The position numbers and the translations under genes were made by a program. A stretch of DNA of 63,854 nt, filler included, from Klebsormidium nitens (Eukaryota > Plantae > Klebsormidiophyceae), in NCBI GenBank assembly GCA_000708835.1. It is 3 parts of 3 records of this genome, joined end to end, with 100 filler letters (N's around TTAATTAATTAA, not from the genome) between each part and the next. Parts side by side here need not be neighbours in the genome. Positions count along the whole stretch, not along the records: positions 1 to 31,116 come from DF237763.1; positions 31,217 to 59,042 come from DF237773.1; 1 more part is not named here. One strand, written 5' to 3'. The notes beneath the pieces were generated by a model that worked only from the letters and a program-made list of their open reading frames with translations, was not told where the DNA came from and searched no databases. How positions within the stretch are numbered: position 1 is the stretch's first letter; every line of letters begins with the position of its first letter. This document shows positions 1 to 63,854 of the stretch, in pieces.

Positions 1-27
1 GAAGACTGAGCTATGTCAGTATGTGAA

Positions 28-1332
28 GGACGCACAACTTTACCATTACCAATCAGTCTTGCCATACCATTACCGAGTACTCCATAAATTGCGGCAATTT
101 ATGCGGGCGTGAGTGAGACCTCCCGCGAAAAAATAGGGGATAGAATTACTGCTAATTATCCATGAATTATAAAAGTTTTAATTAAGTCTTTACGGGTGCA
201 ATATATATATATACTCATAAGCTGCAGAACTGGCACTCAATGCGTTTCATTTGGAACAAGTTTCTTTAGGGGGACGCTAATCCGGGCCTTGGGGGATTCT
301 GGAGGAATTCCGGAACGTAGTCTATAACATGGTTACCATTGGTTAACCCTTAAACAAAGCCAAAGACCCCCGGATGCTTTTTCCCATTTTATATAGTCAT
401 TTTGAGCACTTTTATGCCTTTGAATTTGTACCATAAATATCTTGGACTTCAACTAAAATTAGCGTGATTTTCAGGTCTCAAACACATGCTAAACACTTTG
501 CTACACGCTAGCGCGTGCGGGCAGGAGTACCCTAACCATAATTTCTCCAATAATTAGCTAATTCGAGTAATTCTGCTAACTTCACTTCTTGCAGTTGCTT
601 GAATTACCCAAATTAGCTAATTACAAGGGGCTGTGAGACCTCTCGCATGTTCCTTCCGTCACAGCGCAAAGACCCACGGTGCATGCCCTTCATGTTTTCC
701 ATGATAATTAGGTAATTTGAGCAACTCTGCTAATTGCACCTTCCAAGTTGCTCGAATTAGCCAAATTAGCTAATTACAAGGCATTTGATATCCAAGGGTG
801 TATGTCACACCTCTCACTCATAGTGCTAAGCGTCTACATGCGTACGCTCACCATGGTTTCCGTGATAATTAGCCTAATTCGAGCAACTTCGCTAATTGCA
901 CCTCTTAGTTACCGTAAATTAGCGAAATTACGTAAAATTTCACAAGGCTTCCAGCATGTCCAGACCCCTCGATGCCCTCGAAGGTAGAGAGTTACTTAAG
1001 TTACCTGAATCACTCAGATTACAGCATGATCCGGACCCTTCAAGGCCCTGTCCACGGTAAAGAGTTGCTCAAGTTACCCGAATCCCTCGAATTACAGCAT
1101 GTCAGGACCCCTCAAGAGGCCCTGGAAGGTAGNNNNNNNNNNNNNNNNNNNNGGACGCACAACTTTACCATTACCATTCAGTCTTGCCATACCATTACCG
1201 AGTACTCCATAAATTGCGGCGATTTATGCGGGCGTGAGTGAGACCTCCCGCGAAAAAATAGGGGATAGAATTACTGCTAATTATCCATGAATTATAAAAG
1301 TTTTAATTAAGTCTTTACGGGTGCAATATATA
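28..1332. repeat. ~180-bp near-identical direct repeat (28-210 and 1153-1332) enclosing AT-rich tandem arrays
   Basis: GGACGCACAACTTTACCATTACC...GGGTGCAATATATA occurs at 28 and again directly after the N-gap at 1153, with only a few mismatches. Confidence 0.85.
548..1131. repeat. Degenerate tandem repeats: about 3 units of ~155-160 bp, then about 2.5 units of ~72 bp
   Basis: TAATTAGC...GCTAATT...CAAGG units start near 548, 703 and 864. GAGTT(A/G)CT(T/C)AAGTTACC...TTACAGCATG units start near 990 and 1062. Confidence 0.7.
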
Positions 1333-2032
1333 TACATAGTATAGCGCTCGATCAAAAGTCGCCGCCCAAGTTGTTACACCAATTTACAAGCTGAGCAATA
1401 TGGCGTATGAAAAATACTCGGAAAATATGTAATGATTGCCTTTAATACAATTGTAGAAGTACCAAGAAATAGCAAAGCACGTCATGCAGGTTTATTGGTA
1501 AGAAGCGTCGCGTTGCAGTTCTGCAGCGGCATGGAAAGAGCCTCAGAAGGTCGACTTGAAAACCCTTAATGGTATAATGGACCCAATAATGCGGCTCTCT
1601 GGGTGTGTGACGTGTCAATAAACTTGGGTTTTATATATATAAATTGAAGCTCAAATTCCGGCGGCAGTCGTTCGCGCGTATATCGATTAAAATTCATGTG
1701 TTCAATGTATTTTATCTACCAACGTCAGCGAATGACGTCCGTACCGAACTCTCAGAGTTCCGAATATTTTCTCGGATTTGTCAAACTCTCCAAGTTTTTT
1801 CTTGAACTCTCCTAGCAAACTCTCCTAATGGCAGGTCTCCTAATTAATTGATTTTGATTTATATTTTCTTGAATGTGATTCTTAATTATTTGATTTTGAT
1901 TCTTAATTGTTTGATTTTGTTTCAAAATTTTATCAATTTGATTCCAAATTTTAGCAATTTGATGTTGATCTCAAATTATTGCAACGTTTGCGCTGCCATC
2001 CCGCAGCCCCGCAATCTGAGCTTGGTGAGCGC

Positions 2033-2413
2033 TGGGCCTAGTTTTGACGCTCGCAAAGTTCCACATCGGATCATCGGTACCGTGAATTGAGTCGCGTGGC
2101 ATTATCTACGGCCGTCGCCGATTTTCGGAGGTTCAAAGTCAAATTTTCGGAGGACTCGGCCGAGTCACTGCCACTGCCACTGACACAGTGACACTAGCCT
2201 AGGCTCGAGCCTAGCTAGGCTATAGCTAGCCTAGCTACTGAGTAGCCAGTGTCCGGACCCCGAATTTTCCGGCGCGCCGAACTCAAACTTAATTATATTT
2301 AGTCGCTAGTACTGCAAATCTGAGGCTCGGACCGCCGACCGGCCTGCCACGCGGCGAATCTCACGGTTCCGATGATCCGACGTGGAACTTTGCGAGCGTC
2401 AAAACTAGGCCCA
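2033..2413. mobile_element. MITE/foldback-like element with ~68-bp inverted arms and a palindromic core
   Basis: 2033-2100 is the reverse complement of 2346-2413 (53-bp core, 2 mismatches). The centre contains nested palindromes (AGGCTCGAGCCT, GCCTAGCTAGGC). No target-site duplication identified. Confidence 0.6.
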
Positions 2414-3827
2414 CTTTGAGAAATCAGATCCCTTATGCGTCCGATCGCCTCGCGCCGGACCGGCCGCGTACCGCGTTTCGCGGAGAAGCAATGCACGCTT
2501 GAGTCTACGTGACGGTAGCCAGTCACTACAATAAAGGCATGTGAGTTTCATTTGATGCGATGGCGACTTTGATATCGCTTGGCCACGACCATTCATATTG
2601 TTCTTACTGAATTGCTGACGGTTGCTGTTGTTTTTGCAGCTTTTGGTATGTCATTGGGCTCAATGAACGGGCAATGAACTCAATGACTACTAAGGTAAGT
2701 TCACGGTTGAAGGAGAACATTTTTGCGAACGCGATGGGCCATGAAGTTCAATGGAGTTACATGGGAATCGATCCCTCGGTCCAATGGCGCCTCCAGCTTT
2801 CTCTATAGGCAAATTGTAGCAATGTCTCATCAAGACGAGACATGCCAGCGCGAAGTGAGAATCCATCATCAACTGCGGCTTTTATGAAGTCTCACTGCGC
2901 CTTGAACTTGTCCGACCTAATCCCTGAACTTAAAGGTATCTTGATATAGAGACTACACGATCGACGGTAGCGCAGCACATATCTGCTCTGTCATTTCCTA
3001 GTACCAAACTTGGAACATGCCGAGACGTAAGATTTTTGATTGGCAACGGGCCATGCCTGCCAATATTAAGAAGTTCCACGTGACCTATGAATGTTTATTG
3101 CAAATGATCACATTCAATCGAGTCGGACATGGCAGATGCTTAAGTTCATAAAGTTGGCCACCCCAGCATTTTTCGAAAATCCTGTCCTTTGCCACGCACT
3201 GCTAGCGTCGACTCTTATGAATCTGTCCATGCTCAATCGACAAATCAATAATTTCGAAAGGTCGTTGTCGAGTGTTTGCCAATATATACAAGCCTTCGAT
3301 CTGACCACTACGATGAGAATCAATGATTGTCGACACGGAAAGCATATGACCTACGAACGGGTTGGGGCGTCCTGAGATGCCGCCTCTCATCATGCGTACG
3401 ATATAGAGGTAAAAGGAAGGCATCTCGTCATGCTTCAGACGTAGAGGTTTAGTTGGTCAACTTGCAGTGACGTTCCACCGAAGATTGAATCTCGATAGTG
3501 AACCGCAATATTCTATACATGATACAAAAGCAGACGATTGTCTCGTTTCTACCCTCGAAAACACCTTCAGACCGTTGCTTGATCGAAGTTCAGACCTTCA
3601 GATCTTACCAGAATCCACGGACCTATCTGGCACGATAGTACTTCGCCGACCCGACCTTTGACCAAAGGAACCCGTCTTTCTCCACCTGGAGCTTTTCTGC
3701 TCAAGCACCCCGACTGTCTTCACGCCCCATACTTATTCATAGGCGGTCCGCCCATTGCCGCGCCCTGTCGCCCTGCATCCTCCTGCCCCCCACGGCTTCC
3801 CCCATCCCACCCATGTCGTGCGCGCGC

Positions 3828-6800
3828 TCATGCTGCCTCGGGCTGCAGGTCGCGCACCATGGCATTGGCGATGCCGTGCACGCGCGCGAGCGTCTCCTGA
3901 ATGTACGCCTTGTGGCTCATCAGCAGGTCCAGCGCGGCCAGCACCTGCCCCGTCACCGCCTCGCGCTCCGCGGCCGCCCCCGCGCGCACCTCCGCCAGCT
4001 CCGCCACCAGCGCCTGCAGCACCCGGGCAAGAGCGGCTGCCTTTAGATGCAGTCGGAGGGTTCCTCTGTGACCGACTTCCAAGGGTGCATCAGGGGTTTC
4101 GGCGCACAGGTTGTGCCAGCCGGAAGGCACGTTCGACGACGAGAGTGAAAAACTGCGTTCCGCAAGATCTACTACCCACAGCAATCTCGAGAAGAAGCAT
4201 CCCCGGAGCTGTCGGACTGGGCTGCCGGCTCTGGATTCCTCCGCTCTAGGAATGCCCGTTCTGTCATGCGTATGCGGCCGCTCTCACCTGGTGTCGTTGG
4301 TCCGCGTGGTGCAGGTCCGCCCCGGTGCTGCTGCCCAGCTGCTGCAGGAGCTCCTCCGTGGCCGCAACCTCGGCCGCCATGCCGCGCACCTCGCCCTCCC
4401 CGCGCTCCTTCTCCGCCCGGCACGCAGCCTCCACCTGCACCCACGGCGCCAAACGCGCACTCGGTCACATGCCGCGCAATCATGCCAACGGTCAACAAAT
4501 TGCCCCTACCGTTGACCTCGTGCATGAAGAAGGCTTTCGTTGTACGATTCGCATTCTATTGCCGTGGCCCTGCGGCCTGCCTTCTCTTGCATAATATTCA
4601 GTACGCTCACCTTTCTAAGCGCGGCCTCGCGTTGCGCCACAGCGTCCTGTTTCTCGCTCACTGCCTCCTCGCTGCCGTCCTGCGCCTCGGCCAGACCGAG
4701 CACCTCCGCCTGAGCCGCCCTGCACCAAAACCCAAAATCCAGACTATTATTCTGCCCCACAAGAACACGGGAACACCACGCTCGATGAAGATGCCCGGGT
4801 CCAAAAGCAACAGAAGTGCTGTTTGCGCATGGTGGGCGCTCGCACCTGGTCTTGGAGGTGTAGGCGTCCTTGATGGCGGCCAGCGCGGGCTTGATGACCC
4901 CCTTGAGGTCGCCGGAGAGCATGTCTTCGGGCCGCGCAGCGCGCGCATGCAAGGTCAGCTCGAACTGCAGCCCGCCCGCGCGCTTGGCGTCGGAAGGGAG
5001 CACCTTGAGCCGGTCCCCTGCCGCGTGATACGAGCGCACGGCGCCCTCCAGCTCCTCCAGATGCCGGGACAGCTGCACACGGGCACAGCGCCATCAATCA
5101 GCACGCCAATGGGCCCCAGGCTTATACAAGAGGTAGCCAGATCACGCACGAGGTGAAGGTGCACGCAAGAAGAGTGGAAAGCATTCGAAGTCAATCACAA
5201 AGAAACCAAAACAGGTTGCTGCTCGTTAAACCAGTCAGTTCCTGTGATACGCGTACCTGGACCTCCGCCTGCCAGACGTCCTTCTCGAGGCGGTCCTTCT
5301 GCGCGGTCACGGTGCGCAGGACCTCCTCCACCTTGAGCTTCTCCTTGCTCATGCGGGCCACGTCCTCCGCGTTGATCGACTGGACACACACAGACGCGCG
5401 CCGCTCTCAGGACACGGCCTCGACATTGACCTGCCCACTTCAACACGAACAGAAGCATTCAAGACACACCGCAGAGTGCCGCTCAATAGCCAGCAACTTG
5501 GAGATCCGGCTAGTCTTTCGAGGCTTGGCTCAGTGTTTCTAGTGTTACCTGTGCTGCAACGCGCGCGGTGAGGTCCTGATTCTCGGCCGCAACCGCGGCG
5601 AGCTCGGTGCGCTTGGCGGCCAGGTCGGCGGTCTTCTCGTCCACCTTCTTGCGCAGCATGTCCCCATGCGCCTGCAGGTTCCTGCACCGCATGCCAGGGC
5701 AGCCCGCGTCAGCCGCGGCAACAGCGAGGTCACACAGCATCCAACAACAGCACACACCACCCATAAGTTCCAGGATTTGACTGCGAATGGCCACCTCAAG
5801 ATGGACTCTGCAGCCGCAGCCCATCTAGAAAGAAGCACAATCAAGGCTGGGCTGGCTAAGGGTTGCAGAGGTCGGAGCAGTGACTCTGCCGATCGAGAGA
5901 AGGCCCGCCTACTCTATGAGCTTGCGGAATTTGCCAACATCGCTGATGAGGTTCTCGCGCTTCCTCTCGAGCTCCTCCAGGGGCGCCGGCTGGGTGCGCG
6001 CCGCATCCAGCTCCGCGCGCAGGGCCGTGTTGGCCGCCTCCAGACGCTCAATGTCCACCCCGGTCTCGGCATCTCGGACCTGTGCACAGATCCAATCATC
6101 AAAGGTCGACAACAGCAAAGCGGTCATATCTTCTAGCAGTGGAACAAGCAGCTGGGACACTGCTAGTCGTACAATATGCAGACGGTGGGAAGAAGAGTGG
6201 TGTTGCAGCGCGGCTCACCTCAAACTGTTGGGCGAGCTGTTCGTCGAGGAGGCTGGCATCGGCGTCGCGCGCCTCGCCCTCAAGAAAGAGCCGGTACGAC
6301 TGCTCCACGTACTCCAGAAACAGGCGCTGCCCCGACTCGTCGAATGCGTCGCGCTCTTTGGCAGCGATGGCGCGCTCCTCGTAGTTGAGCAGGTCCACCA
6401 GCCTGCGCCGCAGCACACACCAGGCCTCAGAAATCAGCCTTTAAAACAAGTTAACAAACGAGGCTCCAGCATCAGCATCAGGACCGAGGTTACTTGCCCT
6501 CAAGTCCACACTGAGTCATGTTGGTAAGGAAAACTGGTTTGAACTTGATTTGAACAAGCAACTGATGGCAGCGGCATGGAGAAAGTTTACCACATGTGGC
6601 GGGGTGGCTCACCAGGCGAGGGCTGCTAGCAGGGCGGGCCAGGTGTGGGGGGAGCCAACGGCCTGCAGTGCGCTCTTGCTGATCTGGAACGGGTACCGCA
6701 GCCGCTTGAACACCAGCGGCACCTCGTCTTCAATCTGCACAATGAGGAGCCTTGACGGTATGAGAGTCACAACGTGCAGCGGACAGTAACCCCTCCAGGT

Positions 6801-7507
6801 GAACAGAGCCGTTGGCGCCAGTATTGTCGCTCATATCACTTTGAGAAAGGTAGAGGCATCACCTTGGGCCCGAACTTGATGTTGGTGTCGACCTTGTGGA
6901 AGAGGAACTGCACAATGTGGAGGAACTCCTTGCTGGTGGGCGTGCTCAGCAGCTTCTCGCTGATGGCGTGGTTGTACCCGTGGTTGGTCAGGTATGTGAT
7001 CAGGCTGCGTATGCACGCCTTCTGGAAGCCCTTGTCTGCTAGCGGCCGCGGGTCGTTCTTTGCCTGCGGCCGGCTCCCAAAGATGCTCGACCTGCCACGC
7101 ACCCACAATCCCCCAATCAAAGTCTGTGCCAGCAGCATCTCCTGTGCAGCCTCCAATACTGTGGCAGTCTACACAACAGATGACAGCTAGATGGCTGCCT
7201 ACCAACCAATTAGCGGGCCTGCACGGTGGCCAGCACCAGTTGCTCCGTGTTTGTTCAGACTTGTGTTGCCCTGCTTGTATGCTCACCTGCGCGGCACCAT
7301 GGAGCCTCGCGGCTGGCCTGCGGAAAGGCGCGCCTGGTTGCTGGCATCCTGCAGAGGAGCGCGTGTGCTGAAGGAACCGGGGCCCACTGTCAGCCGCTTG
7401 TTCTTGGCGGCCGCAGTCTGGCTAACTCGCGCCGGCCCCGTGCTCTGGCGCGAGTTCATCTGGCTCGCCTCCAAGGTGCCCAGAGTCGTGCGCCGCTGCA
7501 GGCTCAT
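3828..7507 (-). CDS. NDC80: Kinetochore protein NDC80/HEC1, 11 exons
   Basis: Exons read with GT-AG and consistent phase: 7507-7287, 7091-6863, 6734-6613, 6402-6219, 6079-5913, 5681-5549, 5379-5257, 5072-4846, 4719-4611, 4434-4288, 4013-3828. CH-domain motifs DPRPLADKGFQ, PTSKEFLHIVQFL, LRYPFQISKSAL and GSPHTWP, followed by a long coiled coil. Confidence 0.95.
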
Positions 7508-8289
7508 GGGAAGGAAACGCACGGCACACAAGGGAGGGCCAGAAGGGGCGGGGGAGGAGAAGCACGCAGCACCACGTGATGGGAATGTCCAGAAGATCGA
7601 GCCCCGCTGTTGCAACAGTCGGACGCAAATGCTGATCAAAGTTCTCAGCGGACTCTCATGACTCATGAGCTGAGCCTGTGAACTTGAAGTTGAAGCGGGA
7701 ATTTCATATGCAGTCCACAATCGAACGGTGAAATGATCTACGGTAGACATCCTATCGACGGCGTCCAGTGACACACTGCTGAAGTACCGGCTACTGATCC
7801 TCCTTTCATACTGAAAGTTTCATCTCTCACCTAGTTGCCGGAACGTGATCATCCTTGCCTGCAGCGCGCCGCGGCCCGGCCAGGTGGGCCCTCTGCCAGT
7901 GCACGCTCTGGAGACTGGTGCCAGGCTAGCTAGACTACCTATCTAGTCTAGCGACTCTAGCCTCTGCCAGTCCGGTCAGCAGTGTCAGCCGCCTGTCTCG
8001 CGAAGGATGAAGCAAGTTCTGGCATTCTGATTATGGGTTCCTGCTACAGGTTGAGTCCCTGGGCCTTAGGCTGGGGTGTTGCCAGGGTGTTGCAGAACCG
8101 AGCTCTGGTGTAGAGACGCTGTGTGAGTGTTTGTGGCGTTTTAAAAAGACTGTGCGCATCATTGTCAACGTTTTCAGCTCGGGCCATCACCACCCGGCTG
8201 GTCACACGGATCTGAGGCTCTCTTTGGAAGATCGTAAGGCCCCTGCTGTTGTGCCCTTTCTGTTGCGTGGGCTCCCCGGGGGGGTGCCC

Positions 8290-11200
8290 ATGTCCGTGCT
8301 GCTTGCGGCAGCTCCTGCGGCCGGCAGCCTGCCCGCGGATGTCGACAAGGACGAGGCCCCTAGCGGGTGGGGGGAGGAGGCGGTGATTGTCAGCCATGGC
8401 GTGGCGGAGCAGAGCAAGAAGGGGGAGGACTTCTGGATCGCAAAGTGCAATGTGGAGCGCGCCCCAGGGCAGACCTTCAATGTGTACGGGGTAAGCGGCA
8501 CGGCAAGCGAGGCAGGCGGAAGCAAGCGAGAGGGGTAGTGGCTGTCGGGCAAAAACTTTACCTTTGGTGATCAGGGGAGAGGGACACCAGCATTGCGCCT
8601 CATGTTGCAGACAGCGCCTAGCCTCTGGTAATTCTTGAGAAGCAAACCAGCGAGTCGAGCATGGCCATGATCTGATGACTGTCACCTCGCTGGCCGCCGT
8701 GCAGGCATGCCCCTTAGCAATTGGAAAGGACATCGTGTTGGTGATTCTCTTCTGCGGATTGGCGAATGCCAGGAGAGTATGGAGGCTGTATCTGATTTTG
8801 TGATTGACTGGTTTGTATATTGTGGACTTCTGTATCCAGCCAAGGTTGTGGCGTAGCTGATGCATCTCGGCACTCCCTGGCAGTGGCCTCCCGGCAGAGC
8901 ATGTGACGCTCGTCTGCGGCAGCCGGGAGTGCACATGTCACGCCTTTCACAGCTGGCCTCGCTTCCTATCTCAACCTTCCCCCACCTTCCCGCTGGGCTT
9001 GACTGCTTGCTTGCTTGGGGTGGCAGATCTTTGATGGCCACAACGGCCACCAGGCGTCGGCGTTCAGCCGGGAGCACCTGCTCAACTTTGTGCTCAACGC
9101 CATCCCCTCCGGGCTCAGCCGCGACGACTGGCTCGCCTCCCTGCCACGCGCGCTCGTCATCGGCTTCCTCAAGGCCGACACGGAGTTCAACCTCGTAGGT
9201 AAGCGGCCTTCACAGCACCCCACCCTTTCTTGGAGCCCGCCGAGAGGCACTTCTCTCTCCCCTTCGGTTCGCGCAGACGGCTGCGGCCCCCCTCGCAGGG
9301 CCACAGCCTAGCTTCCCTGTTTGGGCTGTATAATGAGGCTGGCGTGTGTGGTGCGTGCAGAGCGGCGCGCGGGCACGACGGCGACGCTGGTGGTGGTGGA
9401 GGGCAGCACCGTCACAGTGGCGTCCGTGGGGGACTCGCGCTGCATCCTGGACATGCCGGGGGGGAAGCCGGTGGCGCTCACAGTGGACCACCGCCTGGAG
9501 ACCAACCGCGAGGAGTGAGTGCGAGTGTAGGGGGCTGGCACACAGGCAGGACGTGGTGCTATGGGAGGCACGCAGGGATGTCCAGCATACATCTCGGAGG
9601 AAGATCCAGTTTGACGCTGGGCCTGCAGTGGTCCGTTGCGGGCAGCTCTGCTGCTTCTCTGCTCAAGTGGCCGGCCATGGCATGGTGGGGGTACGGCGAC
9701 CTTCGAGTGCGCCTGCCGGCTGACCCCGTTGCGTCTGGTGTGTGCAGGGTGCACCGGGTAGCCGCCAGTGGGGGCGAGATTGGGCGCCTTGAAACCCCTG
9801 ATGGCCTCGAGGTGCGTCTCTCTCGACTTGCTGGACTTCGCTGAGGCAGGTCCCTTCCTTGTGCACTTACACTGCCGTCCGCAACTTGACAGGTCATACT
9901 AGGGGACTCCAGTTCTATGCCGCCCCTTGGCCGTCTTTCTTCCTCGTTTGAAGTGACTGTCTCGCTGTCCGCTTTGCCTGCCACCCTGACTCTGCTCCTC
10001 CTTGCTGCTGCCTGCCAGGTGGGCCCCTTGCGCGTGTGGCCGGGCGGGCTGTGCCTGTCGCGCTCCATTGGCGACAAGGACGTTGGCGACTACATTGTGC
10101 CCGTGCCGCATGTCAAGCAGATTCGGGTTAGTGATGTCGCTCTCTTGTCCCGTCATTGCAGTTGACATGCCTACACTCAAGTTTAAGGTGCACCTAGGGC
10201 TGCAGTCGCCCCCACCTGCCTGGTCCTCGGACTTGCCTCTCGCTGCCTGCCCGCTCGTCTGACCCAGGGGCTGTGGCTGTTGTGCAGCTGCCGCCGCAGG
10301 GGGGCCGCCTCATCCTGGCGTCAGACGGCGTGTGGGACGCTGTCAACAACGAGCGCGCCGCCAAGAGCTGTCGCGGGCAGGGGCCCAATCAGGCGGCCGC
10401 GCAGGTCATCAAGGTGCCCCCCCGCCCACAGGACCCTCAACACAGCGTGCTGCCATTGACAAGCAGAGTGGTGCTCCGGAGTATTACCAAATGGTGACCC
10501 CCTTTGGCATTGAAGGCTAGGACGGGCCCAGGAGATGCAGAGGCCTGGCTGCCAGTTTTCTTGTCGTTGGACTGGCTGTATTGCACCAGGCAGCACGCTG
10601 ACGTGCGCTGCGCGATGAACGTGTGCAGGAGGCGCTGAGGGCACGGGGCCTGCGCGACGACACGACATGCCTCGTCATTGACGTCATGCCCCGTCACGAC
10701 ATGGTCCCCCCTGCGCCGCTCAAGAAAGCCAGCGCGCTCAAGCGCATGTTTAGGTGAGGCGTCTCTGGCCCCTTCCGACATCCCTGCTTTCTGTCCCTCC
10801 TGTACCTGCAGTCACCCGTAGTCGCTCAGCCAGCACTTCCTGGGGTGTGTGGCTCCTGATGGTGCCGCATGCTGCCTGCGCTGTGCTGATCCTGGTTGGT
10901 GCGGCCTGCAGCAGCAGCAAGCGGCGCGGCGCCAGCACAGGGGACCTGCAGGGCATGCAGGAAATCTTCGAGGCGACGGGGGCCGACTTCTTTGAGCGAC
11001 TCGGTCGCGGCATGGAGACGTCGGTGCACGCAGGCGGGTGAGTGGGGGTGTCAGCGGCGGCCAACAGCGCGATCGACGGGCCGACTGACCTTCGCGTGCC
11101 GAGCTTCTGGCTGGGGCTGCGCAAGTTGGCCCAATTGCCCTCAGCTGCTGGCCTGGCCCGGTGCCTGGATTCCGCTTTGTAGAATGCAAGGTTTTGCTCA

Positions 11201-11812
11201 TTGGTGCGCTCTTGTGCACTGCGCAGGTCCATCCTTTGCTCCATCTGTAAGACGGACCTCACCCCGGGGGGCGTCAGCGTCCATGCAGGTCAGCATCGGG
11301 GAGCCTGAAGTAGAGTGCTTCAGTACCCGCGCTTCCAACCACGGTTGCTGCAAGATGTGGTCTGTGATAGGCAGGGCATCCCTTTTGCCTTTTATGGCTC
11401 TAGGTAGTAGTGAAACGCGTTGACTTTGAGCAAAGGCATGCAGTTTGGTATGTCTGGCGCCCGTCATCCGTCACCCCTACAAATCGTGGGAGTGACATCT
11501 CGTTTCTAACTTACAGGGAGCATCTTTGCCGCGGGCCCCATCCCGTGGCAAGGGCCCTTCATCTGCGCAAACTGTAAACGGGAGGCTCAAGGGGGGGGCG
11601 CCGGCTCGCCCCCGACCCCGGCGCGAGTGGTCAGCACAGGGACCATGCTGGCGGAGACGATTGAGGAGGAGCTGGCGGCATCGGAAGGACCAGTGGAGCA
11701 GATTGCCCGCCCGCCAACGATGGCAAGAACGCCCGAAGCAGGGGGAGGGCATTACCATCAAAAGCAAAAGGAGGACCTGGAGCTGAGCCCGGGGGAAAAC
11801 GGAGACAGGTGA
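8290..11812 (+). CDS. Protein phosphatase 2C (PPM family), plant type with C-terminal CxxC pairs, 10 exons
   Basis: Exons 8290-8490, 9027-9198, 9361-9514, 9748-9811, 10019-10126, 10288-10413, 10629-10753, ~10912-11038, 11227-11288, 11517-11812. Motifs GED, IFDGHNG, GTTAT, VGDSR, LSRSIGD, LILASDGVWD and DDTT. Confidence 0.93.
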
Positions 11813-14800
11813 AAGGCAGTCTGAGGGGGAGACTGGAGATTGCTTTGTAACATATCCCAGTCCAAAAGTCGCTATGTGTTGCTGGGTCGAGTGCAATCCA
11901 GGACCTTAGATGCCTCTGGCGTGTTTAGACTCTTGTCAACGCATCAGTCTATAGGGTCCCTTCAATCGGTATGGGCAGAAGGGGTATTATATCAACTGTA
12001 TATTCTTAGGGGACGCAAGACACCGCAAGACATGTTGAATCACAACAATTCTATCAATGTCGAAGGAAAAGTATGGATGTTACAGTAGGTCCTTATTGTT
12101 ATATTGTTGGTTGGGATTTATGGCAGGTTTACGAAGATCAGGCACTTCAGCCGGCCTGCTATTGAATTGAATTCCGAGTGGCCAGTTGCTTCCGAAAACG
12201 CACCAACCACCAAGAAGAGCAAGGTGTGCCTAACTCCGGGATCCTCCTAAAATCAAACACAATGCCATGCTGCACAGATGGTGTCCTTCAAACTATGCAT
12301 GCGGATATCATGAAAAAGCATCCCCGCCGCTCTCGATCATAGCAGGTCTCAGTTTTGCCGACAACACGCTCTTTGGCTCATGCACAACGGTACACCTACA
12401 ATGGTGCACTATTGAGATTCGATGAGGAACTACCATGATTGAATCTACCATGTGCCGGAAAACAGTCTTCATAAAACACAGTCCACAGTTTTGAGGGGCG
12501 CATAAGATATTTTGCCTTGTTGATTCGGGTCAGTTTGAAAGCAGGCCGTGAGCTTAGAATGAGTAAGACGAGGTCGGAACGAGTTTGTACGTCGTGCATG
12601 GAAAAAGACGGGCGTCACTCTTGTGGGACATCCGGCTCGTACCTCGTACGCACATGCATATTTTGGGCATTGAGTTTGGGCAGATGTCTACGATTACATG
12701 TTTGCATGACTCAGCGGCATTCGTAACGCATCAAATGATCGTGCAATGTTTCTCGATCGCGAGATAATGGGCCCCAGCGCATGTGACTTTCAAACATGAT
12801 CGACACCATTAATCGTAGTGGGTCACATAGCTGCCTCGTTCCAAGCAGGCGAAGGCAGGTGAAGGCACATGGAAAACATTGTTCTTTTTGGGGAAGTCAT
12901 CTACATTGTCTTTTAAAGCATGACCGTTTTCTTTTGAGCTTAGAATCTTCTTGAAAAAATTAGGTGGCATTCTCTAGTCTCCCCCGATTCCATTGCAAGT
13001 GCGCCATTTTCATTGGCTGGACATACTCTATCCCCTTGTAGTATAAGTTTATTTATATTTGTGAGACTTGGATAAGGCTACTCTGCTGCAACGGCTATGC
13101 ACTGCTGCTAATGACAGATCGACGGGCACACCGCACTGGCTTTACTAACCGACTGAGCCGACCTGTCGATCCAAGGAGCCGGGAAACGGGAAGGATTTCG
13201 CAGTCGCGCTAGCTCTTGCCATGACAAAGAACATTGCCATGACGTCAGTGTTTCGAATTTTTGAGACTGAAATGCTCTTACGGCGCGTTTGGAAGTCCAC
13301 TTCTGACCCCCTCTGGACACTTTGTCATCAAGAACATACTCTAAGGCAACAACGAACCCTTACTAAGAGGGACGGTATTGTCTTCCGATCGACTTCTCGT
13401 CTTCTCCCGATCTCCCGTCTTTACGTCTTCCGTTCTTTTCTTGATTATACACAGTGAGTTATAGGTGCGCCGCTTGATAATGGTTCGAAGGGGGCCTTCG
13501 AGACTCCTTCGAGGCTGCTCCGTTAGCATGACGTAGCACATCGCCACTCATCGAATATCGTTGACGACATGTGTTGTCGCTAGGTGCAAACAATCTCTTT
13601 GTTTCCCGTTTGCGTTCTCAACCCTTTGCGTCTACATAAAATTTCTTGCAAGTTTACGTCTACGGTTTGATTATGGCAGCGGGCGTTTTCATTGTCATGG
13701 AACGTTTGAAATCGATGCCTTGTACAATGCAATGGCAGCCCGGAATGGTAGAAAGGTAGCAGAAGGGAAGTACGGGAAAGGAACAGAGCACTACTAGTGA
13801 AGTGGGTACAACGGGCCGGGGGTACTTGAACTGTCTGAACTGTCCAGACTCAGGTCTCTGTACGTCTATCTGTCTTGTCTCTGTAGGCCGCCACGGTCTC
13901 TGCCGATCCGACACAAAAGCGAACCCAACGATGAATGGATGAACGGTTCAGTGCGGTTCTGAAATAATACCTGATGAATGATAAGATGATAAATGATCAC
14001 TTGAAGAGGGTCTCACACGATTACGGAGCTCGATCAGGTTCCTCGCTTCATCGTACGGTAGAGAACGACAGCTGCTATGCACCTGGGGACGTCGTCCGGT
14101 TCACTTTCCGAGAAACCCCGGTTTAGGCTTGACGTTGACCCGAGATGTGGCAGCTGCAGCGCCTCCGCATGCAGGAATGTTGCCAACCGGGAACACCCCG
14201 GGCCCCGGGCGCAGACCGACTCAAGTTTCATCAGCCGGTAGGCTACCGCGCGCGAGCAGTATTCTATTTCATGCGAAACCAATTTGGATCCCGACGAAAG
14301 CCTCGAATCAAGTTCAGAAATTTTAAATAGGCCTCGTAGGTATTAGGTATTGCAGTGCTGTGTACAATCTGGGTATGGTACTTTATATGCTCGATACCTA
14401 CCGCGGGCGTGCGAGTCCCCCGGGCCCGCTGCGCCAGCTTGCCAGGCGGCTCGCGGACCCGGTACATTGTGTCCAGACGGTGCTCGAACTAGGTAGACGG
14501 TCTGATGTCATCACGCGAGTACTATCCCCACGACAGTTCGCATGTGTGACATCACGTCTACCCGGTACACCCCCATGCAGAGTCCAGACTTGGGCGCGAA
14601 CGTAGGTGCAGCATTGACTCTGACTCATGACTCTGAGCAGACCAACAGATGATCTACCGCAATGCCGTATCAACACCTAAAAAGTTCTCCTGAGCTCATC
14701 GATCAAGATGTATTTTAGGTACTGGAAATGGCGGCGTATGATCCTCGAAGGTGGGACGGTGTGACTGCGCGGCCACACCAGTGCGGCGGTTCTTTCAATG

Positions 14801-15925
14801 AGAACATGAGAACATCTGCTGGCTGGGTTGTTGGGAATGCAGACAACGTTGCATTTGCTTCAGAAGGAAGATGCGACACAATCTTGTGCGTGAACGTTCT
14901 AGAGTCATACTGTTTTGAAGTTTAGCAAGAGGATGTTGATTGGATATTGAAAGGGCGCTGCAGTGAGCAGTGAGTTGCGGGAGCGACTTAGGAAGTAGTT
15001 CCCCAAGTAGAATGGCTATTGGCCTTGATGCCTTCTCTTGGTAATCTGAAGAGCCTTGCCTACTTCTAAGCGAGGACTATCCGACTCTAAAGCTGTGTGC
15101 CTTGATCAAAGGGAGACACAAAGCGCAACGCCCGCAGATGGTTGGGAAAAAGCGAAGGCAGCGCCCATGCACTTTGGATCTTGAAGCTGGAGCGCCAGCT
15201 CGTACTTGGCCTGAGCACTCTCTCATCCTGGGGCAATCTGCTGATCTCAGCCGCGGAGCATAGACAAGCTTGCAAAAGCATCTGTAAGATGATGGAAGCA
15301 AGTGCAGTTGTTTTGGCTAGAACATGCAAACATTAGTTGGAGGACCTGTGGAAAAGCAGGTAGTTCTTCAGCACAGCATCAACAAAACGGAACAGGATGG
15401 GTGGGATTGATAATGCTCCCTTGTTTGGCAGCCAGCATATGGTTACAGTTGCAGGCAACGAGATTGGGAGGAAGCAATGGAAGGTAATCAATAGTCTGCC
15501 TTTTTCCAGACCTTTTTGCCCTTCTCTTACCACATTACCAACTAAAACCATCTGGAATCTGAAGTAAAGGGGCTTCAGGTTGCGATGGAGCCCAAAGGAC
15601 AACGCGGTGTTGACATCCAAAAGGTTCGGCTTGTGCTTGGGCCCAAAGGCTTACTCGGTGGTGACATTCCAAGAGGCCGTATTTGCTATTGTCACGCAGC
15701 ACTTGCCTAACATGAGGGGACAGCTACATGCTGTGCTTTGCTTGTTGTATCAGCTCCTGAAGGAACCTTTGCAATATTCCTCCAGTCTACCACCTGAATG
15801 ACTGGTGGAAGATCATAAGGGCTGCATTTTTATTTTGGTAGCTGAAGAGTTGCATGCCAGCACGTTTGCTTCTTTCAGAGATTACGCACCAGCATAGTCA
15901 CCAAGGTGGGGTTAGTTGAGTACTA

Positions 15926-18900
15926 ATGAGCTCACCCATCGCCATCTTCACACGCGGTCACATTCCCATGCAAGATTTTGGGTCTAGCTCTGACAACCAA
16001 CAGGATTGTGCGTCTGTTCCGTCGTCATCAACTTTCGAGCTGTCTCTCACTGGTGTCTATCACCAAATACAGGGGTCAGATATCATGAAGAGGTTCCAGC
16101 TTGCCGGGAACACAGTGCGGGTGAGGCCATCCTTCGGCACCTGTTGAATGCAAGCCCTGAATCCAAAATCGGACTGGCAAAGCAAACCTGGTTGTGTACA
16201 TTGCTCTTTCCTCCACCTTGCAATCACTCCTTCTGATACAGCAGCTCTTCTGACGACCCACCAATCTTGCAGGCTGCCCAGAGGTTTGCACATTTTGGAA
16301 TGCTGCAAACACTCTCAAGAAGAATGAAAATAAGTAAGTCTGCAGACTGACACCGTATCTGGCACGTCACGGGATTTAACCCTCGCTCAGTGGAGGAACC
16401 GTTCTTATGACCATAGAAAGACTCTTGTCTGACAATGTTGTAAAGGTTCCCCTTGCAGAGAAGAGATTGAGTGTTGTCTGGGGCAGCTTTGATTCGTTAC
16501 CAAGAGGGCCCTGGAATCAGTCGACTGCAGGTGCTTCGTCTGCATGATGAGCGCATTGTTTAGCCTGTATCTGCCTGGAATCAGCAACTGTTAAGATGCT
16601 CAGCTGAGCGAAGTCGTTGCATGCGTGTTCAGGTGCGGATCCTGCTGGAAGTTACGAAGTCTCCTGTGAGCGGCTGACGAAGCTTGTAGAGGGAAAGGAC
16701 ATGGAAGACTTAGCAGACGCAGGGGGGGTAAGTGATATGACGTGTTTGTGCAGGTCTCTGAATTGGCTGCTTCTGGTCACTCTCTCCTGTTGCACCACAA
16801 CGAATGCTTTTGCGCAACAAGTCTAGGCTCTACTTCATCATTAGTAAGGCAGGTTGCTACGAGCGTCGACCTTATGCTTCTCTCAGCCCGTTGCATCTGA
16901 CGCGTCTCACCAACAATTGTTTGGAGCTTGAGCAGGGTCTCAACGGCCTTGAATGTCCTTACCGCTGATCAAGATGCCGCTCCAACACAGGTTTCTGGGC
17001 TGGCACGGTCTTTGAAGGCGGACCTCGATAAAGGTCTGAGCGAGGATGAAGAGGACTTCAAAAAGCGCGCAATCGCGTTTGGCACAAATACGTACCCAGC
17101 AGCCCAACTAACTCCTTTTTGGGTGAGCATTTGAGCCTTTGCGGTTCAGGATGACCGAACGATCCATTAGTCCGAGGCTCGGCAGGCAGCCAATGCAGGC
17201 CTCTAAGCAGCTTTTATTGAGCAGCCACAGTACGATCAAGGGGCGTAAAAGCCCCCTCTTCAATCCACCCCTTTTTCTTAACGGGTAGTGTTGAGGCCTA
17301 GGCCGGATGTGTATAGGGGGCGGTCGGACGCTTCAAACAAAAATTGGCGAAGCTCTAAAGCTGACGCTTCACTGTGGTACAGGAGTACGTCTGGGAGGCC
17401 ATGCAGGACACCACAATGCAGATCCTGGCACTCTGTGCCGCTGTGTCGCTGGCTGTCGGCCTGTCGACCGAGGTAGGTCGTCGCATCAGTAAGAAACGCA
17501 GATGTAAAGCCACTTTGACAAGGGGAGAACGAAATGCCTTCACACTACACATACAGGAATTCGCCGCTACCCATCTTTCTCGAACAGCAAGATTCAGGTC
17601 GGACGTGAAGTGCAGCGAGGCCTTAGCTGCCTTACTTGGAACTTTTGTAAACGAAGCATCTGAACCGTTCTCGTCTTTGCTTCTTTGCGAGCGGCAAGTC
17701 ACGGTCCTAAAGTTTTGGAAGACAAGGGCCAGCAAACCACATCTTGACTTTGCTGCAGGATCCCGCAAAAGGCTGGTACGACGGTGCCGGGATTGCTTTC
17801 GCCATCATCCTCGTGCTCGTGGTCGGATGTAAGTACGATGGCACCACGTCTTTGTGTGTACTTTCACGAACAAACTTGACAGTCAGCCGCTCCGGATCCT
17901 ATTTGTCAGAGCAGATTGTTTGCGCATGAGATTTGCAGCTCAAACCTTCATATTGTCTCCTCGGGTCTGCATGATTGTTGATGTCGAAAATATGCGAGCT
18001 TTTGTCCAAAACCTATGAGCTGGCCATGCTACAAAAGATCGACGACTATCTGTCTTTTGGGTTCTTGTGCGAGCCTCCAATACTCGCGTCAGACATCTTG
18101 ATGTTTTGGTTTGCAGCTACAAGCAACTACCAGCAGAGTCTTCAATTCGCTTCTCTTAACGACGAGAAGAGAAAGATTTTTCTAAATGTGTCAAGGGGCG
18201 GAAAGAGATTGAAGGTGTCAATCTTCGAGATTCTCGTGGGGGATGTTGTACACATATCAATCGGGGATCAGGTGAGCATTCATCGTCTGTCTTAGTAGCA
18301 GAGCTAGTGCTGGGTCACCTGTACACTTGACATCACCATGCAGGCCTGCGCAAAAGCTTATGTGCGATTTGGACTGGAAATGGATTGAATCACGAAGCTC
18401 GATCTCCGTTCTGTCGTTTATCAAGGAGCTGCGAGGTCTTTACCAGACGGTGTCATCTCCACTCTCGGTCCTTCGAGGGGATTGCTACCTGGTCAGCTCT
18501 TTTGAAATGCTTGCAAACCTGGAACTACTACGAAAGCAAAGCTCTCGCGTGCAAAAACGCTGATTCTGACACTTAGGACACATGCGTCGTCCAGCTATTG
18601 ATGAAGTAAGACAAACCTTGGCCCCAAGAGAAATTCTACCTTTCTAAACTGGCAGAGATCATGATAGATTTCCACTATAGAATTGACAACCAGCAGATAG
18701 CCTAGCAACCAATCAGTGTCTCTAACAGTGACAAGTCTGGCACCACGAACTTTCTCTCGCAGGTCCCAGCGGATGGTATTCTGATTCAAGGTCACTCGTT
18801 GAGCATTGACGAGTCCAGTATGACCGGAGAAAGCGAACATGTTCATGTCAACGAGAAGCATCCATTCTTAATTTCCGGGTGCAAGGTCATGGACGGCTTC

Positions 18901-21900
18901 GGCTCCTTTCTGGTAAGTTTCCGCGCTTCTTCTTCGTAACCTTTTCGTAGCTGCGGTTGAGGATTTACACAAGGCGGTGAACCTAGTATCCTACGGAAAT
19001 GATCCTGTAGGGAGGCCTCGGAGTGCTCAGCAAACCCGTTGCCGAAGTCAAGCTAGAACCTTTCGCTTTTTACTGAATGTTGGTGGACACGCAGGTTTAT
19101 TTCCCCATACGAGTCTGAGATCAAGCGCACGCACGTGACCATGAACAACCGACTCAGTGACTCGACTGGTTATCGTTCCAGTCTGACTTGCGCAACTATA
19201 TAGAGCCTGCAACGGATGGATACGTCTGTCTCAGGTGACTGGCGTGGGGATGAACACGGAGTGGGGACGTGTCATGTCGACACTGAATGAGGACAACGAG
19301 GAGGACACGCCGTTGCAGGTGACTACATAAGCTCTAAAGCGAACGGCTCAAGTTCCTAACTCGGCGAACGTTCTTAGATGTTTCCGCAGCTCTTCATTCC
19401 CTGGCATCTAGAATGGTGGAACCAGTCTCTTTTTTCCGATTTGGAAAGACAATGATTGCAAAGACCTCGTTCTCATCTCTCTTCCAAAGTACCTGAACTT
19501 CTCCTGCATCAATCTCTGGTCAAACTTTCTCGTCAGCAAAGCAGGTACTACTTTTGCTGAATATTCTAACTGATTATGCAGATTCGGCTGGATACTTTGG
19601 CTAGCTCCATCGGCAAGATGGGCCTGTCAGTCGCCGTCCTGGTCCTGGTGGTACTTATCATCAGGTGAGCCACAAAGACCAGGAGCGGCTTCTCCATCAG
19701 CCAGCAGGATTCTAAACTGCTCGGACATCATCCGGAACGATCCTTCAAAAAAGTCTTGGATTGAACCCGGTGGACAATCATTTTTAGGGGAACATTCAAG
19801 GGGACTAGATTCATCAGGGAAAAATTCAAGGGGCCAGTATCAAACTATCGCGTCTGGTGCTTACCGATCATCGCACTTGCAGGCTTCGCGGTGCACAAAA
19901 GCGTCCCTTCCAGACCGGCAAGATCCGATGTTGGATTCGCATGCGGTATGGATGAGCCATGCACTGCCGGAGCCTCACGAAGGTTAAAAGTTGCCATAAC
20001 CACATGTTCCGTGCCCTCTCCCTTTCCAGGTTCTTCGCCACAGTTGACTTCCACCACTTCAGCTCACACGACGTTCGAACGCTAGTCGAGTTCTTCTCTA
20101 TAGCTGTAACTATCGTCGTGGTGTCCGTACCAGAAGGGCTGCCCTTGGCGGTCACGCTCACGTAAGTTCTCGATTCGACGTCCACATCTCCCCTTGCTCG
20201 TCTCCCGCCAATTCTATCATCGTTCCTTCCGTGTCATGTGGAAGCTTTTGCCGACGATTCATGTTTCGTAGTGGACCCTGAAAGCGAGGCTAGCGGCTGT
20301 GCCAAGTCCCTAGCTCTCGAGAGTCACGAGCTCCTTGTTTGCAGGCTCGCTTACTCGATGCACAAGATGATGGTGGACAAGGCCCTCGTCAGAAAGCTGG
20401 CAGCGTGCGAGACGATGGGGTCCGCCACCACAATCTGCAGCGACAAAACAGGGACCCTAACCATGAACCTGGTAAGTCCCGATGCTGCGCATGATCGCGA
20501 ACATGCAAGACCAAGCTGAGTTTGAGAGCTTCATACCTGAGACTCTGACCTTACTGATGCAAGCACTGCACGCACCGGGATCAACTTCCTTCGAGCTGCG
20601 TGATAGCCAGGAAGACAAGGTGAGGACATGGAAACCTCGAAAATCAGGGGATACTAAAGTACGCAGGCAGTTCATTAATGATCACCAACGGGAACCCGAG
20701 CGAAAACCCGTCTGTTACATCACTAAGGTCTGCTGCCATCTGCACGTCCGTAGAATTCCTGTAGCTGCGGATGGGAGTGTCTTGAGAATGCTGCGAGATG
20801 GTTTGCCGCCTCTTCTCCGCTGTCTGATCTGGTCGAACTTGTCGCCCTGTCAGATGACGGTGGTGAAGTCGTGGTGCTGCGGAGCGTTGCGAGAGCCGGA
20901 TCATACCACGGAGCAGCTGTCCAAGGAGGCCATGGCGGTAAGTTCCGCCATAGGAAAACAAGTGCCCCGCAGAGCAGCGTCCTTCTGACATCGAGTCGCT
21001 CCGGCCCCCGTTGAAGTCGCAAACACGAGGTGGTCACAATCAAACTGCTGATCATCATTAGAGATCTACTAGCGCTCAAAATCTCCCCTGCTATCCTGCT
21101 TGTCTTGTCTTCTCAGATGGTCTACGAGTCACCAACGCAGCGGTAGAGCAGCTGGAGGACGGCAACAAGCCCGTCATTAATGGTACCCCGACAGAATCAG
21201 CGGTCTTGGCGTGGGCATGCAAGGTGGGTCCGACTGACTATGCTTTGATGACTACTCCTTGTTGGCAAAGAGAGAAGCTACAAGCAAGTAGCCTCACGTT
21301 GACGCGGCAGAGGACGCGACGAGAAACTGCAGAACGTCATGCTAGTTCGGCTTGCCGCTAGTGCAACTCAGTTGCGTTCTGTAATGCTTGCTGTCCTTTT
21401 CCAATCAAACCGCCAGACTGTTGTCTGAATCTCTTGCGCTCCTTCAGCTGGGAGCCAGATTCAACGCCGTGCGGGCATCCACGGACGTCATCGTCATCTC
21501 GTCTTTCAATTCGGAGAAGAAGCGGATGGGCGTCATCATCAAGGTGAGCTCTCTTGGACCACCCCAAGCGTGAGTGTATCAAGTCACCGTAGTATCAGCA
21601 GCATACCACACGATGAGCTCTGAGACTACCCTTAACTTCGTAAGAACCGAAACGTACCCATGTAGTCCCGTAGTGTGATCTTCCGCTAATGACGAAGTTG
21701 CCAGTGTTTCATCCGTTGCCGCTCATTGGCAACGATGGCAAAGTGCTTCAGGACTACGTTACCGGTCCGTGAGTCGTATTGTTGATTGATTCACCGGATC
21801 TTTTGTTGCAGACAAAGAACGAGGGCAAGTTCCGCGTGCACTGGAAGGGCGCCGCAGAGATTGTCCTCGAGCAGTGCGACAAAGTGATTGACGAAAACGG

Positions 21901-24900
21901 CTTCGTGCTACCCATGACATCCCAAAAGGTAACATTCAACTGACGATTTGAGCTATTGTCGAACGCTTCGGTAGTGCGCAAAGATAGGCGGGAAGAATGA
22001 CATCTCGACAAGGGAGACCTGATGCTCTTATTCTGGAAGGACGGTTATCCATGTTCCTTCGAGCCGCACTAGGCCGCAACGTAGCTCCTGGTAAACGTGC
22101 AAACTTTCATGTCATAAAGTTTCAGAGCACCTTTGGGCTGCATTTTATTTGCTGAAGTGCCTTTTTTGATTGAGGAGCTGAGATCCAAAAAGGGCTCAGG
22201 TCCCGATAGTTCTCGCACAAAAAATCGACCCTCAGAGAACGCAAGCACTATCCAGGAAAGTTAAGATGAAAATCTGTTGACATCCGTCGGTCGCTAGATG
22301 CAATCGCTGTGTCCATTCGAATGAACCGGGGGCTCAGAAGCATCGTTCTTTTTGCCGCCGTAGAAGACGGAGCTCCACCAGATCATCGACACGTTCGCCC
22401 GGAACGCTCTTCGGGCCTTGTGCCTGTGCTACCGGGATCTGCGGGCCGACGAGGTGTCGGGGGAGGGCCAGGACATGCCGGACCAGGGCATGGTCTGCCT
22501 GGCCATCGTGGGGATCAAGGTAAACCCTCGCTCCAACTGAAACGCGCGTGCACCTTCCAGGAATACAAGCTAGCAAGCGGCCTGATTGGAGGCAGTAGCG
22601 CGGCCCGTCCTCTTTCCTTGCGATCGCAGGACGAACCAGATTTTGGTCGACCCCTGTTTCTCTAAGACAGTCCTCGTGTTTTGGAGGTTCAAGATGACGC
22701 AACCCTCGCCGCTGCGCTCTATACTCATCATAGCAGGAAACAACCTTCGAAGACGTCTCAATAATGTGCTGCTGAAAGCCGTGTAGTCAGACAGCTTGAG
22801 TGGCCGAAACTTGCTGCCCGCAGGATCCTTGCCGCCCGGGAGTGCCCGAAGCCGTTGCTGTGTGTCAAAAGGCGGGGATCCTCGTTCGAATGGTTACGGG
22901 CGACAACGTGACGACTGCAATGGCCATTGCACGCGAGTGTGGCATCCTGCGGGCTGGCGGGGTGGCCATCGAGGGGAAAGACTTCCGAACCATGACTCCG
23001 GAAGCCCAGATGTTGCTTCTACCCAGTTTGCAGGTACGTACTTTCTGTTCCTTCCCGATGAAATGTGCCTAGCGTCAAACGAGAAGCTCAAACGAATTCT
23101 GCTACCATAGAAATATAAATTCCGTCAATCCGTTGCTGCTTATTGAAGCCGTGATCAGTGGTTTTTCATACGAATACATTGGTCAGCCTAACATTATGTG
23201 ACCGCTCTCCGCCGAAAATACAAGTGTGCTGGCGTAGACGAAGCTGTACAGATTTTGAGAAAACTTGTCAGGACCCTTGTAACGAGAGTTGGTTCGTGGT
23301 TGCTTTCCTGCAGCCACTAACCGCACTTGTTTCGTGGGTAAGGAAAGTCAGTTTGCAGCTTTGATTGGGCGCCGTTGTCATGTCGCCTGAAGAACGTTGT
23401 AGCAAGTGAGTAAGCTGCCGTTCAGGTGATGGCCCGGTCGTCTCCCACGGACAAGCACATGCTGGTCCGACGGCTGTTGGAGATGGGCGACGTCGTAGCG
23501 GTGACGGGGGACGGTACCAATGATGCACCTGCGCTGCACGAGGTAGGGGCGTAAAGAGGCACTGTCTCGCATGCGTTGCTGATGCGCTCAAGGAACGGAG
23601 AACGTACAGTGATCTCATTCTGTAGCTTGTGGCGTGCTTCGGCAATACATCCGGTCAGCATGGTAGCAAGAGTTGGCCCGCTCGCTAGGGTTTGAGCACT
23701 GAAGCGCCGTCCAAGAGAGCTGACAGGAAACACCAAGCTTCGCGGCCAGCGAAAGACCTTCCATGTTCTTTTCACTGTCACACTGCCTCCTTGTTGAACG
23801 ATCTTGCAAAAATTTGCTTCCCAAATCTGCAGGCTTCCATCGGGCTGGCTATGGGCATTTGCGGCACGGAGGTCGCCAAGGAGGCGTCGGACATCGTGAT
23901 TCTGGACGACAACTTCGCGTCCATTATCAAGGTGGTGCGCTGGGGCCGCTCCGTCTTCTTCAACATCCAGAAGTTCATCCAGTTCCAGATGACCGTCAAC
24001 CTAGTTGCGCTCTCCATCAACTTCGTGTCGGCCGTCGGCTCCGGCTACGCCCCCCTCACCGCCGTCCAGGTGAGCCGTTGAGGGCAGCCTGCTAAGATCC
24101 TTGAGTGCTCAAGAAATAGATGATTCGAGGTTTGAAAGCGTCTGCTTCCGCCTTGCTCTGGACCAGAAGGAACACTTACGATGGGCTGGACAATTACTAA
24201 GATCGATGACCACGAACAGGACTTGGAAGAGTGGGGCTTCTTCACTGATTGATGGTGCATCTTTACAAAAGGTTTGTTCCCCTATACTGCCTTCTATTCG
24301 ACGAAAAGCTCCTTGTCTAGGTCCTCGACCAGTCTCCGAACCCTTTTCCTTTTACCTCGCAGCTTCTGTGGGTCAATCTGATCATGGACACTCTGGGTGC
24401 CTTGGCACTCGCCACGGAGCCGCCGTCCGACGAGCTTATGAAGGAGAAGCCCATTGGGTCAACGTAAGTAAAACCTTGTCTTGCGCGCTTCTCCGTTCCG
24501 TTATAAGCAATCCGGTAACGCATCCAAAATGCTCAAGTGACAGGAATCTAGATTGCTTGCTCTCAGTACTTTGCGTCCAGTGCTAGATATGAAGGGCTGA
24601 AATTGAAGTACTGCCTTTCCAATTTCACGGCACGGACATGCCCATTACTTTTAGCAAGCAATCTTCGTACCGACCAGGATAGCGTAGGAACGAAGGTATG
24701 AGGACACCCAGATTCGCGCCGGTCGCTACAACAAGGGACTCTCAGGATACTCTAGCCGTCGACGAGGCTCCACTTTGACATGGGGGTCTGGGTTGCTGCA
24801 GCGCGCCGCTGATGACGAACGCGATGTGGCGCAACATCGCGTGCCAGTGGATGTACCAGCTGGTGGTGCTGCTGGTGATGCAGTACCAGGGCGCCAACAT

Positions 24901-26974
24901 CCTGAGCCTGCACCCCGTGCCCAGCCAGCCCGGCCACGACAACGGCAACCCCAAGCTCGTGTGCATGATCTTCAACGCCTTCGTCTTCTGCCAGGTGGGG
25001 GCCCGGGGCTGGCAGGCGGGGTTGCGCACGTGACGAAGTACACTCCAAGGGTGCTGTCATTTGACTGGAAGGATCATTCAGTGATCCACTCGAAGGCACG
25101 TTCTTGATCCCTGCTCTTGATAGCTTGAGGGACTAAAAAGCCTAGATTCCGAGAGCCTGTCTCCTTCAAGTTACCTGCTCTTCATAAGCCGACCCACGAA
25201 GTGTAGCTGATCCACGCCATTTTACCTCTCCTCAGATCTTCAACCAGATCAACGCTCGGAAGCCGTACGAGTTCAACGTGTTCGCGGGCCTCCTCCAGAG
25301 CCGCATGTTCAACATCGTCTGGCTAATCACCTGCCTATTCCAGGTTCGCGAAACTCAAGTTCTCATGTTTAGCAAGCGCGATCGCAAGAATTCTTTTGAC
25401 TTCCGCCTTTAAGATCTTTGCTTTAACTTACCGACTTTGTTTTACATTCATTTCGACCTCTTGAACCCACTTTCTGAATACATGTCGTTCCGAGGTCACG
25501 CCCTAGGGCTATGGATGGGGCACACTCTTGAGCAGAGCAGACATTGTTCCATGCCAGCTATCAGTTTGGAAGTCAGAATGGTGCCTGAAAATCCGAAGGG
25601 AGTATTTTAACGGTCTTTGGCTATGCCAGACAAAACATCAATCCGCTGCATCTCTCGTCCCATCGTTTAAATCGGCATTCAGCTTAAAACTATGCACAGG
25701 TCAGTCTTACTAGCTCATCCGCGCCGCAGTGGGGTTCGAACGATAGAGTGTCTTGCTGTGCATTTGGGTCCGCGGCCGACCAGTCCTGCCTCTGAAAGTT
25801 GACGACATCTGCAGGTCTTGCTTGTGGAGTTCGTGGGGACATTCACTTCCACCACTCACCTCTCTTGGGACCAGTGGCTGATCTGCGTCGGGCTTGGTGC
25901 CGTGAGGTGAGGAAGGCCACTTCTGGCCCGCAGAAAAAGGACGATTGCCCTCATCGCTTCCTCTCAAGCGCCTACCTGGCCTGTACGTGTTGGTCGGTCT
26001 GAGTTGCTCACATTGGGGCACTAATGCGATGCGCCGATCGAGTCGTCTCTTCCTCATACTTCTGGACAGAAAGTGCCACACTCTGGGATGGGGTATCATC
26101 TGCGGCACTAACCGCGTATTCTTGGCGGCCCTCAGTTCGAGCATCTGCGCAGTTGGTTTGCCAGTCACCACAGGCCTCTCTTCCGTGCGCAGTATTCCCA
26201 TCGCCTTCGTCTGCAAGTTCATCCCGGTCCCCGAGAAGCCCTTTGCGGAGCTACTCTTGCGGAGGCGCACCCTCAGGCAGGCGCAAGCCGACTTACGTAG
26301 AGCGAGCGGTGAGTTGCTAAGTTTGACCCTCTGCCATTACTTTTTACGCTTATCTTGTCACCGTCACAAACATGGCAAAGAAAGTTGGGCAAGGATCAAT
26401 TTGGAGCTTCACCCGTTATAAGTTTATTGGCTATGAAGAGGTTGTCCGATGCAGCTCGAGTATATGCAACTGGGCCGCCGCTACGCCGCACCGCCTGATC
26501 GGCTTTCTGAAACGGGCGCCATTTTTGGTTCACAAAATCTGGTCACGCCCATGGATAGCAATATCGACCTGGAGAGCCTCGGTTTCTGAAGGACACTGTA
26601 TCAGATGATGCGAACGTGCGGTCTTAGGATACTGCGCCCGGTGCGCTCGACAACTCCGGAGCCTCCGAATGAAAAGGCCTTAATTGAGGATTTGCGCTCC
26701 GTGCAACTCACCCGCTGTCTTAACACCTGTTGCTGCAGTGTCGCACAAGAGCGCAACATCGAAGAGCGGCGCATCTGTGAGCACGCCTGCCTGGAGCCCG
26801 CATTCGCGCACCTTGCAGACCAGTGCCGCCAGCAAGACGGTCCGGTCGGGCCCATCCCTTGGGGCGGACGGCCACCACGCGAACCTCCGAACCGGCCTCA
26901 ATGGTCTCTTGCTCCCCGAAGGACGCTATCACATCGAAGGGCGGCAAGATGGATCGCCAGCTCACCAAGAGTGA
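15926..26974 (+). CDS. ACA: P2B-type (autoinhibited, PMCA-like) Ca2+-transporting ATPase, about 26 exons; start codon uncertain
   Basis: TGES (~18826), [10 protein letters not shown] (~20130), CSDKTGTLT phosphorylation site (~20436-20461), KGAAE, MVTGDN (~22892), [10 protein letters not shown] (~23505), DIVILDDNF and FQMTVN. The last exon is 26739-26974. An upstream segment [10 protein letters not shown]|AAQRF resembles the N-terminal calmodulin-binding motif. Confidence 0.93.
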
Positions 26975-28887
26975 CAGGGTGTTGGTGCATCGCTGCAGAG
27001 AGAGTGAATAGAAAGCGCAATTACGTACTTAGAGGCTCGTTTGGCAATCAGCCGGTGGGTAAGAGAACTCGTCATGGTGGAAACATTTGAGGGACTCCTT
27101 TTGGATTTTTAAGGACCAAGAAAAGCGCTTCGACTTAGAAGCATGCCCGCGGCTCAATCCTCAGGGTGTGCCATGCAGAGGAAAAACCCGGTTGCATGCT
27201 ACAGAGATGTGCAGGGTGCACGAAGCCCGCGTCTTAGAGAGAAATTTGCGAGCATGCGCTTTGCCATGTTCCGGGTGTTGAAAGAGCACTTGGTCTATAG
27301 TCCTTGGACAGGCTGTAGACTCATGAGCGCACTACCATTTGTTGTCAGGTATAGGGAGTAGAGATCAACAATCAACCATCAAAGACAAATTGGTCACCCA
27401 TAGAATCTGAGAATATTTCCTCAGTACTCCAATCAAGTTAGCCGGGAGGTCGGCAGCTCGAACGAACGGAGCCTAGGAACAAAAAAGGCACGACTTCTCA
27501 AGAGCGGCGGTATGGAGCAATGTACATTAAACACGTGATCAAAAGACAATCGATGGTGAAGATTTCATTAGGAGGACTTTGACAAACTTACATGAGAACC
27601 GGATCCACGCGTGCCAAGCATAACACAAGCCTCGTGCAAGTCGAGAATACGTTTAGTATCTCGAGTAACATTGTTGTTAAGGCGAATTTATTCAATGATC
27701 TAGCTAAGCAGGGTAAGCTCCATGCAAAAAATTCTCCTCTCAACTACTCACTACTACGGCGGCATTAAAATTGCAACTTACTAGAAATACCAGCATCATA
27801 CTACCGAATGATGTGGCCGCGTTGAGTGTGACATGAAAACGGCGCAAGATATGCACTGACACTGCATACTGGCTGTGTTGGCCGCTGAATGGGATGAATG
27901 CAAGCGAGGATGGCTGATTCACGCCGGCGCCTTACAGAGGTCAAGCGGCTCCTAAAGTAATGTATTGAAGGTCAAAAAGTTCTCTCTTGTGGTCACCGGG
28001 TTCGAGCATCATTGGAGTCGGCGACAAAAGAGGAAATAGTCACCGACTTACTAAGTCACGGAGTTATATGTGTTTAGTTTGTTTCTTTTCTATCGCTCTC
28101 TCAATTACATTTTTTGTCTTTGTCAGCGGCACGCCAAATGGTGCATGCTGGCACGCCAAAAGATCAGAAGGATCATGAACCATTCATTCACTTTCAGCGC
28201 CCAAACGTGAGTCCGACCATAGTTTGCCAACTACCTACACCCACTGAGCTTTATTGTATTTCAGATGGGGTAACGGTAAAGATGTGCTTATTCCGGCCGA
28301 AGTTCAAGGCTGGCCGGAATCTTCCAAAACGACTTATGTCATGAGTCGTCCAAAACTTTGTTTGGAAATCCGCCAACTTGGCTCGCCGAGAAGGTCGAAA
28401 GTAACGTCTCAGGACTTTGTATCAGCAGACTCGCATGTGGCCGCCGCAGCTCCGTCCATCTAACTTCACGCAGGCTCAGCTTGGCTGTTAAACTCCGGGC
28501 TGAACCAAGGCCCAACTATCAAGCCTATGATCAATGACCCCCACCGATGGTGAGCCATGGCGTGAAAGTTATCCGGACGTCACTAATCACCTACTACTAT
28601 GGGCGGCACTACGGTACACCCGACGGAACTATTCAATCTTTTGCGCGAAAAAATAGTGACAGTGGTTCCATGCGCCATCAACAATGTCAGGTGATGTCCA
28701 AGCGCGGCTCAACAAAGTGAAAATCGGCGATTTACTCTAGCACATGAAAATTGGCCGCCCTTTAGTCACATCCGAGTCATGGAGGGGCGATCTGAGCTTC
28801 CATTCCCAGACGTCTAGCATCGATGAGTATCTGCGGCGCAAGATTTGATTGGCAAGAAATCACGCCGCTATGTCGTTTTAATGAACT

Positions 28888-28932
28888 TCCCCGCAGTGGG
28901 ATTCGACCTTACGACCTCTCGGCCCTCTCATT
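28888..28932 (-). other. tRNA 3'-half-like sequence (B-box/T-arm-like), possibly a SINE remnant
   Basis: Minus strand reads GAGGTCGTAAGGTCGAATCCCACTGCGGGGA. I found no pairing 5' half. A shorter similar string (GTTCGAACCCCACTGCGG) lies at ~25724-25741 in an ACA intron. Confidence 0.3.
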
Positions 28933-31351
28933 TCGGCGCCGACTGGACCGCGGTCGGCGGCCAGACCGAACCGTCGGACTCTAGGCACCTCGCATGTACA
29001 GTGGGCATAGCCCCTCTGCCGGAGTTCATGATTGCGGCCAGCTGAGTTGCATCGGGCAGGTTGGGGCCCCCAAGAATGCTGGCACCGTAAAGATGCAGCT
29101 TGATTATTGAATGCAACATGACGTTCGCAGTGCGGCGATGCCACCGATATCACACTGGCCTAGAATCTCGGAGCACTGCATTACCAAAGCCTATATGCGG
29201 CATGATCCGAGGCTTTGATGCGGACAAACTCGCAGTACCATTGCAAATTCAATGACTATAAGTGCAATTCCTTGCAAATTATCAATGCCCGGTTAAAGTT
29301 CTATGCAATTGCAACAAGGAGAAGTTGCCAATTGTACGTGGCGGCGCAGGCTTTTCAAGCCCATCGCGGGGATCTTCTGGTAGCTACGCTCATGAGTACA
29401 GCGTTCGGCGAAACTTACCCACATAAACCCAATAGCCTCTTCGAGAATCTCCTTACAGCTGAATAAGGTTCTTCTTTGGTTCCCAGGCATCAGTGTGCTC
29501 GAGCCCATACCTTGAACCATTTGACGTGAAACTCGAGGCTTGGTTCCTTTTTCGTGTTTAACTTTGCGGTCATCTACTCGTACTCTTTCGATCTCATACT
29601 ACCAATGAGTCGTCGATTTCGATGGGTGGTGGAGGCGGCTGCACTCGGGCCGCTCCGATCGAGTCTGTAGCCTCTTCACAAATTTACGTGAAACACGTTG
29701 TGTGTGACGGTTGACTAGCTTAAGCGAAGCGCTGGCAAGATAACTACACGCGACACAAGCAACCATGTGCGGAAACCATGGTTGCCTGCACGCGTTTTTT
29801 AACAAAGGCGCAGCTCTGTAGAAATGTTGTCTTTCTGCTCAAGCCTACAGCCTTTCTGCTTGCTGGTTGGGACTTGTTTCCAAGGATCCCCGCAAGCCTA
29901 CTACGTCTCATTTTTGTTCGCGTTCAATGAAGTTTCGAATTATGGAGAGGCAGTCCACGAGCGCACTCGACTCTGCATCCCTTAGTCACGTCTAAGGCTT
30001 CCGTCCAGCTAGTCAGAAAGCATACCTACGATCCGATGGTAGAGCGTCATGCACCATGCCAAGCAATCCTGGTCACTGTTATGAACTCAGTGTGGTCATG
30101 CTGGCCGCTGCATCACAACACTTGCTAACTAAGCATGATCACTGTGAACTCTACGAAGTATTTGGTGGCGTAATTAATTGATTTACCGTTAACTACGTCA
30201 CATCGTGACTGTACTCATATGCCGCAACCTGGCATATAAGCTAACCTGAAAAGTTGAACACTGGTGACGATGCGCGCTTAGACCTAACTATGGCCCATCC
30301 ATCACACTGGTTACACCTCCCTGAAACGCTGACTTGGGTTGATTCTGAGTAGAAGGACAGGGCCTGTCTGCAGCCACCAGAAAGCTACTTGAGGCTTGCA
30401 AGGCTTGATAGTAGTAGCCTGTAGGCTTAGCCTCCTTGATCTGCTCCTCAAACTTCTTCCCCCAGATTTGGATCGGATTAATTCACTGGAGGCTCCGGGC
30501 GCTGATGCAGGAGATCCACTGTGGTGGGATTCAGTGGCTTCCTTGCTACCAGAGTCCCCACTGCCATTTCCACTGCCACTGCTTTTGGAGGGGTTGACCA
30601 TCGAGGTCAGGGTCGAGTCCACCCTGCCACTGTGCCCCGTGTTCCCCGGATTGCCCTCTTCAGCCTGTGAAGAGGGGGAGTCGGAATTGAAACGTGTTTA
30701 CTTCTTGTGAGCATGGGAGAGGCGCGAAGGTGCCTCGTTATAAAGTTCTCGGAGAGAAGATGGTGTAATTGAGGCTACACCTTTTGTGGAATCCGGAGAC
30801 TATGTGTCTCATTCCTGCTCCCCTAAGTGGGAGTTCAAGCATGCATAATCTCATGTGTATGATATTACGAGGCGCAGACTTGCAGCCAGTCACCATGCAT
30901 AGACTCAAAAAGTATGTCCGTTTTGATTTCAACCGGATCCGGCCATCCAACGCCGTGGAACTCGCTCGAGGTGCAACTCGCGGCCGCACTGCCCGTGTGA
31001 CGTGACACAAATGAGCATAGCTATAGCTCATAAGCATAGAGTCACCGTTACAGACCCAAGCCTTTAAATTCTCGGACTTTGAAAAATCCTGCATTCCGGG
31101 CATGCGGTGCCATGCCNNNNNNNNNNNNNNNNNNNNNNNNNNNNNNNNNNNNNNNNNNNNTTAATTAATTAANNNNNNNNNNNNNNNNNNNNNNNNNNNN
31201 NNNNNNNNNNNNNNNNGCTTGTGGAGGCGGTGTAAGAGGGCCGTATACTGGCCTATTGTTTTGAGAGTCCTCCCTTCGCCGGAGAGGAGAGTGGTCAAGT
31301 CCATCTAGATGTTTTGAAGGCTGAACAAAATAAGTGCACTTCGGACGCTTC

Positions 31352-32307
31352 TCAAACTCGCCTGTATACACGTTCTGCAATCTCGGCAGAGTGCCCCATA
31401 CTCGCAGCAACAGCCTTCCGCTTTTGCAGAGTCGTGTCGTCCTTGTAGAGCTCGCTCAGAAAGATCTTCCGGAGCATCCAGGACCCGACCCGTCTGTTCT
31501 CGTTCGCAAAAATCTGTGACGAGGTTTGCGACAAGTAGGCGGGGGTCATGGGAATGTCACCATCCTTTAGGTTGGAAAGCAAGTATTTCCTCGGGAAGAG
31601 TCGGAGGCTGTCGGAGATGACTTTTATTCAGGGGTTTCGGAAACACGTGCGTCTGATCGCCGTACGCCTTGTGTGTCTTATAGCACTTGTCTTAGAAGGA
31701 GGGTGTAGCAGCCAGGTGACTCTTCGACGAGCACGTTCGTGCCTTTTTCTGCTTCGGTTTGCTCGCGACCGTATGGGATGATCTTGACGTGCGCAAAGTC
31801 GTTACGCAATGGGCAGATTCTACTGTAGAGATTCAGGATCGCATGGTGTGTGATCAGCTTCCTGTCTTCGACGGTGATATCCTCGACATTCTTCACAACA
31901 ATCTTCTTCTTGATGGTTCGTTGAAGCTGCTTGATCTTATCACGAACGTCGTTGAAGGTTATCCAATTCTTCAACTCTCGGTCCGTTTTCGACTGTGCTA
32001 AGTTTTCGTTGTCAGAGATTTCCTTAACGCACTTTTCTAGCTCCTCTGAGTACTTCATGAGCAACTCTCCATCCTTGTTGCCCTTCAGAAGGACAATGAC
32101 GGGTACAATGTACAGCTTACGAGATGGGGCCTTGTAGTGTGAAAGGGATGCCATAACATTCTCCACGTCTTGCAACCAGTCCAAGTCAGAAAAGTAGTCA
32201 TCATCGGACTGAGTCACCATTCTGTGCAGACGGTTAAGAATCGAGATGTACTGAGTGACCGTTGTGTCGGACCTTTTGGGGCCGCTCAATAGGTTCCGTA
32301 AAACCAT
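31352..32307 (-). pseudogene. Tyrosine recombinase/integrase (OLV11-like), interrupted by two frameshifts
   Basis: Joined frames give CPLRNDFA (catalytic Arg), YKTHKAYG (Lys), MLRKIF, MGHS and RVY (Tyr) in the canonical order. Frameshifts near 31690 and 31625. Confidence 0.8.
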
Positions 32308-32364
32308 TCATCTGGTTTGTAATTGAGATAATTTTCTCGCTCGGTATGGCAGGTTACAAGAAGG

Positions 32365-33624
32365 ATGGAAGATGATGATTACTGCATCGTGGAGTATGCA
32401 CAATTGGATGCTGACGGGATGCGCCTTTCAAAGGAAGACTGTGCACTTGCAAGAAAGGCAAAGGAGGTTGCCTGTCAACGTGACCAAATTTTGCAGCTCC
32501 TAGGCGAGATTAAGGACTCAGTGGGCTCCTTCGACGAAGCTCGCCTGCTGTATCGCAATTGGAGGGTGAGAGTACTAAAGTCATTGAGACGACAGCGGAT
32601 CTTTGACGAATTACCAGAGTTCTCCGGCGTGTGTGGTTCTTGCAGGCAGGACGTGGGGTATTACAGTGTCCACGCGATCGTCAAGAGCGGCTCGGTTGAA
32701 TGGATTTGCCACTCATGTGACGTCATGGATAATCAGGACCTTGCAGATTTGCGGGCGGCCGTAGATGCCAACCTCCTCAAGCTGCGAACCTCTTTGAACG
32801 AGCTCGCGGAGGTGGCCTCCCTTCAGCAGGTACAGAAGCTGATCCGCATAAGGGACGTCTTGAAAGCATCTGCAAAGGCCCCGGGGGAACGATACGAAGT
32901 GCCTCGAATCGGTGGTCACGAATTCTTCGAGTGGAAGCTCTTAGTGATTGACCCCATGCCCAACTTTCCTAAAGAGGAACTAGAGAGGAGGGAGTTTTGT
33001 GCAATGATGTCTACAAAGGAGCGGGCCGATTTGACCAGACTAATGAAGCAGGTCGAAAGGCTGCATCAACGTTATTTTCATACGGATTTGCTGGGGCTGA
33101 TCGCCGATTCGGTGAAGACGCGTAACATGCACATGCAGAAGCGCTTCGAGACGATTCGGAAGCCGGCCCTTTTCGAAAGCCTGTCGCCGGAGGCAGCCAA
33201 GGCCCTCTGGGATGCACAAAAGGGCAAGTGTTCGAGCTGTGGGGACGACATGCTCTGGAGCAGACTGTTTGGCGGAGGCTGGCTTTGTCCTGAGCTCGAC
33301 AGGACGGATGTTAGATTGGGCACATACGTCGACAATTGCACGTGGATGTGTAGATGCTGCAATACGTTCAAGGGGTCGACGTTGGACGTACGAGCCTACG
33401 ATAGGGTGCATTTGGACACGCTTGAGAACGTAATGGGACGGCTTCCCGAAGTTTCAGATGAGTCGATGAAGTTATTGTCCGCGGAGGTCGATCGTCAAGG
33501 TGGCAGGGACGCCCACCTCAAATGGTTGCGGGAGAAGAGTGCGCCGGCACCACAGCCTGTGGCACCACTGGCACCACATCTGGCACCGCCACCAGCATCT
33601 GGCACCACATGCGCCACAGCATAG
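32365..33624 (+). CDS. 419-aa protein with a C-terminal EndoVII/HNH-like Zn nuclease domain
   Basis: Intact ORF. QKGKCSSCG...ELDRTD...YVDNCTWMCRCCNTFKG matches the CxxC...DRxD...N...CxxCN pattern; a further CxxC pair lies in the N-terminal half. Confidence 0.65.
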   Translation: MEDDDYCIVEYAQLDADGMRLSKEDCALARKAKEVACQRDQILQLLGEIKDSVGSFDEARLLYRNWRVRVLKSLRRQRIFDELPEFSGVCGSCRQDVGYYSVHAIVKSGSVEWICHSCDVMDNQDLADLRAAVDANLLKLRTSLNELAEVASLQQVQKLIRIRDVLKASAKAPGERYEVPRIGGHEFFEWKLLVIDPMPNFPKEELERREFCAMMSTKERADLTRLMKQVERLHQRYFHTDLLGLIADSVKTRNMHMQKRFETIRKPALFESLSPEAAKALWDAQKGKCSSCGDDMLWSRLFGGGWLCPELDRTDVRLGTYVDNCTWMCRCCNTFKGSTLDVRAYDRVHLDTLENVMGRLPEVSDESMKLLSAEVDRQGGRDAHLKWLREKSAPAPQPVAPLAPHLAPPPASGTTCATA

Positions 33625-33670
33625 AGTTCTCAAACGAGATTGTTTTTGCATTTCTGTTCCATAGCTTACC

Positions 33671-33838
33671 ATGGAAGAGGTTCTGACTCCCACTCCACAA
33701 AGGCCCATTAGCAGGCTCCAGATCAACGAGGACTGTCCGAAAAGCACACGCTCCTTACCAACCCCGAAGACGGCTGTACGTGAGCAGATTACGCCTGAGG
33801 AGATTGCCTGGTTGTATGATTCCCTGGCGGTCTTGTGA
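33671..33838 (+). CDS. Small hypothetical ORF (55 aa, MEEVLTPTPQ...PEEIAWLYDSLAVL)
   Basis: ATG-to-TGA ORF filling the gap between neighbouring genes; below the ORF-track length cutoff. Confidence 0.3.
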   Translation: MEEVLTPTPQRPISRLQINEDCPKSTRSLPTPKTAVREQITPEEIAWLYDSLAVL

Positions 33839-33937
33839 AGAGTAACAAATCGAACGGATTCTAGAAAAGAAACCCTTCGTGCAAGCCTCTTGCGGGAGCG
33901 TTTGGTGCAGCAGGCGACGGATGGTCCTTAGCAACCA

Positions 33938-34330
33938 CTAACAGTTCTCTTCAAGGAACCGCAGAGCGGCCTTCTGCCAAGGTGACTTGGGGGACTTTGG
34001 TGATGTACTTGCATCAGCTGTCATGGATTCAAATTCACAGAAGGCATCGAATAAGGTGTTCTTGTCTGCTGCATCGTTGAGTGCTTCGGGTGCCGTGTAG
34101 GCCCTGCTGCACATGATTACTTCTTCCATGCGCCTGAGACCGTCGAGGAGAACCTTTGGTGCGTGGGCATTGGAAAGGGTGTCGATGAACTGTGAAGCAT
34201 AGTCTTCAAAGGTCAGCCTGTGTCTCGAAGAGGTCGTGTAAAAATGTTCCTTTGACTCGGGAGTGGGATCCATTCTAGGTTGTGGCCCAGATTTGCGTAA
34301 GTGTTGTGCGGACGCGCCATTTATTACCAT
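33938..34330 (-). CDS. Hypothetical protein (~110-130 aa)
   Basis: Intact ORF with protein-like composition in the compact block; no family recognised. Confidence 0.5.
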   Translation of the reverse strand: MVINGASAQHLRKSGPQPRMDPTPESKEHFYTTSSRHRLTFEDYASQFIDTLSNAHAPKVLLDGLRRMEEVIMCSRAYTAPEALNDAADKNTLFDAFCEFESMTADASTSPKSPKSPWQKAALRFLEENC

Positions 34331-34806
34331 TTTCGCTCAAACTGTCGCCCCTGTTATGTAACGGGGGTACAAGAAAATGCGATAAATAGCAATAATGCCA
34401 GAGTTAACTGGCTATCCCTCAGCCGCCCAGCGTCTTCGGTAGGCAGAGCCTGACCAGAGTAACTGGGTACTGAAGAATACTGTTCCTTTTTGTGGACACA
34501 AGTACTGATATTCCTATGCCATGCCATAGACCTCCGACCCAAATCCAAGCGACGCTGGTACATTGCACAAAGTGCAATCGCGCTTCAGGGAAGCTCAAAT
34601 ATGGGCCTTTTGATGGAGGTCTCATACCGTATGTTGACGGGGCACGCTTAGGACAGCACTAGCCACTCTTAGTCGGTAACAAGTGATGCTCATAATCAGA
34701 ACATACAGTACCCCCTCACAATTTTGAGGGGGGTTTGAACGCACTTTCCAGATCTTCAAGCGTTACACACCACAAGTGACACTTTCGAGGAAACTGGTAA
34801 TAATCC

Positions 34807-35247
34807 TTGCAGGTTCATATGGCGCAGTCGATTGCTTTTGGTAGAGTGGCCATGCCTGTACAAGCCTTTCGTGAGAGGGAGGAGAGGAGCTACCGAGTCA
34901 AGAGGGGGCAACTACCAGCCAGGGTGCACGTTTTGGAGTTCGGACAGGCCGTACTATGCAACCCCACCGGGATGCGGGATAACAAGCTGTGTGCAGTTGC
35001 GTTCCCGTCGAAGCCCCTGCTTCAGTCCGTGAATGCGGTTTTGGAAAACCAGTTCAGGATTGGGGATATGAGCACGGACGCCTTGCTGACTCACATAGAG
35101 ACCTTGCAAGATGTCGAGGGTGTTTTTGAGGTGAATGACTGCTTCTGCCAGTTGGAGAATAGGAAGACCTACTACATGGTCACTCAGATTCTCAATGAAG
35201 GCGATGAAGCATTCATCTCTGAAAGAGTTCTCGAATTTGACAACTGA
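34807..35247 (+). CDS. Hypothetical protein (146 aa)
   Basis: Intact ORF, co-directional and tightly packed with the next ORFs; no family recognised. Confidence 0.45.
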   Translation: MQVHMAQSIAFGRVAMPVQAFREREERSYRVKRGQLPARVHVLEFGQAVLCNPTGMRDNKLCAVAFPSKPLLQSVNAVLENQFRIGDMSTDALLTHIETLQDVEGVFEVNDCFCQLENRKTYYMVTQILNEGDEAFISERVLEFDN

Positions 35248-35335
35248 CATTACCAGTAGCCTAAATCCGGAGTGATTTACAGTTTGCAAGCAGTTCCAAC
35301 CACCACCCTGAGTCACTTGGATCAAGTCTCGTCTC

Positions 35336-35569
35336 ATGAGGGACGATTCCATCACGAATGACCCAATCTTTCGTCCCACCAAGTATCAGTTGCAACATGC
35401 ATACGCAACTGCTCATGCCCTTGACTTCAAGCTCCCTTTTGCTGAATGTAAAACGGAGTCGTGCTGGGAACTCTTGTACAAGTTCCACTCTCACCATACG
35501 GGTACAATCGAGAGTCTCCACGATGAAGTATGGGAAGACGCTCATCATTACCATAACATTGATAGCTGA
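35336..35569 (+). CDS. Small His-rich hypothetical protein (77 aa)
   Basis: Intact ORF. Its 3' part (GAGTCTCCACGATGAAGTATGGGA) recurs in diverged form at ~38120-38150. Confidence 0.4.
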   Translation: MRDDSITNDPIFRPTKYQLQHAYATAHALDFKLPFAECKTESCWELLYKFHSHHTGTIESLHDEVWEDAHHYHNIDS

Positions 35570-35934
35570 TTTCAACACTTTGACGTGCCCGACTGCATGG
35601 TGACGTTACACCCAAGCACTGGCCTTGTCAGAGCTTGGACGCGAAGGGAACAGCATGGTCCACGCCGAGCAGTTACGTCCAAGATGACGTTCCACATGAT
35701 CCAATAATGGTCTTACATGGCACGTGACAGAAACCGTGGACACAACAAAAGTGATACCGCCGCGTGTCCATATCGCGAGATTGTGAAGATTACCCCGTCC
35801 GCTGCGGGCAGCAGGTTTGAACTGTACGGTAGTGAGACGGCCAAATTGTTCCAACGCTACAACTGGAGCTGCGTCAAATTCCCAAAGGGTGCAAAAGTTT
35901 GCCAAAGTTTGCCTCCTACGGGAGGTGGGCAAAC

Positions 35935-37077
35935 ATGGGGGAGACCTATGGGTCGTTGTTAACCAGACAGCAGCAACATAAAGTGTCTGAGATAGCCCTC
36001 GCCATTGCCCCAGACGGGTTCACCATCTCTTGTAATGATGACTATGCCATTTTAGGTTACAAGCACAAAGATCGTGCGCGCAATAGAGTGCGTGAAATAG
36101 GGCGAGAGGGATTTGACTACATTGTTGTTCGTAAACCTAATCAGGTTCCCTGGGAGGACTATCTTCTTACCCGCCAGTTTGTGGAGGAGATTCTTGCACG
36201 GTCCAGGAGTGAACTTGGGAGGGTAATACTGGGGTTTTATCGAGAAGTGAGGGACACATATTGCAGAGGTACTGAAGACGGGAGGAAACGTCAGGCCAAG
36301 TTGATGGCAGCTCATGCAGACAACAAGGTAAGGTAAATGTGCAAGAATGTATTGCAAAGGTTACACCTGATTTGAATCAAATGCTGGCATTTTCTAGGTT
36401 TTGTAGGTCTGGGGCACTTGATAGAGTTCTTGCGTTGATCTGCCTCTGCCCTATCTGGGACACTTATGTCCTCTGCGGTTTTCAATGCATGAGCAGCTTG
36501 AGGATTGTGTTTCCGTAACGCAGGTTCTGTTTTCTGGCAGGTGTCTTCCGCTGTAATCCTTCAACCACTAGCGACAATAGCGCTTCGTCAAGCAGAGCGG
36601 CCGCAATCCCCAGGGCATGCCCAGCAAGCGCAGCCACGTGGCCTCATGCAAGCTGGGCAGTCCCAACAAATGCAGCCACGGCGAGTGCAACAAGCAATGC
36701 CGTTCATGCAAGCTGGGCCGCAAGCGCAGCCAGTTGGGCTGCTTAAAGCGCAGCTAGATGGACAGCTGCCGCATGCCCGGCAAGTGCAGCCAGTTGGGCA
36801 GCTCATACAAGAAGGGCAACCCAGTGGGATGGGGGGACAGTCCCAACACGGGCCTTGGTCAAGACATCCCACCCCAGAAAGACCGCAAGCCAGATTGGGA
36901 CCGCATTTTGTTAGGTACTCGCAGTCCGGATCAGGGCAGCCCAATCAACCACAGCAACAAAGTCTGGGGGCTTCTGAGGTTTTACGACAAAGGCAGTGGC
37001 AGCAGTGGTCTCAACAAGTCCGTCAAGGCCTGGAGCAGGAGGGGCAGCAGGTACTGTTTATCATCAGAGTCACCTAA
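35935..37077 (+). CDS. AntA/MSV199-like DNA-binding domain, probably spliced to a Gln-rich exon
   Basis: FTISCNDDYAILGYKHKDRARNRV...EGFDY...EDYLLT...GRVILGFY pattern. Donor AAG|GTAAGG at 36327/36328 and acceptor TTTTCTGGCAG|GTG at 36540/36541, both phase 0. Confidence 0.55.
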
Positions 37078-37639
37078 AGTGTCGCCGAAGTGATCGCTTG
37101 AGGCAATAAAAAAGGCGAAAATCGGCACCATATGTACTGTTCAGTTCTATTTGGGGTCAGGCGTTTTTGCATGTTTGCACTGCAATTTAGGCTGATATAT
37201 CGTCATTTGTTTCCAGGTAACACCGAACGTTCAGGTACAACAACGAACTTGTATCTAATCCGACGCGTGTGTGTGAGTAAGATGCATTTCCTTGAGGGTG
37301 CGCGGCAGCTAAACGTTCTAAAGGAGAGTATGAATCAAAGATGCGTTTATGTGTAAATCTCCAATGGTTCCATTTTCACAAGGTTTGGTAAGGTGAATCC
37401 CTTCATGAACCTCGGTTCAGAGCCCCACCTACTCGACAACCAAGGTGTGTTCTCCTTATTAACACGTGTTTTGTGCAGCATGTCCTGCAAGCTTTACGAG
37501 AGCAAAGACCATTGAGAGGGGTATCTGCACCAGAGCGCTGATGGTACATATGATGGTTTGTGTAGAATAGAAGTATGATGCCACCTATCAACAGAGATTT
37601 GAGATGATTGGAGTGCTCGCTGGAGGTTTTCCTAATTTA

Positions 37640-37945
37640 CGTTGTGGTGAGATCGGAAGCTTTGGATTGTTAATTGAGCGGCCCTTGTGCTATCCATTTA
37701 GTAAGTGCCCGAATCTTAGCCACCTCTCGGTACGTTGTATGTTCTCGGTAGAACCGCATCTCGTCCAGATCATCCACGATTTCGTCAACGTTCCAATTCT
37801 GATGTATTTGTTGCACGCGCGCGAGTACTTTTGTACCTCGACTCCATGTTTAGATAGACGTGCATCCTGCAAAGTAAGCATAGCAACTATGTCTTCCGAA
37901 GACTGTCGCCCATATAAGTATGGTTCCAATTCTGACAAAATCTTC
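37640..37945 (-). pseudogene. Truncated, diverged copy of the 3' part of the F-box/XPA-like gene at 44904-46187
   Basis: ELEPYLYGRQSSEDIVAMLTLQDAR...VEVQKYSRACNKYIRIG versus ELELYLYGRQSLKDILAMLNLQDAR...LEVQKYSRTCNEYIRIG. Confidence 0.85.
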
Positions 37946-38619
37946 GGAATTTTGCGTGTATCTGCGCTGACCATGCCATGAAGTCAGTCAGTGCACACTC
38001 TCGTATGTTCTGATCTTGCTTTAGTCCGCATCTACATGCGACCGTTTGGTACCGAAGGAAAACTGATCATCCTCATTTAGCTACGTAAACCTACAGAGTG
38101 AACGAGGATCCCTGCTGAAAGTCTCCACAATGAAGTATGGGACGACACTCATGATGTACGATATCATCCATAACTGCGTGATTATAAATATCAAATGGTG
38201 TGTGCAGCTTGCATGCACTTGCAAATCCTCTACATGCCTAAAACCGATGGCAACAGGGGACGGCTCTATGGCATTATTCTTCCTCAGGTCGCCGTACTCC
38301 TTTCTGCGTCTCTTGGCTTCTGGCACGTCAAGCAGCCTGTTCTTGATGTCGTCCATGTACACGCTCTAAGATATGCCTGCATACTATCCGGCATCTGAGC
38401 GAGGTCCTTCAGCACGCTGGGCGGCGGCATAAGTGCCAGATCCACCGCTTGGGCGGTTGAAGTATTTCTTGAACGCCACCTCGAACGTGGCACGCACGGC
38501 TTGCCCGTATCCGTCCAACATGTCAGGCACCGTGAGTGAAGGGGTGTGCCCTTGCTCTCCTTGGACCCCTTGACCTCAAAGTAAACTCAGCCTCCCTTCG
38601 GTCCGTGCCTCTCTGCACT

Positions 38620-38810
38620 TGCACCACTTGGTACTCGGCACAATCTGCACCACCCGGTACTTGGCACCACCTGCACCACCTGGTAATTGGCACCACCTGG
38701 CACCACACCTGGCACCACCTGGAACTTGGCACCACTCGGTGCCTCGGTGTCTGTTCCTCGGTGCCTCGGTGTGCCTCAGTGCCGTGCGATGATGGTGCCT
38801 GGTGGTGCCT
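38620..38810. repeat. GGCACCA(C) minisatellite followed by complementary GGTGCC units
   Basis: About 8 (G)GCACCAC units at 38620-38736, then CGGTGCCT/GGTGCC units to ~38810. A similar array lies at 33546-33612. Confidence 0.75.
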
Positions 38811-38998
38811 GTTACGACTATAAAGCACGCCTTTGCCATTCATTTTCATTGATCACTCGTTTTCGAAAAGCGTTCGAGCTTAGGGAGTTGAGGGGGTGCG
38901 CTTTGGAGGCGTAGGAGCGTCGGAGCCGGCCGCGTTCTTTGATAAGGGTGAGTCTACATACATAGAGATTCTTCACCTGGTAGCAAGCCAGAAACTTT

Positions 38999-39350
38999 GT
39001 ACTACATCTACTGTTATAAATTTCTCACACATTTCGGGTCTACTCAATCATTTTGGAAAGGGGGGGATTAGGTACATACAGATTTCCCAACCTCTGCCGA
39101 TCTCGAAAAGTCGTACTACGTCTACTGTTATAAATTTCTCACACAGTCTCTCTCTTCCGAAGAGGCGAAGAAATTTATAACAGTAGGTGTAGTAGGTTTC
39201 TTCTTCTTTCCAAAGGAGTAGCGAATATGTATATACGGACTTTTGTGTAAGAAAATTATAACAGTAGGTGTAGTAGGTTTCTTCTTCTTTCCAAAGGAGT
39301 AGCGAATATGTACATATGATAAGAACTTTACAACAGAAGGCATAGTAGGT
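38999..39350. repeat. Array of a ~27-bp motif in direct and inverted orientation (candidate origin/iterons)
   Basis: TACTAC(A/G)TCTACTGTTATAAATTTCT at 38999 and 39113. Reverse-complement copies at 39169 and 39250, and a degenerate copy at 39322. The 39169 and 39250 copies sit in an 81-bp-period direct repeat. Confidence 0.85.
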
Positions 39351-39421
39351 TCTCTCCGCTTTCTAATAAACTGACTCTTTTCCAGGGGCCAGTGCGCGGG
39401 GGCCGGTTTCGTGGGGGTGTC

Positions 39422-40610
39422 CAGCAGCATCCGGTTGTCGACTTCCGACGAAGAGGTGCGCACCAAGCAAAGTGAGAGACATTCGCCGACGTTCCTTCCA
39501 AGATCAGCATCCTTGACTTGATTGCTTCCGTCATGGGGGCGTTGAACCCTAGGCGAACCGGATCTGAACTATCCAAAAAGTTCGAGGACCAAGGCGTTAC
39601 CGTTTGTAACGCCCTCGCTCCGTTTGCAGGGCGAGTTCAGCACGAGATGTCGGTGACAGGTATACGGGGCGTGGTTCGGGCAGAACGTTGCAGACCGTCT
39701 CATCCTCAAGGATGGACCCAAGCTCCGCGACTTCATTTCGACGCATTGCGACACCGGTGAAGGGTTGCTCGTTGCACGCCGCGAGTTCAGGGGTGCATTT
39801 CAAGCATGGCAGGATGGAGAACCCGTTCCTCAAGGCCTACCCGATGCTATGAACGCATTGGGCTACGTTTCTTCGACGAGGGCATATGGTACGAATAGGA
39901 AGTCCACCGGGGTCTACGTCGGCTTAGGCCTGCGCTCACAGCAGCATCCGGTGGTCGAGGTCGAGACCGCCGCTCCTGAACCTGACGTCGAGGAAACCTC
40001 CGGCGAAGAGGTGCGCGCCCAGCAGAGCGACCGGGACTTGGTCCTCGACAACCAACTCTTTGGCGAGTTCCGAGGTGCCAGGATGAGGAAGACTGACGAC
40101 GTGCCCCCCAAGATCAGCATCATCGACCTGATTGCTGCTGTGACTGGGGCCTTAAATCCCAGGCAAACCTGGTCCGAACTATCCAAAAAGTTCGTGGAAG
40201 AAGGTGTCCATTTTTTTGGACACCCTCGCAAAGTTCCCAGGGCAAGGGCAAAACGAGAAGCCGGTGACGGATGCAAGGTTGTGGTCACTATCATCAACCG
40301 TTTGGGTGGGCACCGAATCAGGAAGACTGACGACGTCCCGCCCAAAATCAGCATCATCGACCTTATTGCAGCTGTCACGGGGGCCTTTGAATCCCAGGCA
40401 CACCCTGTCCGAAGGTGTCCAGGTTTTGGACACCTTCGCAAAGTTTCCAGGGCGAGAGCATAACGAGAGGTTGGTGACGGATGCAAGGTTGTGGTCATCA
40501 GCCGTTTGGGTGGGCACCGGATCAGGAAAACTGACGACGTGCCCCCCAAGATCAGAATCCTCGAATTGATTGCTGCTGTTACCGGCCCCTCGGGCCCCCG
40601 GCCCCTGTGA
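39422..40610 (+). pseudogene. Frameshifted gene: four Bro-N-like repeats plus a P4/D5 primase C-terminal winged-helix-like domain
   Basis: RKTDDVPPKISIIDLIAAVTG repeated at ~39488, 40083, 40317 and 40520, with FPGQGQNEKPVTDAR in an alternate frame. LRDFISTHC...FRGAFQAW...LGY...GVYVGLGLR at ~39720-39935. Confidence 0.6.
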
Positions 40611-40692
40611 CCTCGCCAAGCTTCTAGACCGTGTGACCGGGGCGAAATCTGTCTCTACTTAGGGCTTTGCCTTTTCGTATAAACCAAGGAAC

Positions 40693-42461
40693 ATGGGAGA
40701 GCATAGAGAGATGACAGAGGAGATCGTGCTGCTGCCGCCCCAAGAGCCGCATGTGACGCGGCTCCTGAATATTTTACGCCATCATGCATTTGCTCTGGAC
40801 CTGTCCGCGCTTGGGGCTGGAAAGACGTTCTCTGGTTCGAAGATCGCACTCGAATCGGGCCTGCCCAACGTAATAGTGATCAGCCCCGTCTCGGTCCAAC
40901 CAAAATGGCAGGAGATGCACGAGAAGTATGGGGTGCCGATCAGGCACAACCTCAGCTACTGTGGCGTCCGTTCGGTCAAGGGGAAGCAGCCCAAGCACGG
41001 GCTGCTATCTCGGCGGGACTACACAGTGGACGTCACGATGCCGCGAGGACCTCCCCGGCAACTCGAGAAGACGGACTTCCAAGTAACGGACACCTTCAAG
41101 TTGCTCCTGGGAGAGGGAGTTCTCCTGATCGTGGACGAGATGCAGCACCTCAAGAACGTCTCGTCACAGTTTGCCGCCTGCCAAACACTGATCAAGGCGG
41201 TCACGGATTCGTACGAGGCCGGGGGGCGCTCGAGGGCGCTCTTGCTGTCCGGAAGCCCAATCGACAAGCAGGAGCAAGCCGTCACTCTCTTTCGGACCCT
41301 GAACGTCATGCAGCACCCCGATCTGTGTAAATTTAACCCAGGCACCAGGGTCATGGAGCTGCGTGGGGTGTCGGAAATCATCGATTTTTGCCAGGGGATC
41401 GACAATGTTGCCACCGAACGGATCCTGGCAGCAAAACGCTACTGGATGTGTGCTGAGAGCGTGATTCGGCCGATGTGTTACACCCTGTTCCAAGAGGTCC
41501 TGAAGCCGAACCTCTCGAGCACGATGCCGCCCTTGCGCTGGCCGGTACTCTGCTCAAACTCAATGCATTCTACCGGATTGACGACGAAGAGGATCGGAAG
41601 GCCCTGTCGGCTGGCGTGCAAGCCTTAGAGTACGCCGTCCATTACGATCGACGGACGGGCCGAGTGAGCATGGCCGAGGGGGCTGATTCACTGCGTGCCC
41701 TGTGCGCTGCCCTGGTGAAGATCGAGAGCTCCAAGGTTCGAACGTTCGCCCGGGTGGCTCTCAAGGCGCTACGGTCGAACTCTCAGCAGAAGGTTGTCAT
41801 TTGCGTCAACTACAACGACTCCCTGCAAAGCCTGCAGGACTTATTAGCTGCTTACTCGCCGCTGGTTCTGAACGGCGCGGTGCCTAAGCAAGAACGGAAG
41901 CACATCATCGACAAGTTTCAGCTTCCGGCCGATGAGCACAGGGTGCTGCTGGGGAACGTCTCCGTCTGCTCAACGGGCATAGACCTGGACGACAAGGACG
42001 GTGCGTGGCCCCGGCTGGCGTTGATCAGCCCAAACTACAGCACTCTGACTCTGTATCAGCTGGGCCACCGTTTTCAACGGATGGACACCAAGTCGGAGGG
42101 GACAGTGCATATGGTATTTGCAAAACATGCGCATGAGTTGCCGATCCTCAATGCTCTCTCGAGAAAGGGTGCTGTCATGAGAGAGACGACGCCGGAGCAG
42201 GTGAATGCCGGCATCAAGTTTCCCGGTGACTTCCCAAGTTGGGTCGAGGAAGATCTGGAGACCTCGCTCATGAGGAGTGGATTCAAGGGATTCAAAGCGA
42301 ACAGGGAGCGGCGCAAGTGGGCACGAAGTGTGATCGGAAGTGCGCTCATGGAATGGTCGCTTCGACCAGGAGGGGTTCTCTATAGGCTGGCCATGAGACG
42401 GTTTGAAGCGTGCAAAGTAGATAAACTATCCATGCCAGACAATATAGGATGTCCGTTGTAA
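40693..42461 (+). pseudogene. SF2 (DExH/SNF2-like) helicase of giant-virus type, split by one frameshift near 41530-41560
   Basis: LGAGKT (I), LIVDEMQH (II), LLSGSP (III) in the first frame; VICVNY (IV), STGIDLDD (V), QLGHRFQR (VI) in the second frame. Confidence 0.85.
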
Positions 42462-42709
42462 TCAATGGCGCCCGACGTATGCATAGGAACACAGGGCAAT
42501 CCAGCTAACTGGTGCTAACTGGTGGTAACTCCAATTCTGATAAGACCTTGGATTTTTGCCTGCAATGCATGTATCTGCGCAGACCATGCCATGAACAGTG
42601 CACACACTCTCGTATGTTCTGATCTTGCTTTAGCCGCATTTGCATGCGACCATTTGGTACTGGTGGAAGCTCATGGTGGTTTGCTACTTACGGACATGGT
42701 GACTAGTCA

Positions 42710-43407
42710 ATGGGGCAAAGAATGGCAACATCTGCTCCCGTTTGTCGAGCAACAGTTGTTGTCACTTGCAACCAATGTGGCAAGCGACTCATGCTCAAGG
42801 ACTCGTTCAGCAAGAGCATGAGGCAGAACGGAACATTGGTGTCGGTGTATATCTGCTCCATGGAGTGCTTGTGTGTAGTCGGGGGCTGCGAGCCGATCAA
42901 GGTTGTACAGTTTGCCAACACGGCCTGCTACGAGTGCAGGGGGAAGGTACCGTTGAAGATATGGGAAGGCAAGATGGTTTAAGAGCTCAAGCGCCTCGGA
43001 TACGAGTACAGCTATTATGACTCACTCGTCCCGTGCGCTCAGGCGAAAGGGATCAAGGGGTTCAGACCTGACTTCATCTTTGTCGGCAAGGACTTTGTGG
43101 TCATTCTCGAGGTGGACGAGGATATGCACCGCCACTACGAATGTCGTGCGAGGTGGGACGGATTGGGGACATCAAGGATGCCGTCGAGCTCCCTCTCCTT
43201 CTCATCAGGCTCAACCCTTCCGAAGGCCGCATCAAGATGCTAGAAGAGACAATGAAGTGGGCGCTCTCAATGGGAGACGCTGTCAAGGCAGCACAGGACG
43301 CAGGGCTCATTCTCGCTTATCACGGGTATTCGGACGGCAGGAGGGCCGAGCTTCACAAGCAGATGGTCAGGCAGAACGGCTTTGCATACGAGACCATTGT
43401 TCTGTAA
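42710..43407 (+). pseudogene. Zn-finger plus PD-(D/E)xK-like endonuclease, with a premature stop (42980-42982) and a frameshift (~43140)
   Basis: Reading through the TAA gives ELKRLGYEY...FRPDFIF...VILEVDEDMHRHYE; the shifted frame continues MSCEVGRI...LLLIRLNP. This is the RPD...LEVDE..H..Y..CE..R...IR.NP signature of NCLDV endonucleases. Confidence 0.75.
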
Positions 43408-43499
43408 CCGGCACAACACTGTTCTAGGAGGCCTCTGCGCCACCTCCAAAGTCGGTGCGGATGAAGCCTCTTGCGCTGATTGGCGGCCGCCTCTCTCGA

Positions 43500-44873
43500 T
43501 CCTCGTTGTGAGATCGCCACTCCCACAGCAAATGCCTACATGGGTACTATATCTTCGTCCAGAGAAAACCGGTCGCCGTGCTGCCCATCCTCGTGGCATA
43601 ATCCACTTGTTGCCACGACAGGTCATTCTTCTCAGCGGCCTCTGCGATCGTACTATATGTCTGCAGGAGCTTGCCCTCGAGATCGTGCTTGCGGACGGCT
43701 CTGTTAATTGTCCGGTTCCGATTTTGTTCCACCCTGGTCGCCCAGCGGAGGTTCCAGATCACGTCCTGGTCACAAATTCCATCGATGTGGTCGACCGTGT
43801 GCTCATCACTAGGGGGCGGACCGATGAAGGTGTGGGCCATGAGATTATAGACGCAGACAGTAACACGCTTCCCGGCGATCTGAAGCTCGACCTTATGTCG
43901 CCCGCACACGATGTTGCCCTCCGTGCGCCTCCCGTTGCTCAATTGAACGCGCCCCAAGCTGCTGACCCGTATGCTTCTGAGAACCCGCCCATCCAGCTTC
44001 GCATCCTTCCATTCTTCGCTAGGCCTGTCCGCTTGATCTACAACATGCACCGAGCACCTGAAGAACATGTAGCCACCGTACTCCTTGCTTGAACCTCCCT
44101 GGATGCACTTCTGCATCGTCTTCCTGTCGAGCCCCAGAGTTGATGCGGCGTCCCTGATCGAAGAGTACCGTTCCTCTTTGCTGCTCGCAACATGACGTAC
44201 AATAATTGGGAAGCCTCCGGTCACACTCCGCTTCTGACCCGACCCAGGGTTGTCCCTTGCGGTCTTCCGCTGGTGTTCCGGCCGCGTTAGCTCTTGAAGG
44301 TTTGCCCAGCTGTCGTTCTGAAGGGGCCGTTCCGACCCGTCCTCCGGTTTGGGCGAAGGAATGATGTGGTCGATCTCCATCCCGGGAGAAATCGCGCGCC
44401 CATGGGCGATCTCGAAGTTCAGGCGGTGGCGCTGGATCATCTGCCCGTTGATGTTGAACTGGATGTAGCCACTTTTAAATCTTCCCTTCAAGAAGCGCCC
44501 GACTTCACAACTCCAGACGCTGCCGTCAGGGAGCCCGTATATATTCATGAACTTGTAGTGCTGCTTCCAACCGTCGTAACTTGCTGGTGGCGCATTCTGC
44601 TCTGAATGCGAGCGGGAGTGGCGTGTCAGGTACCGCTTGTCAGTAAAAGTCTCACCACAGCCCACGACGTTGCACACAAACCTCCTAGTATCGGCGACCT
44701 GGCCGCGCTTGCGCTTGACTCCGGCCGTGACGCTCGTGGCAGCTGTAGAGCTTGCCATCAATGACTGCTGCTGAACCGTGGCACCCTTTGTTCCTAAGTC
44801 AGGTTCAAGTTGAAGGAAGCACTCCCAGGCACTCCAAGGAGCATGTATGGGAGTGGCGATCTCACAACGAGGA
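43500..44873. repeat. Perfect 26-bp inverted repeat pair (43500-43525 and 44848-44873) bracketing the HNH-NUMOD gene
   Basis: TCCTCGTTGTGAGATCGCCACTCCCA at 43500 and its exact reverse complement TGGGAGTGGCGATCTCACAACGAGGA at 44848. Confidence 0.9.
43547..44758 (-). CDS. C2H2 zinc finger plus double HNH/NUMOD homing-endonuclease-like protein
   Basis: Intact ORF, likely start MASSTAA at 44758. KRKR; CNVVGC...HSRSH (C2H2); HRL...IDHI...NLQELT (HNH); YSSIRDAA (NUMOD1); EEWK...VSSLGRV (NUMOD4); VDHID...NLRWAT (HNH); YSTIAEAA (NUMOD1). Confidence 0.88.
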   Translation of the reverse strand: MASSTAATSVTAGVKRKRGQVADTRRFVCNVVGCGETFTDKRYLTRHSRSHSEQNAPPASYDGWKQHYKFMNIYGLPDGSVWSCEVGRFLKGRFKSGYIQFNINGQMIQRHRLNFEIAHGRAISPGMEIDHIIPSPKPEDGSERPLQNDSWANLQELTRPEHQRKTARDNPGSGQKRSVTGGFPIIVRHVASSKEERYSSIRDAASTLGLDRKTMQKCIQGGSSKEYGGYMFFRCSVHVVDQADRPSEEWKDAKLDGRVLRSIRVSSLGRVQLSNGRRTEGNIVCGRHKVELQIAGKRVTVCVYNLMAHTFIGPPPSDEHTVDHIDGICDQDVIWNLRWATRVEQNRNRTINRAVRKHDLEGKLLQTYSTIAEAAEKNDLSWQQVDYATRMGSTATGFLWTKI

Positions 44874-44903
44874 CAAGGAGAAACACTAGGTGCATCACCC
44901 ACC

Positions 44904-46187
44904 TTAATTCTGGTGGTGCAGCAGCCTAAGCTCTACACTACCCAACCTTTGTTCCGAAGTTTGGGTTCTTCCAAGCTTGCGCTGTAGAGAGATCGGAAGC
45001 CTCGGGTCATTGCTTGACCTCCCTTGTGCTATCCATTTAGTAAGTGCCCGAATCTTAGCCACCTCTGAAGAACTATAGAGCGTCTCGGTCCAGTACGTTG
45101 TATGTTCTCGGTAGAACCGCATCTCGTCCAGATCATCCACGATCTCGTCAACGTTCCCTGCACCAATTCTGATGTATTCGTTGCACGTGCGCGAGTACTT
45201 TTGTACCTCGAGTCCTCGTTCAGAAAGAGCCTCTGCCAGCTCTTGCTTTCGTGCATCCTGCAAATTAAGCATAGCAAGTATGTCTTTCAAAGATTGTCGC
45301 CCATATAAGTATAGTTCCAACTCTGTCAGGAGTATTTTTTCTGCACGTCCCCCAAGATTCTGCCAAAGCTTTGATGCTCGAACTGCAACTTCGCAGTGGC
45401 GCTCCAACCCCCCTTGCACGTAACTATGTCGTGCGTGGGCAAGGGCGAGGCCGAGATCTCCAGTGCAATGTGGTGCTGCTGATGCAAAGGACATGTACCG
45501 CCGAATCCTTTCCTTGACTCGTTTCTGCCCACCGATTCCATTTCTCACGTAATCAGAACAGGATGCAGAGTACATGAGCTCACGGTTGTGCTTACCTTCT
45601 GGATCGCTCTCGTTCATAAGCTTTACGGCCACGTCTGTTCGAAGCCTCCTCGGTTCACCGCGTTTCCGCTGCTTCGACCGCGAGGCATCCTCAGCAGCGT
45701 TCAGCCCCCCAGGGCCACCGTACTTGTCCAACGAAGCAGTAAGAACGTCTTGCCATCTGTACATACGTATATTGTTGTGGTATGCGCGGTGCAGTGTTTG
45801 GAATACAGGGCAAAAGCTCAGATCCTGGTCATCAAGGAGAAGCTTTTTCTTGCATGCTGAGTGGCTCAGCAATCTGAGGTGTCCTGGTCCGTTCTCCGCC
45901 GTGCAATTCTGGCAGGCATTGATGGCCGGGTCAAAGGGATATACCACCCTCGTCGAACGTTTGCATCCATCACAAGGCCGCAACGTTCCGGTCACTCTTT
46001 GTACCTTTGTACCTGGACTTCTCGTCCTCATACCTTCCTCGTATGCTTTCTTCCGTTTAGCCCAGCCATCCAGTGCCACGTTCCGAAACGCCCGCGAGAT
46101 CGGGGCGATTTGGAGGAGCAGGCGTGGGTCAGCTGACGCACGCTCAAATAAAAGGTCAGGGAGTACATCTACTAGCTCGCCGGCCAT
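44904..46187 (-). CDS. F-box-like N-terminus plus XPA/RAD14-like domain and a C-terminal helical domain (427 aa)
   Basis: Intact intronless ORF. LPDLLF...ISRAFR (F-box-like); CDGC...CQNC; LLSHSACKKKLLLDDQDL...YRWQDV...KYGGPGGL (XPA C-terminal-like). Confidence 0.6.
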   Translation of the reverse strand: MAGELVDVLPDLLFERASADPRLLLQIAPISRAFRNVALDGWAKRKKAYEEGMRTRSPGTKVQRVTGTLRPCDGCKRSTRVVYPFDPAINACQNCTAENGPGHLRLLSHSACKKKLLLDDQDLSFCPVFQTLHRAYHNNIRMYRWQDVLTASLDKYGGPGGLNAAEDASRSKQRKRGEPRRLRTDVAVKLMNESDPEGKHNRELMYSASCSDYVRNGIGGQKRVKERIRRYMSFASAAPHCTGDLGLALAHARHSYVQGGLERHCEVAVRASKLWQNLGGRAEKILLTELELYLYGRQSLKDILAMLNLQDARKQELAEALSERGLEVQKYSRTCNEYIRIGAGNVDEIVDDLDEMRFYREHTTYWTETLYSSSEVAKIRALTKWIAQGRSSNDPRLPISLQRKLGRTQTSEQRLGSVELRLLHHQN

Positions 46188-47837
46188 ATCTGTGGCTGCA
46201 TTTTAGTTGCTACTGGTCGCCCGCGCAAATTCCTAAAGTGCGGCCCGTTTTTTTGAGTGCAATATTTTAAAGCATGTCCGCCCAGCTTTCAAGCTGTTGA
46301 TCATCATTTGCAGCTCGTCAACCGTCTTCTGTGCGATCGGGGCACTCGTCTTATCTGCGTCTTCTGGACTGCACAAGTATAAGAAGTCATACCGCATATA
46401 CACCACCATGTGGCAGTGGGATCGTGAACTAGCCGGCATTGACACCTAAACCCGTATATATGCGATGGAAGCCAATGGCCGCACTGGCTACGGCATATTG
46501 TAACGAGACTATGTGCATGCGCTCCGATTTGATATACAATTCACAAAAGGACATGCAGCTGGCATCCTTACTTTGGTAGCTTACGTGCGCACATGCTATA
46601 TTGCACTGAGAGGTCAAGCTACATTGCAGCTCCAAACATCTTGATTAGAAATGTGCAGTTTGCTTCAGATACGATCTCGGCCTTTTTTACATCCATCTGC
46701 TGAAGCTTGGCATCTATTGCACCTATAATGCAAGCGCTAGGATATCCGGAATATGTAAACCGATATAATGATTGTCAGATTTTGACAGATAGAACGTGGG
46801 GCTTCATATGATGCATTATAAGTGGTGCCGCTGCACTCGGTCGCACAATTACCATGTATTATACATTTCATAATTGCATTGAAATTACATATGTCTATAA
46901 CACAAACAATCATGTACAATATGGGCGCGCATGAGCGGATCATTGATACAACTGCTGATGTTGATTATATGTGCTATCTCGGTTTTTAGATTGTTGCCAA
47001 ACATTTGGCGAGGGGCATGCATGTAGCTGCGAGCTTGAAGAGGGGCATGCACTAGTTCAACTCTGTAGAACAAACGTGAAATCTTGGAATGAACAGTGCA
47101 AAGATAGTGTCAATAACACTATCTGGCAGGACATAATGCAACCCCCTTAACACCCAATCTCGCCAATACAGTTCAACGTTTCCCTATGTTCGCACTGCCA
47201 ACTCCCTTGCACCACATTTGGCATGTGTGGCTTGGAGCAACGCTACCATTTTTCCATTGAATGCACAGATCACCTTCACCGTAACCATGTGTTGACAAGC
47301 TCGACCCCAAGAAAATTCCCGCTTGCCCCCGTTCAGGATCGCACCAGATCCCTTGCGACCCGTCTCGATCAAACGCAATCAAACGCCAAAATCAAACATT
47401 TAACCCAAAGGTAAGGGAGTGACAGAAACGGAAAACCCCTTACGCCCTCAGCAGAAGTGGCAGCAAAGGTCACAATTCAAACGACACGCTTGATGAATGA
47501 ACGCATCCTGCCTGGCTCCAGGACTTTACGTGTGAGAATAAAGACTGCCCAGTGTGTGCTCTATGGTACATGAGTAGCGACCACTAAACAGCAGTTCGTT
47601 AGGAAGCTCACGTGTTTTGACAACCAGTTAATTGACGCTTGGAGCATATCCTCTCCATCTATAAAAACCAGAACAAAAAAGCATTAGCGCTAGTGCATCC
47701 GCCCCCAACTGGCCTTTGCGAAAGGTGAGTCCTGTCTACTTCCAACATAATGTCGGTCCGCGTGCCCTGCCTGCCATCTGCCTGCCTGTCCTAGTGCCTA
47801 TCCTGCACAGATTGGTTTCCTATGCCCCATGCAATTC

Positions 47838-49231
47838 TCAGCACTCCTTGTAAATACTACTCAGCACTTTCAGCTTCTCCAGTTGGTCCCCTTTGGCCAG
47901 CCCTGGCTTAACATAGCATATCTGGTAAACCGGTTTCCAAAGCTCCTTCTCCCCAAACTCCAGAACCTGCCGCCACTTAGGGTCCTTCCGCCGCAGCATA
48001 TCCGCCACCTCGCTCGTCTCCTCGCACGGCTCCAGGATCAGCAGCCAAGTCTCCTCCGCCGCACCAGGCCTCTCCCTCACTTTCCGCACACCCACTATCG
48101 TGCGCGAGTGCCCTTGTTGCTGAAAGTAGAGCGGCGGTTTGTCCACCACTCGCACCTGGGGCTGTCTGCAGTTCCCGTCCTTCCACTTCTCATCCGCTTT
48201 CAACCCGTCCGTGAAGTAGCGCCAAACCCACTCAAACAGCCTGGTGTGCCGCACGCCGCGCTTGGGGTCTAATTGGGACGGCGCTTCCCCCCCCTTGGAC
48301 GGCGCGGCGTTGTCCGCATCGTCCGAATTTGAGTCAGGAGCCTCCACCCGGATGAAGTGATTCAGCCTGCCCACAGGTTGCTTTGCAAACTCCTTGTCCA
48401 GGGCCTTCTTACAGTCCCCGCAGACGTTGTAGTCATCCTTCACGTTGCACTTGTAGTAGTGCTTGCCCAGGGTTTTGTTGCACCGCGCGCACATGTTCTT
48501 CTTGACGTTGTCCTTTTGACCTGACCCGGTAACCACGGACGTCTCCAGGACGTCGTCATCCACGTTCCCAGCGCGCAATTTGATGGCTGCGGCGGCATCA
48601 AACTGCACTATGCAGGCTCGCACGCCCATAGACCTGAGAATCACCGCGCACTCTGTGGTTCCAATCCACTTGGACGTCCCCACAATCTTCCAGTCTAGCT
48701 GGTCCGCTCCCTCCACATCAAACCCAATGTTCCAAGCGGCCTCTAACCATTGCTGCAGGCAGGCAATGTCTGGGACGACCGCCTTGCCTGGGTAATGCTT
48801 GCAGATCTCCTCGTTGCGCAGCAGGTTGGATAAGTACATCTGGATGTTGCGCCAGCCGCAGCCCCACCCCTCGTCCTCCCCCCTGAGACACCCAAAGTGA
48901 TCCACGTTCATGCAGATAACCGCCTTGCTCTCAGTCTTCCCCTCAGTCAACCGCTCCTCTAACAGATGCATTAACCCCTCTGGAACCTCCACAAACCCCT
49001 GCTCCAGCTGCTCAAACCTCCCCAGTCTCCCGTCCATCCTTGCCCGGTGTGCGCAAGAGCTCTCCTGCGCCGTCTGTAGTTCATTACCCTATCACAAGGT
49101 AATGGCGCGCATGGCAGCAAAAAACTAGACCAACAGCCCAGGTCTTCGATGTTGCTGGAAAAGCAATCCGATACCTGAGAACTAGGGACAACGAACCGGT
49201 TGAAAAATTCGTCGAACAGGGTTCCAGCCAT
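47838..49231 (-). CDS. ZUP1/ZUFSP-like peptidase family C78 (Ub/UFM1-type deconjugase) with an inserted ZZ-like zinc finger
   Basis: DEGWGCGWRNIQM (catalytic Cys), WIGTTE, PLYFQQQGHSRTIVG (His), LLILEP. A probable short first exon 49231-49175 joins at 49064 in phase 0. Confidence 0.85.
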
Positions 49232-52200
49232 TTGGGCTGCACCAGCATTCGGTACTAAATGCTTGGCGCGGTCACCCCGAAGCTGTCTTTTGTCATCACC
49301 CGCAGTGAGGCTAGCAGTAAAGGCGCCGGCATCGGCCGGTGTCGCGCGAATTTAATTCAAGATCGAATGTCGCGCGCGGCCGCGTCGGCGGCGAACAACT
49401 AGCCGTGCGAGGAAAAAACAGAAGGCAGCTGGGGGCCTGACGAACGACCGTAACGCTAGTGCAGGCCCAAGAAGAGCTGGATGGAGGGCTACGACGCGAG
49501 TCCGATAGAGCAGGGAGTATGGGAAGCCGAAGGCGACTGGGCTGAGGCGAGCAGGTAAGTTGAAAGAATTTTGAAGTATACAAGGGTGGGCCAGGGTGGG
49601 AAGCGCAAAATTCTTCCTAAGCGGGCGCCATGGCGCCCTTCGAAAGCTCTTCCGAAAATGCACAGGACCACTGCGGGGTCTCATGCATTTTTGTGCCGAA
49701 AGTTCGGTAGTTCGCAACCGTCCGATTCGAGGTATCGTAATCGGACCAATCAAAAAGTTGTCCACTATCAATTTTCTTAAAAAAAAGGGGTCTATTCACA
49801 TGCTAGGCTGTGCCCCAAAGTGTTTGAATTGAAACGGTAGTGGGAAGACGCGCTTTGACTTTAAGTGAAGCCAAAAGCGCATTCTGAAGTCCTGGTTTGG
49901 CAGTAAGCTCTGCGGCCTTCACAGCGCGCCATCTGTCAAGCAGGGAGTGAGACTCTCGGGGTAGGGAGATCCGTTTTCTTTGCATCCCTACCGTCTGGTT
50001 AAGTATACCATAGTTTTAAGATACCCTCCCGGGAGACAGAGGGAGTTATTCTGCCGGTTAGGGCTAGTTTGGGCAGGTGCCTATACTACGTCAGAAGTTG
50101 GTTTGATACTTTCAAGTTAAAGCCCCCGGTGGAAAATGATCTGGGTTAACACAAGACCCGTAGTTGCCGTTACTCCAATCCTACCCGGTTTAGCAGGCGG
50201 TTCAAGTTTGCTGAGCTGTCAGCTCGAACGAGGCAGAGAATGGCTGTTGGCGAGAGGGAAGTTCCTCGCCAGTCTGCCAAGCGCTTCCTTCATGTTCAGC
50301 AAGGCGAGAGGGCCTTGGTTCGTGCTTTATTCCTCAGCAAAGTCTGGTATCGACCGCAAGACCATCTGCACCCACTGCTTTGCATAGTACGGGTGATCAC
50401 CTGCAACAGGTACACAGCAGTCAAGCAAGCGCTTCATTCGATATTTTTTACGTGGGCCCAGGAAGAAAGTTTGTTTTAGCTCCCTTGCATAGAGAAGAGC
50501 GTCAAAGCTTCGTCGCTGTGAACAGTTATAGGGGTTACTCAGTACACCAATTCACAAGAACAATTGTCTGCGCCAATCAAGCTATGGCACAAAATGCATT
50601 AGCAGGACAGGCTCCATTGGCGGGGCGATATGCAATCTTCATAACAGGTATGGCAGAGTCACAGGAATCAGAGTGTTTGCTGCAGCTTGATCGAGTCTGC
50701 TTGAGATCTTAGCATAGAAATGTGTCACAATGTGTCTTGAATGTGCCAAGAGACTGGGTGCCCTGCAACTGAATCTGTGCTCTCGAAGCAGGAATGAGAC
50801 ACCAATTGGCTGGCTTCTGACAGTTCATCAATCATTGTGACGATGTTTTGGGAAAGCTTGCAACTTAGATGACCTAGGCATCGGAGTAGCAGAGCAGAGA
50901 AGCGGTTGGAGTTGGTCACGAGGCAGGGGTCAACCACCGATTAGCTTGCGTTTTTTACAATGCCTTACCCTTTGTTCAGATGTTAAGGACATGTAATTGT
51001 CCTTGGAGACTCAATCTTCTGAGTATCAATCAGAAAGAGCGGAAAAAACAGTAAGTCCTTGGTGGTGATTAAACAAAGGCTGCAATCATGAGGCAGGAGT
51101 GACGCTTGCTGAAGTCATTGTTCTGAACCTTTGGGGAATCTTATTGAGGCCTAAGATTGATGTAGCACAGTGAAATAGCGATTGGTTTTACAAATGGATT
51201 GGTGGTGAAAGCCCAAAGGCTGCCAAGCAGGGCTACGGCAGGTGAAGCCAGTAAAGAAATATAACAAAGAAATCTAAGGATTGTGGTTGTCAAGCGCTGC
51301 CAGAAACAGAGCAAGCCTTTTGATATAAAAATGGAGCCTGTGTTGCTGGATTATCTGTGGCACCAAGTTTTCATCAGTTGGCAAGAGGATGTTAGGCAAT
51401 CTGGCAATGAACCATTCCTCAGTTAGTGGGAAGGGGAGCCTTAGCAATGAAGCATTACAAACGCATAGCCACTTGAGTAATTTGTATAGGCTGGGAATGT
51501 CTTAGGGCTCGTGTGTTTTACCTGCCATGTAGATTCTTCTTTTACAGGACTTGAGTGTAATCCTAGGTTCAATAGGTTGTTTGTGCTGTTGTAGGGGAAG
51601 ATGTCAAAGGGCTGAATCTGGTACGAACACTCCTTGCATTTCCAACCGAGAGCGTTTCTCAAGGTCTCGAATCTCAGATCCACAAGTCGGTCAATGAACC
51701 GCAAATGTTGCTCCCTCAGGTCGGAAAGGATTTCCTGCAGGCGTTGCGTTTTGTAACAACTCGGGCAGATTTTTGCCTGCAATCTTACACATACAGCCCA
51801 TCATGTGGCAATACATTTTCACTTCTATCGTTAAGAACCGCATGTGACCGTGTGGATCAAAGCCTTCCCATCGGGGCTCATCTGGATTCAACATCAGTAA
51901 GGCTTACACACCTTGAACGTGTCCTGTCCTGGAGGTTACTATGTTTTCAAGGGGATTGAGCGATCGGATGTGCCAATCCAGGGAATAAAGCTCCTGACCT
52001 CAAGTCGTAAAGCAAAGTTCATTGATAACGGCATAACTTATTTGTGTCAGGTTACGTTCGAAAGTCATGGGTTAGCTAGACATCATAACCTATTTCTGTT
52101 CAAAGCATGCAGGATCCATTTGCATAGGTTTGGGCTGAAGGTTTCGGTTATAGGGATCAGAAGTTTCCTGTTTGTGGTTATGAGCGGAAATAACTACACA

Positions 52201-52248
52201 CTTCGAAAGGGCCCTGAAAGATTGCTAGAAGGCACTTTGGCATCTCAA

Positions 52249-52286
52249 AAACGCCCTGAATTTTCACGTGAAAATTCAGGGCGTTT
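52249..52286. repeat. Perfect spacerless 38-bp palindrome
   Basis: AAACGCCCTGAATTTTCAC|GTGAAAATTCAGGGCGTTT. Confidence 0.9.
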
Positions 52287-53038
52287 GTTCGCTCCTTAAG
52301 GTTATGAAAGCGGTTATAGTTCCCTGCACGGGTGTTTCCAAACACTTCTGCTTGGTTACAGGGTTGCATCTGGATTGTCACGTCGTGGTTATAGATCGGT
52401 ACAAGTCCTGTTCTAGACAATATAACCAATGTCTATGGATCTGAAAACGATGTCCGGCCTGCTGAGCTCTCCGTGCGCGGATCGGGCGAGCATGGCCCTG
52501 CAGAGCAAGCAGAGGAGTCTGGGCACGTTCATGTGAGTAACATAGGTACGATTCGATGCGACAAAAAAATATCGGACGGTCGCTCAAGATGCGTGCATAC
52601 ATGCAATTAGGGTGGGAATCCACATACTACGACATACAGTCTGTCCAAGTGAAATGGCACACCTCGCCAATCGTAAGTCAATGCAAGGATCCTGAGCAAC
52701 AATGGGTCTTCAATGACTGTATTTGGCAGGCGCGTGACGGTATTGATCCCGGTTCTTTACCAACGGCTGATGGGTCATCACAAGGCCCGATGATAGCGCG
52801 TCTCATTCCATTCAGCCTGAAGCTGTTGTAGAAGCACAATCGCACAGTCGCATCAGCCAGATCAGATCATAGGCACCTACGTTATCATAGAGATGCCCGG
52901 TCAAACTGCAGCTGTAGCTATGCTGGTGCCCGCAATAGGTACTGCGAAAACAGCAGATCTGCATACACCACTGTCAATTGCATGAGACTATTCATGCATG
53001 TACTCAAGTTCAATTGTCACAAGAGCTGTGTAACTTTC

Positions 53039-53640
53039 TCATATCCAGGGCAGTCCTGCTAGACGGCCTATCTTCTCCACGAGTTCCTTGGGTATCAACC
53101 ACAACTTCTCTAACGCAACAATTACTGCTACTTGTTTCCGGACCACTGATTCGGCAAGCTCTAAGGACTCCTTATCCAAGCAGACGCCTAGTGTCCGTGC
53201 AAGCCGAGCGCACTTTGGCCCAGAAACAGCCAGGCCTGGTCTCAGGATGCGGCCAAAGTGCCCCTGCTCCAAGAGCACCCGAAAGAGGAGCATGCAATCA
53301 TCTCGAATTGCGAGGCCACCAACATCCTTCGTCAACCCACATTTTTCAAATGAGTTGACATCTGCGCCTCGGCTCAGCAGCAGCTCGCAGACTGCACTCT
53401 GCCCTGCCATAGCAGCGCAGTGGAGCCCCGTCCAACCCTCTCCATCGGCTGCGTTTATGTCAGCCCCCCGGCCCAGCAGCAGTTCGCAGACTGAACTCTG
53501 CTCTGCCGCAGCAGCGCAGTGGAGCGCCGTCCGACCCTTTCCATCGATTGCATTCACATCAGCACCCCGGCTCAGCAGCAGCTCGCAGATTGCACTCTGC
53601 CCTGCTATAGCAGCCCAGTGGAGTGCCGTCTGACCCTTCC
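53039..53640 (-). CDS. Ankyrin-repeat protein (at least 3 repeats), 5' end lost in the gap
   Basis: Three 33-aa repeats G(Q/R/W)T(A/G)LHxAA...CELLLxRGAD(V/I)N. Confidence 0.88.
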
Positions 53641-53660
53641 NNNNNNNNNNNNNNNNNNNN

Positions 53661-54311
53661 GGGGGCTGCCCAGCACAGTCTATCAATCATATCCGAAGGA
53701 ATACTTGTGACGGTTGCAACTACGACATTTCCGCCCACAATGCTGCTCGAAAGAAGGCAGCAGAAGAGACGAAAAAAGTGAAGATTCCGGCGCTCCCTGT
53801 CGTTCTGAAAGCAGCAAGCCGGGAGGTTGCGAAACTGCACAAGCTCGGCTGCTCAGTCTCGCTTATGGTGCAAACGCCTAGAACAAGAAAGCAGGCAACC
53901 CAGTGGTACTTTGACTCTGCCAGCACCAAGGGGAAAGCATCCTTGGACAAACACAAAGGGTATTTCAGGAAGGCAATGAAAAACGAGGTCGAGGGGGAAG
54001 TCAAGGTGGAAGAAGGTGCTAAGTCGAGTGAAAAGGTCGTCGACGCGTCGGAGCAAAAGACTGTCAAGCCCACGGGTGCCGGGTCGGCCAACTTATTTAT
54101 GCTACCTGCAAATCTTGAGGATCTCGTGAAGGGGTTTGGTGACCTCTACCCGGAGACTGTGATTGACACAATGCTAACGGCTTTGAAGAAGCATTACATA
54201 GATTCGAAGACCGCAAAAGCGTCAGTGGACATAAGTGCATTGCAGAGCATCTTTGGCAAAGATTTGCTTGGCCCTTCCCTCCGCTTCTTGAGTAGTGTCA
54301 AAGAGTTGTAA
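53661..54311 (+). CDS. Hypothetical protein with an N-terminal Zn-ribbon-like motif, 5' end lost in the gap
   Basis: The frame is open from the gap edge: GGCPAQSINHIRRNTCDGCNYDISAHNAARKKAAEETKKVKIPALP..., contiguous with the tracked ORF 53778-54311. Confidence 0.5.
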   Translation, partial: GGCPAQSINHIRRNTCDGCNYDISAHNAARKKAAEETKKVKIPALPVVLKAASREVAKLHKLGCSVSLMVQTPRTRKQATQWYFDSASTKGKASLDKHKGYFRKAMKNEVEGEVKVEEGAKSSEKVVDASEQKTVKPTGAGSANLFMLPANLEDLVKGFGDLYPETVIDTMLTALKKHYIDSKTAKASVDISALQSIFGKDLLGPSLRFLSSVKEL

Positions 54312-55698
54312 GTGACATCTCTATCGACGTGGGCCAGTACTGCTCAAAAATGTTGAATCGAACCGTCTACCTCTGGGGTTGGCAGTCTCAGTCTGACAAC
54401 CTGTGTATAAGACGGATTTGCAGGTCAGGATAAGCGAAGCACGTTAATTAGCTTCTGCCGAGCTAGCAGTACATGTCACCGAATAACGCTTCATATACTG
54501 TTGTCAACATGCAATTCACAATGGAATGGCTAGTTGATCATTTAAAAGGACGCCATCACGTGGGCCTCTTTGAGCGCTTGATATATAATCTCGCAATTTG
54601 AGTACCGCAATGAGGCTATGGCAGTGACACTGATTCGTTGGCACTGACCTGAGGCATCTGAGTCTTAGTACGTACATGCGAACAATTGATCACGGGGTCA
54701 CACCGTTCAATTGCATCATTGCGCCGAGATTGGAAAATCCTCGATTTCATGCACTGTCACTGTTCTTCCACTTAGGTTACTTAGTGGTCTGTTTCGGCCT
54801 GCAGGCAACACTTAATTTGACAATTCAATTGGACTATAAGCATGGACGACCTTCGATCACATGCAACAAATATTGGTACACTAGATGTCAAATGCATGCG
54901 AATCCTCATGGACTACTGTAAGCTGCAGCGTCCGCGACTCACGGTTGCAATATCATACATCTGTCACTGTCATTCACTTGAAGGTGGGTAATACTATTTG
55001 CAACATATACGCAGAAAATACGTACGGTAGTACCGTACAACTAGGACACAAATTGTAAGGCAAATATTGACATTCATTTCAGCATCCGAGATTCCATGAC
55101 GGGCAATTGTTTAGATTCAAGCGGACTCGGACCATAATAGTACGTAATATTGGTACGTGCTTGCAACTTATGAGGGAAGTTAGTAGGAGGTTCCTACGGT
55201 CTCATGCTAGCACAAATATGGTATATTAAATGGTGAATATAGAACACTTTTCCCCAAATTGACTTGAATGTGAAAGCAAGCCAACTCGTTGATATGCGTT
55301 GAGCGCGCGACATACGTATACCCAACTCATGCCCACTCTCATATGTGCCAGTGCAAATCGTGCGGCCTCGTCCGATGGAGTACTCGAAATACACATACAA
55401 TCCCAGACTCATAATCGGTTGCCCGATACATATGGCCAAACTTCTAAGCTCAAAATAATTCCCAAATTTTGGCGACCACGAAATTACTGTCACTTGGTAG
55501 CGAAAGTTGACAATTCAGTATGTTGCACCGCTTGCCGGCTTATAGTACGACGAGATCAACGGCAACATTTGGAAGACGAGTCTAGCCAAAGATTATGAAG
55601 TCTTCACACAATCGTTTGCACGATTGGAACAACCGATAGAAATGTCGCGGGAGACGATCAAAGCAAAGTTTTGAGAAGCATCGGGCAACAGCAATTCC

Positions 55699-58600
55699 TC
55701 AAGCTCCACCACTTACGGTTTTCAGAAGGTCCTCAATTTCCTGCTCCGAGAAATAACCTACGGTTCTAAGTACATCTCGAGAGAGGTCGGGGAGTTGCTC
55801 AACGCTCAAAGCGCACCTGAACAACCGATGCAGAAACGACGAGAGACCCAAGCCCACCAAACGATCCGACAAAGCCCGAAAACGGGCCAGTTCTGACACT
55901 TCCAGCCGTTCGTGCGCTTGAGCAAACTCTTCCTCAAGTCGAATCCCGGAGGTCGGGTCCGGAGATTCAGGCACAGTGCACCCCGCCGTTTGAGTCTCTA
56001 GAGGGGCGAACGGGAATGTCGCCTTCGCCTCCCCAAGCCGAGCGACCGCTGCTGTTCTAGCTTTGGAGAGAAGGGCCCTACAACCACTCCTCACGACCCT
56101 ATCGTTTCTAAGACGGTCTTGAGAAACCCAGTATCTTGGGAGCTGATTCTCTTGCCTGTCGGACTCTCCCTCAGGACCGATGTTGTCTTCCAACGAGTGA
56201 CCGTCGAGCCTGTTTAGAGCCTCTATTCTGCTGCTAAGGTCGCTTACTATATCGGAGTAATAAGCTAAGACACTTCTTTGCTCAGCCGCTAAAAGGCGTG
56301 TCTCTTCTCGTAGGCGTTGTAAGTAGTTGAATGCTTCGACGACTTCCACCTTCCGCTTGAAGGCGACTGTCTTCTGCCTTCGGGCTCCCACAACAAGCAA
56401 CTCCTCCGGCCGGCCCTCAAACTGCCAAGGCAGCTGCGCACCAGCTAACAGGTCCGACGCGCTCGCCGGGTCTCGATGCTTCCTTGGGTCCCCTTTCTGG
56501 ATGACTACATTGTACCGACTGACGGCTGCTTCAACCTGCTTCTTGACCTCGCCCTCTTTCTTCCGCATCGACGCGCGCATCTTCGCCGAATCGGCTTCGC
56601 TCGCTATCCTTAACTTCGACTTTTCCAGACTGTGCAGGAGAGCTTCGATCTCGACTTGCAGTCCTGAGATGGTGTCCTCAGCCAACTCAGTCCTACTTGC
56701 TTCGAGCACTCTTTGTCTCGCTTCTTCAGAAACCCCGGGCTCCGCCTCCTGACCGAAAAGTTCTCGCTCTAGTTCTTTTACTTTCTTCTCTTTTACGTGC
56801 AAGTCTCTTGTCACCTCCGCGGTGAGCGAACGGACCTGCTGCACGGCGTCAGAACAGAGCAGGTTGTCCTCGAACGACTCCGACTGCCGGAATGCTTCAA
56901 GTTCGCGCGCGGCCTCGACCTCGGTCACTAAGGTGAAATACTTTACAGCCGCGCTCGGAGCTCGCGATGACCGGTTGAGTTGCTCCCTTGCAACCTGTTG
57001 CACCTCGCTTTTCCAGTCTCGAAACTTCTGGAGGGGGATTTGGGAGGCCGACATCTCGAGCATCTCTTGACAGAGTCGCTCCAACTCTTGCGCAGCTTCG
57101 ACTGTCCGTGTTTCGTTCTGGTCCATCCTGCATGAAGGAGGAGCGGATATTCGATTCAGCAAGAGATCAAGCAGGGATTCGCTTTAAAAATATGCTCAGA
57201 ATGCATTGCTTGAGTGTCGATCGCTCGAAGCAGGGTGGTCCGTAAACTACTCCGTATTGTCCTCCCCAAGAGTCTTGTTATAACCTGACGCGCTGATCAC
57301 AGGCTTGCTGACGACCTGACGTGCCAGAACGCCATAAGATGAACCTGATCCAGATTGCATACATTAAAGCAAGCGTAACTTGATTCGAAGAGAAAGCAGA
57401 GAAATGAATCAAAAGCTTCGCAACTCTTTGAAGGGAGTTGCAGAGGAGAGACGCTCTATATACTGCCTTGCCTACTTGCGGTTTCTACGGATTCAAAACC
57501 GAATGATGCAAGGCGGCGTGGTCGAAGTAGCGAATGCGAAGCGAACCTTCTAGCCAACGACTGTGCCATCCTGGCCCGCTTGTCCTCGTTCCAGTACAGG
57601 GTGGCCTTGGTGATGCGCTCCGCCCTCCCTGAAAGTCACATTGAAGAGTCGGTTCGTGAAAGAATGTTACAGTCAACTGGGAGATCGAAGAAGACACCGT
57701 CTAACGAAGATTGAAGGGGCCTGCACTCCGGTCCAGATTGTTGTGTCCTGAAAGCCATGCTGCCAGGTCGAGAGGGCCCGCTCTGGTGGTCCGACAAGAA
57801 TGAAGCTGGTGTGAACAACTGCTCGAGCAACACGACAAAGAAAGTGTCCACAGCGGACAGATTTGGAAGGAAAATTCTTCGCATGCCGAACAAATATTAC
57901 GCTTTCAAAAGCTGCATGCGACTCTCATGCTGGACCCATATTCTTGGTCACAAGCCCGAACCTTGACATGTAGGAGAAGTACATCTCCATGTCCTCCCCG
58001 GATCCTGCTCCGGCCCCATCCTGCCACCGGCCTCCAAAGACGGCCTGCCAACATGGAAGACATACGATGAAGGTTCCTTAGAACATTGACTGCCGTGCGT
58101 GTAAGCTCAAAGCCAGATGCAATCGGAAGCTGTTTCGAGAATTCGTGGTGACGGCATGCACTCGCAAAATCAGCAATGAGACTGGACAATTCGGGGAGGT
58201 TCGTCAAAGAACTTTGCCCCCACGAGCAACCCGTAGATGATGCAATTTCTCAAACATCGTTCAAAAACCGCATGTTTCGACCTCGTTCTGGAGAAACTCG
58301 TCAAAGTAAAGCCACGCACTTGCTTGAAGCTCGATACAGGATATCAATCCAGCCTACCGATGATTCAGACGCCTCAGTCTAGATAAACCCCATCGAAAGG
58401 AGAGTACCTCAGGCTTGTGATCACAGTCCGGCTAGTTTTGAAAGCAAAGTCTTCTTAAATAATGATACCTGAGACTGAAGAAACACAATAGGAACTCAGA
58501 ATCATGGCAGATGATTCAACGGCAACGAGATGAGCTTGCGGGGCCCTGACCAAAACACACTAGGTTGCGCTCCCTTTCATGGTCGAGCTGACATGGTAGC

Positions 58601-59042
58601 TTTTGCAACGGGAACCTGAGTTGAAATGCCGGCATACCTAGCACTGCCAGGAATGAAGCTTTCCGTGCATGATGTTGAGTGCGGGCTTGGTGCTGCCGCT
58701 CTCCGACCCTTCCCCCATCTGGTCCAGCGCCTTCTCGCGCCACGGCCAGTACTTGCACACGATGTCCTGCCAAAAGAAGCGTGGGTGCCGCCCCTGGATG
58801 AAGTGGCGGTCCAGGAAGTATGTGTAGCCGAAGCGCTCCCCGGTGCGGACAAGGTTAACCGCCTTCATGCCTACCTGATGGCGGCAACCACAAAACACCG
58901 CCCCCGTCTCAGCCTGGCCCCGGATGGCGCTCCGCGTGTCTCGGGCTGCTTTCCACTCCCCCGTCCCGCACTGCACGTCTGGCCGCCGAACCCCAAGCTG
59001 CAAATCGAGCGCTTCTAGAGTACGCAGGACGCCTTCGTCTTC
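55699..59042 (-). mobile_element. Kyakuja-Dileera-Zisupton (KDZ) transposase, spliced and decayed; 5' part in the gap
   Basis: ETGAVFCGCRHQ...GERFGY...QDIVCKYWP...MHGKLHSWQC (58638-59003), GGRWQDGAGAGSGEDMEMYFSYMSR...TKNM (57928-58044), and a long 3' exon with RLREETRLLAAEQRSVLAYY (55699-~57130). Confidence 0.8.
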
Positions 59043-59147
59043 NNNNNNNNNNNNNNNNNNNNNNNNNNNNNNNNNNNNNNNNNNNNTTAATTAATTAANN
59101 NNNNNNNNNNNNNNNNNNNNNNNNNNNNNNNNNNNNNNNNNNACGAC

Positions 59148-61073
59148 GTGCTAGAGAAGGCGGCAGACGTGCTGGAGTTACTTGCAAAGGATGACGCTGA
59201 AGTGCGGAGGGTTGTTGCAGTGGATGCTGGAGCGCTTCATGTGTTGGTGAGCCATATGACCAGCAAAAGCGGCTTCGTGCAGCAGCGGGTTGTCACGCTG
59301 ATGGCGGCACTGACACGGGATGCAACATCCCGGCAGGCGGTGGCGAGGGCGCCAGGGTTCTTGCAGGGGCTGACGACGATTTTGAAGCACAGGGGTGCAC
59401 CTCGCTGGCTCGTGTTGGAGGCGCTGCGGGTTGTTGGGGCCGATGAAGCCGTCGGCAAGGAGCTTCTCAAGGTGCCTGACTTGGTGCATGTGTTGGTGGA
59501 CAAGTTAGATAAGCAACCGTCTGAAGCAGTGATCCTAACAGCAGCAGGGGTTCTGCAGAGCATCACAGGGGACTTGGAGACGGGCAAGCGCATAGCGAGC
59601 ACGCCGGAAGGCCTCAAGAGGCTGGCCAAACTCCTGAAGAGTGGATCGGGCCGCTTGCGCAAGGTGGCCGCCGACATCTTCTCCCAATTGGCTGTTGACG
59701 CCGAGCTCGGGAAGGCGATCGCGGAGGAACCGGGGGCCATAGAGCAGCTGGTGGTTGTTCTGGGCATTGGGGGGGCGGATGGGGCGCAGGAGTCGGCGGC
59801 GTTGGTGTTGCACAGGTTGGCGTGGGATCTCGAGTGCCGGCCCCTCATCGGCGCCGCACCCGGGTGTCTGCAAAAGCTCTTCCGCCTCTTCAAGGGTCCC
59901 GGGGAATACGTGCAGATCGCAGCTGGCGAGGCGCTGTGGTGCACGGCTAGCGGCAACGGGAACACGGATGCTGTTTGGGCACGGTCCGGGGTTCTGCAGG
60001 AGTTGGTAGGGCTTCTGGGCAAGAAGTGCACCGACGTCCAGCGGGCCATCTCTGCAAGGATCCTGCACAATCTGGCCCGTGGTGACAAGGAGAAGGCCCG
60101 GGCCATCGCGGCAACGCCGGGCTGCTTGGAAGGGCTGTTCGGCCTGCTGGAGTGCAGCGAGAGCGAGGTGGCGGAGTGGGGGCTGAGAGCGCTCTGGGAA
60201 CTGGTGGCAGACCCCGAGACGCGGGCGGCGGTCTTAGGGAAGCCGGGCCTCCTGCAAACGCTCGTCGGGTTTTTGGATCCGGAGGCATTTGACGAGTCGA
60301 TGCTGGACGTCTCGCCGCACATCCTGCAAGAGTTTCTGGCGGCTGATGTGAAGAACCGGGAAGCGTTTCTGTCCATTCCGGGGAGCCTGGAGAAGCTGGT
60401 GCGCGTGTTGGGGACCGAGGTGCCGGAGGCTGCCACGTGGCTGCTCATTGACCTGGCGGGAGATCTGGCGGTGCGGAGGAAGATTGCGGGGATCCCTGGG
60501 GCTCTGCAAAACTTCGTGGAGCTCCTGAAACAGCACTGGATGCGGGAAGTTGCGCTGGAGGCCCTTCTCATTTTCGCGGAAGATGAGGAGATTCGGCGGG
60601 GAATCGCTGCGGTGCCGCGGTGCTTGGAGACGCTGCGAACGCTGGCGAGTCTGCCGGCTGCGGAGATCCAGGAGGGAGAAGATCCCGGGCTGAGAGAACT
60701 AGCGGCGGGGGTTTTGCGGAGTTTGAAGGTGACAGAAACGGAAGGGAACGGGCCCTCGGCCGGGAAGGCAGAAGGGGCAGGAAGCGAGACTGGAGCCGGG
60801 AGTGGGGAGGGGGTGAAAGCTGGGGAAGCGGGAGTGAGCGAGGGAGCCGAGAATGGGGTGCGGGGCGAAAGTGAGGAGCGGGGACAAAATGGGGAGGCGG
60901 AACTGAACGGAAAGGGGCTGCGAGAGAAGAGGTGCAAGCGAGCGGGGAACCGGTGCAAGGGGAAAGGAGCAGGATGTGAGGAGTGCGGGGGTGCGATCGT
61001 CATGATGCCGTGCGGTGAGTCAGTCTATGTGAAATTGGGCCACTGGCGTAGAAGGCAAAGTTTTCGAAGCTGA
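59148..61073 (+). CDS. Armadillo-repeat protein, intronless, 5' end lost in the gap
   Basis: About 42-aa repeats such as IAxxPGxLxxLVxLL...AxxAL across ~530 aa, then a Gly/Glu-rich linker and a Cys-rich tail. A GTGAGT donor near 61016 may lead to a further exon. Confidence 0.82.
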   Translation: MLEKAADVLELLAKDDAEVRRVVAVDAGALHVLVSHMTSKSGFVQQRVVTLMAALTRDATSRQAVARAPGFLQGLTTILKHRGAPRWLVLEALRVVGADEAVGKELLKVPDLVHVLVDKLDKQPSEAVILTAAGVLQSITGDLETGKRIASTPEGLKRLAKLLKSGSGRLRKVAADIFSQLAVDAELGKAIAEEPGAIEQLVVVLGIGGADGAQESAALVLHRLAWDLECRPLIGAAPGCLQKLFRLFKGPGEYVQIAAGEALWCTASGNGNTDAVWARSGVLQELVGLLGKKCTDVQRAISARILHNLARGDKEKARAIAATPGCLEGLFGLLECSESEVAEWGLRALWELVADPETRAAVLGKPGLLQTLVGFLDPEAFDESMLDVSPHILQEFLAADVKNREAFLSIPGSLEKLVRVLGTEVPEAATWLLIDLAGDLAVRRKIAGIPGALQNFVELLKQHWMREVALEALLIFAEDEEIRRGIAAVPRCLETLRTLASLPAAEIQEGEDPGLRELAAGVLRSLKVTETEGNGPSAGKAEGAGSETGAGSGEGVKAGEAGVSEGAENGVRGESEERGQNGEAELNGKGLREKRCKRAGNRCKGKGAGCEECGGAIVMMPCGESVYVKLGHWRRRQSFRS

Positions 61074-63854
61074 GGTTGTGGCGCTTGCTTACTCTGTACG
61101 TTCGTTTTTCATCTCGATGCATGGGAAGTGCCGAAAATTGCCTCAAATCAAAGAAACCTAGGTTTCGTGTCTGCCGTAGTTCGTTCAGTGAGGAGATTGA
61201 CGGAGCGAATAATGCAGCTAGTCCGATTGCCCGTTCGGGGATTACCAAGATTTAAGGCATTGAAGTTGTCGTCTTTGAACGAATTTGTTATCGCTCTCGA
61301 CCGGTAGCCACCTTGTCCCTTTCACTTTCATTGATGCCTATGAAAGAAAGGCACTTCTCTGAGCTGCATTCTCAACAAAGCGGAAGCCAATTGCCAGGTT
61401 CGATCTATAGAACGGAACCCTTCTCATTTTTTCGCCCACCCTTTTCAGGCACTCTGCTGCCGCCGGTCTGGTTGCTTGCGACGTCAGCCGTGACGTCAGC
61501 GGGTCGGACCGTCACTAAAAGGTTTGGAGCGACGGGTCTGGGACTTGCGAGGAGAAGGGGTGCTAGGCGGCACCTCTTGAGGTGTAGGAGATTGTGGAGA
61601 AGGGCGGCCCCAGGCGAGAGAGTCGTTCGGCTGCAAAGGTTTAAGCAGCGGCCTCGAGGAGTGTGCGGTTAAAGGGAGTCTCGTCGAAGGGCGGCTTTGG
61701 AAGGAGTATACCGAAGCAGGTAGATTGAGAGTATCAGAGCATCCGGGGCAAATTTGGATCTAATAAACGAAGCAGAAAATTTTGTTTCAAAAGCGGAGTC
61801 TCCAAGGCTAGCTATATGCTTGCGTTTGGCCAAGACAGTGGCAAGCGGATATTCATATAGTGGCAAGCGGATCCCTTGGCGCTGTCTTTGGTTAATCATC
61901 TGCCGCCGCTACTTGCCTCTTCCATGCACTTATCCATCGTGAACTAGCAGTTTATGCGGCTCCGTCATTTACTCCATGCGACTCACAACTACGAGCGACG
62001 ATCCGGCCAAAAGTGGCCTCCTGCAATTTTACTATATTTGGATCCATATCCGGCGCGCCGGCCGCCACTAGGCCGAGAGCGGCCGCGGACTGAGTCTAAC
62101 AAACTTGAACAGATTTCTCAGCATGCATGGGCCGCGTGCGCGCCCGGCCCGGATGAGATCACGATACATCAAATCTCTTACATGTACAACAAGATTTACC
62201 AGGACCGCCGCGCGCCATGCGCACAGCATGATCATTTAATTCGTGCCGCGGTCGATCAATCCGAGTCCATATATGTGCCAACAGCTAGCTAGTGACTACA
62301 ACGTATCTAGCTAGTGCTTTGACGAATGTAGCGCCTCATCAAGCTATAGTGACACGTGGCGGGCCGCCCCGCCGGGCATGATATGATTTAAGCTAGGATA
62401 AAATAACCATGATGTGCCGCGGCCCTTATTGGCGGCGGGCATTCTTGAAACCTTTGCTCGCGCTCGAGCTATACGGTACATGGTTAGAACAGGGACGTGC
62501 ACTGCATGCGGATAGACCGTGGAGGACTATAGTGCAACTTGTATGGTGTCGATCAAGTCGAGGCCGTGCAGATCCTTAGTAGTAAGTGTGTCTGATTCTG
62601 CACCAGGGCGGACTGATCATTATTCAGTGCACATCGGACGCTGAAATGAAAGCCGGACGCTTAAGTTATCAGGTTTTTGATCCGGAGATGCGCGGCCACA
62701 ATTTAAGGAGGGGTTTTCAATCACGGCTCTGAACCGTTCTTCAGAAAAGTTCGATAACCCGCCCCTGCCGTACACTTTGACTTGTACACATGACGTCATC
62801 GTACAAGTAGGCGCTACTCTACTGGTGAACTTATTGTTGCCGATCTAAAGCGGGTAGCCATTTACCTAGCGGGTATTGCAACTTTGGTTGGCGTGCTTGC
62901 ACTCCGGCGATGTGCTAGCTGACTGCTTCGACGCTTCGTGCAGCGGGTACGGCTCCGACGACTCCCTATCGCCCTACCTGCGGTCGTCGGTGTTTGTTGT
63001 AAGGTCCATGAAGAAAAGCACCGCTTAAATAAGGGTGCGTGGAGCTGGTTGTGGTAAGGGTCGTTGCCTGCGCTGAAACGTTGCCTATCAAATCCCTGTC
63101 CCTTCGTTGATCCATACAAAGCGACGTGACAATAGGTCTCGACACCGGAAAACTTACACAACCACGGCAGCCAAGTCGCCAACGACTGTCTAGAAAGGAT
63201 GCAATCTTAAGAAAGGACGGTGTCTGCAGAAAGGGCAGGTTGACGAAGGCAAGTAAAGCAAAGCCTTCTCAGACAGGGTGCTCCGCAAAAGATTCAGGGA
63301 TTCTCATATGCAGCGTGCCACGCGATTGTGTAAAACGAACATTTGGAAGGCCCAGGAATCTGGAAAGGCTGTTGCAGAAGAGGTGAAGTTACCAGAAAAG
63401 AGGACGTGCTCGACCGTCGGGCCCCAGTACTTTCGACCCGTACATGAACACAATTTCATCGGACGCGCCTCACTTTCAGCGATCAGTTGCCTCAAGAGGC
63501 TTTTGATCGAATGATTGTTCGTTCCCGTATTTGGAAACGGGTGAGCCTAGAGGCCTGGAGCCATCCAAGTGTTACAGTCAAGAAGCAAGTGCGTTCATAG
63601 CGGCTGTTCCGTACGACACTAAATAAAGGCGTTTTCGAAAGGCAATTAGAGCAAGATGTACCGCCGAGCAAACGTGCCCCAAGCCGACTGGAAATCACTC
63701 TTCCCCCTTCGTTGGTTTCCTTTGGTGGAATACATAGGGTCCCAAACTCACCGCGCTGGCTGATGTCATTCAGGCGTCCCCGACGAGCGGCCCGCTGTTG
63801 CGTGGATCAATCTAGCACAGTCAGTGATGCCAGCTGTCTTGGCGCCCTCTTGTG

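What the first reader, a model, noticed from the sequence alone, without database searches (positions are those of the whole stretch)
31217..46300. Candidate capsid-less, tyrosine-recombinase-mobilised viral-like element in an algal genome
Seen: about 15 kb of packed, intronless genes with a tyrosine recombinase at one edge, then three nuclease types, an SF2 helicase, AntA-like and Bro-N-like DNA-binding domains, a primase winged helix and an origin-like repeat array. No major capsid protein, A32 ATPase, pPolB or protease is recognisable. Known: OLV11-like recombinases mark Polinton-like viruses, and the other domains are common in NCLDVs. Inference: either a fragment of an endogenised virus, or an integrative element that parasitises giant viruses and carries cargo, conceptually between transpovirons and fungal Starships. 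This is the best candidate for an undescribed system here.
Basis: partly seen in the sequence, partly recalled or inferred. Interest (0 to 1): 0.9.

Follow-up and report, generated by a model that had tools for sequence, protein, structure and literature searches.

The report
Decayed giant-virus fragment in Klebsormidium
The block is a broken-down piece of a giant algal virus lodged in the genome of the alga Klebsormidium nitens and cut off by the end of a small assembly scaffold, which is a known kind of viral fossil in this species and not a new capsid-less mobile element.

Summary
The piece is Klebsormidium nitens NIES-2285 scaffold DF237773.1, bases 1-27826 (100% identity). The finding's left edge is therefore a scaffold end, not a closable gap.

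Confirmed:
- A tyrosine recombinase, shown by fold and catalytic motifs, but broken.
- An SNF2-like SF2 helicase, also broken.
- An endonuclease-VII-like ORF.
- A double-HNH/NUMOD endonuclease.
- A palindromic repeat array.
- No capsid, A32, PolB or protease gene inside the block.

Not confirmed: AntA, Bro-N, a primase winged helix, and a third nuclease type.

The recombinase is not terminal. The first 29 codons of the next viral gene run off the scaffold end. In metagenomic relatives (72-93% DNA identity, some with intact genes) the same recombinase/endonuclease pair sits inside densely packed giant-virus-like DNA. That DNA includes a PBCV-1-type minor capsid protein P8, TFIIS, YqaJ, SET, SWIB and DUF5767.

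Helicase relatives lie mostly on giant-virus MAGs. A second, equally decayed colinear copy exists and extends more than 8 kb beyond the recombinase.

Multiple rearranged phycodnavirus-like inserts in this genome were published in 2017.

Verdict: an ordinary, scaffold-truncated endogenous giant-virus fragment. Interest is low.

The parts
31218..31304 (-). First 29 codons of the gene that follows the recombinase in relatives (279-286 aa, no family). It is cut by the scaffold end.
   Evidence: tblastn with the L003, L004 and L006 proteins: 86-90% identity to L003 and L004, E about 1e-14.
31352..32307 (-). Tyrosine recombinase, a broken gene: 2 frameshifts and 1 in-frame stop (counts only).
   Evidence: Intact relatives P0157, P0169 and P0161. 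Invariant R, K, R, H and Y in alignment A1. Foldseek matches Cre, XerA and XerH and recombinases of algal giant viruses. Break counts.
32365..33624 (+). Intact 419-aa ORF with an endonuclease-VII-like C-terminal domain. It is divergently paired with the recombinase, 58 nt away, as in the relatives.
   Evidence: phrog_1035 at 1e-7. Homologues P0002-P0006. Same 58-nt spacing in L003, L004 and L005. The structure test was inconclusive.
33938..34330 (-). 130-aa ORF of no known family, conserved in L003, L004 and L005.
   Evidence: tblastx and blastn blocks. dN/dS 0.48 against L005.
34807..35247 (+). 146-aa ORF of no known family, conserved in L003, L004 and L005. It is the last gene of the four-gene module shared with L003.
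   Evidence: dN/dS 0.34 against L005.
35899..36336 (+). 145-aa ORF. No family was found.
   Evidence: No Pfam or PHROG hit. The DNA is conserved in L005 at 81%.
36400..38930 (.). Stretch with no ORF that has a domain assignment. It holds a Q/P-rich low-complexity ORF, a 26-nt tandem repeat (38616-38735), and scrambled partial duplicates of 44969-45328 and 42566-42633.
   Evidence: The same arrangement is present in L005.
38938..39388 (.). Palindromic repeat array: 2 forward and 3 reverse copies of a roughly 26-41-nt core. Function unknown.
   Evidence: the repeat finder families D4 and D6 and pairs I1-I3. Core matches. The same layout occurs in L009 at 89% identity. No copies were found elsewhere.
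39487..40590 (+). The domain is unassigned.
   Evidence: Repeat families D2, D3 and D5. Only a weak hit to phrog_15286, at 0.0046. No Pfam hit and no PDB hit.
40693..42461 (+). SNF2/Rad54-like SF2 helicase, a broken gene: 1 frameshift (count only).
   Evidence: Helicase_C and phrog_62. 1974 relatives, full length 500-650 aa. Family profile against Rad54, 4.9e-10. 44 IMG/VR loci, mostly giant-virus MAGs. Break count.
42869..44850 (.). Roughly 2-kb segment that carries almost all of the endonuclease ORF (43547-44902) and is absent from the colinear relative L009. It is an indel consistent with a homing-endonuclease cassette.
   Evidence: blastn of the window against L009.
43547..44902 (-). Intact 451-aa ORF: C2H2 zinc finger, two HNH_3-type endonuclease domains and NUMOD DNA-binding modules.
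   Evidence: Pfam HNH_3 2.9e-9, I-HmuI_NUMOD-like 1.2e-7, NUMOD1. phrog_59 7e-21, two stretches.
44904..46187 (-). Intact 427-aa ORF of no known family. It has a zinc-finger region with a very weak XPA/Rad14-like match.
   Evidence: One homologue among 5.8 billion proteins (P0001, 66%). 89% DNA identity in L009. Rad14 E 0.17. dN/dS 0.48 against L009.
46381..51575 (.). 5.2-kb segment absent from L009 at this site. It holds an intronless ZUFSP/C78-type deubiquitinase ORF (47838-49037, -). It is not shown to be viral.
   Evidence: Peptidase_C78 4.9e-41. ZUFSP structures 6.5e-32. No IMG/VR relative.
51576..52430 (.). Second patch shared with the relative L009 (86-88% identity). Part of it is shared with a gene of the giant-virus-like contig L003.

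Best explanation
The block is a scaffold-truncated, partly decayed fragment of an endogenous giant virus in the nuclear genome of Klebsormidium nitens NIES-2285. The virus is a phycodnavirus-like member of the Nucleocytoviricota.

**Shown**
- The DNA is scaffold DF237773.1 from its first base.
- The viral genes continue past that end.
- The recombinase and helicase are broken.
- The gene order is conserved in a second decayed copy, and in part in intact giant-virus-like contigs that carry a chlorovirus-type minor capsid gene and transcription genes.

**Inferred**
- Giant-virus DNA entered the genome. This may have used the virus's own tyrosine recombinase, as proposed for phaeoviruses, or it may have been accidental capture.
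- The insert was then silenced and rearranged. It shows internal duplications, indels and a homing-type HNH cassette, and non-viral DNA lies within or beside it.

Today the block does nothing as a unit. The recombinase is a viral gene of a family shared by algal giant viruses and Polinton-like viruses, not the engine of a separate element.
For: - **Identity.** The piece is 100% identical to DF237773.1 bases 1-14031. The annotated proteins are KFL_008240010 and KFL_008240020.
- **The block continues past the scaffold end.** 31218-31304 encodes the first 29 residues of the next syntenic gene.
- **Synteny with giant-virus-like contigs.** The relatives are L003, L004, L005 and L006. L006 carries P8_CR, the minor capsid protein P8, at 3.5e-29, plus SET, SWIB and DUF5767. 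L003 carries TFIIS, YqaJ and DUF5767.
- **Second copy.** L005 and L009 overlap by 435 nt at 97.9%. Together they carry the whole block colinearly at 82-93% identity, with at least 8.8 kb more viral DNA to the left of the recombinase.
- **Recombinase.** Its closest structures are in AaV, HaV-01, PoV, TetV-1 and klosneuviruses.
- **Helicase.** Its relatives are mostly on GVMAG contigs or on contigs of 100-580 kb.
- **Decay.** Break counts are. dN/dS rises from 0.15-0.25 against distant relatives to 0.34-0.48 against the closest copy.
- **Literature.** Several distinct, rearranged phycodnavirus-like inserts are reported in this assembly (PMC5294986). Genes of viral origin in K. nitens are enriched in the methylated fraction (PMC12344493).
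Against: - No universal NCLDV core gene (MCP, PolB, A32, VLTF3, D5) lies in the window, or in the parts of the relatives' contigs that I could read. The giant-virus assignment rests on P8, TFIIS, YqaJ, contig sizes of 31-117 kb, and the helicase and recombinase relatives.
- It is not shown whether the metagenomic relatives are free viruses or other endogenous copies.
- Host flanks are not proven. The right part has no clear spliced host gene, so integration is supported only by gene decay, by a KDZ transposase gene on the same scaffold, and by the published analysis.
- The three large ORFs (419, 451 and 427 aa) are still intact.
Confidence: 0.85

Rival explanations
1. The block is a self-contained, capsid-less integrative element, mobilised by its tyrosine recombinase, that rides in giant-virus or algal genomes and carries cargo.
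For: - The recombinase, the endonuclease-VII-like gene and two small ORFs form a conserved four-gene module. Gene content to its right differs between L003 and the window.
- Relatives of the recombinase are common on small mobile virus-like genomes.
Against: - The left edge is a scaffold end, and a further syntenic viral gene is cut there.
- To the left of the recombinase, gene order is conserved for at least 9 kb in L003, L005 and L006, and it includes a minor capsid gene.
- No terminal repeats or target duplications were found.
- The recombinase is broken.
- Only one annotated copy was seen in K. nitens.
Confidence: 0.04
2. The block is a fragment of an integrated Polinton-like virus or virophage rather than of a giant virus.
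For: - Distant recombinase relatives (24-31% identity) lie near the ends of 20-30-kb IMG/VR contigs. Three of these contigs were scanned: all three encode an A32 ATPase and two encode a D5-like primase-helicase.
- A Qinghai Lake virophage protein is among the structural matches.
Against: - None of the other window proteins has a relative in those 80 loci.
- The close relatives sit on 31-117-kb contigs with PBCV-1-type P8, TFIIS, SET and SWIB.
- Helicase relatives are on giant-virus MAGs.
- There is no MCP, penton, A32 or protease in the block.
Confidence: 0.06
3. The scaffold is contaminating free-virus DNA or a chimeric misassembly, not integrated DNA.
For: - It is a small 31-kb scaffold.
- The published survey found no clear host-virus junction on most viral contigs of this assembly.
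- There is an assembly gap at 53641-53660.
Against: - The recombinase and helicase are broken. The closest copy carries different breaks, except for one shared stop.
- There are scrambled internal duplicates.
- Non-viral DNA and a KDZ transposase gene lie on the same scaffold.
- The published analysis favours integration.
Confidence: 0.04

Closest known systems
Endogenous NCLDV (phycodnavirus-like) inserts of Klebsormidium flaccidum/nitens (Gallot-Lavallée & Blanc 2017, PMC5294986)
   Same: Same genome assembly, and the same kind of small, virus-dominated, rearranged scaffold. Annotation errors that fuse viral ORFs into chimeric gene models are also seen here: a 925-aa model joins the HNH ORF, the 427-aa ORF and the C78 ORF.
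   Different: DF237773 is not among the scaffolds named in the main text of that paper. It carries no NCLDV core gene, so a survey based on core genes would not flag it.
Giant endogenous viral elements (GEVEs) of green algae, and integrated phaeoviruses of brown algae
   Same: Giant-virus DNA in an algal nuclear genome. A virus-family tyrosine recombinase is present, and a Feldmannia virus protein is among the structural matches. Gene decay and rearrangement are also seen.
   Different: Only a fragment of about 15 to 21 kb is visible. There are no core genes, no defined ends and no evidence of a latent cycle, and the recombinase is inactive.
Tyrosine recombinases of Polinton-like viruses and virophages
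   Same: Same fold and catalytic residues. Distant family members lie on roughly 27-kb contigs that have A32 and D5-like genes.
   Different: Only 24-31% identity. No other gene is shared. No named OLV11 protein came back from any search, so 'OLV11-like' itself was not tested directly.
Transpovirons and fungal Starships
   Same: The only shared idea is a recombinase or helicase together with cargo.
   Different: No terminal repeats, no transpoviron-type gene set and no Starship captain (DUF3435) were found. The block is not a bounded unit.

Membership tests
Tyrosine recombinase superfamily | Catalytic R..K..(H)xxR..H/W..Y residues | tested here: met
   R167, K208/K211, R277, H303 and Y312 are invariant in 17 relatives. 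The window copy aligns over its whole length but is broken.
Tyrosine recombinase superfamily | Two-domain Cre/Xer/lambda-Int fold | tested here: met
   AF2 model of the intact relative P0157, pLDDT 81. Foldseek matches XerA, Cre and XerH at E 4e-5 to 1e-4, with TM-scores up to 0.54. No Pfam Phage_integrase hit.
Endogenous giant virus (Nucleocytoviricota) fragment | NCLDV core genes (MCP, PolB, A32, VLTF3, D5) in the element | tested here: not met
   None in 31217-47411 in six frames. Reported elsewhere in the same assembly (PMC5294986). The window fragment is truncated.
Endogenous giant virus (Nucleocytoviricota) fragment | Synteny with contigs that carry giant-virus structural and transcription genes | tested here: met
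   P8_CR 3.5e-29, TFIIS_M 6.4e-14, YqaJ 6.1e-10, and DUF5767 on L003, L005 and L006, next to the same recombinase/endonuclease pair.
Endogenous giant virus (Nucleocytoviricota) fragment | Integration in host DNA (a host-virus junction) | tested here: inconclusive
   Similarity to viral relatives ends at about 46380 and resumes at 51576-52430. The flanks hold a ZUFSP-like ORF, an ankyrin-repeat ORF and a KDZ transposase. No unambiguous spliced host gene was shown.
Polinton-like virus / virophage | Double-jelly-roll MCP, penton protein, A32-type ATPase (and a protease) | tested here: not met
   No Pfam match in six frames. Pfam may miss divergent MCPs of Polinton-like viruses, but it did detect A32 in the real contigs of that size.
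Bounded mobile element (transpoviron- or Starship-like) | Defined termini (terminal repeats or target-site duplications) and multiple copies that share them | tested here: not met
   No terminal repeats. The left end is a scaffold end. The second copy extends beyond it.
SNF2/Rad54-like SF2 helicase | Walker A, DExH followed by KN, and a Helicase_C domain | tested here: met
   G33, G35, K36, D141, E142, K147 and N148 are invariant in alignment A3. Helicase_C is found in 21 of 30 relatives and SNF2-rel_dom in 3. Rad54 1z3i matches at 4.9e-10.
Bro-N / KilA-N / AntA DNA-binding domains; primase winged helix | A profile match to the family | tested here: not met
   No Pfam or PHROG match at E <= 0.01 in any frame. 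No PDB sequence match. Remote homology below these thresholds is not excluded.
T4 endonuclease VII-like nuclease | A profile match and the fold of T4 endonuclease VII | tested here: inconclusive
   phrog_1035 at 1e-7. No Pfam hit. The AF2 domain model has pLDDT 61, and T4 EndoVII appears only at E 8.5.

The most novel reading that the evidence does not exclude
The conserved four-gene module (tyrosine recombinase, endonuclease-VII-like gene and two small ORFs) lies where gene order stops being shared between related giant-virus-like contigs. It could mark the edge of an integrative island nested in giant-virus genomes. It could also be the integration module of a latent, phaeovirus-style giant virus of streptophyte algae whose intact relatives still circulate.
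Probability: 0.08. Interest if true: 0.65.

Novelty: new member of a known kind. Interest (0 to 1): 0.22.

Why it matters
The result mainly corrects the finding. The 'capsid-less' appearance comes from a 31-kb scaffold ending inside a viral insert, so this is not a new class of element.

It has modest value beyond that:
- It adds a scaffold without core genes to the known set of K. nitens giant-virus inserts.
- It shows that a tyrosine-recombinase family invisible to Pfam is shared by algal giant viruses and Polinton-like-virus-sized elements.
- It points to metagenomic contigs (JGI 3300060284 and 3300060285) with intact relatives. These may represent an extant giant-virus lineage associated with Klebsormidium-like algae.

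Tried and rejected
- **Exact look-up of the 427-aa ORF.** Not on record.
- **Sequence searches of solved structures.** The helicase pieces and the 419-aa ORF gave nothing. A profile of the 419-aa family lost its C-terminal columns and gave only noise.
- **Endonuclease-VII domain by structure.** AF2 gave a low-confidence model and Foldseek was inconclusive.
- **Array core pattern.** Zero hits in IMG/VR and in metagenome contigs. The latter collection evidently lacks the samples that hold the relatives. A recombinase scan there gave only one distant hit.
- **Walking along contig L006 to look for core genes.** The remaining parts of the 54.5-, 92.6- and 116.8-kb contigs are therefore unread.
- **Supplement of PMC5294986.** No mention of DF237773 in the one file held as text.
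- **WD40-like matches of the 145-aa region.** These come from one 39-residue stretch matching repeated designed proteins, so I treated them as spurious.
- **tRNA and Rfam scans.** Both empty.
- **Ends of the 5.2-kb segment.** No terminal inverted repeat or target duplication.
- **Searches not possible.** No tool let me search the rest of the K. nitens assembly, so copy number in that genome rests on annotated proteins only.
- **Handling of broken genes.** The pieces of the broken genes were always searched apart.
- **Record of printed output.** One search printed the three-frame translation of the recombinase region as it stands. One search printed short junction sequences of two indels relative to L009. 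Neither was used to restore anything.


Full report
**1. What the piece is**

The 419-aa ORF next to the recombinase matches KFL_008240020 of Klebsormidium nitens. The locus fetched for that protein is scaffold DF237773.1 of assembly GCA_000708835.1, which is 31,164 nt long. Its bases 1-14031 are 100% identical to window 31217-45247. Window coordinate therefore equals scaffold coordinate plus 31216.

**2. Check of the observation**

*Recombinase, 31352-32307 (-).* The gene lies in three reading frames. Against an intact relative it shows 2 frameshifts and 1 in-frame stop (counts only). Pfam does not recognise it or its intact relatives.

Seventeen relatives conserve the residues expected of a tyrosine recombinase: R167, K208/K211, R277, H303 and Y312. 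An AlphaFold model of the intact 315-aa relative P0157 has pLDDT 81. It matches XerA, Cre, XerH and lambda integrase.

In the viral structure library the best matches are proteins of:
- Aureococcus anophagefferens virus
- Heterosigma akashiwo virus 01, annotated as a Tyr recombinase domain protein
- Pyramimonas orientalis virus
- Tetraselmis virus 1
- Hokovirus, Hyperionvirus and Harvfovirus
- with lower coverage, a Qinghai Lake virophage protein

*Helicase, 40693-42461 (+).* It is split by 1 frameshift. Its two pieces, searched apart, hit Helicase_C and phrog_62. The family is large: 1974 representatives, with full-length members of 500-650 aa. Its profile matches Rad54/SNF2 structures.

*Nucleases.* Only two ORFs with nuclease domains were found.
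- The 419-aa ORF has an endonuclease-VII-like C-terminus (phrog_1035, 1e-7). The structural test was inconclusive.
- The 451-aa ORF has a C2H2 finger, two HNH_3 domains and NUMOD modules.

*Repeat array.* The array at 38938-39388 is real. It has two forward and three reverse copies of a core. The same layout is kept at 89% identity in a relative.

*Six-frame scan.* All stop-to-stop segments of at least 70 aa in 31217-47411 were scanned against Pfam. The only credible families, those whose scores clear Pfam's own cut-off, were the HNH/NUMOD set and Helicase_C; five other matches fell below their cut-offs. There is no capsid, A32, PolB or protease, and equally no AntA, Bro-N or primase domain.

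*The 'Bro-N-like' stretch.* It consists of four diverged copies of a roughly 70-aa unit at 39487-40590. No family could be assigned.

*Density.* About 57% of the block is covered by ORFs that have a relative or a domain (my count). In the intact relative L006, called genes cover about 84% (my count). The stretch 36.4-39.6 kb holds low-complexity sequence and scrambled partial duplicates of 44969-45328 and 42566-42633.

**3. Relatives and what they show**

Protein searches led to contigs from two JGI metagenomes, 3300060284 and 3300060285.

| Locus | DNA identity | Window range matched | Source |
|---|---|---|---|
| L005 | 90% falling to 74% | 31222-38928 (colinear) | |
| L009 | 82-89% | 38924-46380 and 51576-52430 | |
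| L004 | 77-80% | recombinase/endonuclease module (31217-35250) | |
| L003 | 67-72% | recombinase/endonuclease module (31217-35250) | |
| L006 | protein level only | recombinase (31352-32307) | |

The tail of L005 overlaps the head of L009 by 435 nt at 97.9%. One related genome therefore carries the whole block in the same order.

That copy is also decayed. Its recombinase has 4 stops. Its endonuclease-VII-like gene has 1 frameshift and 3 stops. Its helicase has 2 frameshifts and 1 stop. Only one stop is shared with the window copy.

L005 continues for 8.8 kb to the left of the recombinase, with SWIB and DUF5767 genes. L003 and L006 have intact genes (315-aa and 314-aa recombinases) and dense packing. 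In L003, L004 and L005 the recombinase and the endonuclease-VII-like gene are divergent, with the same 58-nt spacer as in the window; in L006 the pair lies at the contig end, 42 nt apart.

- To the left of the recombinase in L006 come a 286-aa gene, SET, SWIB, DUF5767 and a gene matching Pfam P8_CR, 'Minor capsid protein P8 central region', at 3.5e-29. From my own knowledge, P8 is a minor capsid protein of the chlorovirus PBCV-1.
- To the right in L003 come an ethylene-receptor-like histidine kinase, TFIIS and YqaJ.

Window 31218-31304 (-) encodes the first 29 residues of the 279-aa gene that follows the recombinase in L003 and L004, at 86-90% identity and E about 1e-14. The viral block therefore runs off the scaffold end, and the recombinase is not its terminal gene.

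In IMG/VR the helicase family has 44 loci. Most are on giant-virus MAGs or on contigs of 100-580 kb. The closest full-length relative sits on a contig with Pkinase and DUF5906 genes.

**4. Boundaries and indels**

Compared with L009, the window has an extra segment of about 2 kb at 42869-44850 that carries almost all of the HNH endonuclease ORF. This is the pattern expected of a homing-endonuclease cassette.

The window also has an extra 5.2 kb at 46381-51575. That segment holds an intronless ZUFSP/C78-type deubiquitinase ORF. L009 has its own extra segments.

Similarity to L009 resumes at 51576-52430, and part of that patch also matches a gene of L003. Virus-derived DNA therefore reaches at least 52430, and 46300 is not a true end.

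No terminal repeats or target duplications were found. Further right lie an ankyrin-repeat ORF and a KDZ transposase that is cut by the piece's end.

**5. Selection**

| Comparison | dN/dS | dS |
|---|---|---|
| Window against its closest copy (L005/L009) | 0.34-0.48 | 0.09-0.18 |
| Window against more distant relatives (L001, L003, L004) | 0.15-0.25 | 0.50-1.24 |

These values are; the second row also includes one L009 comparison, the more divergent helicase N-terminal piece (dN/dS 0.25, dS 0.50). They fit genes that evolved under viral constraint and have since relaxed.

**6. Explanation**

The block is a fragment of an endogenous phycodnavirus-like giant virus. It is one more of the multiple, mutually rearranged NCLDV inserts already reported in this assembly. 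Those inserts include several PolB genes, six MCP, six ATPase and five VLTF3 genes on small virus-dominated contigs (PMC5294986). In K. nitens, genes of viral origin are enriched in the methylated fraction of the genome (PMC12344493).

How the DNA entered is inferred, not shown. A virus-encoded tyrosine recombinase makes active integration plausible, as proposed for phaeoviruses, but accidental capture is not excluded. As it stands the block is inactive as a unit.

**7. Rivals**

- *A bounded, recombinase-mobilised capsid-less element.* Disfavoured by the truncated left end, by at least 9 kb of conserved viral gene order to the left of the recombinase in three relatives, by the absence of termini, and by the broken recombinase.
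- *A Polinton-like virus fragment.* Disfavoured because only the recombinase is shared with the 20-30-kb IMG/VR contigs. Those contigs do encode A32 and D5-like genes.
- *Contamination.* Disfavoured by gene decay and by non-viral DNA on the same scaffold.

**8. Limits**

- No NCLDV core gene was seen in the DNA I could read.
- The rest of the K. nitens genome could not be searched.
- Host flanks are not proven.

**9. Verdict**

This is an ordinary case of a known phenomenon, and interest is low.

Noticed in passing
L003:15425-17506: A 693-aa ORF in a densely packed giant-virus-like metagenome contig. Its domains are ETR1_N, HisKA, HATPase_c and Response_reg, which is the architecture of a plant-type ethylene-receptor histidine kinase. 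It lies next to TFIIS and YqaJ genes.
   Followed up: no
window 58641-59042 (-): Kyakuja-Dileera-Zisupton (KDZ, Plavaka-type) transposase domain at 3.2e-12. It runs off the end of the piece.
   Followed up: partly
window 47838-49037 (-): Intronless 399-aa ORF of the ZUFSP/Mug105 (Peptidase_C78) deubiquitinase family. It lies in a 5.2-kb segment that the colinear relative L009 lacks. The K. nitens annotation fuses it with the HNH ORF and the 427-aa ORF into one 925-aa gene model.
   Followed up: partly
window 53039-53686 (-); repeats 53351-53647: Ankyrin-repeat ORF encoded by three 99-nt tandem repeats. It is interrupted by a 20-N assembly gap at 53641-53660.
   Followed up: no
window 47400-59042 (ORF not located): Weak matches to AID/APOBEC-like deaminase models (NAD1 at 0.0069, APOBEC_N at 0.0093) in one six-frame segment. 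Both are below the curated cut-offs.
   Followed up: no
window 44904-46187 (-) and 37629-38024: The 427-aa ORF has a single homologue among 5.8 billion proteins and a very weak XPA/Rad14-like match at residues 89-165 (E 0.17). A partial duplicate of its 3' end lies 7.3 kb away, and this duplicate is also present in L005.
   Followed up: partly
L010:13440-14108 and 11533-12486; L007: Giant-virus-like contigs that carry helicase relatives also encode an aquaporin (MIP), a Zf_WRKY19 protein, DUF5755, protein kinases and a DUF5906 (D5-like) gene.
   Followed up: no
L080, L051, L057 (IMG/VR contigs of about 27 kb): The distant subfamily of the recombinase (326-327 aa, including Tara Oceans 0.1-0.22 µm scaffolds) lies on contigs the size of Polinton-like viruses. 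All three contigs have a Pox_A32 ATPase. Two have D5_N/DUF5906. One ORF each matches GIY-YIG and a TET-associated glycosyltransferase.
   Followed up: partly
window 36505-37077 (+) and 38616-38735: A Q/P-rich low-complexity ORF, and a 26-nt tandem repeat (3.5 copies) with ORFs on both strands. Neither has a family.
   Followed up: no

Follow-up and report, generated by a model that had tools for sequence, protein, structure and literature searches.

The window, a stretch of 63,854 nt analysed as a whole, includes a 27.8-kb piece of Klebsormidium nitens record DF237773.1 (pos. 31,217–59,042), in which an intact gene for a 403-aa I-HmuI-like tandem HNH-NUMOD endonuclease occupies positions 43547–44758. 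The gene is read on the minus strand from an ATG at 44758 to a TAG at 43547, lies outside any intron or intein and sits between convergent gene ends. Its left neighbour, convergent with it, is a broken plus-strand gene (42707–43407) recognised by six-frame reading, which contains an in-frame stop and a frame change; a PD-(D/E)xK-like motif was assigned to it by eye, and searches of Pfam and PHROG returned no match. Further to the left is a frameshifted viral-type superfamily 2 helicase gene (40693–42461, plus strand), 77–79% identical at the amino-acid level to the intact gene of locus L016, which adjoins an HNH homolog on the same strand. The right neighbour is a minus-strand gene for a 427-aa protein without assigned function (44904–46187). 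All broken genes were searched as separate pieces. Exact look-ups of ten proteins encoded in the window returned no match. Close homologs of the endonuclease (45–66% identity) were present on two further K. nitens scaffolds, one of which also carries an NCLDV capsid gene, and other homologs were located on environmental contigs with PCNA, dNK, Bro-N, ribonucleotide reductase and YqaJ genes. Judged by their sequence, the surroundings of the cassette are a decayed endogenous giant-virus (Nucleocytoviricota) segment in K. nitens; NCLDV inserts in Klebsormidium have already been published (PMC5294986).

Analysis of the 403-aa protein revealed an N-terminal KRKR motif (residues 15–18; 44705–44716), a basic motif that is kept in most close homologs and is a possible candidate for a nuclear localisation signal, and a C2H2 zinc finger (44606–44680) that matched Pfam PF00096 just under the curated cut-off (E 1.6e-4) as well as C2H2 structures in PDB. 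These are followed, all on the minus strand, by a first HNH (beta-beta-alpha-metal) domain (approximately 44249–44440; D130, H131 and N153; PHROG HNH), a first NUMOD1 or I-HmuI-type helix-turn-helix DNA-binding domain (approximately 44054–44209; Pfam PF22083, I-HmuI_NUMOD-like, and alignment with I-HmuI), a second HNH domain (43709–43975; D323, H324 and N336; Pfam PF13392, HNH_3, E 2.9e-9, and I-HmuI 1u3e) and a second NUMOD1 domain (approximately 43559–43705; Pfam PF07453). The C-terminal NUMOD1/helix-turn-helix region was recognised by PF22083 and PF07453, with the secondary structure of a model consulted in addition. PHROG HNH profiles matched both halves of the protein, and the DH and N residues of both HNH motifs were invariant or nearly so among 14 homologs. 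The sole significant fold match in PDB was the homing endonuclease I-HmuI, which was matched by sequence too, and the best viral fold matches were giant-virus HNH proteins. The protein is an ordinary free-standing HNH-NUMOD endonuclease of the I-HmuI-like type that is common in Nucleocytoviricota. It shares tandem HNH and NUMOD1 modules, a free-standing gene and a viral neighbourhood with the enzymes of that group (EsV-1-119 and the HNH proteins of Marseillevirus, Pithovirus and PBCV-1) and with phage I-HmuI (PDB 1u3e), whereas the N-terminal KRKR motif and C2H2 finger and the bracketing duplications described below set the clade of the window apart from them.

The endonuclease gene is enclosed by two perfect inverted repeat arms of 26 bp at 43500–43525 (plus strand) and 44848–44873 (minus strand), which are complementary at 26/26 positions and lie 1322 nt apart. 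One arm is located downstream of the endonuclease stop codon after a gap of 21 nt, and the other upstream of a promoter-like motif, 89 nt from the ATG. The pair is the longest perfect inverted repeat of the K. nitens piece, and the chance expectation for such a perfect pair in 27.8 kb is about 9e-8; a search of the window at up to three mismatches found just the two arms, and none in 100 shuffles. No transposase was found within the repeat-bounded unit, and no target-site duplication of at least 3 nt was found for any plausible pair of ends, save one 3-mer that requires trimming of the arm. An earlier note on this DNA had described an intact C2H2-HNH-NUMOD-HNH-NUMOD gene with a KRKR motif, exact 26-bp inverted repeats at these distances from the stop and start codons, and the absence of an internal transposase and of an obvious target-site duplication. 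Each of these points was borne out, the gene by the 403-aa ORF, the Pfam and PHROG matches and the conserved DH/N residues, and the repeats by their low chance expectation (about 1e-7). A resemblance of the arm to positions 45213–45238 in the 427-aa gene was considered as a possible copy and rejected (19/26, p 0.3). As separate observations, the middle of the upstream arm (44855–44867, minus strand; noted together with L007 391–405) resembles the start context GAG-ATG-GC seen in many homologs, except that ATC stands in place of ATG, which may be due to chance; and at 44820–44855 the inner end of the same arm has a local 8-bp inverted copy 20 nt away with a small hairpin nested in it, an arrangement that could serve as a template-switch substrate.

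Inside the repeats, 40 nt before the ATG, lies a CTTAGG motif (44793–44798, minus strand). Every endonuclease copy examined exhibited a CTTAGG-like motif 39–44 nt before its ATG, and CTTAGG also precedes the helicase (40658) and YqaJ genes. The same motif was observed about 35–45 nt before the starts of several viral genes in the window and in L002–L007, L016 and L019. From this recurrence, CTTAGG is probably a promoter of the Klebsormidium-associated giant-virus clade. Since the motif is located inside the arms, the unit consists of a promoter plus an ORF, and the earlier note was correct in seeing here a mobile free-standing endonuclease gene in a unit delimited by the repeats.

We compared the cassette with 11 other copies at ten loci, including the sister copy L002 and two more in K. 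nitens. The 26-mer was present in none of the 11 copies (best 9–12 mismatches) and was absent from all 19 loci collected and from IMG/VR; neither its 19-nt core nor a back-translated peptide pattern had a match in IMG/VR or the collected loci, and the cassette DNA gave no match to phages. The sister relationship of L002 was supported at 95/91, and this copy has different neighbours and no flanking repeat. The 23-nt inverted repeat at the ends of the L002 sequence (1–23 and 5582–5604), which begins with what we take to be SMART-type library adapter sequence, was discarded as an adapter artefact. The earlier note had proposed a new TIR-bounded mobile unit and had itself set homologs without the repeats against that proposal; such homologs are largely what we found, and with the 26-mer in 0/11 other copies and a sister copy lacking any flanking repeat, terminal inverted repeats are unsupported as a family trait. 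The unit is not a demonstrated new TIR element. At least eight distinct gene neighbourhoods were seen around the endonuclease gene, which is thus mobile, though without conserved ends. When viral, metagenome and genome collections were scanned for related loci, only distant HNH genes were obtained and no related locus for the 427-aa gene or the helicase, and consequently no empty allele. The single homolog of the right neighbour, in L017, diverges before the arm: the homology of the 427-aa gene to L017 and to a paralog in the window stops at about 44960, 85 nt short of it. With no empty or un-inverted allele found, either insertion or inversion may have given rise to the arrangement at this locus.

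Examination of the flanks revealed that six of the 12 copies are bracketed by a duplication, and that this duplication is different at each locus, the perfect 26/26 inverted pair being that of the window; the duplicated stretches at the other loci come from neighbouring or coding-like sequence. With the window left out, four of nine independent loci are bracketed, two by inverted and two by direct duplications. The L001 pair is inverted (32/40), with the upstream arm falling within the N-terminal coding sequence, where it takes the place of the KRKR region; the L006 pair is also inverted (51/65) and represents a piece of the downstream gene with its copy 530 nt away. L004 and L016 contain direct duplications of pieces of the genes on either side, which probably derive from one ancestral event, and the bracket of L019 is an ordinary tandem duplication, direct and 1.3 kb long, that includes part of YqaJ. 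The boundaries of the brackets on the 5′ side differ (−71, −90 and −107), with the CTTAGG motif always retained. Control intervals of the same length at the same loci were bracketed in 0–0.9% of cases in BLAST comparisons. The frequency of four in nine loci corresponds to a binomial p of 2e-5 at a background of 2% and of 6e-4 at 5%, and that of three in nine within tight 200-nt flanks to 6e-4 and 8e-3, respectively; these p-values are optimistic, since the control intervals overlap and are not gene-anchored.

On balance, and with confidence somewhat better than even, we favour the interpretation that the 26-bp repeats are a young repair scar left by a gene that moved or flipped, specific to this locus, and not TIRs of the family. 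A free-standing endonuclease gene with its own viral promoter would change position within the genomes of the virus lineage with no transposase involved; the movement or flip would start from nicks or staggered breaks, for which the module's own two HNH domains are a plausible source, and repair of the break by fill-in, template switching or end joining would duplicate the stretch at the break. Direct duplications would result from insertion or unequal crossover and inverted ones from staggered-break inversion or fold-back, and the 26-bp repeats of the window would be the youngest such scar, still perfect. The repeats would lie so close to the gene since, where genes are densely packed, a rearrangement persists only if it leaves promoter and ORF intact. 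It is plausible that the nuclease takes part in producing the duplications, which we infer from their co-occurrence alone, and the 26-bp repeats may copy its cut site.

Inversion of the cassette is plausible in view of the helicase: the HNH gene is oriented opposite to the helicase in the window and lies on the same strand as the helicase in L004 and L016, two earlier branches of the clade. This argument is weak, since the window does not have the same gene between helicase and HNH as those two loci. Staggered-break inversions that leave inverted duplications are an established mechanism (PMC1885836). As in the Drosophila inversions described there, unique sequence is duplicated in inverted orientation at both ends of the segment without a target-site duplication; the unit in the window differs in being a single gene in viral DNA, in encoding a candidate nicking enzyme and in being a putative inversion. 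A purely random origin of scars does not predict the core (12/15 nt) that is common to the arms of L001 and of the window.

This core bears on a second interpretation, which we regard as possible though unlikely. In it, the arms would be a site that the nuclease itself recognises or cuts, or else a terminal motif, in degenerate form, shared within a sub-family; the gene would land at copies of a defined site or be bracketed by them, and the unit would be a nuclease-driven element with inverted ends. Self-recognition sites for the nuclease were among the possibilities raised in the earlier note, and the core is a modest hint towards them. L001, from the same host genome, is the only other tightly inverted-bracketed copy, and its downstream arm shares the 15-nt core (12/15) in the same gene-relative orientation, with a shuffle p of 0.0075 for that arm before correction; however, the match was noticed post hoc, p rises to about 0.03 once arms and orientations are counted, and the other L001 arm reaches only an 8/10 match (p 0.2). 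Both arm sets start with TCC. The sites of I-HmuI-type enzymes are roughly 25 bp long, and the arm length of 26 bp is close to this. On the other side, nine other copies, the sister L002 among them, are not flanked by a paired core, and the upstream arm of L001 lies within the coding region with the promoter outside, which fits poorly with a functional terminus. An intact site beside an active nuclease gene would moreover be self-destructive unless it is bound without being cut. The recognition-site interpretation is compatible with the repair scar provided that the sequence duplicated is the one the nuclease cuts. In its most elaborate form, a two-domain HNH nickase would cut a defined site on both strands and repair would duplicate the site, leaving the gene between inverted copies of its own recognition sequence, represented by the core common to the window and L001; the result would be a transposase-free giant-virus element able to relocate or invert at non-allelic sites. 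We consider this form improbable. The arms nevertheless provide a concrete 26-bp candidate substrate for the two-domain HNH enzyme.

The gene may instead have landed in a pre-existing palindrome or between the opposed, remnant ends of paralogous genes, with recombination or conversion homogenising a 26-bp core that can flip the cassette. Other parts of the piece, as well as L003 and L017, do contain perfect palindromes and short inverted repeats, and the brackets of L001 and L006 resemble diverged paralogous coding pieces. In line with such an origin, about 60 nt outward of the arms are weakly similar to each other (anchored p 0.04–0.2, local p 0.05–0.15), but this extension was non-significant under most scoring schemes, the inner flanks of the arms exhibited no similarity, and searches with the arm gave no homolog at the protein or DNA level. 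We therefore judge this origin to be rather doubtful.

It appears very unlikely that the unit is a non-autonomous TIR transposon or an invertible cassette on which a transposase, or the product of the nearby tyrosine-recombinase-like gene, acts in trans. The perfect terminal repeats are of TIR-like length, and the same piece contains both a recombinase-like gene (31355–32307, minus strand) and pieces of a KDZ transposase (55.7–59.0 kb). Relative to DDE transposons, however, the unit has terminal inverted repeats without a target-site duplication or termini shared with other copies; it is single-copy, and these termini are missing from the two further K. nitens copies of the family. Nor is any working transposase or recombinase linked to the unit, since the recombinase-like gene and the KDZ transposase are both broken. 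The former, which is recognised by an R-K-RK-H-Y motif order and lies 11 kb from the cassette, had no Pfam or PDB match and a weak match to a PHROG integrase (E 0.017), and a low-confidence structure model gave non-significant matches to XerH. All 231 aa of its pieces agree with K. nitens GAQ91640.1 (KFL_008240010), a gene model that bridges the same break. The gene may represent a recombinase family of this virus clade that has escaped annotation. Within the 26-mer only weak dyads were seen (at best 5/8 pairs), none of them clear, and an intact cognate recombinase, as expected of a tyrosine-recombinase invertible cassette, is missing because the candidate is broken in this genome copy. As to the suggestion of the earlier note that the cassette was moved or inverted by the element's recombinase, inversion is plausible, given the helicase orientation, and a role of the recombinase is weakly supported. 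Intact relatives of the 31355–32307 gene, 314–316 aa long and 62–92% identical, were observed in metagenomes (P0261–P0268), without Pfam or PDB matches. The Kyakuja-Dileera-Zisupton transposase pieces extend over 55699–59042 (minus strand), with a Pfam KDZ match (E 3e-12) at 58641–59042, and are cut by the edge of the piece.

An assembly or library artefact can practically be dismissed: the scaffold is a short-read-era draft with an N gap (53641–53660), and L002 does contain adapter-made terminal repeats, but the arms are internal, intergenic and unlike adapter sequence, and mis-assembly flips segments between existing repeats without creating repeats.

Comparison of the unit with known systems revealed partial likenesses. 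HEARO or IscB-type RNA-guided HNH elements were not matched, as no RuvC profile match was obtained and an Rfam search of 42400–46400 returned no structured RNA. Free-standing homing genes of phages (T4 Seg/Mob; intronless homing) likewise consist of a selfish nuclease gene with its own promoter between unrelated genes, and when they move, the flanks are conserved and discrete boundaries are lacking (PMC13565253). KolobokP DNA transposons combine a His-Me finger nuclease with a DDD/E transposase, and their beta-beta-alpha-metal nuclease has been proposed to drive duplication via cleavage and unequal crossover (PMC9587614); the unit in the window, in contrast, has no transposase, no long terminal direct repeats and no conserved termini, and its host is viral and not animal. 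No paper on free-standing HNH genes bounded by inverted repeats was found in the limited literature searched.

Homing accounts only for spread at a fixed site, and to our knowledge there is little documentation of how free-standing homing endonuclease genes come to occupy new, non-allelic positions. If the brackets are repair scars, about half of the copies in the clade would keep such a scar, one of them still perfect, as direct footprints of moves to non-allelic sites, which would bear on what shuffles gene order in giant viruses. What is new is that bracketing duplications are in excess across the clade, possibly as a footprint of arrival at new sites. If the scars reflect generic viral recombination, the cassette would be no more than a small inversion holding an ordinary viral nuclease gene.

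Several further features were noted in the piece. An ankyrin-repeat gene (53005–53686) is 83% identical to L001 5678–6704, which there lies 4 kb from the HNH copy, and an intronless ORF for a peptidase C78 (ZUP1/UFSP-like; Pfam E 5e-41) occupies 47838–49037 on the minus strand. A perfect, loop-free palindrome of 38 nt is located at 52249–52286. A dispersed non-coding motif that starts with TTATTACC forms a diverged inverted pair at 34321–34459 and 34761–34812, and motifs of the TTATTACC type were also observed in L001 (11650–11705), L002 (4307–4342) and L017 (3533–3668), with 88% identity over 138 nt to L017. A paralogous fragment of the 3′ part of the 427-aa gene (37625–37937, 76%) is joined to a repeat (37925–38060) that recurs after the helicase (42530–42668) and three times in L001. 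Short tandem repeats of the GCACCAC type (38616–38735) precede a cluster of direct repeats (81- and 114-nt periods) and inverted repeats with 18-bp perfect arms at 38938–39339, which is origin-like or element-end-like in appearance. Between this cluster and the helicase, at 39476–40600, lie three to four degenerate, frameshifted copies of a KISIIDLIAAVTG-type coding repeat, for which Pfam returned no match.
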